A stretch of 64,000 nucleotides of DNA, from the NCBI GenBank assembly GCA_965223905.1, contig CBDCXV010000011.1:480001-544000 (forward strand). Direction: 5' to 3'. Positions 1 to 64,000 of the stretch are shown piece by piece (positions within the stretch are counted from its first letter, which is position 1; each line of letters opens with the position of its first letter). Origin of the DNA: Candidatus Latescibacterota bacterium. Lineage in GTDB: Bacteria > Latescibacterota > UBA2968 > UBA8231. Below the pieces are notes generated by a model. That model was not told where the DNA came from and did not search any database. It saw nothing but the letters and a program-made list of their open reading frames with translations. Both the position numbers and the translations under genes were made by a program.

Positions 1-288
1 GCCCAACAAGCGCAAGACCACGGGATCGTCCCGGTAATAATCGACGTCTCGCAGCCGCCGGAAGCCCAGCAGCAGATGCAAGATGAGCCACATTACAATG
101 AGATGGGGACCAAAGATCGCTGAGCTATTGGCGGGGAAGCATGGCTTCAGTCGAGCCTTGAGATCCAGGCGCTGGAAGAGGAGTTGAAAAACAATCGTTC
201 CTGCAAAGGAGGTAAGCTGTTGATCCTCGAAGCGAAGACGCGGGAGCTTGTGAAAACGGGCTAAAATGGCTTGTTTGCTACACTTCAC
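1..288 (-). CDS. IS1380-family transposase, N-terminal part (runs off window start)
   Basis: Manual translation from GTG at 288 (AGGAGG upstream): VKCSKQAILARFHKLPRLRFEDQQLTSFAG...LLLGFRRLRDVDYYRDDPVVLRLLG, typical of an IS1380 N-terminus. Not in the ORF track. Confidence 0.75.
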   Translation of the reverse strand, partial: MKCSKQAILARFHKLPRLRFEDQQLTSFAGTIVFQLLFQRLDLKARLKPCFPANSSAIFGPHLIVMWLILHLLLGFRRLRDVDYYRDDPVVLRLLG

Positions 289-420
289 TTGCGGTGTCCT
301 CCTGGAAGGGGTCGATAAATGTCTTGGTCGACATCATCAATACCCCATTTTCAGAGGCGCCGCAAGTGAAGTGTGGCAGTTCAGAGATGAAAAATGTCCT
401 GTTTTTATGCAACCAGAGGG
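1..420 (-). mobile_element. IS1380-family element, left end
   Basis: Transposase start plus probable terminus CCCTCTGGTTGCATAAA (minus strand, ending at 420), exactly where IS481-like coding begins. Confidence 0.55.
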
Positions 421-616
421 TAACGCCTTGCGTCAACAACCCATCGGCTTGGAACCCATTGACGACGGAGTCTGGGAGGTGTGGTTCGGTCCCCTTAGAC
501 GGGGTCGCATGGACGAACGACAGCTCACCATCACCGACGCTTTGGGTAAAGCCGCTCGCCGGAAACTGTACACCATGTTGCCGGACTATTCTGTACAGGA
601 TGTACCCGACCGCTCA
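421..616 (+). mobile_element. IS481-family remnant (transposase C-terminus and right end)
   Basis: NALRQQPIGLEPIDDGVWEVWFGPLRRGRMDER resembles IS481 C-termini. Followed by tandem end motifs TGTACACCATGTTGCCGG (567-584) and TGTACAGGATGTACCCGA (592-609). Confidence 0.65.
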
Positions 617-1372
617 ATCCTATTGCTGGTTCATTGGGCCGGCTAAGGCTCTGCTAACATCGGCAGATCACACCTGAAGCGGTGGCCTGGTTCCACGTGA
701 CAGGAGGAACAGAGATCGAAACAAGCTGTGTTTCAGTTTTTGCCTGCACGTTCGTGTGGAAGCCCCGAGAGGAGATTTTGTGGTGGACATGGAACCTGCC
801 ACCCCAGCCATTCCTCCAAGACTCCGCACAAGTGGCAGGTGTAAGGGATCCAATCCCTGGCTTTGGCTACTCTTTATTTATCGCTCAGTTGCTCCACGGT
901 TCATCTGCCGGGGATCCTGAGGGACGGGTGTAACGGAGAAAAACGTGGCCTCTTCAAGGCTTTGTAACAGGAACTGCTCCAGATGGGACCTGAGTTCGGC
1001 CTGATGAAACCAATCCGGTATCTCTACCTCGTTCCACTTTCCAGCTTTTCAGCTTGTACGAAGAGGACTGAAAATTTGTGCCCTTGCACTCTAGCTCCAT
1101 GTGTATGCCGACCCTCTTGGACGGGGTCCAACCCCTTCCCTTACACCTTTGACATCCGGACTTGCAGAAAGCACCGAATGGACGAGGAGGTCCTCCTTGC
1201 CAAAATGGAATAGCGCCGCTATATTCCGCCTCCTGTGCCTGTTCGAGATCAGCGATCCATTTGACTTCTTGTTGACTTCTTGACTTCGGTCCCGGACAGT
1301 TGGGATAGACTGATCGGATATTGATGCCGAACGGGAGAAGGGCGCTTCTCGAAAAAGAGAGGAAGGAACAGC

Positions 1373-1636
1373 GTGCCCAAGCTGAAATCTTCAAAAAAAC
1401 GACTCGCCAAGAGCTTTGCGCTGAGAACGAGAAATCGAAGCTACGTATCAGCAGTACGAACGGCCGTGAAGACTGTCTACACGGCAGGCGATGCCGAGAC
1501 GGCGCAACTGGCCCTCATATCAGCAGTGTCCATAATTGACAAGACTGCGAGAAAGGGGAAACTCCACTCGAAAAGGGCAGCGCGCACCAAGTCGAGGCTT
1601 ACGAGACGAGTAGCTAGTGTCCCGTCGCAGAGATAG
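1373..1636 (+). CDS. rpsT: 30S ribosomal protein S20
   Basis: 87 aa, basic: MPKLKSSKKR...RNRSYVSAVRTAVK...IDKTARKGKLHSKRAARTKSRL. Last codons are supplied by a MITE. Confidence 0.95.
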   Translation: MPKLKSSKKRLAKSFALRTRNRSYVSAVRTAVKTVYTAGDAETAQLALISAVSIIDKTARKGKLHSKRAARTKSRLTRRVASVPSQR

Positions 1637-1779
1637 ATTGACAAAATTGGGACGCTCAGGCGCCGGCTCACAAGGCGCCTGAGCGAGTCGTACCGAGTGT
1701 GTACGGCGAGTGAAAGCAAACGCCGTGAGCCGGGATATCGGCGTCCCAATGTCGACATATTTCTGCGACGAGACACTAG
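1614..1779. mobile_element. MITE (non-autonomous, IS630-related)
   Basis: CTAG at both ends (1614-1617, 1776-1779). Imperfect ~35-bp TIRs TGTCCCGTCGCAGAGATA.../...TATTTCTGCGACGAGACA are nearly identical to the left end of the IS630 at 2652. Confidence 0.85.
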
Positions 1780-1820
1780 TATGGCCTGAGCAGGTGGCAA
1801 CCAGACGCGATCCTGGATCG

Positions 1821-1856
1821 ACCCCGCGCTTCCTCAGTGAGGCTGCGGGGTTTTTT
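1821..1856 (+). terminator. Rho-independent terminator of rpsT
   Basis: ACCCCGC...GCGGGGT stem followed by a T6 tract. Confidence 0.8.
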
Positions 1857-1910
1857 GCGATCAGTAAGTAGAAAGCACGCAGTTGATCGCTGTTGTATGT
1901 AAAGGACAAG

Positions 1911-2209
1911 GTCGAGTAGCTCAGCCATTCGGCTTTGCCCTCACAGATCCGTACCTACGGCTTTACCGCATACGGCTCCTTTCGAAGGTAACGCGTTGCA
2001 CCAAAGTCACAACGGGCCGCAGTGGGTGATCCGGGGTGGCGGCAGAGAGAAGAACAGTAGCAGGTCCTGAAAGCGGTTCCATGTCAGCCCCCCGTCGACT
2101 TCGCTTGCGAAGACTGCGAAACAACAGTCGCTTGACCTCGTAGTAGAACGAGTTCAAAGCCTTCGCAACATTCTAAACTTCGTGGCTGACTTGCTGCATC
2201 CCATACGAC
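1911..2209 (-). mobile_element. Group II intron 3' remnant (maturase C-terminus, domains V-VI)
   Basis: Minus strand reads GAGCCGTATGCGGTAAAGCCGTAGGTACGGATCTGTGAGGG...CTACTCGAC (DV/DVI and terminal AC). Upstream is frameshifted maturase-like LNSFYYEVKRLLFRSLRKRS / LTWNRFQDLLLFFSLPPPRI. Confidence 0.85.
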
Positions 2210-2278
2210 TGAGGTGGACCCCGGAATTCGGACAGTTACGTTAGGTGGATCCAACCCCTCTACGGAAGGACTGGAGAC

Positions 2279-2560
2279 ATGGGAAAACGACGTAGCTTTT
2301 CCACCCAATTCAAGGCCAAAGTCGCCTTGGAGGCCCTGGTCGGCGACCTGACCCTGGCCGAGCTGGCTGCCAAGCACAACCTGCATCCGAACGTGATTGC
2401 CCAATGGAAACGGCAGGCCCGGGAGAGCCTGCCCGAGGTCTTCGCCCGCAAGACCTCTTCCGGCGCCGCCGACCATGAGGCGGAGGTGAAGGCGCTGCAC
2501 GCCAAGATCGGGCAGCTGACCGTCGAGAACGATTTTTTGTCACGCGCCTTCGGTCGTTGA
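2279..2560 (+). CDS. IS3-family transposase OrfA (HTH)
   Basis: MGKRRSFSTQFKAKVALEAL...LHAKIGQLTVENDFL. Confidence 0.9.
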   Translation: MGKRRSFSTQFKAKVALEALVGDLTLAELAAKHNLHPNVIAQWKRQARESLPEVFARKTSSGAADHEAEVKALHAKIGQLTVENDFLSRAFGR

Positions 2561-2651
2561 GCTGCGACCGAAGGGAAGCGATAATCGATCCGGATCATCC
2601 CCGGCTCCCTATCGTGCGCCAGTGCACCTTGGTCGCCCTCTCGCGATCCAC

Positions 2652-3825
2652 CTAGTGTCCCGTCGCAGAAATAACTAGCGTAATATCCGCTTCGTGGGTA
2701 TTTTTCTCCAAGGACCTTTTCCGAAGGAGAGCCCCGATGCGATCAGGACGCCCGTTGGTTCCGTTTGAATTGAGTGAATCGACCCGAAAGCAATTGCAAT
2801 CCCTAGTCCACTCCCGCAGTACTCCCCAAGGTCTGGTTCGTCGGGCAGAGATCGTTCTGCTGGCCGCCGACGGGTGGCCCAACCTGGCCATTGCCAGCTG
2901 TTTGTCCACTTCGCCGGCGACCGTTGGAAAATGGCGCAAGCGCTTTGTGGAGCAAGGTCTCATGGGCCTGTATGACGAGCTGCGTCCGGGGGCGCCGCGC
3001 TCCATCGATGACGAGCAGGTGGCAGCGGTAGTATACAAGACGCTCCACGAGAAGCCCGAACACCAGACCCAGTGGACGGTGCGCTCCATGGCGGCCGCGT
3101 CGGGGATATCCAAGGACACGGTGCATCGCATCTGGCGCACTTTCGGCTTGCAGCCCCATCGGCAGAAGACCTTCAAACTGTCCACCGATCCCTTCTTCGT
3201 GGAGAAAGTGCGCGACATCGTCGGTCTGTATCTGCATCCTCCCGAGCATGCCCTGGTGTTATGCGTAGACGAGAAGAGCCAGATCCAGGCCCTGGAGCGC
3301 ACTCAGCCGTTGCTGCCTTTGGGCCTGGGCTATGTGGAAGGGGTAACCCACGACTACAAACGCCATGGCACGACCACCCTGTTTGCGGCGCTCAACATCG
3401 AGAGCGGAGAGGTCATAGCGCAGTGTAAGCCGCGCCATCGGCATCAGGAATTTCTCCAGTTTCTTGGCCACATCAAGGCTCAGGTACCGGCGCATCTGGA
3501 CATTCATCTGGTGGTCGATAACTACGCTACCCACAAACACGCCAAAGTAAAGCAGTGGCTGGCTCGACACCCCCGCTTCCACCTCCATTTCACCCCGACC
3601 TATGCGTGCTGGCTCAACCAGGTGGAGATCTGGTTCGGCATCCTCACGCGGCGGACGATTCGACGCGGCTCCTTCAGGAAGGTGAAGGAATTGATCCGTC
3701 GCATTGAGCACTTCACGGACCATTGGAACCAAAAGGCCCACCCCTTCGTATGGACGGCCACGGCCGATTCCATCCTCGCAAAGATCAAAAGATTTTGTGA
3801 GCGAATTAATGAGACAGGACACTAG
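2652..3825 (+). mobile_element. IS630-family element (apparently intact)
   Basis: CTAG-TGTCCCGTCGCAG ... GAGACAGGACA-CTAG ends around a full transposase gene. Confidence 0.92.
2737..3825 (+). CDS. IS630-family transposase
   Basis: 362 aa; HTH region plus DDE motifs CVDEKSQIQAL, VVDNYATHK, WLNQVEIWF. Confidence 0.95.
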   Translation: MRSGRPLVPFELSESTRKQLQSLVHSRSTPQGLVRRAEIVLLAADGWPNLAIASCLSTSPATVGKWRKRFVEQGLMGLYDELRPGAPRSIDDEQVAAVVYKTLHEKPEHQTQWTVRSMAAASGISKDTVHRIWRTFGLQPHRQKTFKLSTDPFFVEKVRDIVGLYLHPPEHALVLCVDEKSQIQALERTQPLLPLGLGYVEGVTHDYKRHGTTTLFAALNIESGEVIAQCKPRHRHQEFLQFLGHIKAQVPAHLDIHLVVDNYATHKHAKVKQWLARHPRFHLHFTPTYACWLNQVEIWFGILTRRTIRRGSFRKVKELIRRIEHFTDHWNQKAHPFVWTATADSILAKIKRFCERINETGH

Positions 3826-4939
3826 TGCACCGCGGCAGAAAAGTGTCCGCCTATTCAGGCGACGAGGGCGCGGCCGGTGTAGGTCCACTTGAAGGGCTTG
3901 GCCAGGGTGCGGTTGAAGTATTCGATGAAGGCCAGAACGCGCTCTTTGAGCTGGTCCACCGAGGCGAAGCTGGCGCGCTTGAGCAGACGCCGAACCAAGA
4001 TGCTGAACCCCAGTTCGATCTGGTTGAGCCACGAGGCGTGTTTTGGGGTGTATACGAAGCGAATGCGATGGCGGGGATCGGCCAAGAAGGCGGCCCGGCT
4101 CGCGGTGGATCGCAGGATGCCCCGACGGTCCTTCTTCCCCAGATCTTCACGTCACACAGGTCGGCGACCAGGCGGACCAGGGATTCGGATGGGTGCGTGT
4201 TGAGATGGTCGACGATGAAGATCCACTCCCCATCCCAGTCCCTCGCCAGCGTCTGCCGCACGTGGTGGGCGAAGTCTTCTTCGGTGCGTGTGGAAGACAG
4301 GGTGGGCGCCACGATCTGCCCGGTGGCGACCTCGAAGTTGGCGATCAGACAGTGGGTGCCGTGGCGGATATAGTGCTGCTCCTGACGCTCGACGTATCCG
4401 GGCACGGGCCGTCGGGTAGGATGAGCCCGCTGCCTTTGCCTGCCTGCCGGTCTTCTCGTCGCAGCACATAGCGATGATCTGTACGATCTGCTCCGCACGG
4501 AAGTCCCCCCGGCGCCCCGAACGAGGCGCGTCCACCAGGAGAGCCCCGATGTAGCGGCTAAGAGCCGCCGGCGAGTGCTCCTCGGCGCGCGCCAACGGCT
4601 CTCGGGCTCGAGCCCAGCGTTGGCGCCACAGGCTCACCGTGTCTCGGTTCAGGCCCAACTGTCTCGCCAACTCTTTATTGGTTTTTCCGGTGCCGGCAGC
4701 CAGGATGATCCGAGCCCGTTCGGCCACGCGTTGCTCCCCTGTGGGCCGACGAATCCGACGCTTCAACTCCTCCTCCTGGCCAGCACTAAGTTCGATGATC
4801 GCGGCTTTGCGACCCATGACGACGTGCTCCTGGCAACTGGCGGGGAAACCGTCGTGGGAAGCGGATGAGATGCTACAGGGGTACATCCGACACCCCCAAA
4901 AGATACCTATGCGGACACAATTTCGCCCGGATGCACTAG
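3822..4939 (-). mobile_element. Second IS630-family element with frameshifted transposase
   Basis: CTAG-TGCACCG...CGGATGCA-CTAG ends. Fragments RVAERARIILAA...DAPRSGR, YIRHGTHCLIANF...IVDHLNTH and YTPKHASWLNQIE lie in different frames. Confidence 0.85.
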
Positions 4940-5688
4940 TACTACGCGGGTCGAGGGGAAAATTCCTTCAACCGGCAGTTGATGCGCGGCATCGACGAGC
5001 AGTTTCTGGCCACGCCATGGTATGGGTCCCGGCAGATGACCCGTCACCTGCGGCGCCAGGGTTATGAAGTCGGCCGCAAGCGGGTGCGTCGACTGATGCG
5101 GCAGATGGGGCTGACGGCCATCTACCGCAAACCACGGACATCGGCGCCGGATGGATCTCATCGGGTCTATCCGTATCGGCTCGGCCATCTGGCGATCGAT
5201 CGGCCGAAACCAGGTGTGGTGTGCGGACGTGACCTATATCCCGATGCAACGAGGTTTCCATTATCTGGTGGCGATCATGGACTGGGCGACGCGCACGGTG
5301 CTTTCGTGGCGGCTGTCGAATACCCAGGACAGTGCGTTCTGCCGGGAGGCCCTGCAGGAGGCGCTGGCCCGCTACGGAAAACCGGACATCTTCAACACCG
5401 ACCAAGGCAGTCAGTTTACAAGCCGGGATTTCACCGAGGTCCTCGAGCAAGCCGGGGTAGAGATCTCGATGGACGGCAAGGGCCGATGGAGGGACAACGT
5501 CTTTATCGAGCGTCTCTGGCGCTCTCTCAAGTATGAGTGTGTCTATCTGCACGACTTTCAGGATGGACGGCAGGCGCGTCAGATGATCGCAGCTTGGCTT
5601 CGCTAGTACAACGAAGAGCGGCCTCACTCCAGCCTGGCCGAAGAGAGGACGCCGATGGAAGAATACACCCGGCGCAGGGCGGCATGAA
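4940..5688 (+). pseudogene. IS3 OrfB integrase core (frameshift and premature TAG)
   Basis: PWYGSRQM...RKRVRRLMRQMGL; NQVWCADVTYI...FNTDQGSQFTS...DNVFIERLWRSLKYE; WLR*YNEERPHSSL. Confidence 0.85.
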
Positions 5689-5890
5689 CGCGACAGGAAA
5701 CGGGCGGGTGGACAAATGTGCCAAGGGCGGGTGGACTATCCTGCGCCCAGCGAAAACGGCTATCCCGCAGAGTCGGAAAGGAGATCTCAGGGAAACCCGG
5801 AACAAGAAGGACAGGGCAGCAAATTAACCACAAGGAATCCACCTTAATCCTGCTGTCCGGCTGTCCAAAGAATGGGGTCCACCTCTCGGA

Positions 5891-6808
5891 TCAATCGTAG
5901 ACACCAGCGCTCAAGTATCTCAAACCGCTGTCGCAAAGGATGGTCACCACCTGCTTGCCCTCCCCCATTTCTCGGGCAACCTCGACAGCTTTGAACACGT
6001 TGCCTCCGGCTGATACACCTACGAGCAAACCTTCTTCGCGTGCCAAGCGGCGCGACATGGCATATGCGTCGTCGTCACTCACTGTCCGGACCTCATCCAG
6101 GATGTCAATGTCGAGGACTTCGGGGACAAACCCTGCACCGATTCCCTCGATATAACTGAGGCCGGGGTCTCCACCGGACAGTACTGGAGATCCCTCCGGC
6201 TCAACCGCAACCACCCGCATTTCGGGTAAATCTCGCTTTAGGACTCCACCGACGCCCGTAACCGAGCCACCGGTACCTACACCAGCCACAAGCGCGTCCA
6301 CCTGCCCGTTCATCTGTTGCAGGATCTCACTACCCGTTGTGCGTCTGTGTATTTCGGGATTTGCCTGGTTCGCGAACTGCTGCGGGAGGAAGTAGTCAGG
6401 GTTCTCAGCCTTCAACTCGATGGCCCGTTTAATGGCACCTCGCATACCCTCAGACGCAGGTGTGAGGAGAACCTCTGCTCCATACGCCTGCATCTGCAGC
6501 CGTCGCTCGCGGCTTGCAGTGTCGAACATGGTGACGATCAGCTTGTAGCCCTTGACCGCGGCAACCATTGCCAACCCGATACCTGTGTTGCCACTCGTCG
6601 GTTCGACGATGGTACCCCCCGGTTTCAGGTCTCCCGCTTCCTCCGCGGCCTCAACCATCGCCAGCGCTATACGGTCCTTCACGCTTCCTCCAGGGTTGGC
6701 TGACTCGAGTTTCCCCCACACTTCGGCCGCCTCTTTTTCAACCACCCGATTGAGGCGCACGATTGGGGTAGCCCCGATCAACCCGAGGACATTTTCAACC
6801 GTTTCCAT
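5891..6808 (-). CDS. cysK: Cysteine synthase A (O-acetylserine sulfhydrylase)
   Basis: NPGGSVKDRIA PLP-lysine motif, EPTSGNTG, QQFANQANP, GVGTGGS. Confidence 0.9.
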   Translation of the reverse strand: METVENVLGLIGATPIVRLNRVVEKEAAEVWGKLESANPGGSVKDRIALAMVEAAEEAGDLKPGGTIVEPTSGNTGIGLAMVAAVKGYKLIVTMFDTASRERRLQMQAYGAEVLLTPASEGMRGAIKRAIELKAENPDYFLPQQFANQANPEIHRRTTGSEILQQMNGQVDALVAGVGTGGSVTGVGGVLKRDLPEMRVVAVEPEGSPVLSGGDPGLSYIEGIGAGFVPEVLDIDILDEVRTVSDDDAYAMSRRLAREEGLLVGVSAGGNVFKAVEVAREMGEGKQVVTILCDSGLRYLSAGVYD

Positions 6809-6984
6809 GAAACCGCCTGGATCTGTTCCGGAGTTGCTGGAATCTCCGCAGTAGTCCGCTCAGGAAAATTCCAGTTAAGGGAAGATCTTCTTTGGAGGAT
6901 TCGGTGGCTGCGCGAAGCCCCATATGAGGCATTCCTGCGGGAAATACAACGGCGGAGCCAGTTCGACCCCAAGCCTGTCGAGGC

Positions 6985-7269
6985 TTACCTGTCGCATCCT
7001 CCCGCTATGGAAGGCACGATAGAAACATTGTCGCCGTCCTTGAGTTCCGTCCCTTTGCCGTCCAGGAAGCGAATATCCTCGTCATTTACAAAGATGTTCA
7101 CGTAGGGGCGAATCTCTCCCGACTCGTCTAGCAGTTTCTCCTTGATGCCAGCGTGGGCGTTTTCAAGGCCCTCGATAAGCTCTTCGACGGATGCCGCATC
7201 GATCTCTACTTCGGCCTGATTGTCCGTCAGTTTTCGGAGTGGAGTTGGAACGTTTACGGAAATTGCCAT
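6985..7269 (-). CDS. MoaD/ThiS-family sulfur carrier (CysO-like)
   Basis: Ubiquitin-like; VNIFVNDEDIRFL...SIVPSIAGG followed by CDR. Confidence 0.88.
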   Translation of the reverse strand: MAISVNVPTPLRKLTDNQAEVEIDAASVEELIEGLENAHAGIKEKLLDESGEIRPYVNIFVNDEDIRFLDGKGTELKDGDNVSIVPSIAGGCDR

Positions 7270-7398
7270 ATCTACCTCCTTTTGCTGTGTGGGATCTTAC
7301 TCGCCGTTTGATTTTCCAGTGAATTGTTGGCATCGATTCCGCTCGAGATTGAGAAGCCAAGGTACGGCCTCTCCAGAATTGTCAAGGCCTCCCGAGAT

Positions 7399-7875
7399 TC
7401 ACGCCCTGCCGACTTCCACGCCTGCTTCTGTGAAATCCCGCTTTTCCTCGTCCCATGCGAACGCCTTGTGGCCGCGGACGCCGTCGCCGAATACGGAGAC
7501 GACAAGATACACGGCATTGGGAAAGGCCGGCTCGTCCCAGGCCATGGCGCGTTCCTTGTCCTCATCGGAGAAGTAGGCATTGCAGTCGATGTGAGAATGA
7601 TAGAATCCGGAAACCCGACCCCCTTCGCCCTCGACCGCGGCAATGATCCGAAATTGTTCCTGAGAATCAATGAAATAGGCGATGCGGGCGTCCCGAGGGT
7701 ACCGCTGTGGATCTTCCTGGTGCAGGCGATCTTGGATGTTCGCACACGGGTGCACCTGCGATATCGCACTACCGCTTCCTGCCGTAAGGATCCCGCAGCA
7801 CTCGACCGGGTGCTGCTCCACTGCATGTTGGACTACCCGCCTCATTCCTTGCTGGCTCAGTCTAAGAACCGGCAT
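7399..7875 (-). CDS. JAMM/MPN+ (M67) metallopeptidase, Mec-like
   Basis: PVECCGIL and FYHSHIDCNAYFSDED (HxH-x7-S-x2-D motif). Confidence 0.9.
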   Translation of the reverse strand: MPVLRLSQQGMRRVVQHAVEQHPVECCGILTAGSGSAISQVHPCANIQDRLHQEDPQRYPRDARIAYFIDSQEQFRIIAAVEGEGGRVSGFYHSHIDCNAYFSDEDKERAMAWDEPAFPNAVYLVVSVFGDGVRGHKAFAWDEEKRDFTEAGVEVGRA

Positions 7876-7890
7876 TCTGAACCAACCTCC

Positions 7891-8820
7891 CTAAGCCTCC
7901 ACATTTCCGGCTCCTTTCAGTGTCTCGCGCCACATTGGCGTACTCATGTACTTGTCCCCGCCATCGCAGAACACCGTCACGACCACCCCTTCCTCAAGCC
8001 CACGTGCCACTTCGACCGCGGCCCAGTAGGCAGCTCCCGACGACTGCCCAACGAGCAAACCCTGCTCCCTCGCCAATCTCAAGGTGGTGTCGTATGCAAT
8101 ATCGGTATCGACCGTGATCTTGTGATCGAGAAACGATTCGTCATAAATCCGCGGCACGATGGAACTCGCCATGTGTTTGAGGCCCTCGATCCCGTGAAAA
8201 GATTCCGGCTCGACGCCCACGACCTTGATCGCACTGTTATTTCCCCGCAAGCCACGTCCAGTCCCCATCGCGGTTCCGCTCGTACCAAGTGTCGCGACAA
8301 AATGGGTGACTCGCCCTCCCGTGTCGCCCCAAATTTCCGGTGCCGTGGTGTCTCTGTGCGCTTTCCAGTTCGACGGGTTGTTGTACTGATCCGGCTTGAA
8401 GAAGTCACCGGGGCCGTTCTCGTAGATCTTTCGCGCCTGAAGAATTGCGCCGTCCGAACCCTCACCCGGATCGGTCAGAACGACCTCGGCACCGTACGCC
8501 GAGAGGATGGCCTTTCGCTCCCGAGATACGCTCGCAGGCATCGCCAGCAGTACGCGGTACCCGAGGGCGGCGCCGATCATGGCGTAGGCTATTCCCGTGT
8601 TTCCCGATGTCGAGTCGAGGATGACCTTGCCCGGGACGAGTGCCCCGCAAAGCTCGCCATCCCGGATCATGCGCAGAGCAGGCCGGTCCTTGACCGACCC
8701 ACCAGGATTGAAGAATTCGAGCTTGGCGTAAAGCTCGACGTTTCGCGGGATTTCCTCGTCGTACAGGCGGAGAAGTGGGGTCTTGCCGATTTGATCGACT
8801 ACCGACGCCGTCCCAGTCAA
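7891..8820 (-). CDS. cysM: Cysteine synthase family protein (CysM-like)
   Basis: FNPGGSVKDRPA, DSTSGNTG, LGTSGT; co-oriented with mec and the sulfur carrier. Confidence 0.8.
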   Translation of the reverse strand: MTGTASVVDQIGKTPLLRLYDEEIPRNVELYAKLEFFNPGGSVKDRPALRMIRDGELCGALVPGKVILDSTSGNTGIAYAMIGAALGYRVLLAMPASVSRERKAILSAYGAEVVLTDPGEGSDGAILQARKIYENGPGDFFKPDQYNNPSNWKAHRDTTAPEIWGDTGGRVTHFVATLGTSGTAMGTGRGLRGNNSAIKVVGVEPESFHGIEGLKHMASSIVPRIYDESFLDHKITVDTDIAYDTTLRLAREQGLLVGQSSGAAYWAAVEVARGLEEGVVVTVFCDGGDKYMSTPMWRETLKGAGNVEA

Positions 8821-8880
8821 GCGCTGCTCTGAACCTTTACCTGCCGATCGTCATTCACTGCTGCCCCGAGGGCATGGTTC

Positions 8881-8908
8881 AATATAGCCTTGGACAATAG
8901 ACTGTCAA
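8881..8908 (-). promoter_or_regulatory. sigma70-like promoter of the cys operon
   Basis: Minus strand TTGACA-N16-TATATT. Confidence 0.55.
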
Positions 8909-8979
8909 CGCGCGCTGTGAAGGCACCTATCTTCCGTGAACACACTGAGTTGCAGCATATTCGCGGCACCTGATGTCGG

Positions 8980-9008
8980 TTGACATTGGCAGGGGTTCCC
9001 CATATAGT
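8980..9008 (+). promoter_or_regulatory. sigma70-like promoter of aspS
   Basis: TTGACA-N17-TATAGT; implies the real start is the ATG at 9080 rather than 9008. Confidence 0.7.
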
Positions 9009-9079
9009 TGAAAGCTTACGCCGGCATCAATGCAGTGCGTCCGGATCGGAATTCATCTTCTCTAATCAGCAGTGTGGAT

Positions 9080-10870
9080 ATGCGTGACATCGTCGAAGGT
9101 CTGGGCGCGTGGCAGCGATCGCACAACTGCGGCACGCTGACGGCCGGTTTCCTCGGGAAGCAGGTGACACTCATGGGATGGGTGGCGACTCGTCGCGACC
9201 ACGGGGGGGTTATTTTCGTCGATCTCCGAGACCGCAATGGGGTGACCCAGGTCGTTTTCAACCCCCAGAACAATGCCGAGTCTCACCACAAGGCCGAATC
9301 CCTGCGCAACGAGTTCGTCATCGCGGTCCAGGGTGAGGTTGAAAACCGCCCCGAAGGCATGATCAATCCCCGGCTAAAAACCGGGGAGATAGAGGTGAAT
9401 TGCCATTCACTGAGGATCCTCAACACGTCCATCCCGATTCCGTTCCCCCTCGATGACAGTGTCGACGTCGGCGAGGAGGCGAGACTGCGCCATCGTTATC
9501 TAGATCTGCGGCGCTTCCCTATGCAGCGCAATCTGCTGATCAGGCATCGCTGTTACCAGAAAACCCGCGACATCCTGGATTCGGAGGGGTTCATCGAGGT
9601 CGAGACCCCCTTTCTGGTTCGCAGCACTCCTGAGGGAGCCCGGGACTTCCTTGTCCCCAGCCGTGTAAACCCGGGCAATTTCTTCGCTCTCCCCCAGTCA
9701 CCGCAGATGTACAAGCAACTGCTGATGATTTCGGGATTCGATCGCTATTTTCAGATCGTCAAATGCTTCCGGGACGAGGATTTACGCGCTGATCGGCAGC
9801 CGGAATTCACCCAGATCGACATTGAAATGTCGTTCGTCTCCGAAGACGACATTATGGGCGTATCGGAGCGCATTACCCGCGGTCTGTTTGCCGAAATCCA
9901 AGGGATTGAATTGCCGGATCCATTTCCTCGCATGGCTTATTCCGAGGCGATGGACCGCTACGGCAGCGACAAACCTGACATTCGTTTCGACCTCGAACTC
10001 AAGGATGCCGGGGCTGCGGCGGCTGCATCTCAGTTTCAGGTCTTCCTATCCGTGCTTGAAAAAGGTGGTCAGGTAAAGGGCATCAATGTAAAGGGGGGCA
10101 GCGAATTGCCCAGAAGCCAGATCGACCAATTAGTCGCCTTCGCGCAGGATGCCGGGGCAAGAGGGCTGAGCTGGATCAAACACACGGTCAACGGTCTCGA
10201 ATCTTCGATTGTGAAGTTCTTCCCCGATCATTCAAGAGAACTTCTGATTTCCGAGTTGGGATCAGAACCCGGAGACCTGCTGCTGCTGGTGGCCGACGAC
10301 CCGGTGGAAGTGGCCAAGGTTCTCAACGCCTTACGACTGGAGTTGGCGAGACGACTCGACCTGATCGCGGAAAACGTCTGGCGCCCGTTATGGATTACCG
10401 AATTTCCCTTGCTGGAGTACGATGAGGAAGGAAAGCGCTGTACAGCCGTCCATCACCCGTTTACGTCCCCACTGGAGGAGGACATCGCCATTCTTTTCAG
10501 CGAGCCGCTGAAGGCTCGTGCTCGTGCATACGACTTGGTGCTCAACGGCACAGAAATCGCCGGGGGCAGCATGCGTATTTTCCAGCGGGGTCTGCAGGCG
10601 AAAATTTTCGAATTGCTGGCCTTGGGCCGAGAGGAGGCCGGGGCCAAATTCGGCTTCCTGCTCGATGCCCTCGAATACGGAGCCCCTCCACATGGTGGTA
10701 TCGCATTCGGATTTGATCGCGTCGTTGCCATGCTCGCTGGAGAGGACTCGATTCGGGAAGTCATCGCCTTTCCCAAGACCAACCGGGCCATCGGCCTGAT
10801 GGAACGCGCACCAGGTAGGGTCAACGAGGTCCAGTTGCGCGAACTCGGCATCGCCACCCTGCCTGGATAA
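9080..10870 (+). CDS. aspS: Aspartate-tRNA ligase (probably non-discriminating)
   Basis: RRDHGGVIFVDLRD, TPEGARDFLVPSR, ALPQSPQ, CFRDEDLRADRQPEFTQIDIE, GAPPHGGIAFGFDR. Confidence 0.97.
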   Translation: MRDIVEGLGAWQRSHNCGTLTAGFLGKQVTLMGWVATRRDHGGVIFVDLRDRNGVTQVVFNPQNNAESHHKAESLRNEFVIAVQGEVENRPEGMINPRLKTGEIEVNCHSLRILNTSIPIPFPLDDSVDVGEEARLRHRYLDLRRFPMQRNLLIRHRCYQKTRDILDSEGFIEVETPFLVRSTPEGARDFLVPSRVNPGNFFALPQSPQMYKQLLMISGFDRYFQIVKCFRDEDLRADRQPEFTQIDIEMSFVSEDDIMGVSERITRGLFAEIQGIELPDPFPRMAYSEAMDRYGSDKPDIRFDLELKDAGAAAAASQFQVFLSVLEKGGQVKGINVKGGSELPRSQIDQLVAFAQDAGARGLSWIKHTVNGLESSIVKFFPDHSRELLISELGSEPGDLLLLVADDPVEVAKVLNALRLELARRLDLIAENVWRPLWITEFPLLEYDEEGKRCTAVHHPFTSPLEEDIAILFSEPLKARARAYDLVLNGTEIAGGSMRIFQRGLQAKIFELLALGREEAGAKFGFLLDALEYGAPPHGGIAFGFDRVVAMLAGEDSIREVIAFPKTNRAIGLMERAPGRVNEVQLRELGIATLPG

Positions 10871-10960
10871 CCTCGAAAAAACAGGGGTTCACCAGCGTCT
10901 CACCCATGCCTTCGAATCGCCGTAACTCTTTGTAAGAACAGTAATTCTTCAATTCTTGAC

Positions 10961-10989
10961 TTGACATCCCCATTTGACGTTTTTACCTT
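10961..10989 (+). promoter_or_regulatory. sigma70-like promoter
   Basis: TTGACA-N17-TACCTT upstream of the lipoprotein gene. Confidence 0.5.
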
Positions 10990-11050
10990 GAGGCGCGCAG
11001 TAAGCACCAGCAATGTCAGCGCCCTCCCGAGCAGATCTGGAGAATAATCG

Positions 11051-11332
11051 ATGACTTTCAGCAAACTCCGAAAATCAAGTGCCCTTTTCGTTCTTGCCGC
11101 CCTGACACTTTCCCTGACCGCAGGATGTGCACGCGGCCCTTCCCAGAAGGAGTTGGGTGTGCTGGAAGAGAATCGCCAGGCAACGGAGGCAGCCGAGCAG
11201 CAGGTCACCCAGAAAAAGGCAAAAAAAGCCGAGTTGGAGCGTCAGTTGGCCGAGCAAAAAGCTGAAAAGAAGGCGTTGGAGGAAAAGAGGGACGGTACTT
11301 CCGAGGCGCTGGCTGGGATGTCTGGCGAATAA
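11051..11332 (+). CDS. Small coiled-coil lipoprotein
   Basis: Signal peptide with lipobox TAGC, then an E/K/Q/A-rich helix. Confidence 0.8.
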   Translation: MTFSKLRKSSALFVLAALTLSLTAGCARGPSQKELGVLEENRQATEAAEQQVTQKKAKKAELERQLAEQKAEKKALEEKRDGTSEALAGMSGE

Positions 11333-11415
11333 CGCCGCAACCTTACTCAACTGAAATGACGCATGCACAGTACCTGTGGTAAGCGATGCAATGATTTGAA
11401 TTGAAAGGTTACGAG

Positions 11416-12228
11416 ATGACGAAGAGAATGCTGGCCGTTGTCCTGATCCTGTCTGCGGGGACTGCTTTCGCACAAGACAAAATGACCCGCGAGGAGTACG
11501 AGGCCCAAATGGCCGACTATCAGCAGCGACATGAAGCTGCGAACTCACAGATTGCACAGCTGGATGCCGAAATTGCCGCGCTGGATCAACAGATCGCCGC
11601 GCTCGATGACGAGATCGCTGGGATAATTGCCGATATTCACAATCTAGTAGGTGCGACAGCTGCCGAGATCAGTGATTTTGGCAACACTCTCGATCTCCTC
11701 CTTCGCCAACTGGAAGGTTTGACCGCCTTGGCCCCGGAAGAGCTTGTGCGACATCAAGGGGAAGTCAAGGATGTCCTCGCCCAGGTCGAGCAATTGAAGA
11801 CCAGCAAAATCAGCGCCATACCTGAAATGGCCGCAAAGATCCTCCGCCTCGAAACCCTCATCTCCGATCTCCAGATCCGCGATGTCGTTTCGATTGTTTA
11901 CGAGGTTGAAAGGGGGGATAACCTTTGGGCCATCTCGGCGGACGACACGATTTACGGAGACCCATACATGTGGCCCCGGATTTACCGCGCAAATACGGAA
12001 CAGATAAGCGATCCAGACATGATCTATCCAAAACAGAAGCTTTCGGTTCCGTTTGGCGTTTCCGAGGGTCACTACCTCGTCACACGTGGTGATTTTCTCT
12101 CGAAGATCGCTGCTGCGGTGTACAACGACGCAACCATGTGGCACAAGATCTACAAGGCCAACATGAAACAGATCGTCGAGCCGAATATCATTTTTCCAGC
12201 CCAGGTCCTTGAGGTTCCTGCGAACTGA
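11416..12228 (+). CDS. Secreted coiled-coil protein with two LysM domains
   Basis: Signal peptide ending AFA; YEVERGDNLWAIS...WPRIYRAN...IYPKQKL and YLVTRGDFLSKIA...WHKIYKAN...IFPAQVL. Confidence 0.88.
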   Translation: MTKRMLAVVLILSAGTAFAQDKMTREEYEAQMADYQQRHEAANSQIAQLDAEIAALDQQIAALDDEIAGIIADIHNLVGATAAEISDFGNTLDLLLRQLEGLTALAPEELVRHQGEVKDVLAQVEQLKTSKISAIPEMAAKILRLETLISDLQIRDVVSIVYEVERGDNLWAISADDTIYGDPYMWPRIYRANTEQISDPDMIYPKQKLSVPFGVSEGHYLVTRGDFLSKIAAAVYNDATMWHKIYKANMKQIVEPNIIFPAQVLEVPAN

Positions 12229-12432
12229 TTTTCGCTACATCCTCTCGCATTCAGGGCGATTGACCGCGGATTCAGAGCGATTGGCCGCGTCCTGACGTTC
12301 TCAAGGGGTTCGAGCAAACTTGGAGACAGGTGCTCGGACCCCTTTGTGGTTTTGTTTCCGGTCCCTTCGAAAATAACAACCCTGCAACAATTCTCCCGTA
12401 TTGGCGGCTAACAACCCCCCTTCGCCACCTGC

Positions 12433-13410
12433 TTGAAAACGCTAAAAAAGACAATCTCCCTTGCCGAGATAAACCCCTTCGTTCTTTTCGGCAGAAATGA
12501 CGAGCATCTCGATTCGATCGAGCGCAACTGCCGCGTCAAGATTGTTGCGCGAGGAGACCATCTCCACCTCAACGGTCCACGAGAATCGGTCGAGCACGTA
12601 TCGGGGCTACTTGGGTATGTCGTCGAATCAATCCGAAGGAACCCGCGCTTGAGCGAGGAGGATGTAAAAACCATTCTTGACCAGGATCAGATCGATCCGG
12701 GCCATTACCCCCCCCTTCCGGAAATCGAGGACGACGGCGAAATCAAGACATACAGGAGAACCGTAGCCGCGCGTACCGTTGGACAGGCGCGCTACCTGAA
12801 GGCGGTCGAGTGCCACGATGTTGTTTTTGCGATCGGCCCTGCGGGCACCGGCAAGACTTTCCTGGCAGTTGCCGCAGCTGTCGCCGCGCTTCGCGAAAAA
12901 CGGGTTTCACGAATCGTGCTGGCCCGGCCTGCCGTCGAAGCAGGGGAAAGCCTGGGGTTTCTTCCTGGAGCCCTCGAAGAGAAAGTCGACCCTTACCTAA
13001 GGCCTCTCTACGATGCTCTTCAGGATCTGCTGGAGCCGGAACGTCTCTCGCGCTTCCAAAGCGTGAAGCTCGTGGAGGTGGCTCCACTGGCCTTCATGCG
13101 GGGACGTACGCTCAACGACGCTTTCATCATCCTCGACGAAGCTCAGAACACGACTGCTTCTCAGATGAAGATGTTTCTGACGAGAATGGGTGCACACTCC
13201 AAAGCGGTGATAACTGGTGATGTCATCCAAACGGACCTTCCCGGTTCCCAGCCATCCGGCCTCGTCGAAGCGCGCCGAATCCTGTCCTGCGTAACGGGCC
13301 TGGCATTCGTTCACCTGACCGAACGCGATGTTGTTCGTAATCCACTGGTCCAACGGATCATCAAGGCCTACGAAACCCACGACAACAACTCCGATTCGGA
13401 CTGCCGGTAA
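12433..13410 (+). CDS. phoH: PhoH-family ATPase (YbeZ-like)
   Basis: GPAGTGKT, RPAVEAGESLGFLPG, FMRGRTL, ILDEAQN. Confidence 0.95.
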   Translation: MKTLKKTISLAEINPFVLFGRNDEHLDSIERNCRVKIVARGDHLHLNGPRESVEHVSGLLGYVVESIRRNPRLSEEDVKTILDQDQIDPGHYPPLPEIEDDGEIKTYRRTVAARTVGQARYLKAVECHDVVFAIGPAGTGKTFLAVAAAVAALREKRVSRIVLARPAVEAGESLGFLPGALEEKVDPYLRPLYDALQDLLEPERLSRFQSVKLVEVAPLAFMRGRTLNDAFIILDEAQNTTASQMKMFLTRMGAHSKAVITGDVIQTDLPGSQPSGLVEARRILSCVTGLAFVHLTERDVVRNPLVQRIIKAYETHDNNSDSDCR

Positions 13411-13446
13411 GGGAAAACGAGGACCCCCGAAAACCGGGAAATCACC

Positions 13447-15741
13447 TTGCATATTTTTTCGACCTTCCGACGCTGGCGGGCGGGCACTACGGGCTCGATA
13501 GCCCAATCGAGGTCAGGAGCAGGAAAACAATACCGCTCGCGTGGGATGCGGCTGTTTCGCGCCCTGCTCGCTATCGCCGTGATGGGTCTGCTGACCTACC
13601 TCTCCCCGTTCCAGCGACCGCACGGAATCAGCGAGCTACGAGAGGGAAGCGTAGCCCCGGAGCGAATAAACGCCCCATTCCTGTTTCTTGTCCGCAAGAG
13701 TGACGAAGAGCTGGAAATCGAGCGCAGCGGAGCCGAAAAGACAGTGCCGACCGTGTTGCAGCTCCATGAAGAGGTAAAGAAGCTGCAACTGTCCCGCTTC
13801 GACTCGGTGTTGGCCGTGCTGGTGCCCAACAGCCGCATGCAGATGCCGGACTCGCTCAAGTATCGTCGCCTGCAAAGGGAGCTGCCGGGAATTGTCCCCT
13901 TGCTGTCGGAGACCTCTCTCAAGCAGCTGATAACCCTGATCTCATCGACTACGGCCGACTCTCTCGATCTCCTGCAGCACACGTGGGTTCAGTTGCTGAC
14001 CGACCTTTATTCCACTGGAGTCATCGCCAGCAAACAGGGAGATATCGTCGCTGTCACTGCTCAGGTTCGCATCGACGAGACGCCATTCTCAATAGAACTG
14101 CTGCACAACGAGAGCGACCTGAAGCGCGGGCAGCTCATGTCGCTGATCGAGGCGTACCAGGCGTTCGAGGAACGCGGCGTTGCTGAAGCCGTTCAGGAAC
14201 TCCTGACTTTGTTCGTTTACCCCAACCTGAGTGTCGACCAGAGCGAAACGAGCCGCCTGCGCGCGGAAGCGCGCCGCAGTGTTGCCAGTATCAAGCGCCG
14301 CTATCTCCGCGACGAGATGATTATCGACAAGAACCAGAAGGTTGAGGCGGTCCATGTCGAAGCACTGGAGGCGCTGGCCCAGCAGTTTACGAGCGAGGAG
14401 CTGAAACACCCGACAACCCGCTACTTGCAGAGCATCTCGGCTGCCGTGATCGCTGCCTTTCTGCTTTTGACTTTCGGTTATTACCTAGCGACCCGTGAGC
14501 CTCAGATTTACGCAAGCGCCGCACAGCTGACGCTGTTGGCACTGATCGCCATGGCGACTGCGGCTGTCGCCGCCTACATCCACGCCAACGAAATCCAGAC
14601 CTATTTCGTGCCCACTCCCTTGGCCGCAATGCTGATGACTATCCTGTTGAGCCCCCAGGTCGGGCTTGTGGTCTCGTTTCTGCTCGCGCTATTCATCGGC
14701 AGCTTGTTTGGAGATTTCTACGTCACCCTGGTCTTTTCCTTGACGTCCGCCGTCTCCGTCCACGCGGTCAGACACGTCCGCCACAGGAATCAGTTCTATC
14801 GCGCCATGATATTGCTTCCGGCGTCGTACTGTCTTCTGATAGCGGCCACCGATCTGCTGCGTTTCGTTCCGTACGAAGAGATCTACGGTCACGTGCTGCC
14901 CGGAGTTATCACAGGCTTGTCAGCGCCAATCGTAATCCAGGGCCTGCTCCCCATCTTCGAGAGTCTGTTTCACATCACGACCGATATAACCCTCCTCGAG
15001 CTGTCGGACCTCAACCGACCCTTGCTGCGCGAGCTGGCCATTCGTGCGCCTGGCACGTACACCCACAGCTTGGTCATGGCCAACCTTTCCGAAGCTGCGG
15101 GGCAGTCGATCGGCGCCAATCCGCTTCTGGCGCGGGTAGGGTGTTACTACCACGACATAGGAAAAATGCTGAAGCCGGAGTACTTCACCGAGAATCAAAG
15201 TCTACAGGGCGCCCGCAACCCTCACGATCATTTGACCCCCAGCATGAGCATGCTGATCATCGACTCCCACGTGAAAGACGGAATCGAGCTGGCGCAGGAG
15301 CACGGGCTACCCAAGGCCCTGATCGATCTCATTCCTCAACATCACGGGACCACGGTACAGGAGTACTTCTACACACGTGCCGTCGAGCTCGGAGTGGAGA
15401 ACGTCCGACGCGATGATTTTCGCTACGACGGGCCGAAACCTCAGACCAGGGAAGCAGGCATTCTGATGCTGGCCGACTCGGTCGAATCGGCGGCACGCAC
15501 CCTGAGCGAACGCACCCCGGACCGCGTGCGGCAACTCGTTCGGAATATCATTCAACAAAAATTCACCAGTGGAGAACTGGATGAATGTCCGCTCACCCTG
15601 AGGGATCTTCACCGCATCGAGGAGAGTTTCATTCCGGTTCTGATGGGAACCCTGCACGGCCGCCTTGAGTATCCGTGGCAGAAAAAGGGCGACCTCAAGG
15701 AAAAGAAGGATGCTGAAAGTCCTGTGCTGCGACGAACCTGA
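13447..15741 (+). CDS. 7TM-HDIG phosphohydrolase (PgpH-like)
   Basis: Extracytoplasmic domain, multiple TM helices, APGTYTHS, YYHDIGK, QHHGTT, MLADSVESA. Confidence 0.9.
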   Translation: MHIFSTFRRWRAGTTGSIAQSRSGAGKQYRSRGMRLFRALLAIAVMGLLTYLSPFQRPHGISELREGSVAPERINAPFLFLVRKSDEELEIERSGAEKTVPTVLQLHEEVKKLQLSRFDSVLAVLVPNSRMQMPDSLKYRRLQRELPGIVPLLSETSLKQLITLISSTTADSLDLLQHTWVQLLTDLYSTGVIASKQGDIVAVTAQVRIDETPFSIELLHNESDLKRGQLMSLIEAYQAFEERGVAEAVQELLTLFVYPNLSVDQSETSRLRAEARRSVASIKRRYLRDEMIIDKNQKVEAVHVEALEALAQQFTSEELKHPTTRYLQSISAAVIAAFLLLTFGYYLATREPQIYASAAQLTLLALIAMATAAVAAYIHANEIQTYFVPTPLAAMLMTILLSPQVGLVVSFLLALFIGSLFGDFYVTLVFSLTSAVSVHAVRHVRHRNQFYRAMILLPASYCLLIAATDLLRFVPYEEIYGHVLPGVITGLSAPIVIQGLLPIFESLFHITTDITLLELSDLNRPLLRELAIRAPGTYTHSLVMANLSEAAGQSIGANPLLARVGCYYHDIGKMLKPEYFTENQSLQGARNPHDHLTPSMSMLIIDSHVKDGIELAQEHGLPKALIDLIPQHHGTTVQEYFYTRAVELGVENVRRDDFRYDGPKPQTREAGILMLADSVESAARTLSERTPDRVRQLVRNIIQQKFTSGELDECPLTLRDLHRIEESFIPVLMGTLHGRLEYPWQKKGDLKEKKDAESPVLRRT

Positions 15742-16189
15742 ATTCGCCGCTTCGGCTCGACCCTACCTCAAGCAGTTGGCCGGGCGGGTGATGGACCGTC
15801 ACAGGATCAGTGGCGATATCGACCTGATACTATCCGATGACAGCCAACTTCGCCGGCTCAATTCGACGTTTCGGGGAATCGACCACACTACCGACGTGTT
15901 GTCCTTCGACTACTCCGCAAGCGATGAATCTCCTGAGATGCCTGCGACGATTGAAGGAGTCCGCGGAGAAATCTACATTTCGAGAGCGCGCGCCGCCTCC
16001 CAAGCTGCCGACATGGGCGTCGGGGAGCTCGAGGAGATCGGACGGCTGATGGTTCACGCCCTCCTCCATATCGCCGGTTTCGACCACGATACTCCCGAAA
16101 AGCTGGCTTTCATGGAGTGGGAAACAAATATGTTTACAAGCCCAAACCCCCAGACTGTCCTGGCCGGCAGTGTTGCGCGAAAGGAGTAG
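15710..16189 (+). CDS. ybeY: rRNA maturation endoribonuclease YbeY
   Basis: LNSTFRGIDHTTDVLSF, GEIYIS, VHALLHIAGFDH; start approximate. Confidence 0.92.
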   Translation: MLKVLCCDEPEFAASARPYLKQLAGRVMDRHRISGDIDLILSDDSQLRRLNSTFRGIDHTTDVLSFDYSASDESPEMPATIEGVRGEIYISRARAASQAADMGVGELEEIGRLMVHALLHIAGFDHDTPEKLAFMEWETNMFTSPNPQTVLAGSVARKE

Positions 16190-16198
16190 CCCGCTTTT

Positions 16199-17512
16199 TT
16201 GGAACCCCCGCAAATAGCTGAGTTAGTACTGTTTGTCCTCGCCTCTATAGGGCTCTTTGTCTTGGCTTCTTACGAGGCGACCTTCACTTCCCTCTCAAAA
16301 TCATCCCTCGAGCGCATGCATGAGAGTGGCGTACCCCGGGCCGCTACCATGCTTCGCATCCACGAGCCCAGGCACCTGCTCCACCTCATGGCAAGGATCG
16401 GCCAGACCCTCGGGGTCGTAATTCTTTCCGTGTCGATCATGCATTTCCTGTTGTCGTTCTCATTTCCGAAACTCGTTGCCGCCATGGCGGCGGGAATCGC
16501 ATCGGTAGCGGTCGCCTTGATCGCCAGCCTTGCTCGCAGGGTGCGCTTCGAAGAGGATGGCGAGGAGGCGAAGATTCCAAGCCTGGCGTTACTTTTCGCA
16601 CCCATTCACCTGCTTCTCTGCGTTCCAGCCCGTCTCGTAGAACGGGTCGCACGCAGCGATGCTTCTGAAGAGGATTTCAAGGAAGCGCGCGAGGCGGAGC
16701 TGAGAAACATCGTCGACTCAGAACAGGAGACGGGTGTGTTGGAGGAAACCGAACGCGACATGATTCAGGGGGTGTTCGGCTTCCATGATCGGGTTGTCCG
16801 GGAGGTGATGATTCCCCGGGTCGATATCACCTCTCTCGAGGTCTCCTCTTCACTGGGTGACCTCCTTCGCGTGATCGAAGAGAAGGGCCACTCGAGGGTA
16901 CCCGTATTCGAAGAATCGCTGGACAAGATCCGGGGAATCGTCTATGCGAAGGACCTTCTGCGGATGCTCGTTCACCGCCGCGATATCGGCATGGAGATGT
17001 CGGTGGCTGAGCTGATGGCAGAGGATGGAAAGGGGTCGAACCCCTTGCCGTTTGCCCATGAGCCGTATTACATCCCCGAAACAAAGAAGATCGACGAGTT
17101 GCTCCGCGACCTGCGCGCCGCACGAACGCGCCTGGCAATTGTCGTTGACGAATACGGCGGAACCGCCGGATTGGTCACCACCGAAGACCTCGTCGAAGAG
17201 ATCGTGGGTGAGCTGCAGGACGAATACGATGCCGAGGAAGCCCTTTTTGAGTGGCGTCCCGGCGATATTCTCGTCGTCAATCCGAGAATCAACATCGACG
17301 AGTTGAACGAAATCCTCGAAAGCGACCTTCCCAGCGACGGTTTCGACACTCTGGGAGGGTTCATCTACGATCATCTCGGGGAGGTGCCGGACGAGGGGCA
17401 GACCGTCCGGATTCCGGGCCTCGACATCGAGATCCTCAAAGTGGAAGGACAGCGAATCGCCCAGGTGCAAATGAAACGGGTGCCCATGGCAGGCGAAGTC
17501 CTGGAGCAGTAG
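16199..17512 (+). CDS. CNNM/HlyC-CorC family protein (TM, CBS pair, CorC domain)
   Basis: VREVMIPRVDI, HSRVPVF, AIVVDEYGGTAGLVTTEDLVEEIVGE, DTLGGFI. Confidence 0.92.
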   Translation: MEPPQIAELVLFVLASIGLFVLASYEATFTSLSKSSLERMHESGVPRAATMLRIHEPRHLLHLMARIGQTLGVVILSVSIMHFLLSFSFPKLVAAMAAGIASVAVALIASLARRVRFEEDGEEAKIPSLALLFAPIHLLLCVPARLVERVARSDASEEDFKEAREAELRNIVDSEQETGVLEETERDMIQGVFGFHDRVVREVMIPRVDITSLEVSSSLGDLLRVIEEKGHSRVPVFEESLDKIRGIVYAKDLLRMLVHRRDIGMEMSVAELMAEDGKGSNPLPFAHEPYYIPETKKIDELLRDLRAARTRLAIVVDEYGGTAGLVTTEDLVEEIVGELQDEYDAEEALFEWRPGDILVVNPRINIDELNEILESDLPSDGFDTLGGFIYDHLGEVPDEGQTVRIPGLDIEILKVEGQRIAQVQMKRVPMAGEVLEQ

Positions 17513-17559
17513 GGGACCGCAACGCGCCGGTAAGCGATGGGCTGTCGGCCAACGACCTG

Positions 17560-17588
17560 TTGCATCCCGATTACCCCTCGAGTATATT
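17560..17588 (+). promoter_or_regulatory. sigma70-like promoter of the tRNA gene
   Basis: TTGCAT-N17-TATATT, 11 nt before the tRNA. Confidence 0.6.
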
Positions 17589-17599
17589 TAATTTCGTGA

Positions 17600-17676
<77 letters not shown>

Positions 17677-17779
17677 TTTCCGGGAGTCGTCGGCTTTGCC
17701 GTCGACTCCTTATCTATTTTTAGACTTCCCCACAACTGCTTGCGCGAGAGAAGGTTCCCTTTCGCAAGTTTCATAGCCA

Positions 17780-18106
17780 ATGAGCCCTTTCCGCCGCATC
17801 AGCGACCATACAGCAAGTGTTAGGAAGCCCCAACGCGTCTGCTTGGACGAACGTTTTCTGGCCGAATTCCTGCCTGAGACCCCTCTCGACCGCGTCGAGA
17901 GCCAGGAGTTGCGCCAGCAGGTCATGCAGGCGCTCGGAGAACTCACTCGAGACGAGCTTCAAGTCGTCGAGTTGCGCTTTCAACACAAGAAGTCCCCCGG
18001 ACAGGTCGCTTCCAAGCTGCGGATGGACAGGAAAGCCGTCGCCGCCCTGGAACGCTCCGCCCTGGATAAGATCCGTACTCCCATCATCAATTACATGGAG
18101 TCGTGA
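17780..18106 (+). CDS. Stand-alone sigma-70 region-4-like HTH protein
   Basis: ELRQQVMQALGELTRDELQVVELRF...SPGQVASKLRM...LERSALDKIR; stop overlaps the lnt start (GTGA). Confidence 0.7.
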   Translation: MSPFRRISDHTASVRKPQRVCLDERFLAEFLPETPLDRVESQELRQQVMQALGELTRDELQVVELRFQHKKSPGQVASKLRMDRKAVAALERSALDKIRTPIINYMES

Positions 18107-20319
18107 GGAGGAAGGGCGTCGGCGAGCTGCGCCGCCGGGGACTCCTGACTCTTCTCCTTGCCGGGGGATTTTCGGGGACGCTCTACTCCCTGAGCATCCC
18201 ATCCATCGGCATCGATCTCCTCGCATGGATCTGCCTCGTGCCCGCGATGCTGCTGTACGGCTTGAGGCGGAACATTCCACTCGGCGCGGGCCAAATATTC
18301 CTGATCGGCCTGGGATCCGGCATCGCAGCTGGGGTTGGTCGTATCTACTGGATTGCAGAGACGCTGGTAAACTACGGCGGACTGAACCAGATGCAGGCGC
18401 TGGCATCGACCGCTGCTCTCATTCTCTACCTGGCCCTCTATCCGGCCTTCTTCTTTCTCATATGCCGGTCGTTGCCGTCGAGAAGTCCCACCTTCGGCTG
18501 GCTGGCCGCGTCGGTCTGGGTTCTACTCGACTGGGCCCAGTCCTGGATCCTCACCGGATTCCCCTGGCAGCAGATCGGGTATTCCCAGCATCAGAACCTC
18601 CCCGTGTTGCAGTTCGCATCCGTCGCCGGAATCTACGGTCTCAGCTTCGCCGTAATCCTGGTCAATGCCGCTGTTGCTCAGGTGATCCTGATGCCCCGAC
18701 GACTTCTGTTTTGTGCAGGTCCGGTCCTGATATCGATGGTTGGCCTCTTGGCGTACGGCCATCATCGGCTCGCGACGGTCCCGAACGAACCTACCGCCGC
18801 AGAACAGTCCCGAGTTGCCGTCATCCAGGGCAGCATCCCTCAGGACGCAAAGTGGAAGGCCGACCGGCAGCGGCGAACCACCGACCACTACATCGAGCTG
18901 ACGCACGAATTCATGGAGGAGAACGCCGGCGAAGAATACGACCTGATCGTTTTCCCGGAGACCGCCTTCCCCTACTACCTGACCGACCCGGTTTACGAAG
19001 AGTACAGGGAGCGAGTCGCCGGATTAGCGCGCCAACTGGACACCCCGATACTGGTAGGCAGCCTCGAAGGGCGCAGGGGCGTTGCCGGACATCCGATCTA
19101 CAATCGCGCCTTCCTGATGGATCGGAGGGGCGAACTCGTCGATTCCGCCGACAAGGTTCACCTGGTGCCATTCGGCGAATACCTGCCGCTCCCGCAGCTT
19201 TTCTCATACCTCGATCAACTCACCGCCGAAAGCGGTCGTTTCACCCACGGGAACTCGCATCGCGCCATCGGGCTGCCGGACGGTGATCTTCGCCTCGGCG
19301 TCTTCATCTGCTACGAGTCGATCTTCCCAGAGATCACTCGAACCCTGGCCCTGGACAATGCAAACCTGCTGATAAACACCACCAACGACGCTTGGTTCGG
19401 CCACACCTCCGCACCGTACCAGCACATGGCCATGGCCGCGGTGCGCGCAGTGGAGTGCGGGTTACCCATGGTGCGAGCTGCAAACACCGGAATCTCCGGG
19501 GCAATCGCCCCAAGCGGCAGGGTGCTGGCGGCTACAAACCTGTTCGAAACGACGGCCATTGCGGTCGACCTGCCGCCACCCGCACCAGCGACCTTCTACG
19601 TGCGCCACGGGGATATCCTGTTGCTCCTGTGTGTGCTCGGACTAGCCATTGCGGCTGCAGTCGCCCGGATACGACACGGAGTTGACAGGGACCGCGCCCG
19701 CAAGGAGCTGGCTCGGTACGCCGCTGACCCCCGACCTCTATCCCGGCCACTCGTCCTCCTACACGGGTACGACAGCAGCGCCCGGCGCTGGAAACCGTTT
19801 CTCGACACGGTGCATCGCTGCTTCTCCAACGCCGACACGCAGGTGTTTTTCCCGGACTTGAACCGGGACAAGCCGTTGGCGGAACTCATCGCGCACGTAC
19901 CGATACAGCCGGGTGCCGAAGCCGATTACGTCGGCCACAGCCTCGGGGGCCTTGTTGCGATTCAGCACGCCCGTGAAAACAGCCGCAGCCGCGTATTCGC
20001 GCTGGCGACTCCGTTTCGAGGAACGTGGGTGGCTGCCGTTTCAAAATGGCTACGGCGCAGATTTCCACGGCTTCTCGCCGACCTCGCTCCAGGCAGCGGC
20101 TTTTTGGACAACGCCGAATTCGCCGCGATGGCCGATCGCGTGACCTGCTTCCGAATCGACGGCGATCCGGTGGTTTCACCCGCGTCCGCCATGATCACAT
20201 GCAGCCGACACCAAGCCTATTCCGGTGGTTGGGAGGTATGGTTGCCCGAGCGCCATCGCGCCGTGCTTTCGGACCCCCGAGTACTGAGAGATATCGTCGC
20301 CGCCCTGCGTGAGAGCTGA
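18103..20319 (+). CDS. lnt: Apolipoprotein N-acyltransferase fused to a C-terminal alpha/beta-hydrolase
   Basis: TGFPW, FPETA (E), KVHLVPFGEY (K), ICYESIFP (C), TNDAWFG, RAANTGIS; then LLHGY, GHSLGG, LATPFRG, GDPVV. Confidence 0.93.
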   Translation: MRRKGVGELRRRGLLTLLLAGGFSGTLYSLSIPSIGIDLLAWICLVPAMLLYGLRRNIPLGAGQIFLIGLGSGIAAGVGRIYWIAETLVNYGGLNQMQALASTAALILYLALYPAFFFLICRSLPSRSPTFGWLAASVWVLLDWAQSWILTGFPWQQIGYSQHQNLPVLQFASVAGIYGLSFAVILVNAAVAQVILMPRRLLFCAGPVLISMVGLLAYGHHRLATVPNEPTAAEQSRVAVIQGSIPQDAKWKADRQRRTTDHYIELTHEFMEENAGEEYDLIVFPETAFPYYLTDPVYEEYRERVAGLARQLDTPILVGSLEGRRGVAGHPIYNRAFLMDRRGELVDSADKVHLVPFGEYLPLPQLFSYLDQLTAESGRFTHGNSHRAIGLPDGDLRLGVFICYESIFPEITRTLALDNANLLINTTNDAWFGHTSAPYQHMAMAAVRAVECGLPMVRAANTGISGAIAPSGRVLAATNLFETTAIAVDLPPPAPATFYVRHGDILLLLCVLGLAIAAAVARIRHGVDRDRARKELARYAADPRPLSRPLVLLHGYDSSARRWKPFLDTVHRCFSNADTQVFFPDLNRDKPLAELIAHVPIQPGAEADYVGHSLGGLVAIQHARENSRSRVFALATPFRGTWVAAVSKWLRRRFPRLLADLAPGSGFLDNAEFAAMADRVTCFRIDGDPVVSPASAMITCSRHQAYSGGWEVWLPERHRAVLSDPRVLRDIVAALRES

Positions 20320-20701
20320 TCTGCATTTCCCAAGCAAAAGGCCCAGAGCCCACTGCGAAAATTTGAAGGGATCAGCCGGAGAATCGCCGATTCACAGGTC
20401 GCAGCAGCAGCCCCGGTCCATTGATGATAAGCCGTTCACCCGAGTCTGACGTGAGAACCCCCGGTTCCACAAAGGGTGATCGTAAGGAACCGGATTTGAG
20501 GGATTCCGATCTGGCGGAGCTCCTCCTCTGTCGCCGGATCCCACATCAAAGGCCAAGGCTGCTGGCGGTTTCGTTCCCGGCGCGCACCTTTTCCATTTCG
20601 CGAGCAACCACCTCCTCTGGAATGACCGCACCCCGGCCGAGCAGGTAGCCCTCCACGGACGGCGGGCGGCTTCTTGGCCAACCCGTTCCGCGGTTCTTTC
20701 T

Positions 20702-21829
20702 TTATGCGGAGGAGAACGGCTCGATTACGGGAACGTCCACCCAACGGCGCTCGCTCGCCGCCTTCACCACCATGTCGGCAACCAGCTGCGCCCGCATCCC
20801 GTGGTAGAAGGAGGGCACGCACTCGCGGCCTTCCCTGATGGCGGAAACGAACTCCCAGGCCTGGTCGTAGCGGAAAACGGTCGTCGGGACTCCCTCGTTG
20901 GGATCGCGCAGCGAAGCGGGACGCTTGAGGAATCTTTCTGGAACTGGAACGGTTCTGTACGGGCTGCGGCGTTCCCCGAGCTGAATCTCGTAAGGCGTGT
21001 GCAGGCGATAGGCCCCGGAAGCCCTGGTGCCGTTCAACTCGGCGAGGTCGTGATCTCCCTGCGGCCCGTGTCCCTTGGTCAATTTCCCCATCTCGAACAC
21101 GGCCGTGGCGCCGCTTTCGAACTCGGCGATCCAAGCGACCCAGTCCTCGACGTCCTGGGGAGGACAAGGCTGTCCGGCCTCGGTTCGGTCCCGGCGCGCC
21201 AGCTGCTTCATGTGCGCGCAGACCGAACGAATCGGCCCCAGCAGATGCTCGGCAAAATCGATGCGGTGGATGCCCATGTCGCCGAGCTCACCGGATCCAG
21301 CCCGGTCCTTGTATTGCCGCCAGCCGATGGCATGCTCTCCCCAGTCCTGAAGCCGTTGAAAACGGGCATGCCTTATTTTGCCCAGCTCTCCCGCATCGAC
21401 GAGGTGCTTGAGATAGGTCATTCCCGGGACGAACCGGTAGGTAAATGCGGTCATGTGCCGGCGGCCGGAGCCAGCGGCCATCTCGTAGATCCTGCGGGTC
21501 TCTTCGTAGTTCATTCCTAGAGGCTTCTCGCACAGGACGTGACACCCCGCTCCCAGGGCTTCCTCGATGAGATCCCGGTGCAGATTGTTGGGTGTAGCGA
21601 TGGCGACCGCGTCGAGCTCCGCCTTTTGCAGCGCCTCGGCAAGGGTGGGGTACCCCTCGGCAACCTCCCATTGGCGCAACCTGCTGGCGAGAAGGCCTGG
21701 GTCGGCTTCGACCAGCGCCGCCAACTCCACCCCGGGAATGCGTGAAAAGCCGGGATAGTGAACCTGCTCGCACACCCCCCCTGTCCCCACCAGCCCGACG
21801 CGCAGCGGCCCGTTGCCCGCCGCGGTCAT
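20702..21829 (-). CDS. Gfo/Idh/MocA-family oxidoreductase
   Basis: VGLVGTG, HVLCEKP, GELGDMGIHRID. Confidence 0.92.
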   Translation of the reverse strand: MTAAGNGPLRVGLVGTGGVCEQVHYPGFSRIPGVELAALVEADPGLLASRLRQWEVAEGYPTLAEALQKAELDAVAIATPNNLHRDLIEEALGAGCHVLCEKPLGMNYEETRRIYEMAAGSGRRHMTAFTYRFVPGMTYLKHLVDAGELGKIRHARFQRLQDWGEHAIGWRQYKDRAGSGELGDMGIHRIDFAEHLLGPIRSVCAHMKQLARRDRTEAGQPCPPQDVEDWVAWIAEFESGATAVFEMGKLTKGHGPQGDHDLAELNGTRASGAYRLHTPYEIQLGERRSPYRTVPVPERFLKRPASLRDPNEGVPTTVFRYDQAWEFVSAIREGRECVPSFYHGMRAQLVADMVVKAASERRWVDVPVIEPFSSA

Positions 21830-22782
21830 GCAGATCCCTCCCCCGCTACCACCGCCGCAGAGGCCCCCTCTCTGAGCTCGCCTTCCCGGCGGAGCAGCCG
21901 GTCCATCATTGCGTGCAGACGGGGCAGGTCCGCCTCGGCGACCGGCTCGGCAAACGGAACCACCGGCCCACCTGCCAGGCCGGCGTACTCCATGGCGGCG
22001 TGCAGGGCGGAAGAGCTGTAGCGGGCGGAGTCCTCGCCGCGCAGGTCTTCGAAGGGAACCATTTCAGCGCGCAGGCTCGCCGCGACCGCGGCCTCCCCGG
22101 CACGAAACGAGCGCAACAGCTCCAGGCTCATTCTGGGGACGAAGTTGGCCATGCCGGAGCTGAACCCGACCGCCCCCGCTTCCAGGTAGGCGATGCAGGG
22201 ATCTTCCGCCATGCCGCAGATCATCGCCGCGTGCGGTGCCGCCTTGGCGGCAATCCTGGAAAACGCGGATAAATCGTCGACCGCGTACTTGAGCCCAACT
22301 ACCTCGTCGAGACGGCAGAGCTCGACGACGTGGTCCACGGGCATGATGTCGAGCCTTCGCTGGTACAGGAGGACGGGCAAGCGGATGCCTCGGGCAAGCT
22401 TCTCCAGACCCGCTTTCGCACCGTTGTCCGAAGCGGGACCGACGATCGGCATGATCATGACGCCGGCGGCACCCGCGGAACGGGCGATGGCGGCCATTTC
22501 CAGCGAGCGCCCGTACCCGGGACCGATTCCCGGCACGACAACAGCCCGGTCAGCTGCCTGATCGACAACGGCGCCGACTACGGTTTCGTACTCCTCCAGG
22601 CTGGCGTCGTACACCAGTCCGGTTCCGCACATCGGCATCAGAAAGCCGGCGCCGCTCGCGATCAGGAACTCGGCGTTGCACCGGGTACCTGCGACGTCGA
22701 GGCGGGCATCCCCCTGCCGGGGAGTTATGGCGACGACCAGAACAGTGGCGCAATCCGCGGCGGTGATTTCGGTTCTTGGCAT
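21826..22782 (-). CDS. Dihydrodipicolinate synthase-family lyase (5-dehydro-4-deoxyglucarate dehydratase-like)
   Basis: CGTG loop, LLYQR, Schiff-base GLKYA, GFSSGMANFVP. Confidence 0.8.
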   Translation of the reverse strand: MPRTEITAADCATVLVVAITPRQGDARLDVAGTRCNAEFLIASGAGFLMPMCGTGLVYDASLEEYETVVGAVVDQAADRAVVVPGIGPGYGRSLEMAAIARSAGAAGVMIMPIVGPASDNGAKAGLEKLARGIRLPVLLYQRRLDIMPVDHVVELCRLDEVVGLKYAVDDLSAFSRIAAKAAPHAAMICGMAEDPCIAYLEAGAVGFSSGMANFVPRMSLELLRSFRAGEAAVAASLRAEMVPFEDLRGEDSARYSSSALHAAMEYAGLAGGPVVPFAEPVAEADLPRLHAMMDRLLRREGELREGASAAVVAGEGSA

Positions 22783-22792
22783 GCGGTCTCTT

Positions 22793-23179
22793 TCACTCCC
22801 ACCTGGTAGAAGAGGTGGTCTCCTTGAAGAGGTTGTACTTCTCGAGGTAATCTTCGCGAGGCGGCGAGAAAATGTCGACGATCCTCACCGGCCCCTCCAC
22901 CACCTCTCCGGAATGAACGACATCGGGAGGAACGATAAAGGCGTCACCCGGGCCGGTAAGCCGTTCCTCGGAGCCGATGCGGAAGCGGAAACTGCCCTGG
23001 AGAACGAAGCCGGCCTGTTCGTGGGGATGACTGTGTTCAGGTATTTCGCAACCCGGCTGGAGATCGAGAAACGACAGCATGATCCCTTCTCCAGCAACTA
23101 TGCCGCTGAATGCCTTGGGGAAAAGCTCCAGCTTGGGAAGCTCCTCTTCTTTTATGAAAGCCATGTCGTCCTTGTCCAT
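22793..23179 (-). CDS. Cupin domain protein
   Basis: PEHSHPHEQ...IVPPDVVHSG...DIFSPPREDY. Confidence 0.9.
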   Translation of the reverse strand: MDKDDMAFIKEEELPKLELFPKAFSGIVAGEGIMLSFLDLQPGCEIPEHSHPHEQAGFVLQGSFRFRIGSEERLTGPGDAFIVPPDVVHSGEVVEGPVRIVDIFSPPREDYLEKYNLFKETTSSTRWE

Positions 23180-23198
23180 GGTTTGGGAAACAGCGGGG

Positions 23199-24548
23199 TC
23201 ACCGGGAGCTGACGAAGGTCCGCAGCCAGGCGTCGCTACGGTAGCGTTTCCACAACGTCACCAACCTCCCGAGCATCAGCACAATGTACGCCAGCCAGGC
23301 TCCCTGCAGCCCCCCTTCGAGCTGGAAAACCAGCAGCCCCACCGCGGGGAGAAAGAAAAGCAGCGCCGCAATGAGCATGGCTCGAGACAGGTAGGCGACG
23401 TCGTTGGCACCGATGAAAATGCCGTCGAACACGAAAACCGCGGCATTCATTGGCTGCGCCAGGGCGAGCATCGGGGTGAGCGGGACGATAGCGGCGACGA
23501 CCTCGCCGTGTTCGGTAAAAACAGCCGCCAGCTCATTCATGCCGATACCGAAGGCCATCGCAAAACAGGACCCTATTCCGATTCCCCACACCATGATGCG
23601 CCTGCAGACCCGGCGGGCGCTCGTGAAATCACCCGCTCCGAGGCTGTTGCCGACCAGGGTCTCGGCGGCGTGGGCAAAGCCGTCCACGGCGTAGCTGACC
23701 AGGCCCCAGATCTGCCAGAGGATGGCGTGGGCCGCCAGTGAAACCTCCCCCAGGCGCGACACGACTGCTAGCAGGAGGAACTGGGAAAACAGGAGGCAGA
23801 GCGTGCGGGCCAGGAGGTAGCTGTTTGTCGATATCTGGTGCCGCATGGCACCGCGGTCGAACAGCTGCCCGACCGCCTGCCGCAGGTAATCCCGGTATTT
23901 CGCAGCCAGTGCCAGAAGGCCGATAGCCAGCCCGACCGCGCTCGACAGCAGGGCCGCCCAGGCGGCGCCGACGACCCCCATTTCCGGCGCCCCCCAGTGG
24001 CCGAAGATCAGGGCGTAATCTGCGGCCACGTTCACCAGGTTGGTGGCGAAGGTGATGTACATCGGAACGAGAACGTTGGCGGTGCCGAGGAAGAACCCGA
24101 TGAGAACGAGAACCGAGAGATTCATCGGCACGCTCCAGATGCGCACGTCGATGTACTGCTGTCCCCAGTAACGGACCTCTTCGCTGCCGCCGGCGAGCTC
24201 GAAACCGATCCAGGTGATCGGTTGCCGCAGCAGCAGGATGGCCGCGGCGATGGCCAGCGCCAGCAGCAGGCCGCGGTACAGACTCTGGGCGCAGGCCCGC
24301 CGGTCGCCGGCGCCGTGGTACTGGGCGACGATCGAAGTCGTCCCCATGCGCAGGAAACCGGCGCCCCAGAAAATGAAATCGAGGATCACGCTCGCCGTGG
24401 CTACCGCACCCAGAAAAGCCACCTGTTCGAGATGTCCTATCATCGCCGTATCGGCGATGCCTATCAGCGGCACCGAGACCGCGGCCAAAAGGTTGGGGAC
24501 CGCCAGTCTGAGGATGCGCCTGTTCAGGGTGAGGGACCCTGCCATCAA
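23199..24548 (-). CDS. MATE-family efflux transporter (DinF-like)
   Basis: About 12 TM; LAVPN...IADTAMIGHL, FLRMGTT, VDGFAHAAE, FDGIFIGA. Confidence 0.92.
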   Translation of the reverse strand: MMAGSLTLNRRILRLAVPNLLAAVSVPLIGIADTAMIGHLEQVAFLGAVATASVILDFIFWGAGFLRMGTTSIVAQYHGAGDRRACAQSLYRGLLLALAIAAAILLLRQPITWIGFELAGGSEEVRYWGQQYIDVRIWSVPMNLSVLVLIGFFLGTANVLVPMYITFATNLVNVAADYALIFGHWGAPEMGVVGAAWAALLSSAVGLAIGLLALAAKYRDYLRQAVGQLFDRGAMRHQISTNSYLLARTLCLLFSQFLLLAVVSRLGEVSLAAHAILWQIWGLVSYAVDGFAHAAETLVGNSLGAGDFTSARRVCRRIMVWGIGIGSCFAMAFGIGMNELAAVFTEHGEVVAAIVPLTPMLALAQPMNAAVFVFDGIFIGANDVAYLSRAMLIAALLFFLPAVGLLVFQLEGGLQGAWLAYIVLMLGRLVTLWKRYRSDAWLRTFVSSR

Positions 24549-24623
24549 CGGTCCTCCGCCCCGACGGACTCCCGCACAGATGTGGTGATCATGGGGGGAA
24601 TGCTGACTGACGGAACGGGTGAT

Positions 24624-24947
24624 TCAACAGGTGGGACAGGGATCCGGGCTCCAGCGGAAGCGCCCGAGGTCGACCATCCCGCCCCGGAATTCGATCCCCT
24701 CCAACTCGAGGAGCTGGCGCTGCAGGTCGTGCAGCCTGGTCCGCTTTCTCGCCGACACCCCGCCCCTGGCGTTGATCACGCGGTGCCACGGCAGCTCGAG
24801 CGACTCCGGTATCGCAGCGAGTGCGTACCCGACCTGCCGTGCGTTCCCGCGCAGGCCGGCGAGAGCGGCTACCTGGCCGTAGGTGGCGACCCGTCCATAA
24901 GGGATATCGGCGACAACGGCGTAGATGGCGCGGCGGCTCGGGTGCAT
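24624..24947 (-). CDS. Alkyltransferase-like (ATL/YbaZ) DNA-binding protein
   Basis: IPYGRVATYGQVA...ARQVGYAL...PWHRV (Trp in place of the catalytic Cys). Confidence 0.88.
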   Translation of the reverse strand: MHPSRRAIYAVVADIPYGRVATYGQVAALAGLRGNARQVGYALAAIPESLELPWHRVINARGGVSARKRTRLHDLQRQLLELEGIEFRGGMVDLGRFRWSPDPCPTC

Positions 24948-24950
24948 CCC

Positions 24951-25190
24951 CTACTGGCAGTTCGGCGATTCCGGCTGGTCGGCTCCCTCGAGGAACTCGA
25001 GCGCCTTTGCATAGCTGCGCTTCTCGAGGAAATGCCGGAGCATGGGCGGGGCCTCGGTCCCCAGCTCTCTGCCCAGGTCGTCGATTCTGGCCAGCTTTCT
25101 CGCAATATCCTCCCCTCCTTGCTTCCCGCCACCGGCGATCGACGCCATCATATCGTTCAGGACCGCGTGAAGCTCCTGCAATGAAGCCAT
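24951..25190 (-). CDS. Small hypothetical protein
   Basis: Fills the operon gap; MASLQELHAVL...PPMLRHFLEKRSYAKALEFLEG. Start uncertain (ORF is open to 25268). Confidence 0.65.
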   Translation of the reverse strand: MASLQELHAVLNDMMASIAGGGKQGGEDIARKLARIDDLGRELGTEAPPMLRHFLEKRSYAKALEFLEGADQPESPNCQ

Positions 25191-25279
25191 TCTTCTGTTC
25201 TCCAGTGCTGTTTTCGGGCCCCTGTCCGGGCATTTTTCCCCATGTGCGAGTCCTGTCGAGTGGAACACCCGGACAGGCC

Positions 25280-26002
25280 CTAGGCCGCCATGATGAGGTA
25301 GCTGACCCAGTCCCGGTTTGGGTTGGCGATGCTGTACTCGCAGCCGGGAGGGAGGTGAACCATGTCCCCTTCGGTGAAGGCAACCTCTTTCCCTTCGACG
25401 GTGATCACCCCGGAGTTTTCGAGCCCGTAATAAACCTGCTCGAGATCCTCATGTCTGCGCGTCGCCGACCTGCTTTGCGGCTGCACTGCTTCGCGGTCGA
25501 TGAACGCCATGCCGCGAAGACAGCCGGAGTCCCCCTCCCCGAGGGGGCCGAGCTGGTGCCAGCGGATGGCTCCGCCGCCGTCCCCCTGCGGGCTCGCCCG
25601 GCGCCAGTTGCGGATGGCGATGCCGCCGCCGTCCTCCTCGACAGGCATGCTGATCACGTGATGCTCGAGCCAGTCTTCGTTCATGTCGTTGAACATCTGG
25701 TGGTACAGACCCGAGGGCAAATAGACGGCATCGCCGCTCTCGACGGGGAACCGCCTGCCGTCGAACAGGACCTCACCCGACCCGCTAAGGATGTAGTACA
25801 CCTGCTCCAGGCGGTCGTGCTTGTGATGGTCCGAGGTCTTGCGGCCTTGCAGGGCGTGGCGGGCGAAACCGCCCAGCCGGGTCAGGCGATTGCGGTCGTC
25901 GTCGGAATCTCCCCCGTCGCCTGGCCGCAGTCCCCCCCAATGAACGGCGCTCATGTGGGAGATGTCGGGCTGGACTTCTCTCCAGTTCTTCACGTAGGCC
26001 AA
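25280..26002 (-). CDS. Tandem cupin domain protein
   Basis: Two repeats: HHKHDRLEQVYYILSG...GDAVYLPSGLYH and RRHEDLEQVYY...GDMVHLPPG. Confidence 0.85.
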   Translation of the reverse strand: MAYVKNWREVQPDISHMSAVHWGGLRPGDGGDSDDDRNRLTRLGGFARHALQGRKTSDHHKHDRLEQVYYILSGSGEVLFDGRRFPVESGDAVYLPSGLYHQMFNDMNEDWLEHHVISMPVEEDGGGIAIRNWRRASPQGDGGGAIRWHQLGPLGEGDSGCLRGMAFIDREAVQPQSRSATRRHEDLEQVYYGLENSGVITVEGKEVAFTEGDMVHLPPGCEYSIANPNRDWVSYLIMAA

Positions 26003-26019
26003 ATCAGTCTTCCTATCGG

Positions 26020-26811
26020 TTACAGGGAGGCGATGCGCCGCATGCGCTCTCCCAGGTCGACGAGGGCGGACCGGTCACCCCCGACTTCGTGAATGAGCGA
26101 GGAGGCGTACCCTACGGCGCGGAGTTCCGCCATGACGGTGGGCCAGTCGGTGTCCCCTTCCCCGAGGTTGACGAACCTGTGCCCGGCGCGGTCGAAGTCC
26201 TTCAGGTGCACGCGCACGATGCGCGATCCCAGGGCGCGGATCCAGTGCTCCGGGTACCCGTACGCCATCATGTTTGCTGTATCGAGATAGATGCCGACCC
26301 ACTCGCTGCCCACGGCCTCGACCAGCCTGACCGCCTCGTCCGGACTGAGCAGGAACCTGTTCCACACGTTCTCCAGCCCGATTGCCACCCGGTGTGCCTC
26401 CGCCTCGGTGGCGAGCCGCGTCAGCGCTTCCGTAAGACCGTTCCAGGCTTCCCGGTAGGTGCCCTCGACCGGCAGCTGTCCCGGGTGGAGAAGCGTCGCC
26501 CCGGCACCGAGGGTAGCGGCAATCTCGAGCGCGCGCGATATGCAGCGGCAGCACTGCTCTCTCTCCACTGCCTCCCGGCTCAGCAGGTTCCCCCGCTCGG
26601 AGAGGTTGGCGATCACGCTCGCTATCTCGACACCTGCCCCATCACAACGAGTCGCCACCCTGGCGAGGTCAGGCTCGCTCATATGCACGTCGAGATCCTT
26701 GTCGGGACTGAAGACAAGCTCCAGCGCGTCGTACCCGGCCTCCTGACAAAGCTCGAGTGTATCGTCCAGACTCATCCGACCCAGAACGATCTGTGTTACG
26801 CCGATTTTCAT
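26020..26811 (-). CDS. Sugar phosphate isomerase/epimerase (xylose isomerase-like TIM barrel)
   Basis: GLENVWNRFLLSP, YLDTAN, VHLKDF, GEGDTDW. Confidence 0.9.
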   Translation of the reverse strand: MKIGVTQIVLGRMSLDDTLELCQEAGYDALELVFSPDKDLDVHMSEPDLARVATRCDGAGVEIASVIANLSERGNLLSREAVEREQCCRCISRALEIAATLGAGATLLHPGQLPVEGTYREAWNGLTEALTRLATEAEAHRVAIGLENVWNRFLLSPDEAVRLVEAVGSEWVGIYLDTANMMAYGYPEHWIRALGSRIVRVHLKDFDRAGHRFVNLGEGDTDWPTVMAELRAVGYASSLIHEVGGDRSALVDLGERMRRIASL

Positions 26812-27197
26812 CCCCGGATCACCCCGTTCGTTTTACTCGCCCAAACAGAGCAAGCAAATGGCAAACACGTCATGCGGCAAGCCCTCCGACCCTTCGGTGC
26901 CGTGAGGCCGCCGGTTCATCCCGGCCCCGCGACATCGGCCATTTCCCCATCCCGCATGCGATTGCTCCTCCGGGTAGAAGAAGGGTCAGTTGCCGAAATA
27001 GTGGTGAAGAGAAAGGGCTGAAACAGACCCGAGCTGGCCACAAAAAACTTGCGAGGATGACTGTTGTCCCAGGGTTCCGCGAGCCCTGGCAAACTGCTTG
27101 TCGCCCCCTGGAGGTCGCCCTATTTTCACGCCGTCACGCGACATACGGCAATGAGAACCCAGATCGAATTTTCAAACAAGCGCAAGGAGATCGGCAC

Positions 27198-28127
27198 ATG
27201 CCTCGAGTGAATAAATCGAAGTTCCAGATCGGCGTCGTCGGAGTCGGCCGCATGGGCGCCAACATCGCCAGGCACCTCAAGGACTCCGGTTTTCCGGTCA
27301 CCGTCCTCTACGACGTCAAGCCTTCCCTGGCAACCCGGCTCGCCAAGGAGCTGGAAGCGAAGGCAGTGAAAAAGCTGGCGAACGTCACCGCGGCCGCCAA
27401 CACGATCATCACCGTGGTTACCGATGACAAGGCGATGCGCACGATCTTCTCGCAAAGCGGCGACAGCCTGCTCGTCGGGGCGGAGAACAGGACGTTCATC
27501 AATTGCGCCACCATTACACCCGACGTCCATCGCGAGATCGAGAAACGGGCTGCCAAAGTCGGTGCATCCGCGCTCGAGGGGTGTATGGCGAGCAGCATCA
27601 CGCAGGCCCGGGAGGGGACCCTCTACCTGATGTGCGGCGGAGAGCGCGAGGTTTTCGACAGGGTTCTGCCGGTGCTGAAATCCATGAGCAAAGCCTTGCG
27701 CTACATCGGCCCCACAGGCCAGGCAGCCGAAGTCAAGGCGCTCGTCAACATGGTGATGAACATCAACACCGCGGGTCTGGCCGAAGGTCTCGGACTCGGA
27801 AAAGCGCTCGGTCTCGACCTGGAGATGCTCATGGAGGTCTTCTCCCAGACCGGGGCCAACTCGAGGGTGCTCGAGACCGACGGAGAAGACATGGTGGCTC
27901 GCGATCACGAGTGCTACTTCTCTGCCGCCCACGCGGCCAAGGACTCCGGCATAGCCCTGTCCGTGGGGCGCAAGGCAGGCCTGGATCTGCCGTTGGCGCG
28001 CACGACAAAAAACCAGTTCGACCGCATGATAAAGATCGGCAAGGGGGAACTCGACAAGTCCGGTGTGGCGGAACTCACCTTCCCGGGCCGCTCGGGAACC
28101 CGGAAACAGAAAAAGAAAAAAAGCTGA
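27198..28127 (+). CDS. 3-hydroxyisobutyrate dehydrogenase-family NAD(P) oxidoreductase
   Basis: AAGGAG RBS; IGVVGVGRMG, GTLYLMCGG, VKALVN, HAAKDSGIA. Confidence 0.9.
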   Translation: MPRVNKSKFQIGVVGVGRMGANIARHLKDSGFPVTVLYDVKPSLATRLAKELEAKAVKKLANVTAAANTIITVVTDDKAMRTIFSQSGDSLLVGAENRTFINCATITPDVHREIEKRAAKVGASALEGCMASSITQAREGTLYLMCGGEREVFDRVLPVLKSMSKALRYIGPTGQAAEVKALVNMVMNINTAGLAEGLGLGKALGLDLEMLMEVFSQTGANSRVLETDGEDMVARDHECYFSAAHAAKDSGIALSVGRKAGLDLPLARTTKNQFDRMIKIGKGELDKSGVAELTFPGRSGTRKQKKKKS

Positions 28128-28382
28128 GCCTGCCCGAATTCGATTTGCAGGCGAGATCGAGGACAAGAACCGGACTCTGCAGGTGAATACCTGGCTCCTG
28201 GTCGGAATCCTGCTTCCTGCGACGGCGCCACGGACCGCCTTGTACCGGCACGGGCGGCGCGAACACATCCCAACGGTGTTGGAATATAGATAGGAAGCCT
28301 GATTGATCGCCGAGTGATGGGTGACGGACGGAGTAAATCCCGTCCGTCCGACTTCGGGCAGTGTGGTGGGGTTCAGACTGGT

Positions 28383-29117
28383 TTACCGGGCCGATTCTTC
28401 GGGCCTCGGCACGGCTTGCGTCGTCGTAGCGGGCGACGCGTGGTGGTTCCAACCGCGGAGGACCAGGTTTTCGCTGAATCGATACAGGTCTTCCTTTCGG
28501 TCTTTTCCCGAGAACATCCTTACGAACACCACCTTCCGCGGCCTGTCGGTCTGGTTGGAGACGGAGCCGTGCACGGTGAAGTAGTGGAAGAATACCACGT
28601 CCCCTGGTTGCGCCTGGATCGGCTTGGCCTCCTCGAACGGAAACTGTTGGTGAAAGGCCGCGTCGTTGGCAGACGAAGCTTGGATGCGTCCATGCTTGTG
28701 GGAACCGGGGTAGACTCGCAGGCAGCCCATCGCCTCGGTGGCCTCGCTGACGTGGACCATGGCTCCGATCATGGTGTCGTTGACCGTCGGCAGGTAGCTC
28801 CAATCCTGGTGCATGCGAAAAGGGCCAACGGCTTCGGTGCGCTCCTTCTGAAACAAGGTGGTGTGGTTGAGAACGATGTCCGGCCCGATCAGCTGCTCTA
28901 CCGGATCGAGAAGCCTGCTGTCGAGGATGAGTGACATCCACAGCCCCGAGTACTGGTGCACATTCCGAGAAATGATAATGCCATCCTCGTTGACCGGGTC
29001 GCACTGCAGCACGATGCGATCGAACTCCTCTTCGAGCTTGGCCATCTCGTGCGCCGGAAAGAGGTTTCTCGCCACGCAGTAGCCGTTTTCTGCAAAGAAG
29101 TTTGCCAGAGCCCTCAT
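28383..29117 (-). CDS. Phytanoyl-CoA dioxygenase (PhyH) family protein
   Basis: FFAENGY, MHQDWSY (HxD), GCLRVYPGSH, TVHGS...R. Confidence 0.9.
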   Translation of the reverse strand: MRALANFFAENGYCVARNLFPAHEMAKLEEEFDRIVLQCDPVNEDGIIISRNVHQYSGLWMSLILDSRLLDPVEQLIGPDIVLNHTTLFQKERTEAVGPFRMHQDWSYLPTVNDTMIGAMVHVSEATEAMGCLRVYPGSHKHGRIQASSANDAAFHQQFPFEEAKPIQAQPGDVVFFHYFTVHGSVSNQTDRPRKVVFVRMFSGKDRKEDLYRFSENLVLRGWNHHASPATTTQAVPRPEESAR

Positions 29118-30160
29118 GGATCCTCGGGTCTCTCGCCGGGGTGAACCGCAGTGGCGCTGGCTATGCGCCAGCGCCCTTCGTAATCACAGGCTTCATAGAA
29201 CATTCGGAAGCGACCGCCTGCAAGGTCCGTCACGCAGGGTTCGGAGGCCTTGGCCTTGTCCCATCGGCCTCCGTTGTCGATGCAGATGACCGGATCCTTG
29301 CGCCAGTGCAGTCCATCCGGTGAAAAGGCGCTGAAGATTCTGCCGTGGAACCTGGAACCGGCCGGAACTTCCGGGGCAGACACCCATCCGGCATAGTACA
29401 TCCGGTATCCGCCCCGACCCAGACGCAGGACTTCCGGCGCATAGACCTCGTACGACTCGAGGTCGCCTTCCCGAGTCACGCGGACCCCCGGTTCCAGATC
29501 GAACTCCAGGCCGTCCTCGGATACCGCACTCACGATATTGTGATCGTTGAAGGAACTGGCGTAGAGACGATACCGGGTTCCCCCTGTACCAGGATCTCGG
29601 TCCAGATAGAGGCACCTTGGCGATCCGTATGAGAAGCTCTTGCCTCCGAGTCGAACACCTTCCTCGCGCTCCCAGGCGATACCGTCCTCCGACAGAGCGC
29701 TGACGATGGCGCTCCTGGGTTCACCCCCTGCCTGCTCGGTCCTCCCCTCGAAATACATCCGATACCGGCCATCCGGAAGAGGGACCACATCTGGACTCCA
29801 GACCCAATGCTCCGCCCCCTCGCCGCCGGCATCCACCCTGACCCCCGGTTCTTTTTTCCAGGTCGAGCCGTCGACGGAGAAGGCACTCAGGATATACCCC
29901 TTGGACTCCAGGTTCGGTCGCTCCGGTCCGAAGCCATGGTAGTACATCCGGTAGCCTCCACCCATCTTGACGACGTTGGGAGTGAGGGCTCGATCCGCAT
30001 CAAGTGGACCGTCTGAATCGATCGCCACCTCGGGATCCTTGAGCCATTTGAGCCCAGGGTCCTTCTCTTGGTAATGGACCGATCTTGCCATGGGATCGGA
30101 GGTTTCTGGTTTAATCGGTGCCGCGCACTTGGACGCATCCGAGCATCTCTTTTCGGCCAC
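29114..30160 (-). CDS. Five-bladed beta-propeller, glycoside hydrolase-like protein
   Basis: Repeated P-x-V...YRMY[YF]...SA-x-S-x-DG-xx-W units; start uncertain (alternative ATG at 30091). Confidence 0.75.
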   Translation of the reverse strand: MAEKRCSDASKCAAPIKPETSDPMARSVHYQEKDPGLKWLKDPEVAIDSDGPLDADRALTPNVVKMGGGYRMYYHGFGPERPNLESKGYILSAFSVDGSTWKKEPGVRVDAGGEGAEHWVWSPDVVPLPDGRYRMYFEGRTEQAGGEPRSAIVSALSEDGIAWEREEGVRLGGKSFSYGSPRCLYLDRDPGTGGTRYRLYASSFNDHNIVSAVSEDGLEFDLEPGVRVTREGDLESYEVYAPEVLRLGRGGYRMYYAGWVSAPEVPAGSRFHGRIFSAFSPDGLHWRKDPVICIDNGGRWDKAKASEPCVTDLAGGRFRMFYEACDYEGRWRIASATAVHPGERPEDP

Positions 30161-30397
30161 TTTTTTGCCTTTTGTGTCTGGTGCAATTGCGGATGATGCA
30201 CCGGATTGAATACTTTCCCAGTCCGTTTTTCTACCTGAAACCCATTGGATAGCCGTTTGACATCTACACCAGTTAAAAGACTGCGAACCGAAGTAATTTA
30301 CAACAGCTTACGATCCATTTGCAGGTTTTTTTATGGTTGTGCTTCAGCGATGAGATATATTTCAGCATAACGAAACTTCAGAGAAAAAGGTGCTCTT

Positions 30398-33300
30398 ATG
30401 AAAGCTTGGAACAGGTGTATTTCGATGCTGATCGCAGCGGCCTTCCTTGGAACCGCACCGCTACAGGCGCAAACGACCGGTGCGATCGCCGTCACCGTCG
30501 TCGACAACCCCAGCGGACAGGCCCTTGAAGCGGCCCTGATCTACATCCCGGACCACGACCTGGGAGGATCGTCGGACGAGCAGGGACGCTTCACCCTTCT
30601 CGACGTCCCGGTGGGAGATCATGAAGTGACGGCCGAACTGATCGGCTACTCCCGGGCCACCGCGACCGTAGCCGTGAAAGCCGGCAGGGTAGCCATCGTC
30701 GAGCTGCGCATGGAACCCGCGGCGATTCTCTTCGAAGAGATCGCGGTGACCGGCACCGCCTTCAAGGAGTCCCCCATCAACCTGCCCTACGCGGTGACGA
30801 CGGTGAGCCGGGAAAAGCTCAAGGAGCAGGGCTCGCCCCAGCCCGTCGATTTCTTCAAGAACCTGAGCGCCAGCCATGGCGTCATCGGCGAGCGCAGCAG
30901 TTGGTACAACGCCAACCAGGCCGCTACCCTTTCCGAGAGCATCGCCAACGTCAACCTGCGCGGTCTGGGGGCCTCGCGGACCCTGGTGCTGTTCAACGGC
31001 CGCCGCCAGACCTATGTGCCGGCTCGCCTTATCGGTGGACGCTTCGTCGACGTGAATGCCATCCCTTCCATCGCCTTGGACCGGGTCGAGGTGCTCAAGG
31101 AGGGGGCTGCGGCCATCTATGGGTCGGATGCGGTGGCCGGGGTCGCCAACTTCCTGACCCGCTCCGACTTCACGGGGTTCGAAGTCTCGGCCAACCACGA
31201 GTATCTCGCCGGTGCGGGGGATACCGACGCCGGCGCCATTTGGGGCGGCAAACTCGGCGGTGCCCATGCGGTTGTCGCCGGGGAATGGCGGAAGCGCCGG
31301 GAGCTTCCGTCCACCGAAAGGGACTACCTGCTGCAGCCGTGGCACGGCGGTGGGCAGCGCCTCGGATGGTCGAGCCTGGGCAACCCGGGCACCTTCGCCG
31401 TTGGCGCTCCTGCCCCATGGACGGCCGCCATCCACGCCCCTCTCTGCGAGCAGTTCGGGGGATATCGGGAATCCTGGACCTGCCGCTTCCGCTATCAGCA
31501 GTACGAGAATCTGGTCGAGGAGATGAGCCATATCCGTGCCTTTACCGAAGTCAACGGTGCGCTCGATAATGGCACGGAGTATCACTTCGAGGGTCTGTGG
31601 GCCCAGGCGGATATCCCCAATTGGTACACCACCCCTTCGTACCCGCCCTTCCCACTGACGGACACCAGCATCATGGAGGTCGCCCCCGAGCACCCGGGCA
31701 GGGGGGCCTTCTGCGAGGACTATGGTAGTACTCAGGACAGTGTTAGGGTCGGTGACAGGAACGTCAACTACTACGACGACTGCCAGGGCGGCGAGAACTG
31801 GTATTTCAACGGCCGCCCGTTCGGCAACTCGGGTCCCGGGCGCAATCTTGGCCGCGACTCCAGCACGTGGCGCGTGGCGGCATCCGCTAATGGCGACTTC
31901 ATGTCATTCGGTGGTCGAGAGACCCACTTTGATGTAGGCCTGTCCTATTCCCGCACCGAGGGCAACTACAACCTGCCGGGGGTGTACATCGAGCGGATCT
32001 TCCTCGGCTTCCGCGGGTTCGGGGGCCCCGGCTGCGGCGTCGGCGTGGAGGCGGATCCCACCTCCCTGGCCGGGATGCGGCTCGGCCCGCTCAACGGCCA
32101 GGTGGACGGTCAGGGCGACTGCCAGTACTACAACCCCTTCGGCAATGCCATCGAGTTCACGGATCAACATGGCTCGGATTATGTAACCCAGGCGAATCCC
32201 TCATACCGCGCCAACCTCGCCAACAGCCCCGAGCTGCGGCACTGGCTGGCAGATAATGAAGTCGATCTGCAGAGCACCGCGGACATGCTGGTTGCGGATG
32301 CCACGCTGACCGGGACCTGGATCGAGAACGTGGCCAGCTACGCGGCCGGTTACCAGTTCCGCCTGCTCAATGCCAGCGGCGATCCCAACGACGAGGGAGA
32401 CGTGACCATCAACCCCTGCCCGGTCGTGGGCGATGACGGTTGCTCGGAGGAGGACAAGTTCGGGCCCTATGCGTTCACCAACGTGAATCGGCCGTACGAT
32501 GAATCGCAGACGGTGCATCGCCTCTTTGCCGAGATTCCCCTGAGCCTGGGGCCGCGCTTCGACAGCCAGCTCGCCGCCAACTACGAGTTCCACGACGTGG
32601 CGAGCAGTTTCAATCCCAAGTTCGGGTGGCGCTACCAACTGGCCGAATCCTCCGCCCAATCTCTCTTCCTGCGCGGCTCGGTGCAGACGACGTTCCGCAC
32701 GCCGTCGCTGGACGATGTGAACGAAAGCCCCCTCTCGACGCTGGAGTGGATCAGCGAGACGGGCGCCTATCAGACGGTGGACCGAATCGGGAGCAAGGAC
32801 CTCAAACCCGAACAGGCATTCACCTACAATGCGGGCCTCGCCCTGATCACCGAGGCGGGCCATGAAGCGACCTTCGACTACTGGAGCTACGATTTCAAGG
32901 ATGTCATCGGTGCCATGCCGCACGGGGCCATCACGGCCCTGTATGATGCGAACACGGAAGCCCTGAAGCAGTTCATCGTCTGCCCGGACGGGGTCGGATC
33001 CGGCACCTGCGCGGCCTCCGAGCTCGAGCGGGTGCGAGTCGATATCGTCAATTGGCCGGGGGTAAAGACTTCGGGAATCGACTTGCACCTGGGCACGCGG
33101 GCGCCCGCGGGTTCGGGACAGGTCGCCGCCAGTCTGGACGGCAGCTATATCCTGGCGTACGAGACAAAGGCCTTGATGCTGGACGACTTGGAACTGCAGA
33201 AGGCCGCTGACGCGGCGGGCTACCTGAACTTCGGCAATCCCATTGCGACCTCCCTTCCCAAGTTGAAAGGGCGGGCCTCGGCCGGCTATCACTGGAAGAC

Positions 33301-33592
33301 CTACAACCTCGTGAGCTACCTGAACTACATCTCTTCGTACGAGGACCGGGGATCGATGGCCTCCGACAATGCTGACGTTAAAGATCTATTCGGTACCATC
33401 GACCCCTTCGTCACCTTGGATGTGAGCTTTCTGTGGAGCTTGTCCCAGGGCGTCAACATGGTGCTCTCAGGGATAAACCTTCTCGACACCAGGGCGCCCC
33501 TGGTCAACATAGAGCAGGCGTACGACGGCTTTACCCACGATCCCAAGGGCAGGCGGGTAAAGCTGGCTGTCACCTGGCAACTGGGGCTGTAA
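30398..33592 (+). CDS. TonB-dependent receptor with N-terminal carboxypeptidase-regulatory-like domain
   Basis: Signal peptide; IAVTG TonB-box region; VNLRGLGASRTLVLFNGRR; IPSIALDRVEVLKEGAAAIYGSDAVAGVANF; FRTPSL; LKPE. Confidence 0.93.
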   Translation: MKAWNRCISMLIAAAFLGTAPLQAQTTGAIAVTVVDNPSGQALEAALIYIPDHDLGGSSDEQGRFTLLDVPVGDHEVTAELIGYSRATATVAVKAGRVAIVELRMEPAAILFEEIAVTGTAFKESPINLPYAVTTVSREKLKEQGSPQPVDFFKNLSASHGVIGERSSWYNANQAATLSESIANVNLRGLGASRTLVLFNGRRQTYVPARLIGGRFVDVNAIPSIALDRVEVLKEGAAAIYGSDAVAGVANFLTRSDFTGFEVSANHEYLAGAGDTDAGAIWGGKLGGAHAVVAGEWRKRRELPSTERDYLLQPWHGGGQRLGWSSLGNPGTFAVGAPAPWTAAIHAPLCEQFGGYRESWTCRFRYQQYENLVEEMSHIRAFTEVNGALDNGTEYHFEGLWAQADIPNWYTTPSYPPFPLTDTSIMEVAPEHPGRGAFCEDYGSTQDSVRVGDRNVNYYDDCQGGENWYFNGRPFGNSGPGRNLGRDSSTWRVAASANGDFMSFGGRETHFDVGLSYSRTEGNYNLPGVYIERIFLGFRGFGGPGCGVGVEADPTSLAGMRLGPLNGQVDGQGDCQYYNPFGNAIEFTDQHGSDYVTQANPSYRANLANSPELRHWLADNEVDLQSTADMLVADATLTGTWIENVASYAAGYQFRLLNASGDPNDEGDVTINPCPVVGDDGCSEEDKFGPYAFTNVNRPYDESQTVHRLFAEIPLSLGPRFDSQLAANYEFHDVASSFNPKFGWRYQLAESSAQSLFLRGSVQTTFRTPSLDDVNESPLSTLEWISETGAYQTVDRIGSKDLKPEQAFTYNAGLALITEAGHEATFDYWSYDFKDVIGAMPHGAITALYDANTEALKQFIVCPDGVGSGTCAASELERVRVDIVNWPGVKTSGIDLHLGTRAPAGSGQVAASLDGSYILAYETKALMLDDLELQKAADAAGYLNFGNPIATSLPKLKGRASAGYHWKTYNLVSYLNYISSYEDRGSMASDNADVKDLFGTIDPFVTLDVSFLWSLSQGVNMVLSGINLLDTRAPLVNIEQAYDGFTHDPKGRRVKLAVTWQLGL

Positions 33593-33656
33593 AGGGTCCG
33601 GGAAAGACAAGTCGGCTGCGAGCCGGCGGAACGCTGTCGAGAAAAGGAGCGGTCAT

Positions 33657-34387
33657 CTGAAGCCTCGGAGCAGTTCCCTTTCGAAGCTGATCGGCGCCAC
33701 ACTCCTCGGGGCCGCAGCCGCGGTGTGGGCGCAGTCGACGGGTGGTATCGCCGTCACCGCGTCACCGTGGTCGACGACGACAGCGGACAGGCCGTGGAAG
33801 CGGCCCTGGTCTACATCCCCGCCCTGGACCTGGGCGGCTCGTCGGACGCTCAGGGGCGTTTCGAAGTTGTCGACGTGCCGGTGGGAGAGCACGAAGTGAG
33901 GGCGGAGCTGATCGGCTACTCCCGGACGAGCGCGACCGTATCGGTGCAGGCCGGGAAGACGGCGGCCGTCGAGTTGCGACTGAAACCTGCGGCGATCCTG
34001 CTCGAAGAGACCGCGGTGACCGGCACCGCCTTTGTAGAGTCTCCAATCAACGCGCCCTATGCGGTCGCCGTGGCCAGCCGCAAGGCCCTCGAGGAACAAG
34101 GATCGCCGCAGCCGGTTGACTTCTTCAAGAACCTCGGGGCCAGCCACGGGGTGATCGGCGAGGCGAACAGCACCATCGACCCTTTCCTGACCTGGGACCT
34201 GAACTTCCTGTGGAACCTGTCCGGGAAAATCGGCCTCACCTTCTCGGCGCTCAACCTGACCGGCGCCGAGCCGCCTCTGGTCAACCGGGAACACGCCCAC
34301 GACGGCTTGACCCACAGTTCCAAAGGCCGGCGGTTCAAGCTGGCGGTCTCCTTCCAGCTCCCCTCCGAGACGGGAAAGCTGTTCTGA
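33657..34387 (+). pseudogene. Internally deleted, frameshifted paralogue of the upstream TonB receptor
   Basis: N-terminal ~170 codons match the receptor up to HGVIGE, then jump to its last strands (TIDPFLTWDL...KGRRFKLAV). An 8-bp duplication CGTCACCG near 33752-33767 shifts the frame. Confidence 0.85.
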
Positions 34388-34675
34388 ACGGAGATCCCTG
34401 TTATGAAAACCGCTCTGCAGCGAGGAGGATGCCCCTTTCCAAGCTGGTACGCCCGTTTGTAGGCGACGGCCGCTTCGGCCGAGCCCGCTTGCTTCGCCTC
34501 CTTCAAACCGGACAGGGATCGTCCCGAGCCGGCTGATTCGCCCAGCCTGGAAACCGGCGCTATTCATACCTGCCCTGCCGGGAACAGCGGCAACCCATAC
34601 CCACCACCCCCAGTGTCTTCAGGGGCGAAAACAAGCCCTTCGGCATCGTGAGGGGCGGGCGAGGAAACCTTTGCA

Positions 34676-36232
34676 ATGAGACAAGAGGAAAAGCAACCGC
34701 TACGGCCTGACGACGTACAGTACCGGAAGCTGTTCGGTCTGGAGATTCACTTGACTCCTGTGTTCGTGATTTCCGGTATCACCATCGTCGCCTTCGTCAT
34801 CGGGACGCTGTTGTTCCGGGAAGCGGCAACCGAAGTATTCAACAATACCCGCGAGTGGCTCACCACGAGGTTCGACTGGTTCTTCATGTCAACCGCCAAC
34901 CTCATTCTGCTCTTCTGCCTGTACGTGGCATTCTCCCCTCTCGGCAGGGTGCGCCTCGGGGGCGCCGGAGCAAAACCGGAGTACTCCAACACGACCTGGT
35001 TCTCCATGCTCTTTGCCGCGGGCGTGGGGATAGGCCTGCTGTTCTACGGGGTGGCGGAACCGGTCCACTATTTTCAGAACCCGCCGCTCGGGATTGCCGC
35101 CGGAACCGAGGAGGCGGCCGCGGTCGCCATAGCGGCAACGGTCTTTCACTGGGGGCTCCACGGATGGGGCATATACGGGCTCGTCGGACTCGCCCTCGGG
35201 TACTTCGCCTACAACCGGGGACTTCCCTTCACCATCCGCTCGGCGTTTTACCCGCTGTTCGGCGACCGCGTCTGGGGCTGGCCAGGCCATATCATCGATA
35301 CCTTCGCGATCTTCGCCGGGCTCTTCGGGCTCGCCACCTCGCTTGGCCTGGGGGTCAAGCAGCTGACCTCGGGTCTGAACTACCTGTTCGATGTTCCCGC
35401 TACCGGCACCACCATGGTGGTGCTGATCGTGGTGATAACCTCCATCGCCCTGGCATCGGTGCTGGCAGGCCTCGATGCCGGCATCAAGCGGCTCAGCCAG
35501 CTCAACCTGATCCTCGCCTTCCTGTTGCTTGCGGCGGTCATCCTTCTCGGACCGACGCTCTACATTCTCCAAGGCATGTTCTCCGCGTTTGGCAGCTATC
35601 TTGCAAAGATCGTGCCTCTCAGCAACTGGGCAGGGCGCGAGGATACGAACTTCCTGCATGGCTGGACGACGTTCTACTGGGCGTGGTGGCTCGCCTGGGC
35701 CCCCTTCGTCGGCACCTTCATTGCCCGCATCTCGAAAGGCCGCACTGTTCGCGAGTTCATGGTTTTCGTGCTGATCCTTCCGGTCGTTTCCTGCCTGCTG
35801 TGGTTCGGCGCCTTCGGCGGCACCGCCCTGCACCAGCATGTCGTCGATGGCTATACCGGGGTGACCGAAAACGTCGAGGCGTGGAGGCTGGAGATCGCCC
35901 TGTTCAAGATGTTCGACGAACTCCCGCTGGGTAAGCTGCTTTCGTCCCTTGCGATACTTCTGACGGTCCTGTTCTTCGTCACCTCTTCGGACTCGGGATC
36001 GCTGATCATCGACACCATCGCCGCCGGCGGAAGGGTCGATGCCCCGGTAGCCCAACGCGTCTTCTGGTGCACGATCGAGGGACTGGTCGCCATAGCCCTC
36101 CTGCTCGGCGGAGGGCTGAACTCGCTGCAGGCCGCCTCGCTTGCATCGGGCTTCCCGTTCGCCATCGTCCTGCTGGGTATGGCGGTCTGCGTATGGACGG
36201 GGCTCCGGAGCGAAGTTCGCGAAGCCCGCTGA
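34676..36232 (+). CDS. BCCT-family (betaine/carnitine/choline) transporter
   Basis: WFSMLFAAGVGIGLLFYGVAEP, FHWGLHGWGIY, WTTFYWAWWLAWAPFVGTFIARISKGRT, FVTSSDSGS. Confidence 0.95.
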   Translation: MRQEEKQPLRPDDVQYRKLFGLEIHLTPVFVISGITIVAFVIGTLLFREAATEVFNNTREWLTTRFDWFFMSTANLILLFCLYVAFSPLGRVRLGGAGAKPEYSNTTWFSMLFAAGVGIGLLFYGVAEPVHYFQNPPLGIAAGTEEAAAVAIAATVFHWGLHGWGIYGLVGLALGYFAYNRGLPFTIRSAFYPLFGDRVWGWPGHIIDTFAIFAGLFGLATSLGLGVKQLTSGLNYLFDVPATGTTMVVLIVVITSIALASVLAGLDAGIKRLSQLNLILAFLLLAAVILLGPTLYILQGMFSAFGSYLAKIVPLSNWAGREDTNFLHGWTTFYWAWWLAWAPFVGTFIARISKGRTVREFMVFVLILPVVSCLLWFGAFGGTALHQHVVDGYTGVTENVEAWRLEIALFKMFDELPLGKLLSSLAILLTVLFFVTSSDSGSLIIDTIAAGGRVDAPVAQRVFWCTIEGLVAIALLLGGGLNSLQAASLASGFPFAIVLLGMAVCVWTGLRSEVREAR

Positions 36233-36422
36233 TTCGCTCCCGCAAAACCAGGGATGGTTATGGAAGTGGGGATTGTCCTTCCCCGGAAACAGATGGCCAT
36301 GGTTCAGGCGCCGAGGCGGATGGATCGGAAATAGAATGGCCAGATATGGACAGGGACAGGGCTTACCCTGAGTAGAGAGTGCCCGTTTTATCGGGGGTAT
36401 TTGAGGGTCAGCCGACGGGCGG

Positions 36423-37556
36423 TCAGCGCAGGGCCGATACTCCCCCGCCGGCGAGGGCCCGGGCTATCTCTTTCTCGACGTCCCCCTGCTTTACGAAGGT
36501 GATGTCGCCGGGGGTCTCCTGCACCAGGATGCCGTGGGCCGCCCCCCACTGCACTGCCTCTTCCGGTCCCTTGCCGTTCAGCGTGGCAGCGACCACACCG
36601 GATGCGAAGGAATCGCCCCCTCCGGTGCGGTCGGCGATCTCGACGTTCTCCCGCACCACTGCCTGGTGCACGGCGTCGCTCTCGACGTCGTAGAGCACCG
36701 CCCCCCAGTCGATGCGATCGGCGCTCAGGGCTCCGCGCAGCTGCGTGCCGATCAGCCTGATGTTGCCGTAGTCGCCGGCGACCTGCCGCAGCATCCCGGT
36801 GTAGGCGTCGAGCCACACCTCGAAGGGGGCGTCCTTCGGCACCGGTTCGGTCTCGTACCCGAGGGCGTCGTCGAAGTCGTCGTGGTTGCCGACCAGGAAG
36901 TCGACGTGGGGGACGATGCCGCGGTTGATTTCGCGGGCCCGTTCCTTGTCCGGCTCGACCTTGGAGCGGTAGTTGAGGTCGAACGACCGCCCGACGCCGT
37001 GCTCCCCCGCTTTCCTCATCCCCTCTTCGGCCAGGGCCGCGGTCTTCGGCGACAGCAGCGTGTAGATGCCGCCGGTGCTGAACCAGCGTGTCCCGACCTC
37101 GCCGAACAGGTGATCCCAATCGATGTCGCCCGGGCCGATCTCCCGGATCGGGGTGTGGGCGCGGTAGTATTCGGTCACCGAGGGAAGCAGCCCTTTCCCC
37201 GCCCAGGTGAAGTTGACGCCGTTGTGCAGCGTCCCCTTGGCGTCGGTGCTGTATTTCCCCTTTCCGGAGTTGTTGAACCAGATGACGCGGCCGGTGTCGA
37301 GACCCACCTCCCTGAGCTGGTTCTCTATGTTGCGGCCGACGCCGTCATCGACGAGGGCGGTCAGGACCGCGGCTCTGAGTCCGAAGGTGTAGCTCAGGCC
37401 GACGGCGACGTTGGTCTCTCCCCCTCCCTGCCATATGCGCGCCGTCCTCGCCCTGGCGGTCGGTACGTCTCCCGGATCGATTCTCAGCAGCACCTCCCCC
37501 AGGGAGACGGCGTCGTAGCGCGTCTCCGCGGCGGTTTTCAGTTGCATCGTCGCCAT
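36423..37556 (-). CDS. PfkB-family sugar kinase (KdgK-like)
   Basis: SLGEVLLRID, GGGETNVA, SFDLNYR, DRTGGGDSFASG. Confidence 0.9.
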   Translation of the reverse strand: MATMQLKTAAETRYDAVSLGEVLLRIDPGDVPTARARTARIWQGGGETNVAVGLSYTFGLRAAVLTALVDDGVGRNIENQLREVGLDTGRVIWFNNSGKGKYSTDAKGTLHNGVNFTWAGKGLLPSVTEYYRAHTPIREIGPGDIDWDHLFGEVGTRWFSTGGIYTLLSPKTAALAEEGMRKAGEHGVGRSFDLNYRSKVEPDKERAREINRGIVPHVDFLVGNHDDFDDALGYETEPVPKDAPFEVWLDAYTGMLRQVAGDYGNIRLIGTQLRGALSADRIDWGAVLYDVESDAVHQAVVRENVEIADRTGGGDSFASGVVAATLNGKGPEEAVQWGAAHGILVQETPGDITFVKQGDVEKEIARALAGGGVSALR

Positions 37557-37571
37557 TGCTCCTCCTCGGAG

Positions 37572-38441
37572 TTACAGTCTGAGGCCGACCCGTGCGTGCG
37601 GGTGGGCCAGCGATTTCTCGAGACCTTCGAGCACCGCGACCGGGCCGATCATGGTCTCGTCCGTCTCCGAGGTCTCACCGGTCGCGAACATGTGCACGAA
37701 CTCCCGGACCCCGGCGAGGTACATGCTCCTGTCCATGGAGATCACCGAATCCAGGCGCCCCCTCTCCCCGATCGCGGATACGTGAAAGGCGGGAGTGCCC
37801 GCGCCGATAAGGTTCATCGTTCCCACGGATCCGTCGCGATACAGGACGGAGGCGGTGTGGTTGCTGCCGCGGCCCCGGGTGACGCAGCCGCGATAGAAGT
37901 CGTACCCCAGCAGCCGCACCAGCATGTCGACCTGGTGGATGCCGTAGAAGAAGATGCCCCCCCACTTCGACCTGACGTCGCACGGCCCCGTGGTCGTAAC
38001 CGAGTGCAGGGTCCCGAGGCGGGCGACCTTCTCCTGCAGCGACCGGAAGCTCGTCTGCCTGGGCAGCACGGAGAAGGAACATACCGGCACCGAGAGCGCC
38101 CGCGCCCGCTTCAGGAACCGGCGACCCTCCGCGGTCCGGCAGCAGAACGGCTTGTCGATGAACAGGGGCAACCCCTCTTCGAGAAACGGCCGGGCGGGCG
38201 GCAGATGTTCGGCGCCGTGGCGGTGGTCGACCACCACTCCGTCGACCTCGCCGATCATCTGCTCCGGCTCCCGGACTATTGAAGGAATCCGCCCCGGTTC
38301 GGCCGCGGCGCGGGCGTACGCCGCGGTCTCGCCCCAGACATGGGTTACGCGGGCGCCCGGCACCCTCCTGTCGATATTGAGAACCTTGGCGATCGCCGCG
38401 GTGTGGCTGTTCTCGGCGCCGACGATGCCGATGCGGATCAT
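37572..38441 (-). CDS. Gfo/Idh/MocA-family oxidoreductase
   Basis: IGIVGAENSH, LFIDKP, FYGIHQVD. Confidence 0.85.
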   Translation of the reverse strand: MIRIGIVGAENSHTAAIAKVLNIDRRVPGARVTHVWGETAAYARAAAEPGRIPSIVREPEQMIGEVDGVVVDHRHGAEHLPPARPFLEEGLPLFIDKPFCCRTAEGRRFLKRARALSVPVCSFSVLPRQTSFRSLQEKVARLGTLHSVTTTGPCDVRSKWGGIFFYGIHQVDMLVRLLGYDFYRGCVTRGRGSNHTASVLYRDGSVGTMNLIGAGTPAFHVSAIGERGRLDSVISMDRSMYLAGVREFVHMFATGETSETDETMIGPVAVLEGLEKSLAHPHARVGLRL

Positions 38442-38465
38442 CTCAGGCCTCCACTCGCGGGACGG

Positions 38466-39281
38466 TCACGAGAACGGCCACAGTCGCAGCGCCGTCTTCC
38501 CGAGCACCCATTCCAGGTCTTCGGCCGGGAAGAACTCCATCTCGTCCCTGACCACGCTGAGGGTCTGTCCGTACTCCGCCTTGCCCAGGCAGACGGGCCA
38601 ATCGGTTCCCCACATGATGCGCCGTGGGCCAAAGGACTGGTACACCTCCTCCACCAGGCCGTGGGTGTCCGCCCAGGGATAGGCCTGGCGGGAAATGTTC
38701 CAGGTGTGCGAGATCTTGACGTAGACCCTGGGAAAGCGCGCCAGCTCCATCAGGATCCTTCTGCCCGCGGCGTCCTCGGGATGGACGTCGGCCATGTGAT
38801 CGATGACTACGTCGAGGTCGCCGTGGGCCTCCAGCAGGGGGACCAGTTCCCGGAGCCGGAGCGGCCCGGTCAACAGAAGCAGGGGAACCCGGAGAGACTG
38901 GGCGCGGGCGAAGATCGGCGACATCAGGGGGCCGCCGAACCAGTCGCCGGCGGCGTCGACCGAGGGAGAGAGCCGCACCCCGTGAAGGCCGTGCTCCTCC
39001 GTCCACATGCCGAGGTGGTCGGAGGAGGCCGGGTCTTCCGGGTCGATTCGGCCGACGGCCATGAACTTGCCGGGGTAGCGGCGCACCGCGTCGGCGACGT
39101 AGCGGTTGTCCCAGCGGTAATGGATGACCTGGACAAGCACCGTCCTGTCGACGCCGTGGTCGGCCATCTCCCCCAGCAACATCTCAGCGGTGCGATCCTC
39201 TCGCGGCGGATTGGGGTTTTCCGCCGGCCAGGGAAATTCCGGATCGTTGATCCATACGTGGGTATGGGGGTCGACTATCAA
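38466..39281 (-). CDS. Amidohydrolase family protein (Amidohydro_2, lactonase-like)
   Basis: IVDPHTHVW, VVIDHMA, YVKIS, MWGTDWP. Confidence 0.9.
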   Translation of the reverse strand: MIVDPHTHVWINDPEFPWPAENPNPPREDRTAEMLLGEMADHGVDRTVLVQVIHYRWDNRYVADAVRRYPGKFMAVGRIDPEDPASSDHLGMWTEEHGLHGVRLSPSVDAAGDWFGGPLMSPIFARAQSLRVPLLLLTGPLRLRELVPLLEAHGDLDVVIDHMADVHPEDAAGRRILMELARFPRVYVKISHTWNISRQAYPWADTHGLVEEVYQSFGPRRIMWGTDWPVCLGKAEYGQTLSVVRDEMEFFPAEDLEWVLGKTALRLWPFS

Positions 39282-39530
39282 GTCGTCACCTCGTCATCTG
39301 AAACCGGGCGGAAAGGAATGGGTGAGGCTGGTGGGCGCTGTTGCTCCCGGTCTGGGGCAGCGATATTTTCGACGGCTCGCCTCGACAGCAACCGCTGTTC
39401 AATAAAAGCAGCAAAAGCAGCCGCCTCAGGTGAAACCCGTTTTTCCGCCAGGATGAGGGGCGGCCGCAACCCGAACGGATGGAGTGCGATACGCTGCTCC
39501 GCCTCGGGACACTCAACCAGACAAGTGCCC

Positions 39531-40955
39531 ATGGGCCATCGAAGCTGCTTCACTTTCAGGACCCACGGCGGGATCTCGGCCGGTGAGGAATGGATCTACG
39601 ACGGCGATGAGCCGATCGCTCGCTTCGAGAACTGCCTCATCGAGCAGCCGGAGCAGATTCTACGCTATTTCGATGCCAACCTCAAACCGATAAATCTCCG
39701 CGATCTGAAGCTCGCGCCCGGGGGCAGACCCCTCGTCGCCGGGGTGCAGATGTACTGGAAGCTCGGCCACTTCAGCACCTCCGAGCTGATCGACGTCGCC
39801 GTCACAGGCGAGGGAACCGAGCGCCTGACCATGAGCGTCCTTTCCCGGGACCAGGGCGCCGCGGCCACGTCGCTGCGGGTCCTTGTGCTGACGTACGACG
39901 GGGAATCGGGCTCCTACGTCTACGACTTCACCGCCCGCCTCGACCTCCACAGCCCCGAGCTCTTCGACCGCGCCGAGGAAGTCCTCTTCGAGTACAGCGA
40001 TCCCTGGTACAGCGACATTCCGGCTCCGTCGATTGAGTTTCCGGGCATGTGGAAGAAGCGCTACTCCCACCTGCTCGCCGAGAAGGCGGACGGAGGTGTC
40101 TGGCAGATGCCGCTCAACCATCAGGCCGGCATTCCGTCGCCGCAGGGGTTCAAGCGGGGCGGCCTCTTCGTTCTCGCACACGACGAGGGCAACAACCCGG
40201 CATTCGAGTTCGTCGGCGATACCGCGGAGCGGACTGCCGTCGGGGTGTGCAACTGGGGCTACGACATCCACCTGGGTGCCCGGTTCTCCCGAGACGAGCT
40301 GTATGACGTGCCGTCCCCGAGGTTTCGCGTCAGGCTCTGCCCGGACGAACACGCCCGCCGGCTGCAGGAGCGGGCGGAGCCGGTGCCGCCCGTTCTCCAT
40401 CAGGGATTCGCCGAGCTTCCCCGGTACGAGCGCAGGAGCAGTTTCGAGAGCGGATTGCGTCTCGACGAACCGTCCAGCGGCCCCACCGACCCCTGGGTAT
40501 GGCTTCCCGGGGGAGAGGGGTTGGAGTGGTGCCGCGACGAGGGGCGCTCCGACCGCTTCTCCCTCAAGATCTCCAAGCGGACCGCTGGGCCGTCCGAGTG
40601 GTGCCTGCCCCAGGAATCCGAGGGGATGTTCATGCCGAAATGGCGCGATTCAACCGGTTTCCGCATCTCAGTCTGGGCGAAAACCGAAGAGGTCGGGGGC
40701 CGCGGCGCCTCCCTTTCGGTGACATGGAACGTCTTCCACGCGCCGCAGCGCTTCCCGTTCGTGCGTTCCGAACACCTTGCCGGAACGAACGACTGGACCC
40801 GTCTCGAGGTGGAGATTCACGGTCCCCCGCCACCGCAGATCACCGCGATCCTCATCGTCCTCCGCCAGGACGGCCCCGGCACCACCTGGTTCGACGACTA
40901 CGAGCTCGAACCGCTGTCGGAAACCGCCGGCCGGCATATCCCGGCAACTCCATGA
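39531..40955 (+). CDS. Hypothetical protein with possible C-terminal carbohydrate-binding jelly-roll
   Basis: Coding-like from ATG 39531; C-terminal ISVWAKTE...LAGTNDWTRLEV...GTTWFDDYEL; ATGA overlap with the next gene. Confidence 0.7.
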   Translation: MGHRSCFTFRTHGGISAGEEWIYDGDEPIARFENCLIEQPEQILRYFDANLKPINLRDLKLAPGGRPLVAGVQMYWKLGHFSTSELIDVAVTGEGTERLTMSVLSRDQGAAATSLRVLVLTYDGESGSYVYDFTARLDLHSPELFDRAEEVLFEYSDPWYSDIPAPSIEFPGMWKKRYSHLLAEKADGGVWQMPLNHQAGIPSPQGFKRGGLFVLAHDEGNNPAFEFVGDTAERTAVGVCNWGYDIHLGARFSRDELYDVPSPRFRVRLCPDEHARRLQERAEPVPPVLHQGFAELPRYERRSSFESGLRLDEPSSGPTDPWVWLPGGEGLEWCRDEGRSDRFSLKISKRTAGPSEWCLPQESEGMFMPKWRDSTGFRISVWAKTEEVGGRGASLSVTWNVFHAPQRFPFVRSEHLAGTNDWTRLEVEIHGPPPPQITAILIVLRQDGPGTTWFDDYELEPLSETAGRHIPATP

Positions 40956-42514
40956 CAGAAATCGCCATACTCAACGGCACCGTCATCGACGGGACGGGCG
41001 CCGCGCGCTTCAGGGCGGACGTCCTCATCTCCCGCGACCGCATCGCTGCGGTCGGAGACCTGTCCCCTGCCACGGGCGCTCAACGCATCGACGCCTCGGG
41101 AATGATCGTAGCCCCGGGATTCGTCGACACCCACAACCACACCGACGCGTGGCTGCTGAAGACCCCCCACCTGCTCGCCAAGACCTCTCAGGGGTTCACC
41201 ACCGAAGTCATCATGGCCGACGGCATCTCCTACGCCCCGGTCGACCGCGACACCGCACCTGAGTGGATATTTTACATGAAATCGCTCAACGCGCTGTCGT
41301 ACAGCGAGTACGACGGATGGAATACCCTGGGCGAATACATGGATCGGGTCGATGGAGCCAACGTGCAGAACGCCATTGCCCACATCCCGTACGCCAACGT
41401 CCGCAGCATGGCATGCGGCTTCGGCCGCGGCGTCCCCGACGACTTTCAGATGACCCTGATCCGGCGGGAGATCGAGCGCGGCATGATCGAGGGAGCGGTC
41501 GGCGTCTCCACCGGGCTCGATTACATCTCCCAGTGCTTCGCCACCACAGACGAGCTCGTGGAGGCGTGCGAGGTCATGGCGGAGCAGCGAGGCCTCTACG
41601 TCACCCACATGCGCTACCGGAAGGGGATCATCCCCGCCCTGGAAGAGGCGGTCGAGATCGGCAGGCGCGCCGGGGTTCCCGTGCACATATCGCACCTGAA
41701 AGCGGCCGACCAGGAGACCATCGAGCAGGTTCTCGAGTACGTCGACGGAACCGCGCGCCACGAGGTCGACTTCTCCTTCGACGTGTATCCCTACCTGCCG
41801 GGAAGCACGATGCTGAACTTCCTGCTCCCGTACGAGATCTGGGAAGACGGACCGCTCGCGGCGATGAGCAAGCTCAAAGACCCGGCCCTGCGAAGGCAGT
41901 TCGCCGCCGACCTCGAGCCGACCCGCTTCCCCCACACCCATATCGCCTGGCTGCAGAGCGCGGAAAACGCCTGCCATATCGGCAGCTCGGTCGCCGAATA
42001 CATCGAGGCGGTCGGCAAGGAGCCCGCCGACGCCCTCTGCGACCTGCTGATCGAGGAGGGGCTAGCGGTGCTGCTGGTCTTCCACCACGGCGACGACTCG
42101 CTGATCTCCCCTTTTCTCAAACACGACCTCTACATGATGGGTTCCGACGGGATCTACTTCCCGGACGGACAGGTGCATCCCCGGGTGTACGGATCGGCAC
42201 CCCGCCTGCTGGGACCCTGCGTTCGCGACCAGAAGCTGTTCTCGCTGGAGGAGGCGGTTCACAAGCTGAGCGGCCGTCCCGCGGAGCGCTTCGGGCTGAC
42301 CCGGCGAGGCCGAATCGCCGAGGGGTGCCACGCCGACGTCGTCCTCTTCGATGCGGATACCGTCGCCGACCGCGCCACCTACGAGAATCCCCACCAGCTC
42401 CCCACCGGTATCGACGCGGTGCTCGTCAATGGCGTGCCCATAATTTCCGAAGGGGCGGCGGTCGATCCCCTGCCGGAGGTGCTGCCAGGCAGGGCGCTGA
42501 AATTCAACCCCTGA
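40952..42514 (+). CDS. N-acyl-D-amino-acid deacylase (D-aminoacylase) family
   Basis: GTVIDGTG, VAPGFVDTHNHTD, YVTHMR, VHISHLK, GSDG, HPRVYG. Confidence 0.9.
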   Translation: MTEIAILNGTVIDGTGAARFRADVLISRDRIAAVGDLSPATGAQRIDASGMIVAPGFVDTHNHTDAWLLKTPHLLAKTSQGFTTEVIMADGISYAPVDRDTAPEWIFYMKSLNALSYSEYDGWNTLGEYMDRVDGANVQNAIAHIPYANVRSMACGFGRGVPDDFQMTLIRREIERGMIEGAVGVSTGLDYISQCFATTDELVEACEVMAEQRGLYVTHMRYRKGIIPALEEAVEIGRRAGVPVHISHLKAADQETIEQVLEYVDGTARHEVDFSFDVYPYLPGSTMLNFLLPYEIWEDGPLAAMSKLKDPALRRQFAADLEPTRFPHTHIAWLQSAENACHIGSSVAEYIEAVGKEPADALCDLLIEEGLAVLLVFHHGDDSLISPFLKHDLYMMGSDGIYFPDGQVHPRVYGSAPRLLGPCVRDQKLFSLEEAVHKLSGRPAERFGLTRRGRIAEGCHADVVLFDADTVADRATYENPHQLPTGIDAVLVNGVPIISEGAAVDPLPEVLPGRALKFNP

Positions 42515-42524
42515 AAGGGCCGCA

Positions 42525-43523
42525 ATGAACCGACCCCCGGAAGAATTCAGACGCATCGCCGAGAAAGACCTGCTCATCCTCGCGACCGCCAGCCTGCAGC
42601 ATGCGGGCATGCCGGGAAACCAGGCCTCGCTGCTGGCCCGCTGCCTCGTCAACTCCGATCTGCGCGGGGTGCGCTCCCACGGGACCCGCGCCCTCGGCGG
42701 CTACTGCGGCTCGCTGCGGGGCGGAGCCGTCAACACCGACCCCGAGATTCGCGTCCTCAAGGAGACGGACGTGGCGATCCACATCGACGGGGGCGGCGGC
42801 CTCGGGTACTCGCCGATGATGATGGCTACCGAGGGGGCCGTCCGGAAGGCCCGCGCCAAGGGGATCGCCGTCGGAGCCGCCTGCAACATCGGCCACTACG
42901 GCTCCGCCGGGCACTACGTGCGCCGCGCCATGGAGGAGGGCTGCACCGCCTTCTCGGTGCAGGGGTCCTACCCGCAGTACTACGAGTCGAACGAGGGGAA
43001 GCGGGCGATGTACTACGGCAACCCGCCCCTCAGCTTCGGCCTGCCGAGCGCCTCGGAGCCCCCGGTCGTCCTCGACTGCGCCACCTGCATCATGGCCGAC
43101 AACTGGCGGGGACCGGAGTACGAGGCGCTGGAAACCCTGATTCCGGCGGCGTTCTTCAAGTCGATGGGGTACACCGCGGTCGCCTCCGCCCTCGGGGGGG
43201 TCTTCGTCGGCCTCGCCGACGAGGCCTGCCAAGAGACGAAGCGCAAATATCCCGCGGCTAGGCTCGGGGGCATGGTCTGGGTGATGGACATCGGCCTCTT
43301 CTGCCCGCCTGACGATTTCCGGCACGGCATCGACGAGATGGTCCGCCTCGCCCGCGAGCAGATGATTCCGCTGCAGGGATACGACGAGACGAACCTGCCG
43401 GGGGCGGTCGAGGACCGCCTGGAAAAGGATCAGCGGGAGAGCGGCATCCGCATCGGCACGGAGGATGCCGCGCGCCTCGACGAGCTGGCCGAGGAGACCG
43501 GGATCGCGATCGACTGGATGTAG
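42525..43523 (+). CDS. Ldh_2-family (malate/L-lactate/sulfolactate dehydrogenase type 2) oxidoreductase
   Basis: SDLRGVRSHG, IDGGGGLG, GHYGSAGHY, GNPPLSFG, VLDCAT. Confidence 0.88.
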   Translation: MNRPPEEFRRIAEKDLLILATASLQHAGMPGNQASLLARCLVNSDLRGVRSHGTRALGGYCGSLRGGAVNTDPEIRVLKETDVAIHIDGGGGLGYSPMMMATEGAVRKARAKGIAVGAACNIGHYGSAGHYVRRAMEEGCTAFSVQGSYPQYYESNEGKRAMYYGNPPLSFGLPSASEPPVVLDCATCIMADNWRGPEYEALETLIPAAFFKSMGYTAVASALGGVFVGLADEACQETKRKYPAARLGGMVWVMDIGLFCPPDDFRHGIDEMVRLAREQMIPLQGYDETNLPGAVEDRLEKDQRESGIRIGTEDAARLDELAEETGIAIDWM

Positions 43524-43608
43524 CTGTCGGTCCGGAAGTCTCGAAAAACCCTTTTTCCAATATCCAGAGGCCGTTTCGAGAATCAACCAGTCCGAACGGC
43601 ATGGACCC

Positions 43609-43756
43609 CTATCTCAACAAGGTCATTTTTTGCAAGAGAGCTGGTCTCCTGCGGTAAGGCGGTAGAAGTAGACGCCGGCGGCCACCGGGCGACCCTGCTC
43701 GTCGCGTCCCTCCCAGTCCACCTCGTGTATCCCGGCGTTCAGGGGGCGGCTCGGTA
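43609..43756 (-). pseudogene. Orphan 3' fragment of a FlgD-Ig/T9SS-like C-terminal domain
   Basis: PPLNAGIHEVDWEGRDEQGRPVAAGVYFYRLTAG, then frameshifted KMTLLR*. Confidence 0.7.
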
Positions 43757-43809
43757 CCTAGGCATGTCCGGAGTGTGAATGATCTTTCAAGGAATCCTTT
43801 TGTTTTCGA

Positions 43810-44083
43810 GCCAGAATGTTGTGTGCGGCCTTTCCGATGTAGACCGGGACCTCCGAACGGATGTTTCGGGCCAAACCGTAGTGGTCTTGGTGGGGATTGC
43901 GAGATCACGACCCCCAGCAAGCTGTCATCCGGCTCCCGAAAACCGGAAACCTGAGGCAGCAGGCCCTCTTCCTCCAGCGCGTCCAAGGGCAGGCCCACGT
44001 CGAGCACGATGCGCTTACCCTGCGCCTCCATCTCGATACAGGTGCCCCGATTTCCTTGGTCCCCCTGTGAATGCAAACCCCAT
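43810..44083 (-). pseudogene. MBL-fold metallo-hydrolase 5' fragment
   Basis: GTCIEMEAQGKRIVLDVGLPL...LGVVIS, then frameshifted PHQDHYGL...VYIG. Confidence 0.7.
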
Positions 44084-44223
44084 ATTTGGTTACCCGGGGG
44101 GTACCTGAAATGTGAGGAAATCTTCACACTCCCGCGCTCTGCCCAACCCAGTCATAGAGCAAGTCCCCGGAATACAACGGACGCGAGCACGGGTGGTCCG
44201 CCCATTGCTGTGGGACCGGCACC

Positions 44224-45666
44224 ATGCCGGCCACACCTGTCCGCCCACCCGCGTACCGCCGCCGCGAACCGGAAAAGGAGCCCCTCTACCGGATCCTCGC
44301 CGGGCATCTGGAAACTTTTCTCCAGCACACCCGAACGTCCGAGCACCGACTGCCGCTCCACGTCGAGAAAGAGATGCGCGCCTACCTCGAATGCGGCGTT
44401 CTGGCTTGCGGGTTCGTGCGGGCCCGTTGTGAGGACTGCGGGGCGAGCCGGGCGGTTGCCTTCTCCTGCAAGAAGCGGGGATTCTGCCCCTCCTGCAGCG
44501 GCCGCCGCATGGCCGATACGGCGGCGCGCCTGGTCGACGACGTGCTGCCCCGGGTGCCGGTGCGCCAGTGGGTGCTCAGCTTTCCGTACGAGATTCGCTA
44601 CCGCCTCGCCTACGACGGCGAGTGGGTCTCGAGGGTACTGGGGGTATTTCTGCGCGTGGTGGGCCGCTGGTATCGACGCCAGGCGCAGGCCCTGGGCTAT
44701 GACAGCGGGCGCTGCGGCTCGGTAACCTTCGTCCAGAGATTCGGTTCCTCCTTGAACCTCAATCCTCATCTGCACGTGCTCCTGCTCGACGGGGTTTATG
44801 TCGATGGGGACGAAGCTCGGGTTTTCGTAGCGGCCCCGCCGTTGTCCGACCCAGACGTGCAGCAGATCGTGCAGACGAGTGCGCGCCGCATCATCCGCCT
44901 GTGCACGAAAGGCGGCCTGCTCGACGCCACTCAAGCCGATCGGCTCGCCGACGAGGAGCCCGTGCTGGCCGCCCTGACGGCGGCCTCGGTGGGTGGGATC
45001 ATCGCCACCGGGGCACGCGCAGGTCAGCGCTTGCGACGCGCCCTCAAAGATCCGGCCACCGGGGTGCGTACGGCGCCCTTGTGCGTTGCTTCGCGCGGCT
45101 TTTCCCTGCATGCGGCAACGCGGATCGCGGGCCCTGACCGGCAGGGGCTCGAACGCTTGTGCCGCTATGTGGCCCGGCCGGCCCTGGCCTCGGGGCGCCT
45201 GCGCATCCTCGATTCGCAGCGGCTTTCCTTCGCGCTCAAAACGCCGTGGTCGGATGGCACCAGCCATCTCCTGCTCTCGCCGATGGAACTGCTTGAGAAG
45301 CTGGCGGCTCTGGTCCCCCCGCCCCGGTTTCATCTCCTGCGTTACCACGGGGTCCTGGCCCCCCGGGCCCGGGACCGCGGCCGCATCGTGCCCGCCAAAC
45401 CAGGTGAGGAGTCGACGGCGGCGGACCGCGATTCGAGCGCTCCGCCCTGCGCCCATCGCCTGGGCTGGGCGGCCCTGCTCGCCCGCGTGTTTTCTGCCGA
45501 CCTCAGCGAATGCGCAGCCTGTGGCGGTGGCCTGAGAATCATCGCCGCCCTGACCGATCCCGCCTCGGTCCGGACCTATCTGGAGGGGGTAGGGCTGCCG
45601 GCACGGCCTCCGGCAATGGCCCCGCCGAGGGCCCCGCCGCAGCCGCAGTTCGAGTTCGCCGCCTGA
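44224..45666 (+). CDS. IS91-family (rolling-circle HUH) transposase
   Basis: Zinc-binding CGVLACGF...CEDC...SCKKRGFCPSC, RQWVLSFP, NPHLH (HUH), LCRYVARP, LRYHGVLAP. Confidence 0.9.
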   Translation: MPATPVRPPAYRRREPEKEPLYRILAGHLETFLQHTRTSEHRLPLHVEKEMRAYLECGVLACGFVRARCEDCGASRAVAFSCKKRGFCPSCSGRRMADTAARLVDDVLPRVPVRQWVLSFPYEIRYRLAYDGEWVSRVLGVFLRVVGRWYRRQAQALGYDSGRCGSVTFVQRFGSSLNLNPHLHVLLLDGVYVDGDEARVFVAAPPLSDPDVQQIVQTSARRIIRLCTKGGLLDATQADRLADEEPVLAALTAASVGGIIATGARAGQRLRRALKDPATGVRTAPLCVASRGFSLHAATRIAGPDRQGLERLCRYVARPALASGRLRILDSQRLSFALKTPWSDGTSHLLLSPMELLEKLAALVPPPRFHLLRYHGVLAPRARDRGRIVPAKPGEESTAADRDSSAPPCAHRLGWAALLARVFSADLSECAACGGGLRIIAALTDPASVRTYLEGVGLPARPPAMAPPRAPPQPQFEFAA

Positions 45667-45875
45667 CCTGCCTTCTCGACCCGCCTCCGGCGCCGGCCGT
45701 ACGGGGGGTGTGCCCTCAACGGTCCCTCAGGCCCCGGATTGATCCTGATACGGGCCGACAGGAAACAAAACCGAACTGCGAGCTCTGTCGAAGGACCTGC
45801 AAACGATCCTCAGGAACCTGCCGGACCCTTACGGTGCGTTCAGCGCCTTGGCCAAGAGTCCAAAAAGGTGCCTTG

Positions 45876-46260
45876 GGGGTATCCATTTAACCGGACCGCG
45901 TCAAGGCCTCAATCTGGCGTTTAGCCGACCTCCACGGCCGGTTCGCTCGCGGGCGCTCCAGGCTCGTGGGATGACCACGCCGTTTAGGCGGCACGGGTGG
46001 CACCTTCTTCGGCCGTGGGCTGGCGATGAGATCCTGATAACGCATCGGCTCGTTGGGCGACAGCCAGTTCGAGCACTCGGTAGAAGACCCTGCCACGGCT
46101 CCGGGAGCGGCGGCGGTTGAAGCGGAACACGAACTCGTCGAGATAGCTGACCAGATGGGCGTCGTCGACGGAGCCCTGGTGAGTCCCCAGGAGCCAACGC
46201 TTGGCCAGCGAGGCAACCCGATGCACGGCGGGCAAGAGCTTGACGGGATCGTCGCCACGA
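45876..46260 (-). mobile_element. IS1595-family remnant (transposase C-terminus and right end)
   Basis: VHRVASLAKRWLLGTHQGSV...YLDEFVFRFNRR with frameshifted tail; terminus TAAATGGATACCCC on the minus strand. Confidence 0.8.
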
Positions 46261-46339
46261 GCGCGAGCCGCGCCTTGGCTTCGCCGATCATGTACGTAGC
46301 CGAGTTGCGCCAGTCCCTGATAAGGCGGCCACCCGTCGG

Positions 46340-46928
46340 TGACGATCGCGAAGGGCTTGCAGATTCGGAGCCGCCAGGTACAGATAGTTGTTCGTCTTCT
46401 CCAGCATCAACGGCTTGTCCCAATCCACCTCATCGCGCTCCAGGCCGAGGGCAGCTGCGACATCGGCCAGCTCGTACTCCGTGGGCACGAGGTCGATATC
46501 CGGACAATCCAGGACGATGCCGGGAGCGGGCGCGGCCTGGAAGTCGAGGTGTGTCTTCAGGACACCGGCGTTGGTCTCGACGGAGAGTGCCTGTCGACCG
46601 TCTGCGCCGATGCCGAACAGCCCGTGCGTGGCGATGGTGTGCAGGGCGCCGACGGTCGCGTGGCCGCAGAACTTGATCTCGTCGCCCGGGGGCGTGAAGA
46701 ACCTGAGCTTGACGTCGGCCTGCTGGCTGGGCAGCAGGAACACGGACTCGGAGAGATTCATCTCGCGGGCGATCCTGCGCATCTCGTCGTCGTCCAGCGC
46801 TTCGCGTCGCGGACGACGGCCGTCGGATTGCCGCCGAACAGCTCGGTCGTGAATGCGTCGACCTGGTGTACTTGCAGCGTTTTCACAGCGGATCTGCGCA
46901 AAGGATTGCTCGGATCTGTCAGTGTCAT
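46340..46928 (-). pseudogene. PhzF-family isomerase, frameshifted and 3'-truncated
   Basis: VHQVDAFTTELFGGNPTAVV / MRRIAREMNLSESVF...RFFTP...KFCGHAT. Confidence 0.85.
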
Positions 46929-47203
46929 GTTCCGGTGACGGGTGCGGACGCCAGAGCCCGCATGTAATTGTTGGACACGACATCGATAAACGCTACTTAT
47001 TTATCCTATACTCTTCGTGGGGGCAAGGGAGACAATCGACACCCGCCTACCTCGTACAGGGCGATATCGACGACATGGCTGTCTGCGGACGTGCCCGATG
47101 CTCCGGTTCGGCTGAACCCCTCGGATTCGGCACGGATTCCACGTGGCCGCGGGGATGAAAACAATTTGCACAGCACCTCATCTGGGATATATGTTGCGCC
47201 ACG

Positions 47204-47326
47204 CCGGACGACGACGTCTGGGACGTCGTATGGGCGGCACAACTCTCGAACAGATCCGACTATCTGGGGTATCTGGTGACCTTGACCTTACAGACCTTTA
47301 TCACGATTATCGCCGGTCTGGAGTAA
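47204..47326 (+). pseudogene. 3' remnant of a paralogue of the 50855-53599 barrel gene
   Basis: PDDDVWDVVWAAQLSNRSDYLGYLVT-LTLQTFITIIAGLE* versus TDDDFWEVVWAAQLSNTSAYLGYLVT...LQSFITIIAGLE*. Confidence 0.85.
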
Positions 47327-47331
47327 CCGAT

Positions 47332-47380
47332 GCCACATGTCAAACCGTCAGAAAGGAGGTCAAGGGTAGAGTCGTGTGGC
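47332..47380 (+). promoter_or_regulatory. Candidate hairpin with an unpaired perfect SD (STAB-SD-like), copy 1
   Basis: GCCACATG...GAAAGGAGGT...CGTGTGGC, ~70 nt upstream of the ATG. Confidence 0.45.
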
Positions 47381-47431
47381 TCATCATCGCGAACCATTTC
47401 TTAACATTCTTTACACGTTGTGAGGATATCC

Positions 47432-48397
47432 ATGAAAGCAAAGTATCTGCTCGTAGCAGCGATGGGCCTCATGCTGGGGTTATCGACCAGCGCCTCGGCC
47501 CATTCTGCTGTTCAATCGACGGACGTTTTCGCCGCGGCGTTCCCTGCGGGCACTGAGCCCGTGGTCGATGGTGATCTGGGTGAGTGGGACTGGATCAGAG
47601 AGACCAGTCTCAGAGACGTCTACACCCTTTCCGCTCAGGATTTCAACTACCAGGCCCGGGGTGGAAACCCGGACGGTATCGCGGAAGATTTCTTTCCAGC
47701 CGGTGACAACACCAATCTCGAGGACTTCAACTTCAACATAACCCTGGGCTACGGTCCGGGAACCAATCTCCTGTACCTGGGGATTGAGATCTTCGACAAC
47801 GACCACGTGCGCTGGGCGACCCCGGATCAGTTGTGGCAAGAGGACGGCTTCAACATGTGGATGGATCCCGACCACGATGATGAGTTCGGCGGCACCAGTG
47901 TTCCCCCTCGACCCTTTCAGGAGATTCTCTTTGCTCCCCAAAAGCTGGATGGAGAGAATGCGTTGATCGAGTCCGATGGCAACTCCTGGCAGGTTGCTCA
48001 CGATGAGCTCATTTGCGCCGACCCGGGCAGCTGTCACGACAATCGGGTATTCGACGTTGCCTTCACTAACGACGGTCCGGAGTTCGGAGAAACCACCACC
48101 TTCATCGAAGCGTGGGTCGAACTCTACAACTACCTGGATCCTGACGAGTCATTGCATGCCTCAGACAGCGACCCCCACATCATGAACCCGGAAGGCGTGA
48201 TCGGATTCAACATCTATTTCCAGGACATGGACACGATAGATGGCGAAATCGCCTACACCAACCGTTACTTCAATACCGAGAATACCGGTGACCCAAACGG
48301 GTTCGGGGATGTATTCCTGGCGCCGCTCGAGGCGGACGCCCCGACGGCCGTCGAATCGACGACCTGGGGTCGAATCAAGGCGGCGAATGTCAACTGA
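47432..48397 (+). CDS. Secreted acidic protein (CBM9/DOMON-like) with C-terminal TWGxIK motif, copy 1
   Basis: Signal peptide ending ASA; PVVDGDLGEW, LYLGIEIFDND, IGFNIYFQD; ends PTAVESTTWGRIKAANVN. Confidence 0.8.
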   Translation: MKAKYLLVAAMGLMLGLSTSASAHSAVQSTDVFAAAFPAGTEPVVDGDLGEWDWIRETSLRDVYTLSAQDFNYQARGGNPDGIAEDFFPAGDNTNLEDFNFNITLGYGPGTNLLYLGIEIFDNDHVRWATPDQLWQEDGFNMWMDPDHDDEFGGTSVPPRPFQEILFAPQKLDGENALIESDGNSWQVAHDELICADPGSCHDNRVFDVAFTNDGPEFGETTTFIEAWVELYNYLDPDESLHASDSDPHIMNPEGVIGFNIYFQDMDTIDGEIAYTNRYFNTENTGDPNGFGDVFLAPLEADAPTAVESTTWGRIKAANVN

Positions 48398-48498
48398 AGA
48401 GTCCATGGCGAGATGACCGGGCGGCAACGCATTTCACACCGTGCGGCGCCACGGGATTCTGCCTAGACTCAAAACTGCAACAAGGACATTCACGGTCT

Positions 48499-48532
48499 GG
48501 AGGAGAGAGGGTCGCCCGATCCTCCCTCCTCC
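48499..48532 (+). other. Strong stem-loop without U-tract, copy 1
   Basis: GGAGGAGAGAGGGTCG-CC-CGATCCTCCCTCCTCC. Confidence 0.6.
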
Positions 48533-48580
48533 GTCTTGCTGGCACTTCCAGCTGCTTCGAAGTTCGCGTACCGAAATCAG

Positions 48581-48609
48581 TTGGATTAGCGGATGTTTTT
48601 CATTATAAT
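48581..48609 (+). promoter_or_regulatory. Candidate sigma70 promoter
   Basis: TTGGAT-N17-TATAAT immediately after the repeat ends. Confidence 0.45.
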
Positions 48610-48691
48610 GGCAGGATGCTTTTCTCTGTCCTTGTATTTCAGCCAGGATTAAGACACGGTAGCGCCCCCATTAACCGGCTGGGTTGGTGGG

Positions 48692-50836
48692 TTGGGTTGT
48701 TCGCGGGCGGTCGTTTCGATTCGAGAGCATATGATGGGATCGCGCCGATGTGATGGCCCTGGGGTCCCGCGGCGGGCGCGCGCCAGCACGGTCCGTCGTA
48801 GGCGCTGTAGTGCGCTGCTCTCAAGGTGCGACGGCACTTTTCGCGGCCTCGCGCTGGTTGGCCTGTGCTGCTTCATACCCAAAGCTGCGGACAGCTTTGA
48901 AACCATCGTCGTCGGCGGTGGCTCTGATCCCTGGCAGGAGGGCGGCGACGGCATCGATCCGGAATTCTGGATCGCCCCCCAGGAGGTCGAGGTCGCCAAC
49001 TCCGTGGGCGGAGCCATAGACTTCACCTCCCTCCCCGGCTCGATCCTTCCAGCTTTCATCGACACGACGGAGAATCTCGCGCTCGGAGCGCTGGCCCGCG
49101 GCGGATCCATCAAAGCGCCCAACGTGCTGGAGCAGAGCCGCACCGAGTTGCAGAGGATTCTCGGCGACATCATCGATGGCAGTCCCGGCAAGGCGTTCGA
49201 GCGCAAGAGCACTGATACGCAGCACGTAAACCCCAACGGGATATTCATCGTCCTCGACCTCGGAGGGCGTTTTGGGGTGAACCGAATCCGCTTCTACCCG
49301 CGCAATACGATCCTCGAGAACCCGGGCACACCCTTTCACTTCGATTACCTCCGCGGCTATGAACTCAGCACCAACGATGGATCAGCGGCCACGACTACGG
49401 AAGCCGGGGATCCCGTTTTCGCAGTCCTTCATCGGGAGGATCAGAACAAGGATGCCGTAGTCGATTTCCGCTTCGATCTGCAATTCGTCCGCTATCTCGA
49501 GTTGAAGTCGGTGACGACGGTGGGGTTCGAAATCGATGAACTGGAGGTCTTCGGCAAGGGGTTCGTGCCCGAGGCGGTATTCCTGTCGGACGTCATCGAT
49601 CTCCGCAGGCCCGCACTGTTGGATGCGATCCGGTGGTCGGAAGAGGCGATCGGGGACTCAGCGTTATCCCGATTGCTGATGAGAACCAGGGTGGGCGATG
49701 ACGCCACCCCCCTGGTCTACACCAGGATCATTGAGGGCCTGGGCACGGAGACGCCGCTCTCGGCAAGAACGGGCGAGCCCCTCACCTTGGAGGAGTACGA
49801 CGAGCTCGGAGTGGCGGCAAAAGGACCGGTGAAACCCGACGCCGAAAACTGGAGCCCCTGGTCAGCACCCTACCCCGAGGACGCGGGTAGTGGAACGCAG
49901 ATCGCTTACTCCAGGCCCCGCCGATTCGTCCAGTTCGAGGCTTCGATCCGCAGCAGCCTTGCGGCCACCCGCTCTCTGAGCCTGGTGGAAATGGATTACA
50001 CCATCACTCCTCTGGCTGCCGCTCTAACCGCGGAGATCTTTCCGCGCTCGGTCGAGCCGGCGGTGCCGACACCGTTTACCTACGCCGTGCGAGCCGACTT
50101 GTCTCGCGGCGTGAACTCCGGCTTCGACCGCTTGGTGATTGCCACACCGGAAGCCGTCACTCGGGTGGACAGGATCGAGTTGCGCGACGCAGACGGCATG
50201 GTGGTGGCAGGGCAGGATTTCGGTGATTTTCTGGCCGCGGCGCACCTGCCGTTGCGCCGCGGCGAATTCGGCATAGAGGAACTGCACCGCGATCGTCTGC
50301 ACATCAGTTTTCCGAAGATCACCGTCGACCAGACCCTGCTGCAGGTACAGTTCCACAGCAGCGTATTCCGTCACAGCACCCCGTTCGTGGGACAAGCGTT
50401 GAACAGCGAGCTCCCGGAAGCGAGGCAGCCACTGGAGCCGGGCAATGCAACGGTGTTGGCCGCAGACGATTTGGACAGCTCGTCCGGTCTGGCGGTGGAG
50501 ACCGTCCTGGGAAACCGGTTGATCGCCGCTCTGGTTGCCACACCCAATCCCTTCACTCCAGATGGAGACGGGATCAACGAGGTGACGACGATCTCCTACG
50601 GTATCCTCAAGCTGGATCTCGGCAGGCAGGTGCAGGTAGTCATTTTCGATCTTTCCGGACGCCCCGTGCGTTCGCTCTACGACGGCAACGACAGCAGCGG
50701 AGAGTACCGGTGGGCCTGGGATGGAACGGATGACAGGGGCAAGCTCCTCGTCCCGGGGACTTACCTGTTTCGCGTGTCGGTGGAGGGAGACCTCGAGCAC
50801 CAGCGCGCCGTCGGGGTCATCAATATGGTGTATTGA
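48692..50836 (+). CDS. Secreted protein: discoidin-like domain plus CHU_C/FlgD-Ig C-terminal domain (paralogue A)
   Basis: LDLGGRFGVNRIRFYPR, ELEVFGKGFVPE, WSPWSAPY, PNPFTPDGDGINE, WDGTDDRG...PGTY, ends MVY. True start is probably downstream of 48692. Confidence 0.8.
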   Translation: MGCSRAVVSIREHMMGSRRCDGPGVPRRARASTVRRRRCSALLSRCDGTFRGLALVGLCCFIPKAADSFETIVVGGGSDPWQEGGDGIDPEFWIAPQEVEVANSVGGAIDFTSLPGSILPAFIDTTENLALGALARGGSIKAPNVLEQSRTELQRILGDIIDGSPGKAFERKSTDTQHVNPNGIFIVLDLGGRFGVNRIRFYPRNTILENPGTPFHFDYLRGYELSTNDGSAATTTEAGDPVFAVLHREDQNKDAVVDFRFDLQFVRYLELKSVTTVGFEIDELEVFGKGFVPEAVFLSDVIDLRRPALLDAIRWSEEAIGDSALSRLLMRTRVGDDATPLVYTRIIEGLGTETPLSARTGEPLTLEEYDELGVAAKGPVKPDAENWSPWSAPYPEDAGSGTQIAYSRPRRFVQFEASIRSSLAATRSLSLVEMDYTITPLAAALTAEIFPRSVEPAVPTPFTYAVRADLSRGVNSGFDRLVIATPEAVTRVDRIELRDADGMVVAGQDFGDFLAAAHLPLRRGEFGIEELHRDRLHISFPKITVDQTLLQVQFHSSVFRHSTPFVGQALNSELPEARQPLEPGNATVLAADDLDSSSGLAVETVLGNRLIAALVATPNPFTPDGDGINEVTTISYGILKLDLGRQVQVVIFDLSGRPVRSLYDGNDSSGEYRWAWDGTDDRGKLLVPGTYLFRVSVEGDLEHQRAVGVINMVY

Positions 50837-50854
50837 GTTTCTCCCGGCCGATCT

Positions 50855-53599
50855 TTGAACGATCGGGTCGGGCAGATGCTCGTACCGACACCATCGTGCA
50901 GATGGGAGCGGAAAGTGATAGTACCCTCAGGCAGAGCTCGATGTCCCGTGGCAGGGATCGCAGCGGTACTACTGTTGCTCGTCGACCCCTCGACGGTTGC
51001 TGGCGAGGATTTCGGCAGCCGCCTGGGGGCCCGCCGGGGCGGCGAGTTGACCTTTGTTCCGCAGGGCGCAGGAGTGTTGTTCAGCGCGCTCGATCCGACG
51101 GTCAAGCGCTGGTACGTGCCGCAGGAGTTGTTCAATGAATACCGGTGGAAACAGTGGGAATACTCCAACTTCGCGAGAGATCCGTACGAGCGCTATGTCG
51201 ATATTGCCCTCGAGGGTAACTACTTCTACGATCAGTTCGGTGAATTCGTCTCCAAAGGTTGGCTCATCTACGATTGGCGGCAGACCCAACCGCGCCAGTT
51301 CGGCAACTCCATCTACAAAGACGGTCGCTTCAGCAGCTGGTTCAGTCGGGTGCTCATCTCCGCCGATCGCAAAGACGAGCACCACTTCAGCGTCACCGTC
51401 GGCCAACCGATCCGTACGACATTAACGCCGATGACGTTCTCCAAGGTCGCCTTCGATGGCATTCAGGCGGACTATGCCGCGGACAAGTACCACGCCACGG
51501 TGGTCCTCTCCCGCGTCAACAGTCCCGGATTCACGGGATCGGGTATACCGGTCGAGCAGACCAACAGCACCGTTCTGATGGGCGGACGGGCGACCGCGCA
51601 GGTGGGCGATTTCGCTACCGTCGGCGCGACGTACGTGAATGGGCATCAGGCGCAAACCCTGCATGACAACTTCCTCGAGGACGTGTTCAGCGGCAGCCTC
51701 ACGGTGGACCAGAACGCGATTCCCATCTCGTGGATCGAGATTCACCTCAAAGATGACTCACCTGAAGATGGAGAAGGAGGGGCGACCTATTTCCCAGCTG
51801 GATCAGACATCATCATCACCTACGCCGACGGGGTCGAGGAAGAGGGTGAGTCCTTCGGTTTCACCCCGATCATACAGGGGGGATTTTCCGGTCTGGGGTC
51901 CATCTCAGCAGACGGGGAGGAGACCATCCGGATCCGCTACGACTTTGACAGCCAGGCCTTTCTCACCGGGGCACACGCCGGCAAAGCCGATATCGAGCAG
52001 ATCCGCTTCCGCCTGGTCCTGTCGAATGATTACCAGGTATGGGCCACCTCCAATCGCCAGAGCAACCGCTCAGGACAACCGGTCCTGTTGCTGATCACCC
52101 AGGCCAAAGGCAACGTCAAGGACAACTCCAGCCAACGGCTCGTCGAATTCGAGTACGGCTTGCCCACCAGCAACCAGATCCTGGGGTACACCCTGGAGCT
52201 CCACGATGTTGAGGGCTTTCAGCTCTACTTCGAACACAACATCAATCACCGTTTCCGAAAATACCCCAGTGTCGGACTGCAGTCGCACCCCACGTCGTCG
52301 GGGATCCTGGGAGACGAGTTTGGCGAGGCGTGGATGATCAACCTCTCCCGCCAGAGCTACCCATGGTTCTTCTTCGCCGAGGGCTTCAGCATGGACCCCG
52401 AATACGCGACCGATATCTTCCTCACCAGCGGCAACGGGGTGATGGATTACGAGACGGTGAGATTGGGACGTTTCGAGTTCGTGGATGACAACGATGACCA
52501 GGATAGATTTCCTGACTGGGACCGGGTCTTTGAGCCCCATGAAGACGCGGTTTTCCCGGGCTGGGACGAGAACAACGACTTCGTTTCCGATTTCAATCAG
52601 AATGACAATGATCTGCGTCCGAACCTGATCCCCGACTACGAGGAGCCCTTCCTGCGCATCGACGTCGATCCGCCGGAGTTTCTGTTTGGAATCGATCTGA
52701 ACAACAACGTCTGGATCGATCGCTTCGAGAACGACGAAGCGGCAGACTATCCCTACAAGAAGGACCACCGGGGGTACAACGTTTATGTCGGCACCCACGT
52801 GACTCCCGAAACGAGATTGAGCGTCGGCCAGGTGCGGGATCGTTTGATCTCGTCGAACCAGGAGAATGTCACGACCTACGGTCTGGTCACTCTGGAAAAG
52901 GATCTCGCCGGTTTGGGGAGGCTGCGCCTCTTCGACATGGTCAAGAGGGCCGAGGACGACATTCCGGATCACCTATTGCAGTGGGTCCAACCCTTCGATT
53001 CGCGGGGCGAGCACCAGCAGTTGCGCGATCAACGCCTCGCTCGGCGCACCTGGATCAACACGGCATGGTTGGGCTTCGACTATACGGCCATCCGCCGGTT
53101 CAGGCTGGACACCAAACTCAAATACGAAGTGTATGACCAGCGGGGCGAGAAAAGCGAGATCGATGCGCGGGGGGTCAGACCGAGCGACTATTTCTTCGGC
53201 TTGGTCAACAGGGCGAGCTATGTCTTCCAATTCGGGCGCTTGAGAGTACAACCCAATTGGAAGAGCCTGCTGCGCCTGCAAACCTATGACATACTGCGCG
53301 CCGAGAAACGCCGCGAATGGATGCAGATCTACAACCTGCGTCTCAATTTTCCGCTGCTCTCCGGATCGACGATCGATCTGGGCGTCGAGCACATGCGTTT
53401 CAATGACCTGCGCAAGCAGACCGACGACGACTTCTGGGAAGTCGTTTGGGCAGCCCAGCTTTCGAACACATCCGCCTATCTGGGATATCTGGTGACCATG
53501 AAAACGGGCTTCGACGTCAGCACTCGAAAAGCAGCAGACTCGGACGACACGACCAACATCCTGCAGTCGTTCATCACCATCATCGCCGGCCTGGAGTAA
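50855..53599 (+). CDS. Large secreted, probably outer-membrane beta-barrel protein with D/N-rich Ca-binding-like loops
   Basis: Hydrophobic signal region; many alternating aromatic/polar strands; VDDNDDQDRFPD, WDENNDFVSDFNQNDN, DLNNNVWIDRFEND. Start uncertain. Confidence 0.7.
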   Translation: MNDRVGQMLVPTPSCRWERKVIVPSGRARCPVAGIAAVLLLLVDPSTVAGEDFGSRLGARRGGELTFVPQGAGVLFSALDPTVKRWYVPQELFNEYRWKQWEYSNFARDPYERYVDIALEGNYFYDQFGEFVSKGWLIYDWRQTQPRQFGNSIYKDGRFSSWFSRVLISADRKDEHHFSVTVGQPIRTTLTPMTFSKVAFDGIQADYAADKYHATVVLSRVNSPGFTGSGIPVEQTNSTVLMGGRATAQVGDFATVGATYVNGHQAQTLHDNFLEDVFSGSLTVDQNAIPISWIEIHLKDDSPEDGEGGATYFPAGSDIIITYADGVEEEGESFGFTPIIQGGFSGLGSISADGEETIRIRYDFDSQAFLTGAHAGKADIEQIRFRLVLSNDYQVWATSNRQSNRSGQPVLLLITQAKGNVKDNSSQRLVEFEYGLPTSNQILGYTLELHDVEGFQLYFEHNINHRFRKYPSVGLQSHPTSSGILGDEFGEAWMINLSRQSYPWFFFAEGFSMDPEYATDIFLTSGNGVMDYETVRLGRFEFVDDNDDQDRFPDWDRVFEPHEDAVFPGWDENNDFVSDFNQNDNDLRPNLIPDYEEPFLRIDVDPPEFLFGIDLNNNVWIDRFENDEAADYPYKKDHRGYNVYVGTHVTPETRLSVGQVRDRLISSNQENVTTYGLVTLEKDLAGLGRLRLFDMVKRAEDDIPDHLLQWVQPFDSRGEHQQLRDQRLARRTWINTAWLGFDYTAIRRFRLDTKLKYEVYDQRGEKSEIDARGVRPSDYFFGLVNRASYVFQFGRLRVQPNWKSLLRLQTYDILRAEKRREWMQIYNLRLNFPLLSGSTIDLGVEHMRFNDLRKQTDDDFWEVVWAAQLSNTSAYLGYLVTMKTGFDVSTRKAADSDDTTNILQSFITIIAGLE

Positions 53600-53603
53600 C
53601 CAT

Positions 53604-53653
53604 GGCCGCATTCATTGCCACGGAAAGGAGGTGCAGAGTAAGGTCGTGTGGCC
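53604..53653 (+). promoter_or_regulatory. Candidate hairpin with an unpaired perfect SD (STAB-SD-like), copy 2
   Basis: GGCCGCAT...GAAAGGAGGT...GTGTGGCC, ~80 nt upstream of the ATG. Confidence 0.45.
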
Positions 53654-53691
53654 CTTCCACGCAAGGGAATATTTCATCAATTAACCAGTGA

Positions 53692-53721
53692 GAGCAATCA
53701 TGAAAGGAGCAATCATGAAAG
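53692..53721 (+). repeat. 15-bp tandem duplication spanning the start codon
   Basis: GAGCAATCATGAAAG x2. Confidence 0.9.
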
Positions 53722-54680
53722 CGAAGTATCTGCTCGTAGCAGCGATGGGCCTCATGCTGGGGTTATCGACCAGCGCCTCGGCCCATTCTGCTGTTCAATC
53801 GGCGGACATTTTCGCCGCCGCGTTCCCCGCCGGCACTGAACCCGTGACCGATGGAGATCTGGGTGAGTGGGACTGGATCAGAGAGACCAGTCTCAGAGAC
53901 GTCTACACCCTTACCGCTCCGCAGTTCAACTACCAGGCGCGGGGTGGAAACCTGGATGGCCTCACGGAAGATCTCTTTCCAGCCGGTGACAACACCAATC
54001 TCGAGGACTTCAACTTCAACATGACCCTGGGCTACGGTCCGGGAACCAATATGCTGTACCTGGGGATTGAGATCTTCGACAACGACCACGTGCGCTGGGC
54101 GAACCCCGATAATTTGTGGCAGGAGGACGGCTTCAACCTGTGGTTGGATCCCGACCACGACGATGAGTTCGGCGGCACCAGTGTTCCCCCTCGGGAGTTC
54201 GAGAAAATTATCTTTGCTCCCGAAATTCTGGATGGAGAGAATGCCCGAATCGAGTCCGATGGCGCTGACTGGCACGTTGGTCACGATTCGATGATTTGCT
54301 CCGGCCCGGACACCTGTCACGACGATCGGATATTCGACGTTGCCTTCACTAACGACGGTCCGAAGTACGGAGAAACCATCACTTTCGTCGAAGCGTGGGT
54401 CGAACTCTACAACTACCTGGATCCTGACCGGTCATTGCATGCCTCAGACAGCGACCCCCACATCATGAACCCGGAAGGCGTGATCGGATTCAACATCTAT
54501 TTCCAGGACGTGGATTTTGTAGATGGCGAAATCGCTTACACCAACCGTTACTTCAATACCGAGAATACCGGTGACCCAAACGGGTTCGGGGATGTATTCC
54601 TGGCGCCGCTCGAGGCGGACGCCCCGACGGCCGTCGAATCGACGACCTGGGGTCGAATCAAGGCGGCGAATGTCAACTGA
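53715..54680 (+). CDS. Secreted acidic protein (CBM9/DOMON-like) with C-terminal TWGxIK motif, copy 2
   Basis: Close paralogue of 47432-48397 with identical signal peptide and C-terminus. Confidence 0.8.
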   Translation: MKAKYLLVAAMGLMLGLSTSASAHSAVQSADIFAAAFPAGTEPVTDGDLGEWDWIRETSLRDVYTLTAPQFNYQARGGNLDGLTEDLFPAGDNTNLEDFNFNMTLGYGPGTNMLYLGIEIFDNDHVRWANPDNLWQEDGFNLWLDPDHDDEFGGTSVPPREFEKIIFAPEILDGENARIESDGADWHVGHDSMICSGPDTCHDDRIFDVAFTNDGPKYGETITFVEAWVELYNYLDPDRSLHASDSDPHIMNPEGVIGFNIYFQDVDFVDGEIAYTNRYFNTENTGDPNGFGDVFLAPLEADAPTAVESTTWGRIKAANVN

Positions 54681-54780
54681 AGAGTCCATGGCGAGATGAC
54701 CGGCGGCAACGCATTTCACACCGTGCGGCGCCACGGGATTCTGCCTAGACTCAAAACTGCAACAAGGACATTCACGGTCT

Positions 54781-54814
54781 GGAGGAGAGAGGGTCGCCCG
54801 ATCCTCTCTCCTCC
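54781..54814 (+). other. Strong stem-loop without U-tract, copy 2
   Basis: GGAGGAGAGAGGGTCG-CC-CGATCCTCTCTCCTCC, fully paired. Confidence 0.65.
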
Positions 54815-54858
54815 GTATTGCTGGCACTTCCAGTTGCTTCGAAGCGGGGCGTGAAAAC

Positions 54859-57417
54859 ATGGCGCACCTCAAATATCTGGCTCTGTGGCGGCTGGCCATC
54901 TGCGCTCTGGCTCTGGTGCTGGTCGTCCCGGCGCCATCCCGCGGACAGGGGTACTCCGTTGAGAGCGGCCGCGTGGTCGTAAACACGGCGAGCCACTGGG
55001 AGGACTGGACCCACCCCGAGGGGGTCATCGACATCGCCGACGGTGTGGTAAGACCCTTCTTCATCCGCAAGAGCATCGACGCCGTAGCGAATGCCGCGCA
55101 GTTCGGCGGGGGCATACGTGCCGCCGGCTCAAACCTCCTGCAGGCCGCCAGGATACTGGACCCGGAGCTGAGCACGTTCTGGGAACCGGACAAGGACGCG
55201 CCGCTCGAGGACTGGTGGGTTGAGGTCGACCTCGGACGATTGGTAGTCGCGACGAGGATCGTCGTGCGCTTTGTGGAAGAGGGCATGGGAGATCCGTTCA
55301 ACCGCTTCGCCGTCCTGAGTTCAACGGGGACGGAAGTCTCGGCCGGCGTCCTGCAGTTCGATCCCGTGGGCAAAGCCCTGGCCCGCGGACGGCGGGTATT
55401 CGAGTTCGAGTTGTCTCCCGAACCAGACCCGATGGGATGGACGGGAGAGCCGATTCGCTTCGTACGCCTCGATGTCACGGACAGCCGTCGGGGTCGGGCG
55501 GAACAGATCACCAAGGCACAGTACGAGGCTTTGGCGGCCAATGACCGGGGTGACATTCAGTACCATGTCAGGAGTCTGGCCGGGATAGAAACGCGGGCCA
55601 GCCGCGAGATTTATCAATCCGTGGCGGCGGAGCGCCGGGGCTCGCTGCACTATTTTCGGCGCGAGCGACCGCGCCTGGCCCACGTCGAGGTATGGACCCT
55701 GGGAGACAACATCAGCCTGGGGTGGGAACAGCGCCACGGCCGCGTGGAAGTGGATTTCAGAGGCGGAAACAATCCGACCCATCTCTTCGACGGCGACTTC
55801 GAAACCGGGTGGAGGAGCAAAGCGTGGGTGGGATTCCCGGACCGCTCCAGACTCGAAGTCGATCTGGGCGCCCATTTCTGGGTAGATACCTTTCGCTTGC
55901 TCTTGAGATCCACGTTGCTGGGTTACAGGCTCCAGGGCTCCGATGGTTCCACCGCGCCGGATGGGACGTTGATCTGGCAGGACTTGAGCCCGGACTCGCG
56001 CACGATTCTCAACAACACGGCCAAGCGCTACGAGGAAGGTTTCGCTCCCTTGAAACTGCGTTATCTGGCCTTCCAAACCCTGAACGCGGCAAGGATCAAT
56101 GACGACCATCGGCTCGTCCGCGAGATCCAGCTCTTCGGCGAGGGGTACGTGCCGGAGGTGACTCTTACTTCGGAGCCGATCGAACTGACACAAGCGGGAG
56201 AGCGCACGGCGAGAACGCGAAACCTGACTTCCATCGAATGGACTGCGGTAAACCAACCGGAGACTGACGTGGTGATTCGGACCCAGACGGGCAATGGGTT
56301 GACGCGACAGATCACCTACTACAACACGAAAGGCGAGCCAGTCTCCAAGGAAGAGTACGATAAGATCCCCAGTTTCAGACTGAAGGATACGCGCCTCGAG
56401 ACTACCTTTGTCGAGGATGCAACCTGGAGCAATTGGAGCGAGAGGTACATCCAACCGGGCGAACGCATCAAATCGCCTAGTCCGCGCAAGTTTCTGAAGA
56501 TCGAGACGACGCTGTTGACGGACGATCCAGAGCTCTTTCCGATGTTGGAGGATATCACAGTCCATTTTCGCGATGCTCTGGTGCAAGGCCTCGTCGGTGA
56601 GATCTGGCCGAACCGTGACGTGGAGCCGCTCCTGCCGCATGAATTCGAGCTCTTCATCGCACCGCAGTTCGTCGGACGGGAGGAAGGCTTTGACCAGATC
56701 CTCGTCGAAAGCCCGCCCGGTATAACCATGGAACTGTTGGATCTGAGCATTGGCCAGGAAGCGGATTCTCTGACGACGGCGAGCGAGTTCTCGCCCACGG
56801 ATTCGGGCAGCTTCAGCGACGACGGTGGCCTGGTGGTGGACGTCTTGAGCGATCGCGGCGACTCACTGTGGATCGCTCTACCCGAAGTCCTCGCCACCCG
56901 GGCGCAGGCGGGGTTGGTCCGCCTGCGTTTCAAGGCCAGCGTGTTCTTCCACGGAACCACCTTCGACGTTTCCGTCAGCAACAGCGCGGCCCCGGGTGAG
57001 TGGCAGGGCGTCGATGCGGGGGATGCTACTTCGCTGCGGCCCGGTCAGACCCTCGCGGTCTCTATTCCACTGGAAAGCAGGAGCCTGATCGGCGATGTGA
57101 CGATCCGGCCAAACCCTCTCACGCCCAATGGAGACGGCATCAACGATGAGGCGCGGATCGGGTTTTCCGTCTTGAGGTTGAATGTCTCGAAGGCTGTGGG
57201 CGTTGAGATATACACCCTCTCGGGGTTTCTCGTGAAGGAGTTTTCCCTGCAGCGAGCCATAACCAGCGGCCGCTACGATGAGATCCGCTGGGCGGGCGAT
57301 GATCTGTCCGGCTCTCTGGTTCCTCCGGGGATCTACCTGGCCAGAATCCACGTCGACACGGATGCAGACGATGGTGAGGACGCCACCGCGCACCGCTTGA
57401 TCCATGTGGTGTATTGA
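54859..57417 (+). CDS. Secreted protein: two discoidin-like domains plus CHU_C/FlgD-Ig tail (paralogue B)
   Basis: Signal peptide; WWVEVDLGR, LEVDLGAHF, EIQLFGEGYVPE, WSNWS, SPSPRKF, PNPLTPNGDGINDE, PPGIY, ends VVY. Confidence 0.85.
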   Translation: MAHLKYLALWRLAICALALVLVVPAPSRGQGYSVESGRVVVNTASHWEDWTHPEGVIDIADGVVRPFFIRKSIDAVANAAQFGGGIRAAGSNLLQAARILDPELSTFWEPDKDAPLEDWWVEVDLGRLVVATRIVVRFVEEGMGDPFNRFAVLSSTGTEVSAGVLQFDPVGKALARGRRVFEFELSPEPDPMGWTGEPIRFVRLDVTDSRRGRAEQITKAQYEALAANDRGDIQYHVRSLAGIETRASREIYQSVAAERRGSLHYFRRERPRLAHVEVWTLGDNISLGWEQRHGRVEVDFRGGNNPTHLFDGDFETGWRSKAWVGFPDRSRLEVDLGAHFWVDTFRLLLRSTLLGYRLQGSDGSTAPDGTLIWQDLSPDSRTILNNTAKRYEEGFAPLKLRYLAFQTLNAARINDDHRLVREIQLFGEGYVPEVTLTSEPIELTQAGERTARTRNLTSIEWTAVNQPETDVVIRTQTGNGLTRQITYYNTKGEPVSKEEYDKIPSFRLKDTRLETTFVEDATWSNWSERYIQPGERIKSPSPRKFLKIETTLLTDDPELFPMLEDITVHFRDALVQGLVGEIWPNRDVEPLLPHEFELFIAPQFVGREEGFDQILVESPPGITMELLDLSIGQEADSLTTASEFSPTDSGSFSDDGGLVVDVLSDRGDSLWIALPEVLATRAQAGLVRLRFKASVFFHGTTFDVSVSNSAAPGEWQGVDAGDATSLRPGQTLAVSIPLESRSLIGDVTIRPNPLTPNGDGINDEARIGFSVLRLNVSKAVGVEIYTLSGFLVKEFSLQRAITSGRYDEIRWAGDDLSGSLVPPGIYLARIHVDTDADDGEDATAHRLIHVVY

Positions 57418-59339
57418 GCGCAGAGAGGATAGACATGGCGGCCAAAGGCATGCATCTGAGGATCATCATGGTGACCCACGTGCTGAGCGTTCTGATGACG
57501 CGAGACGGCCTGGCTTTGGAGCGGTATGTCATCGGTGGAGTGGGGGGACAACCGTGGGCCGAGGCGGGAACCGCCTATCTGCTGGAGAGCGAGTCGACGG
57601 AGATTTCCCCCATACATATCGCACCAGATGAGAACATCGGACCCGCCAGCTATGACCTGGGAGGCGGTTCCCTCAATTGGGGCTTTGGCAGCACCGGGGA
57701 AGGTGATGCCAACGACATGGCGAAAGACGCCATGTTCGACCGCAGCGACACCACGGCCTTCGTGCTGTTTCCCAGTGGCGTCTCCGGCATATTTCGCAGC
57801 TACCGCGCGCGCCTGATGCTGGAGCTGGGTGGTAGGTTTCCGGTCAACCGCGTGCGCTTCTTTACGCGCCCGGACTTCCCCTTCCGGGCCCCCGACGACT
57901 TCGATCTCTACGTGAGTCCGGACCAGAGCGAGGCGCGACTTGGCCCGATCGACGACCTGGTGTGGACCCAGGTTGCCGCGGAACAGGAAAACAGGAATCC
58001 CGAGGTCGAGATAACGTTTCCCGCTCAGTGGGTCCGACGCGTTGTGCTGGATGTCAAGTACCTCGATGTCCCTAACACCCAGGTGACCCAGGGAAGACTC
58101 CCCGGTGAGCACAACTGGGAGATCGCCGAGTTCGAAGTGTATGGGGAAGGTTTTGTGGCGGAAGCCTCGTACACCTCACACATTATCGATTTCGTGGACC
58201 CTGCCATCTGGGGCAAGCTCCGCTGGCCCGGACATCGAGATCCCGAGGCCAAAGTGCTGGTGCGCACGCGGACCGGGACCGACGCTACTCCTGACGTATT
58301 CTGGCGCAACACCGGGGTCGGTGATGAGAGCGAACCCGCCGATCTGACCCGCGCGCAGTACGACCGCCTGTCCGCTGCCGACAAAGGACCGATCACCCCG
58401 GATCTGGAGCATTGGAGCTTCTGGTCTGCGCCCTACGAGTTCGAAGCGGGCCAGGAGGGAACCCCCGTCGTCTCTCCCGGACCGCGCCAGTATTTTCAGA
58501 TCAAGATCGATTTCCTGCCCACGATCACGGCCGGAGCCCGCATCGATTCCCTCGAACTGGAGTTTGACACGGTGCGAGCGGCAAAAAGCGTGACCGCTGA
58601 GATCTGGCCGGAAAAGGTGGAACCGGCCAAGGTGGAGACCTTTGTCTATTCGGTGCGGCCTGTCATTGAAGAGGGCGACACCGGTTTCGACAGGCTGAGA
58701 ATCTTCACTCTGGTGGAGGCCGAAGGCGTGCGCTCGGTTCGCCTAGACGGACAGGAGGTCGACCTGGATGCGTTTGTGCCGCAAATCGGCGCAGACCAAC
58801 TGGTGGTCAGCTTCCCCAAACTCGAGCAGAGGGACACGTTCGCACTGGTCGAGGTCGAGTTCGAGGTGGCCGTGGTGCGGTACGGGATGCAGTTCAACGG
58901 CTGGGTGTACGACCACGAGCACGTAGAGCAGGGCGGGATTCCGCAACTGGTCGAGGCGGGCGATGCCACGGCCGCCTACGCGGGCAACTCGCTGTCGGTA
59001 CAGACCGAATTGGGCACCTCTGTGATTGCCGCCGTCAAGGCCGGGCCCAATCCCTTTACCCCGAACGGAGACGGCATCAACGATCGACTCATCCTTTCCT
59101 ACAGTCTCCTGGGGCTCAACCAGGCCACGCCGGTCACTATCCAGCTGTTCGATCTCAGCGGCCGGCGAGTCAGCGTCCTTCACCGGACACAGGCCGTCAA
59201 CGGCATCTACGAGACGATTTGGGACGGTACATCCGACGACGGCCGACTGCTGCCGCCGGGTTCCTACCTCTACCGGTTGTCGGTGGACACGGATGAAGTG
59301 GAAGCGGTGCACACGGGTGCCGTCTCTGTCGTCTACTAG
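57414..59339 (+). CDS. Secreted protein: discoidin-like domain plus CHU_C/FlgD-Ig tail (paralogue C)
   Basis: LELGGRFPVNRVRFF, EFEVYGEGFVAE, WSFWSAPY, SPGPRQYFQ, PNPFTPNGDGIND, PPGSY, ends VVY. Confidence 0.85.
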   Translation: MSAERIDMAAKGMHLRIIMVTHVLSVLMTRDGLALERYVIGGVGGQPWAEAGTAYLLESESTEISPIHIAPDENIGPASYDLGGGSLNWGFGSTGEGDANDMAKDAMFDRSDTTAFVLFPSGVSGIFRSYRARLMLELGGRFPVNRVRFFTRPDFPFRAPDDFDLYVSPDQSEARLGPIDDLVWTQVAAEQENRNPEVEITFPAQWVRRVVLDVKYLDVPNTQVTQGRLPGEHNWEIAEFEVYGEGFVAEASYTSHIIDFVDPAIWGKLRWPGHRDPEAKVLVRTRTGTDATPDVFWRNTGVGDESEPADLTRAQYDRLSAADKGPITPDLEHWSFWSAPYEFEAGQEGTPVVSPGPRQYFQIKIDFLPTITAGARIDSLELEFDTVRAAKSVTAEIWPEKVEPAKVETFVYSVRPVIEEGDTGFDRLRIFTLVEAEGVRSVRLDGQEVDLDAFVPQIGADQLVVSFPKLEQRDTFALVEVEFEVAVVRYGMQFNGWVYDHEHVEQGGIPQLVEAGDATAAYAGNSLSVQTELGTSVIAAVKAGPNPFTPNGDGINDRLILSYSLLGLNQATPVTIQLFDLSGRRVSVLHRTQAVNGIYETIWDGTSDDGRLLPPGSYLYRLSVDTDEVEAVHTGAVSVVY

Positions 59340-59367
59340 TGCGGGCTGACCCCCTGCCGTCCTGCCG

Positions 59368-61350
59368 ATGGATCAGCCTGTTTTCCCGGCACAACGCAAC
59401 AACACTTCGGCCGCCATCGTCAGAGGTTGCACCGCCCGGGCCTTGATCATCGGTTTGGGGGGGGCTCTGTGCATAAGCCTGGGCTCGACCTACAACGACA
59501 TGATCATCAAGGGCCCTCCGTTGGCCCGTTGGAGCGTCACGCCAGCAGCGATCTTCCTGTTCTTCATCCTCGTCGCCGTCGTCAACACCTTCCTGGGTCT
59601 CATCCACCGCCCCCTGGCACTGCAGCGGGGCGAGTTGGCGGTGGCCTACGTGCTCATGGTGCTGGGCAACACCCTGTCGGGCGGGCTCTCGGGATATGTT
59701 TTACCCGTCATCAGTGGGCCCTATTACTACGCGACGCCCGCCAACAACTGGCGCGAGGATGTGCTCCCTTTCCTGCCGGATTGGATAGGCCCTCGGGATG
59801 CCGATGTCATCCGCGACTTCTACGAAGGCAACCCTACCGGCGGCATACCCTGGGAAGTATGGTCTCTGCCCTTGCTCCTGTGGCTCCTGTTCGCGCTGGC
59901 GCTGTTCCTCGTCATGGTCTGCATGATGGTGATCCTGCGCCGGCAATGGGTGGATCACGAGAAGCTCGCCTACCCCATGGCGCAACTCCCGCTCGCCATG
60001 ATCGCCGACGACAAATGGGAAAGACTGGTCAAGCCGTTGTTCCGCAACTCGGTGATGTGGTTGGGTTTTGCTTGTCCTTTCGTGTTGGCGTCGCTGGATG
60101 CCCTTCACAGTTATTCGCCTACCTTCCCCCGCATCGTACTGTCTGTGGGAAGTTTCCAGTTGTTTTTCGAGCGGGCGGGCATCGGCATGCATTTCTACCC
60201 GTCCATCACCGGTTTCTCCTACCTCATCCACCAGAATGTGGCCGCCGGCCTGTGGTTCTTCTACCTCATCAGTCAACTGGAGCGCGGCGTCTTCGACGCT
60301 GTGGGCTGGTACACGCCTGAGAGCTCGGTCGGGAATTTCAGCCAGTACCTGGACCCCATCATCCTGCACCAGTGCATGGGGGCTATGGTCGCACTCGTGC
60401 TCGGATTCCTCTGGATAGGCCGGGATCACCTCAAGGCTGTGGCCCGCAAGGCGTTCTTGGGCGATCCCGAGGTGGACGATTCGGATGAAATCGTCTCCTA
60501 TCGAGTGGCCGTCGGCGGCCTTCTAACTGGCCTCGCGGGCATGGCTTTCTGGTTGTGGCAGACCGGCGTGCCCGCCCCCTACGTACCGCTGTTGCTGTTC
60601 GGGGCCTTCGTCGTATTCCTCACTGCCACGCGAGAAGCGGCCCAGGGGGGTGTGGCGGCGATGTACGCGCCGACCGTGGCCCCTGACATCGCCGTCTCCG
60701 CGGTCGGGGGATCGATTCTGGGACCGCACGGCTTGGCCGGACTGGCCCTGACCTATCCGTGGAGCACCGGTCGGGCGACGATGATGATCATGATGGTGGC
60801 CTGCGCCAACGGACTGAAGGTGATCAGCGAAGTCGATCTACCCCATCGCCGGCGCCTGTTCGGCGGTATCGTCGCCGTCATCGTCTTGAGCCTGACGGCG
60901 ACCGTCAGTCTGATCTTCTATCTCAGCTACCAGCACGGAGCCGTCAACCTGAACTGGTACTTCGAGGTCTTCGCCAAGTACCCGTACGAGTTTATGGCGA
61001 AGAACGTGGGCAATCCCACGGGACCGAACCTGAACGGGTGGATGCACAAGGGCCTGGGAGCCGGCTTGATGGCAGGACTGTTGGTACTGCAGCATCGCTG
61101 CCCCTGGTGGCCCTTCCACCCTCTGGGGTTCCCGATCGGCGCGGTCTTCGGCCGCATGTGGTTCAGCGTGTTCATCGCCTGGTTGGTCAAGGTCCTGATC
61201 CTCAAATACGGCGGTTCGAGGCTCTATTCTCGCATGAGACCGCTCTTTTTGGGCTTGATCCTCGGGGAGCTGGTGGTCGGCGGGTTCTGGGTCGTCATCG
61301 ACTCCATCACCGGCATGCAGGGCAATCATCTGGAAGGGGTGGTTTTTTGA
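59368..61350 (+). CDS. Polytopic inner-membrane protein, DUF6785/DUF6784-like (putative transporter)
   Basis: More than 14 hydrophobic segments; ILRRQWVDHEKLAYPMAQLP, WWPFHPLGF, AWLVKVLILKYGG...PLFLGLILGE. Confidence 0.75.
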   Translation: MDQPVFPAQRNNTSAAIVRGCTARALIIGLGGALCISLGSTYNDMIIKGPPLARWSVTPAAIFLFFILVAVVNTFLGLIHRPLALQRGELAVAYVLMVLGNTLSGGLSGYVLPVISGPYYYATPANNWREDVLPFLPDWIGPRDADVIRDFYEGNPTGGIPWEVWSLPLLLWLLFALALFLVMVCMMVILRRQWVDHEKLAYPMAQLPLAMIADDKWERLVKPLFRNSVMWLGFACPFVLASLDALHSYSPTFPRIVLSVGSFQLFFERAGIGMHFYPSITGFSYLIHQNVAAGLWFFYLISQLERGVFDAVGWYTPESSVGNFSQYLDPIILHQCMGAMVALVLGFLWIGRDHLKAVARKAFLGDPEVDDSDEIVSYRVAVGGLLTGLAGMAFWLWQTGVPAPYVPLLLFGAFVVFLTATREAAQGGVAAMYAPTVAPDIAVSAVGGSILGPHGLAGLALTYPWSTGRATMMIMMVACANGLKVISEVDLPHRRRLFGGIVAVIVLSLTATVSLIFYLSYQHGAVNLNWYFEVFAKYPYEFMAKNVGNPTGPNLNGWMHKGLGAGLMAGLLVLQHRCPWWPFHPLGFPIGAVFGRMWFSVFIAWLVKVLILKYGGSRLYSRMRPLFLGLILGELVVGGFWVVIDSITGMQGNHLEGVVF

Positions 61351-61353
61351 GGT

Positions 61354-64000
61354 TTGAAACCAGTATGTTCAATCCTCCTCCTCTGCGGGTGTGTCTCTGA
61401 GACCCGACCCGTAGCCGACGACCCTGCAGCTGACGGCGCGACAGGTCCCGCTGTGGCGCAGGTTCGGTTCGTGGACGTCACGGCCGCATCGGGTCTGGCC
61501 TTCACCCACGTATCGGGCAGTCCCCAGCAACGCTACATCCTGGAGACCACGGGTGGCGGAGCGGCGTTCGTGGACTATGACGGTGATGGTTTCCTGGATG
61601 TCTTCGTCGTCAACGGCACCCGTGTCGAGGAACAGCCGGAGGAGGCTCACAACCGGCTCTTCCGAAACGTCGAAGCAGCGAGTGGGCCGGGACGGCGGCA
61701 GTTCCGGGAGGTGACGGAAGAAGCCGGGTTGAAACGCTCGGGTTGGGGCATGGGTTGCGCCACCGGCGATTACGACAACGATGGCGATGTCGATCTCTAC
61801 GTCACCTACTGGGGAGCGAACGTCCTCTACCGCAACGAAGGAGACGGGACGTTCGTCGACGTGACCTCGTCCGCGGGGGTGGGAGACGAGGGTTGGGGTT
61901 CCAGCGCTGCGTTCGGGGACGTGGACGGGGATGGCCAGCTGGATTTGTACGTCGGCAATTATCTGGTCTTCGACCTGGCAGCGCCGCCCAACGACGGCCT
62001 GCCCTGCGGGGCCCTCAAAGGGTTGAAGGGCTTCTGTGGCCCTGTCGGGATGGAGGCGCAGACCGATGTGCTGTATCGCAACGAGGGCGGGGGCCGGTTT
62101 GCGGATACAGGTCCGCAAACCGGCGTCGGCCAGCACGCTTATCCCACGCTGGGTGTCGTTTTCGGAGATTACGACCAGGACGGCGACCAGGATATCTACG
62201 TGGCCAATGATGCCGAGCCCAACCTGCTGTGGCGCAACGACGGCGGCTGGCGCCTGAGTGAGGTGGGCGCCGTCGCCGGCGTGGCCTACAGCGAGGACGG
62301 CCGGGCCCAGGCCGGGATGGGAGTGGACTTCGGTGATTACGACAACGACGGCGATCTGGATCTGTACGTGACCAACTTCTCTGACGATGTGAATACGCTG
62401 TACCGGAACCGGGGCGACGGTACCTTTGCCGATGCCACGGCTCTGTCTGGCTTGGAAGGAACGGCACGGCCCTACCTGGGCTGGTCCACGTCCTTTTTTG
62501 ACGCGGACAACGATGGTTGGCTCGACCTATTCGTGGCCAATGGCCACGTCTATCCGCAGCTGGAAGAGCATCCGTCGGTGCTGCGCTACCCGCAACGGAA
62601 CCTGTTTTACCACAATCAGGATGGCGTGTTTAGCCCCGTCGATGCCGGTCCGGGCATGGAGGTTGAAAAGGTCAGTCGTGGGACCGCCTTCGGGGACTAC
62701 GACAATGACGGTGATGTGGATCTGCTGGTGATGAACCTGAACGACGCACCGACATTGCTGCGCAATGAGGGCGGCAACGCCAACAATTGGCTTGGTCTGC
62801 AGCTGGTGGGCACCACGAGCAACCGGGATGCGATCGGGGCCCGGGTGCGGGTGCAGGCCGGGGATCTGGCGCTGGTGCGGGAGGTGCAGCGCGGCTACGG
62901 CTACCAGTCTCAGCACGACCCGCGTCTGCTGTTCGGCCTGGGGTCGCGCCAACAGATGGAATGGGTGGAAATCCTCTGGCCTTCGGGACGACGGCAGCAG
63001 CTGGAGGGTCTGCCGCTGCGTCGTTATGTTGTGGTCCGCGAAGGGAGCGCCGACGTACTGGCCGGCGACGTCGTACCGCAGGATGAGTCAGCTGGCACGA
63101 CCCCCTCATCACCCGTTGCGGCAGGCTCGGCCGCCCCTGCTCCGCAGGTCGGGCAGCCGGACTGGACGGCGAAGGATTATTTCCGGGCCGGGGTTTCGTT
63201 CTATGAGCAGGCGCGTCACGGCGAAGCTCAGGCGGCGTTCGAGCAGGCCGTCGAGCACGACCCCGACTATGCTGTCGCCTACATCAATCTGGGCATAATG
63301 CTCTACTTCAAAGGCAGCTACCAGGAGGCCGCTGTCGCGGTGGAAAGAGCAGCCCGGCTGGATCCCTCCCAGGCCGAGACATTTAGCCTGCTGGGCAGGT
63401 TCTATCTCGGCCTCAACCGTCCTGACCTGGCGCTCGTGGCTTTGGGCAGGGCCACCCGGCTGGCTCCGAGCGTCTGGGAGTATCACCATTGGCGGGGACT
63501 GGCTTTTGCGCGCGCCGACAGCACCGAGGCGGCCGTGGCTGCGTTCCGTCAGGCGTCCAAACACGCACCCTGGGAGCCGTGGCCTCATCAGCGCCTCGCC
63601 CGGCAGTACAGCGAGTTGTCGCGGCCGCAGCTGGCAGCCCGCGAGCAGCAGCTGTTCGAACAGCTGGCTCCCCGCAAGCAACGGGTGGTGAGGTACCGAA
63701 GGGAGATCGAGGAATACCCCGAGAAGGCCGCTCTGCACAACAAGCTGGGCCGCGCCTACCTCGAGCAGGGTCGGCCGCGGGATGCCATGCGTCAGTTCGA
63801 CCTGGCCGTCGAGCTCGACGCGGAGTTCGGGTTGGCGCATTACGGCCGCGGAGCTGTGTTGCACCTGCAAAAGCGAACAGCCCTCGCCATCCTGGCCTAC
63901 CAGGAGGCCTGCCGGGTGCAGCCGGATCTGTTTGAGGCCTTTCACGATCTCGGGCTGGCCTACAGTCAGACCGAGCAGTACGAGAAAGCCATCGTCGCTT
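61354..64000 (+). CDS. CRTAC1-family (FG-GAP repeats, ASPIC/UnbV) lipoprotein with C-terminal TPRs; runs off window end
   Basis: Manual translation from TTG 61354: MKPVCSILLLCGC...RFVDVTAASGLAFTH...DYDGDGFLD, repeated GDYDNDGDxD, SNRDAIGARV...RLLFGLG, then TPR helices. Absent from the ORF track because it has no stop. Confidence 0.88.
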   Translation, partial: MKPVCSILLLCGCVSETRPVADDPAADGATGPAVAQVRFVDVTAASGLAFTHVSGSPQQRYILETTGGGAAFVDYDGDGFLDVFVVNGTRVEEQPEEAHNRLFRNVEAASGPGRRQFREVTEEAGLKRSGWGMGCATGDYDNDGDVDLYVTYWGANVLYRNEGDGTFVDVTSSAGVGDEGWGSSAAFGDVDGDGQLDLYVGNYLVFDLAAPPNDGLPCGALKGLKGFCGPVGMEAQTDVLYRNEGGGRFADTGPQTGVGQHAYPTLGVVFGDYDQDGDQDIYVANDAEPNLLWRNDGGWRLSEVGAVAGVAYSEDGRAQAGMGVDFGDYDNDGDLDLYVTNFSDDVNTLYRNRGDGTFADATALSGLEGTARPYLGWSTSFFDADNDGWLDLFVANGHVYPQLEEHPSVLRYPQRNLFYHNQDGVFSPVDAGPGMEVEKVSRGTAFGDYDNDGDVDLLVMNLNDAPTLLRNEGGNANNWLGLQLVGTTSNRDAIGARVRVQAGDLALVREVQRGYGYQSQHDPRLLFGLGSRQQMEWVEILWPSGRRQQLEGLPLRRYVVVREGSADVLAGDVVPQDESAGTTPSSPVAAGSAAPAPQVGQPDWTAKDYFRAGVSFYEQARHGEAQAAFEQAVEHDPDYAVAYINLGIMLYFKGSYQEAAVAVERAARLDPSQAETFSLLGRFYLGLNRPDLALVALGRATRLAPSVWEYHHWRGLAFARADSTEAAVAAFRQASKHAPWEPWPHQRLARQYSELSRPQLAAREQQLFEQLAPRKQRVVRYRREIEEYPEKAALHNKLGRAYLEQGRPRDAMRQFDLAVELDAEFGLAHYGRGAVLHLQKRTALAILAYQEACRVQPDLFEAFHDLGLAYSQTEQYEKAIVA

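Follow-up and report, generated by a model that had tools for sequence, protein, structure and literature searches.

A repeated T-P-B gene unit in Latescibacterota, coding for a CBM9-fold protein, exported proteins with type IX-like tails and a giant predicted outer-membrane barrel

The conserved element in the DNA analysed here (the window, 64,000 nucleotides of a Latescibacterota genome) is a small repeated unit and not the fixed machine of eight genes that an earlier note on this stretch had taken it to be. The core has the order T-P(1-3)-B(1-2), where T is a secreted CBM9-fold protein, P an exported protein with a C-terminal domain (CTD) resembling those of a type IX secretion system (T9SS), and B a giant predicted outer-membrane β-barrel, and the genome holds around 20 copies of the cassette. 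Two further genes of the eight, for the inner-membrane protein D and the CRTAC1-like protein C, are frequent but loose neighbours and not obligate parts. In the account that we favour, and to which we give about an even chance of being right, the P proteins would be cargo of a T9SS, displayed on a giant barrel that is cognate to them and acts as PorP/SprF does, while T would be an accessory that binds glycans.

Layout of the cassette

Eight plus strand ORFs fill the window from 47420 to 64000, in the order T1, PA, B, T2, PB, PC, D and C, and their reading as co-oriented genes for exported or membrane products is confirmed from the ORFs and the family matches; nor did any of the eight match a catabolic enzyme in Pfam or NCBIfam, as had been claimed. 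T1 (47420-48397) codes for a secreted CBM9-fold protein of 325 aa, and is followed by PA (48692-50836), whose exported product, 714 aa as listed but probably with a later true start, has a CTD ending VY. Next come B (50855-53599), for the 914-aa predicted barrel, and T2 (53688-54680; 330 aa as listed), a second CBM9-fold copy with the same WGxIK tail. PB (54859-57417) and PC (57414-59339) code for an exported discoidin-domain protein of 852 aa and an exported paralogue of 641 aa, both with a P-class CTD ending VY. D (59368-61350) yields a 660-aa polytopic inner-membrane protein with DUF6785 and DUF6784, probably a permease, and C runs from 61354 past the window end at 64000 to a stop at the window-equivalent position 64290, giving a CRTAC1-like protein of 978 aa with FG-GAP and UnbV_ASPIC matches and a C-terminal TPR array. 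Spacing is tight between PA and B (18 nt), PB and PC (a 4-nt overlap), PC and D (28 nt) and D and C (3 nt), and wider around both T genes. Where a single TWG-tailed gene had been described there are thus two, with proteins 86% identical, and the duplication is seen in the DNA as well (47431-48562 against 53714-54844, 92.8% identical over 1133 nt).

At the upstream edge a plus strand remnant of the C-terminus of another B-family gene lies at 47171-47323 (tblastn with B, query residues 845-914, 47% identity), just 3' of IS91 and PhzF fragments and around 47204, where the cassette had previously been taken to begin. Outside the cassette, on the same strand, stands an IS91-family transposase gene (44224-45666; Y2_Tnp and Zn_Tnp_IS91), a second copy of which, 100% identical over 1186 nt, is found some 26.5 kb downstream and beyond the window.

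Conservation of the T-P-B unit

The genome carries about 34 B genes, about 45-56 P genes and about 48 places with DUF6785. In 20 of its 26 B arrays a gene with a P-class tail sits directly upstream of B on the same strand, and in the other 6 arrays no such gene is directly upstream; nine of the ten T genes are within 10 kb of a B. For other genomes 78 loci were examined, taken from 477 confirmed relatives of which the best 80 were used, and many of these loci share genomes and so are not independent. Sufficient DNA on the upstream side is present in 69 of them, and 64 of these 69 have a tail-bearing P gene directly upstream of B, ending anywhere from 136 nt inside the start of B to 272 nt before it, so that the homologues are indeed co-located in other genomes, and in the remaining five loci it is a T or another B that is found upstream. 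All 65 of the 65 upstream P genes extracted end in [VI][AV][YF]. Since the gene order recurs some 20 times in this genome and in those 64 of 69 testable loci elsewhere, it is not a matter of chance.

Co-occurrence across the phylum points the same way. Within a single sample of 121 genomes, 71 hold B and 66 hold the P-class tail; one family has both in 40 of 40 genomes, and three other families lack both (0 of 29, 0 of 13 and 0 of 2). Co-duplication of neighbours would, it must be said, yield the same adjacency and co-occurrence in the absence of physical contact between the products.

The P proteins and their tail

Alignment of PA, PB and PC bears out all the motifs said to be shared by the three paralogues, including PNP-x-TP-x-GDGIN and the terminal VY. 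PA matches CHU_C (31.1 bits) and FlgD_ig (42.1 bits), passing both cut-offs of 27, and PC matches CHU_C at 39.2 bits (cut-off 27), while PB has F5_F8_type_C at 30.3 bits (cut-off 28.2) and CHU_C at 19.5 bits, under its cut-off of 27. With a profile of the CTD itself the three score 131 (PA), 121 (PB) and 132 (PC) bits. Among 35 P relatives CHU_C is matched by all 35 (E ≤ 0.01), which upholds the claim of T9SS type B-like tails, FlgD_ig by 29 and F5_F8_type_C by 19, and the type B model TIGR04131 is matched by 28 of 29 tails at E ≤ 0.01. The putative signal region of about 100 residues would be of the type B (CHU_C) kind, as a distinct class always ending V-[AV]-Y, but the assignment is ambiguous, because the TIGR04131 scores fall under the cut-off of 35 bits (20.6 for the whole of PA, 26.2 for its tail by itself and 28.7 for PC) and the isolated tail of PA scores 23.6 with the type A model, barely over that model's cut-off of 23.

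Genome-wide there are two classes of CTD. The P-tail profile gives 64-142 bits for 56 ORFs, all with an aromatic terminus (54 Y, one F and one W), and for 47 of the 56 a B is found no more than 8 kb away. The other matches, about 115 of them and all below 60 bits, form a second class, most of which end in ..LL[RK] and nearly all of which are distant from any B.

The giant barrel

The structural model of B (pLDDT 67.8, pTM 0.66) has about 24-26 long strands, a β-sandwich inserted at residues 293-434 and an acidic, low-confidence loop at 546-627; the N-terminal segment of residues 39-121 is conserved but unmodelled. B therefore models as a large outer-membrane β-barrel, with moderate model confidence, in line with what had been proposed for the 914-aa protein, and both Foldseek and VIA-align agree. 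Foldseek returns 114 PDB matches at E ≤ 0.001 with outer-membrane barrels at the top (MtrB, SlpA, LptD, FimD, TonB-dependent receptors and SprA), and VIA-align gives Z 11-14, all to outer-membrane barrels. These matches are to generic barrels, with query TM-scores of just 0.12-0.27, and B has no sequence similarity in the PDB. The best of them, MtrB, LptD, the FimD usher, Deinococcus SlpA and SprA (E 1.7e-9 to 1e-4), are large barrels that hold partners and have a comparable strand count, but the likeness of B to these may amount to no more than that of one big barrel to another.

By sequence B belongs to no Pfam or NCBIfam family, and its relatives (about 37 sequences, E ≤ 10) show no consistent family in either, with none PorP_SprF. 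A TonB-dependent transporter of the SusC kind can be set aside, as neither B nor 36 relatives matched Plug or TonB_dep_Rec at E ≤ 10; a true TonB-dependent receptor in the same window (30398-33592) does match Plug, and the genome has ordinary TonB-dependent receptors. Membership of PorP/SprF by sequence was likewise rejected, there being no match of B to PF11751 or TIGR03519. Our claim is one of function by analogy, namely that B may work like PorP/SprF, and B is not filed as a member of that family.

The CBM9-fold protein

The signal peptide of T1 ends ASA|H, so that the mature protein begins at His28, and its C-terminal tail is TAVESTTWGRIKAANVN. No Pfam or NCBIfam family, CBM9_1 included, was matched by T1 or T2 (Pfam E ≤ 0.01). 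The model of T1 (pLDDT 72, pTM 0.73, with residues 27-31 below pLDDT 50) nevertheless finds CBM9 structures in Foldseek (7nwn, E 1e-8; target TM-scores 0.70-0.73, with 1i82 (0.72) and 7nwo at 0.72-0.73), in keeping with the earlier note's mention of CBM9 folds. It superposes on CBM9, within the wider CBM9/DOMON fold that takes in Thermotoga Xyn10A CBM9-2 (PDB 1i82), EbdC and NxrC; unlike CBM9 modules T is a stand-alone secreted protein and not part of an enzyme, and its mature chain opens with an invariant histidine and closes with the WGxIK tag. Over 28 T sequences H28, D126, E230, D271, W316 and K320 are invariant and W56, H152 and W190 nearly so, and in 27 of 27 relatives read the histidine directly follows an AxA-type signal-peptide end. 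Copies of T in different loci are 21-29% identical. The N-terminal histidine and the nearly invariant H152 bring to mind copper histidine-brace proteins such as lytic polysaccharide monooxygenases (LPMOs); the fold, however, is CBM9/DOMON and not LPMO-type. The short WGxIK tag is itself carried by about 85 proteins in the genome, and 3 of 20 other proteins so tailed match CBM9_1 (43.1, 34.5 and 22.3 bits, cut-off 23.4).

Type IX machinery in the genome

Of the T9SS core genes named in the earlier note (sprA, porV and porU), SprA passes its cut-off with a summed score of 607.6 bits and PorU passes with 617 bits, and a PorV-like protein at 91 bits falls under its cut-off of 250. GldK is weak (92.5 bits against 350). 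GldM found no match in the genome, nor did PorP/SprF with either model, but both searches were silent in the control genomes too and so are weak evidence. A motor and ring part of the system is therefore putative.

D and C as loose neighbours

D matches DUF6785 over 1-498 of 498 positions (E 2.8e-118, 396 bits) and DUF6784 (E 3.8e-28, 98 bits) in Pfam, and a simple hydropathy scan gives it 11 hydrophobic segments. DUF6785/DUF6784 proteins are proposed to be distant permeases of the OPT/Yellow-Stripe fold. A lead to that fold for DUF6785 comes from the Atlas, where it concerns 11% of one archaeal cluster; by sequence OPT (PF03169) was matched by 0 of 22 relatives of D at E ≤ 10, and a whole-genome search for OPT gave no match with the control positive in two genomes. 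The family (PF20581/PF20580) has 58 matches in this genome and 29-40 in each of five other genomes that hold B. Genes for the catabolism of sugars and amino acids surround D at 20 further loci, as would suit an importer. C has seven stretches of FG-GAP_3 (E 4.7e-52, 174.9 bits), UnbV_ASPIC (E 3.4e-19, 68.9 bits) and then TPR families, and its N-terminus, LLLCGC, is lipoprotein-like.

Neither gene is bound to the T-P-B core. Elsewhere 26 of the 78 loci have D no more than 10 kb from B, leaving 52 that lack it, and 16 of 78 have a CRTAC1-like gene within that distance. In this genome D is near 11 of the 26 B arrays, and only 10 of the 48 DUF6785 places are near a B, with 38 away from any. As D and C are only loose neighbours, the uptake half of what had been suggested is weakly supported.

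Comparison with known systems and competing explanations

The closest precedent is in Bacteroidota, where according to two papers cargo with a type B CTD binds PorP/SprF-like barrels and needs cognate, adjacently encoded shuttles (PMC9143113, PMC12618676). The present system is, given that precedent, closer to a known kind than the earlier note thought when it knew of none characterised with this composition; the claim does stand to the extent that our literature searches turned up nothing on DUF6785, nor on a T9SS in Latescibacteria, and gives way for the surface-display half. In SprB-SprF, PG1035-PorP and Fjoh_3952-Fjoh_3951, as in P-B, a gene with a CTD of about 100 residues of the CHU_C/TIGR04131 kind adjoins one for an outer-membrane barrel, there are many pairs per genome, and the cargoes are large, non-enzymatic surface proteins. 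In sprB-sprF the order is likewise cargo and then barrel. B differs in having no sequence match to PorP/SprF and in being about three times longer, at about 900 aa and some 24-26 strands against models of 273 (Pfam) and 292 (TIGR) positions. The P tail differs in its V-[AV]-Y end and in staying under the TIGR04131 cut-off, and the module as a whole in its CBM9-fold T and in its Latescibacterota hosts.

Polysaccharide utilisation loci (PULs) offer another comparison, as SusC/SusD systems too have multi-copy, diverged outer-membrane barrels with surface binding proteins and sometimes an adjacent importer, and in Bacteroidota CRTAC1/ASPIC-like genes adjoin SusCD pairs. On these lines B would be a SusC-like channel, P and T the counterparts of SusD or surface glycan-binding proteins, D the inner-membrane importer and C an accessory, either periplasmic or a lipoprotein. 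Such a machine is suited by the discoidin domains that P carries and by T being of the CBM9 fold, as do the width of the barrel, the channels and TonB-dependent receptors among its structural neighbours, the close packing of D and C behind PC in the window (28 nt and 3 nt), the partial association of D with B here (11 of 26 arrays) and elsewhere (26 of 78 loci), and the catabolic enzymes beside other D genes. We nevertheless hold it unlikely. Neither Plug nor a TonB box nor TonB_dep_Rec is matched by B, no SusD family match is found, and the binding proteins bear T9SS tails and not lipoprotein signals. The cassettes inspected hold no degradative enzyme, glycoside hydrolases included, and TonB-dependent receptors of the ordinary kind are present in the genome, including the one at 30398-33592 of the window. 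Most D genes are away from B (38 of 48 places) and most B loci lack D (52 of 78), and a channel role would leave the strict linkage of tail and B unexplained. This is also the binding-and-import reading of the earlier note, which is weakly supported, B lacking a Plug or receptor match and D being near it in just 26 of 78 loci.

Two other explanations keep the surface and give up the uptake. One, which shares its architecture with T9SS display, would have an adhesin system like SprB/SprF for attachment to a host or to particles, the diverged P/B cassettes being variable adhesins inside a host matrix. Discoidin domains are common in adhesion proteins, the paralogues diverge fast (21-29% identity between T copies of different loci), and one study has four runs, labelled sponge metagenome, with contigs from RNA libraries that match the cassette at 99% identity or more. 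Glycans as nutrients are instead suggested by T having a CBM9 fold and by D and C being frequent neighbours, and no gliding-motor genes were found (GldM had no match, in a weak search), so that adhesion to a host or particles appears to us distinctly improbable. The other would dispense with T9SS and make B a giant barrel of the SlpA type by which a surface layer, with P and T as its components, is tied to the outer membrane, like an S-layer scaffold. Deinococcus SlpA complexes rank second to fourth for B in Foldseek, and 2 of 12 distant B-like paralogues have weak SlpA_C matches (E 1e-4 to 3e-4, 20-21 bits), which are however under the cut-off of 35 bits and are absent for B itself. With about 34 diverged B genes in this one genome, ill-suited to a single structural layer, and P tails that match T9SS signal families, a scaffold of this sort has very little likelihood.

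A possible mechanism

Under T9SS display on a cognate barrel, the P proteins would bring discoidin-type binding domains and the CTD of about 100 residues would serve as their secretion signal. B, the product of the gene directly downstream, may then be the cognate shuttle or anchor for this CTD, placing P on the cell surface, and the secreted T, by its fold, could be a glycan-binding (or metal- or cofactor-binding) accessory. The net function, exerted at the surface, would be a non-enzymatic capture of glycans or glycoproteins or an adhesion to them, with differing specificities perhaps provided by the twenty or so diverged cassettes, and with D, possibly an OPT-like permease, and the CRTAC1-like TPR lipoprotein C as non-obligate neighbours. 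What we infer here are the passage of P through T9SS, the binding of its tail by B, and the ligands; the gene order and how widely it is conserved, the folds, the two CTD classes and the joint occurrence of B with the P-class tail are what the analysis showed.

A bolder form of this proposal is one that we regard as doubtful but worth stating. It would have B found a new class of giant outer-membrane barrel which, outside Bacteroidota, replaces PorP/SprF as the shuttle or anchor for a Tyr-terminated type IX signal. Together with a CBM9-fold partner (whose histidine at the N-terminus may be a site for a metal or cofactor, and whose WGxIK would be an undescribed sorting tag common to about 85 exported proteins) the barrel might then make up a modular, massively multiplied glycan-capture device, a non-homologous counterpart of PULs.

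Significance

Latescibacterota have not been cultured, and little is known about the biology of their cell surface. About 34 B, 45-56 P and 48 DUF6785 genes represent a large investment, like that of Bacteroidota in SusCD pairs, and yet no family has been catalogued for either B or T. Testable leads are offered by the invariant first histidine of mature T and by the WGxIK tag, to a possible new metal or cofactor site and a possible new sorting signal respectively. If B does partner the P-class tail, the rule PNPFTPNGDGxND ... V-A-Y would predict displayed proteins in these phyla, and T and the discoidin domains would be defined glycan-binding candidates for biochemistry. The principle of a cargo-specific type IX shuttle or anchor would then extend beyond Bacteroidota, to an unrelated and larger barrel.

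Gene content and surroundings of the cassette

The cassette occupies 47420-64000 of the window as eight genes on the + strand, as the earlier note had it, subject to two corrections, one to the number of T genes and the other at 47171-47323, which is a remnant of another B gene. T1 (325 aa) and T2 (330 aa) are secreted proteins with a WGxIK tail, B (914 aa) is a predicted outer-membrane barrel, PA (714 aa as listed), PB (852 aa) and PC (641 aa) are exported discoidin-type paralogues, D (660 aa) is a polytopic protein and C (978 aa in the genome, extending beyond the window end) is CRTAC1-like. Spacing is 18 nt between PA and B, −4 between PB and PC, 28 between PC and D and 3 between D and C, and is wider on both sides of the T genes. 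Instead of the single TWG-tailed gene first described there are two T genes, 86% identical, lying in a duplication of 1133 nt (47431-48562 and 53714-54844, 92.8% identical DNA) that comprises the T gene and about 165 nt of non-coding DNA 3' of it. The motifs reported earlier for the three paralogues are all common to PA, PB and PC when these are aligned.

Family models recognise the P proteins, D and C. CHU_C is found in PA (31.1 bits, cut-off 27), with FlgD_ig, and in PC (39.2 bits, same cut-off), while PB carries F5_F8_type_C and a CHU_C match of 19.5 bits, under the cut-off of 27. D matches DUF6785 (E 2.8e-118) and DUF6784 (E 3.8e-28), and C has FG-GAP, UnbV_ASPIC and TPR matches and a lipoprotein-like N-terminus (LLLCGC). 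Pfam and NCBIfam have no match for T1, T2 or B, and PDB sequence searches with T, the B profile and D gave chance-level matches only. Promoter and terminator prediction over 46900-64000 was uninformative, shuffled sequence giving more sites.

A hint that the cassette is transcribed, with T possibly the most abundant message, comes from RNA libraries: in four runs, all from one study and labelled sponge metagenome, there are contigs that match parts of T1, PA, B, T2, PB and PC at 99% identity or more. Contig depth in all four runs was 15-37 over the T genes (47336-48669 and 53339-55339) versus 1-6 over P and B; contigs do not allow genes to be ranked, and an RNA library may contain DNA. D and most of C are nearly uncovered, and contigs of this kind cannot show absence.

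Upstream of the cassette lie an IS91-family transposase gene (44224-45666) and a PhzF fragment. Beyond the window there follow a SurA-like PPIase, a second FG-GAP/ASPIC gene, a CarboxypepD_reg/FlgD_ig gene on the opposite strand and then a second IS91 copy. The two copies (44319-45504 and G000:C11:552060-553245, equivalent to window 72060-73245) are 100% identical over 1186 nt and bound about 26.5 kb holding the entire cassette. An amidohydrolase/Ldh_2 segment (42241-43561) precedes the first copy and a 92%-identical repeat of it comes directly after the second. The arrangement could reflect a recent IS91-mediated rearrangement or an effect of assembly. Elsewhere in the window, at 30398-33592, is an ordinary TonB-dependent receptor with N-terminal CarboxypepD_reg and Plug domains, and so the organism possesses importers of the classical outer-membrane type as well as B.

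Recurrence of the P-B pair

The source genome (G000; 7.9 Mb, 11 contigs, 93.6% complete) repeats this module many times. A rough gene call with BLAST labels counts about 34 B, 45 P, 12 T, 41 full D and 47 CRTAC1-like genes in it. Taken as tandem runs of one to three genes, the 35 long B matches fall into 26 arrays, and in 20 of these a gene with a P-class tail, that is, the C-terminal tail of the P proteins, stands immediately upstream on the same strand. T genes are within 10 kb of a B in nine of ten cases, and D places in only 10 of 48. The order that recurs starts with T, followed by one to three P and after these by one or two B; D is sometimes present at one end or the other.

The conservation of the gene neighbourhood, on which the proposal of a cassette depended, extends to other genomes. 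A scan with one genome per species gave 477 confirmed B-encoding places, the best 78 of which were examined, several of them sharing chromosomes and so not independent. Of the 69 with at least 2.5 kb of upstream DNA, 64 have a P gene with the tail whose end falls somewhere from 136 nt inside B to 272 nt ahead of its start; T or another B is upstream in the remaining five. All 65 P genes extracted from upstream of B end in [VI][AV][YF]. Within 10 kb of B at the best 78 loci, T is found at 43, D at 26 and CRTAC1-like genes at 16. The protein collection holds at least 889 B relatives, all unnamed or hypothetical and none with a Pfam domain, from sources named as Latescibacteria, Handelsmanbacteria or Gemmatimonadetes.

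Among 121 genomes of the phylum, taken as a single even sample, 71 have B (E≤1e-10) and 66 the P-class tail (E≤1e-18). Both occur in all 40 genomes of family f1 and neither in families f2 (0/29), f3 (0/13) and f4 (0/2). Family f7 has B without the tail; of 13 genomes in f10, 12 have B and 8 have the tail, with weak matches for both; and one genome (G042) has a borderline tail match without B. Since relatives are not independent, this co-occurrence should be read at the level of families rather than as a statistic. Overall the adjacency of P to B is near-obligate, and the P-class tail goes with B in chromosomal position as well as in its distribution over genomes. Chance co-location of the cassette genes is rejected on the basis of their recurrence in this genome and at other loci and of the co-occurrence across the phylum.

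The P tail and the secretion components

A profile built from 16 P tails and run over all six-frame ORFs of the genome separates two groups. The high-scoring one has 56 ORFs (64-142 bits) ending in a hydrophobic pair and an aromatic residue (54 Y, one F, one W), and a B is no more than 8 kb away from 47 of them. The low-scoring one has about 115 ORFs (below 60 bits), nearly all far from any B, and most of these end in ..LL[RK], so resembling ordinary type A tails. CHU_C matches all 35 P proteins and TIGR04131 matches 28 of 29 tails at E≤0.01. The P tail is thus nearest to type B, yet P tails remain below the TIGR04131 cut-off and the PA tail alone barely reaches that for type A, and so as judged by these profiles it is classed as type-B-like but distinct.

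Of the T9SS core components that the earlier note had named (sprA, porV and porU), SprA and PorU are above their cut-offs in this genome (607.6 bits summed and 617 bits respectively), while the PorV-like ORF that follows PorU reaches 91 bits against a cut-off of 250. GldK reaches 92.5 bits against 350. GldM and PorP/SprF (TIGR03519, PF11751) have no match in this genome, both being weak blanks since the models are also silent in 14 of 14 control genomes. A literature search outside subscription journals found no paper on T9SS in Latescibacteria.

Predicted structure of B

The B model, made from a 37-sequence alignment (pLDDT 67.8, pTM 0.66), has about 24-26 long strands in hairpins and a confident inserted beta-sandwich (residues 293-434). 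Its top Foldseek matches are all outer-membrane barrels, namely MtrB, SlpA, LptD, the FimD usher, TonB-dependent receptors and SprA (E 1.7e-9 to 1e-4, query TM-scores 0.12-0.27), and VIA-align likewise returns barrels only (Z 11-14). The expectation that the 914-aa protein would model as a barrel is thereby borne out, and B is predicted to be a large outer-membrane barrel, the data leaving its specific family unpicked. Invariant DNDD and NQND motifs mark an acidic D/N-rich loop of low confidence (residues 546-627, window ~52490-52735), which resembles a calcium-binding region. Residues 39-121 (window ~50969-51217) are among the most conserved parts, with many invariant aromatics and pLDDT <50, and may be a plug or partner-binding segment.

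DUF5916 barrels are found fused to CBM9, and a relationship of B to these was considered and rejected, as none of 12 distant B-like paralogues matches. Two such paralogues about 25% identical to B, L140 and L142 (G000:C10:2107893-2110775 and C11:908093-911077), have sub-threshold matches (E 1e-4 to 3e-4) to SlpA_C, of the Deinococcus S-layer barrel, and these echo the Foldseek matches of B to SlpA.

The T proteins

Relatives of T were taken from neighbouring loci, a word-based homologue search having given one relative only. The T model, from 28 sequences (pLDDT 72, pTM 0.73), matches CBM9 modules (E 1e-8, target TM-score 0.70-0.73) and, more weakly, the heme-binding DOMON-like subunits EbdC and NxrC. 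In 27 of 27 T relatives from other loci, and in T1 and T2, a His directly follows the small-x-small end of the predicted signal peptide; a crude signal-peptide script that put His at +1 in 2 of 49 picked wrong sites and was discarded. This His28 of T1 (window 47501-47503) is invariant, and H152, which lies in a DxDH motif, is nearly invariant. Copper histidine-brace proteins are characterised by a His at the mature N-terminus; T resembles them in this respect and differs from them in its CBM9/DOMON fold. A histidine-brace-like site is a lead suggested by sequence, at an end where the model is poor.

At the C-terminus T ends in TAVE-xx-[ST]WG-x-[IVLM]K and a few further residues (window 48340-48394 and 54623-54677). 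This motif lies within the last 30 residues of 85 of the 35,869 stop-to-stop ORFs of at least 100 aa in the genome, where roughly two would be expected by chance. Pfam places CBM9_1 in three and PD40 propellers in three of the 20 tailed proteins outside the T family, LVIVD, molybdopterin oxidoreductase, FGE-sulfatase-like, CarboxypepD_reg and lipocalin-like matches occur once each, and nine have no Pfam match. Being short and common to unrelated exported folds, the tag looks like a sorting or membrane-anchoring signal, and it may be a new one, no NCBIfam model matching it in T.

D and the case for import

D has at least 11 hydrophobic segments, and its relatives are all unnamed; a search of the literature, subscription journals apart, found no paper on DUF6785. 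The genome has 58 DUF6785 matches and five other B-holding genomes (G121-G125) have 29-40 each. SusC/D genes in Bacteroidota reach similar numbers. Around the 41 full D copies, the commonest neighbours at a distance of up to three genes are P (14), CRTAC1-like/TPR proteins (12) and other D (9). Where P, B and T are all absent (20 D loci), most of the 113 neighbours encode cytoplasmic catabolic enzymes, including PhyH dioxygenases, xylose-isomerase-like TIM barrels, aldose epimerases, aldo-keto reductases, UxuA, enolase-superfamily members, a sulfatase, peptidases and a gamma-glutamyltranspeptidase, and this company fits DUF6785 being a family of importers. OPT is annotated on 11% of the members of an Atlas cluster of archaeal D relatives; assignment of D to OPT by sequence was rejected, with none of 22 D relatives matching and no OPT match in the genome. 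Giant FtsX-domain proteins of 843-1639 aa adjoin some DUF6785 genes (L093:750-5183, L109:1-4920 and L101:1-2532 of this genome).

What T-P-B may do

According to PMC9143113, PorP-like barrels bind type B cargo for anchorage, and according to PMC12618676 type B cargo requires cognate shuttles that are often encoded adjacent. Taken with this precedent, the P-B adjacency, the tie of the tail to B and the presence of SprA and PorU point to P as type-B-like cargo and B as its anchor, in a T-P-B module that would display binding proteins on the cell surface. B is unrelated to the PorP-like barrels and three-fold larger, and the reading of T-P-B as a cargo and anchor module with an unrelated barrel is one to which we give about an even chance.

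The capture and uptake function proposed in the earlier note would apply to cassettes that include D and is judged unlikely; the enzymes at other D loci fit import, and the small share of D places near a B (10 of 48) counts against it. An adhesin role for the cassette is rather improbable. An S-layer-like role, which the SlpA matches of B bring to mind among its matches to several other barrels, is very improbable.

With display by cargo and anchor as the preferred reading, the working principle of the cassette would have a known counterpart. The B and T families are absent from both Pfam and NCBIfam.
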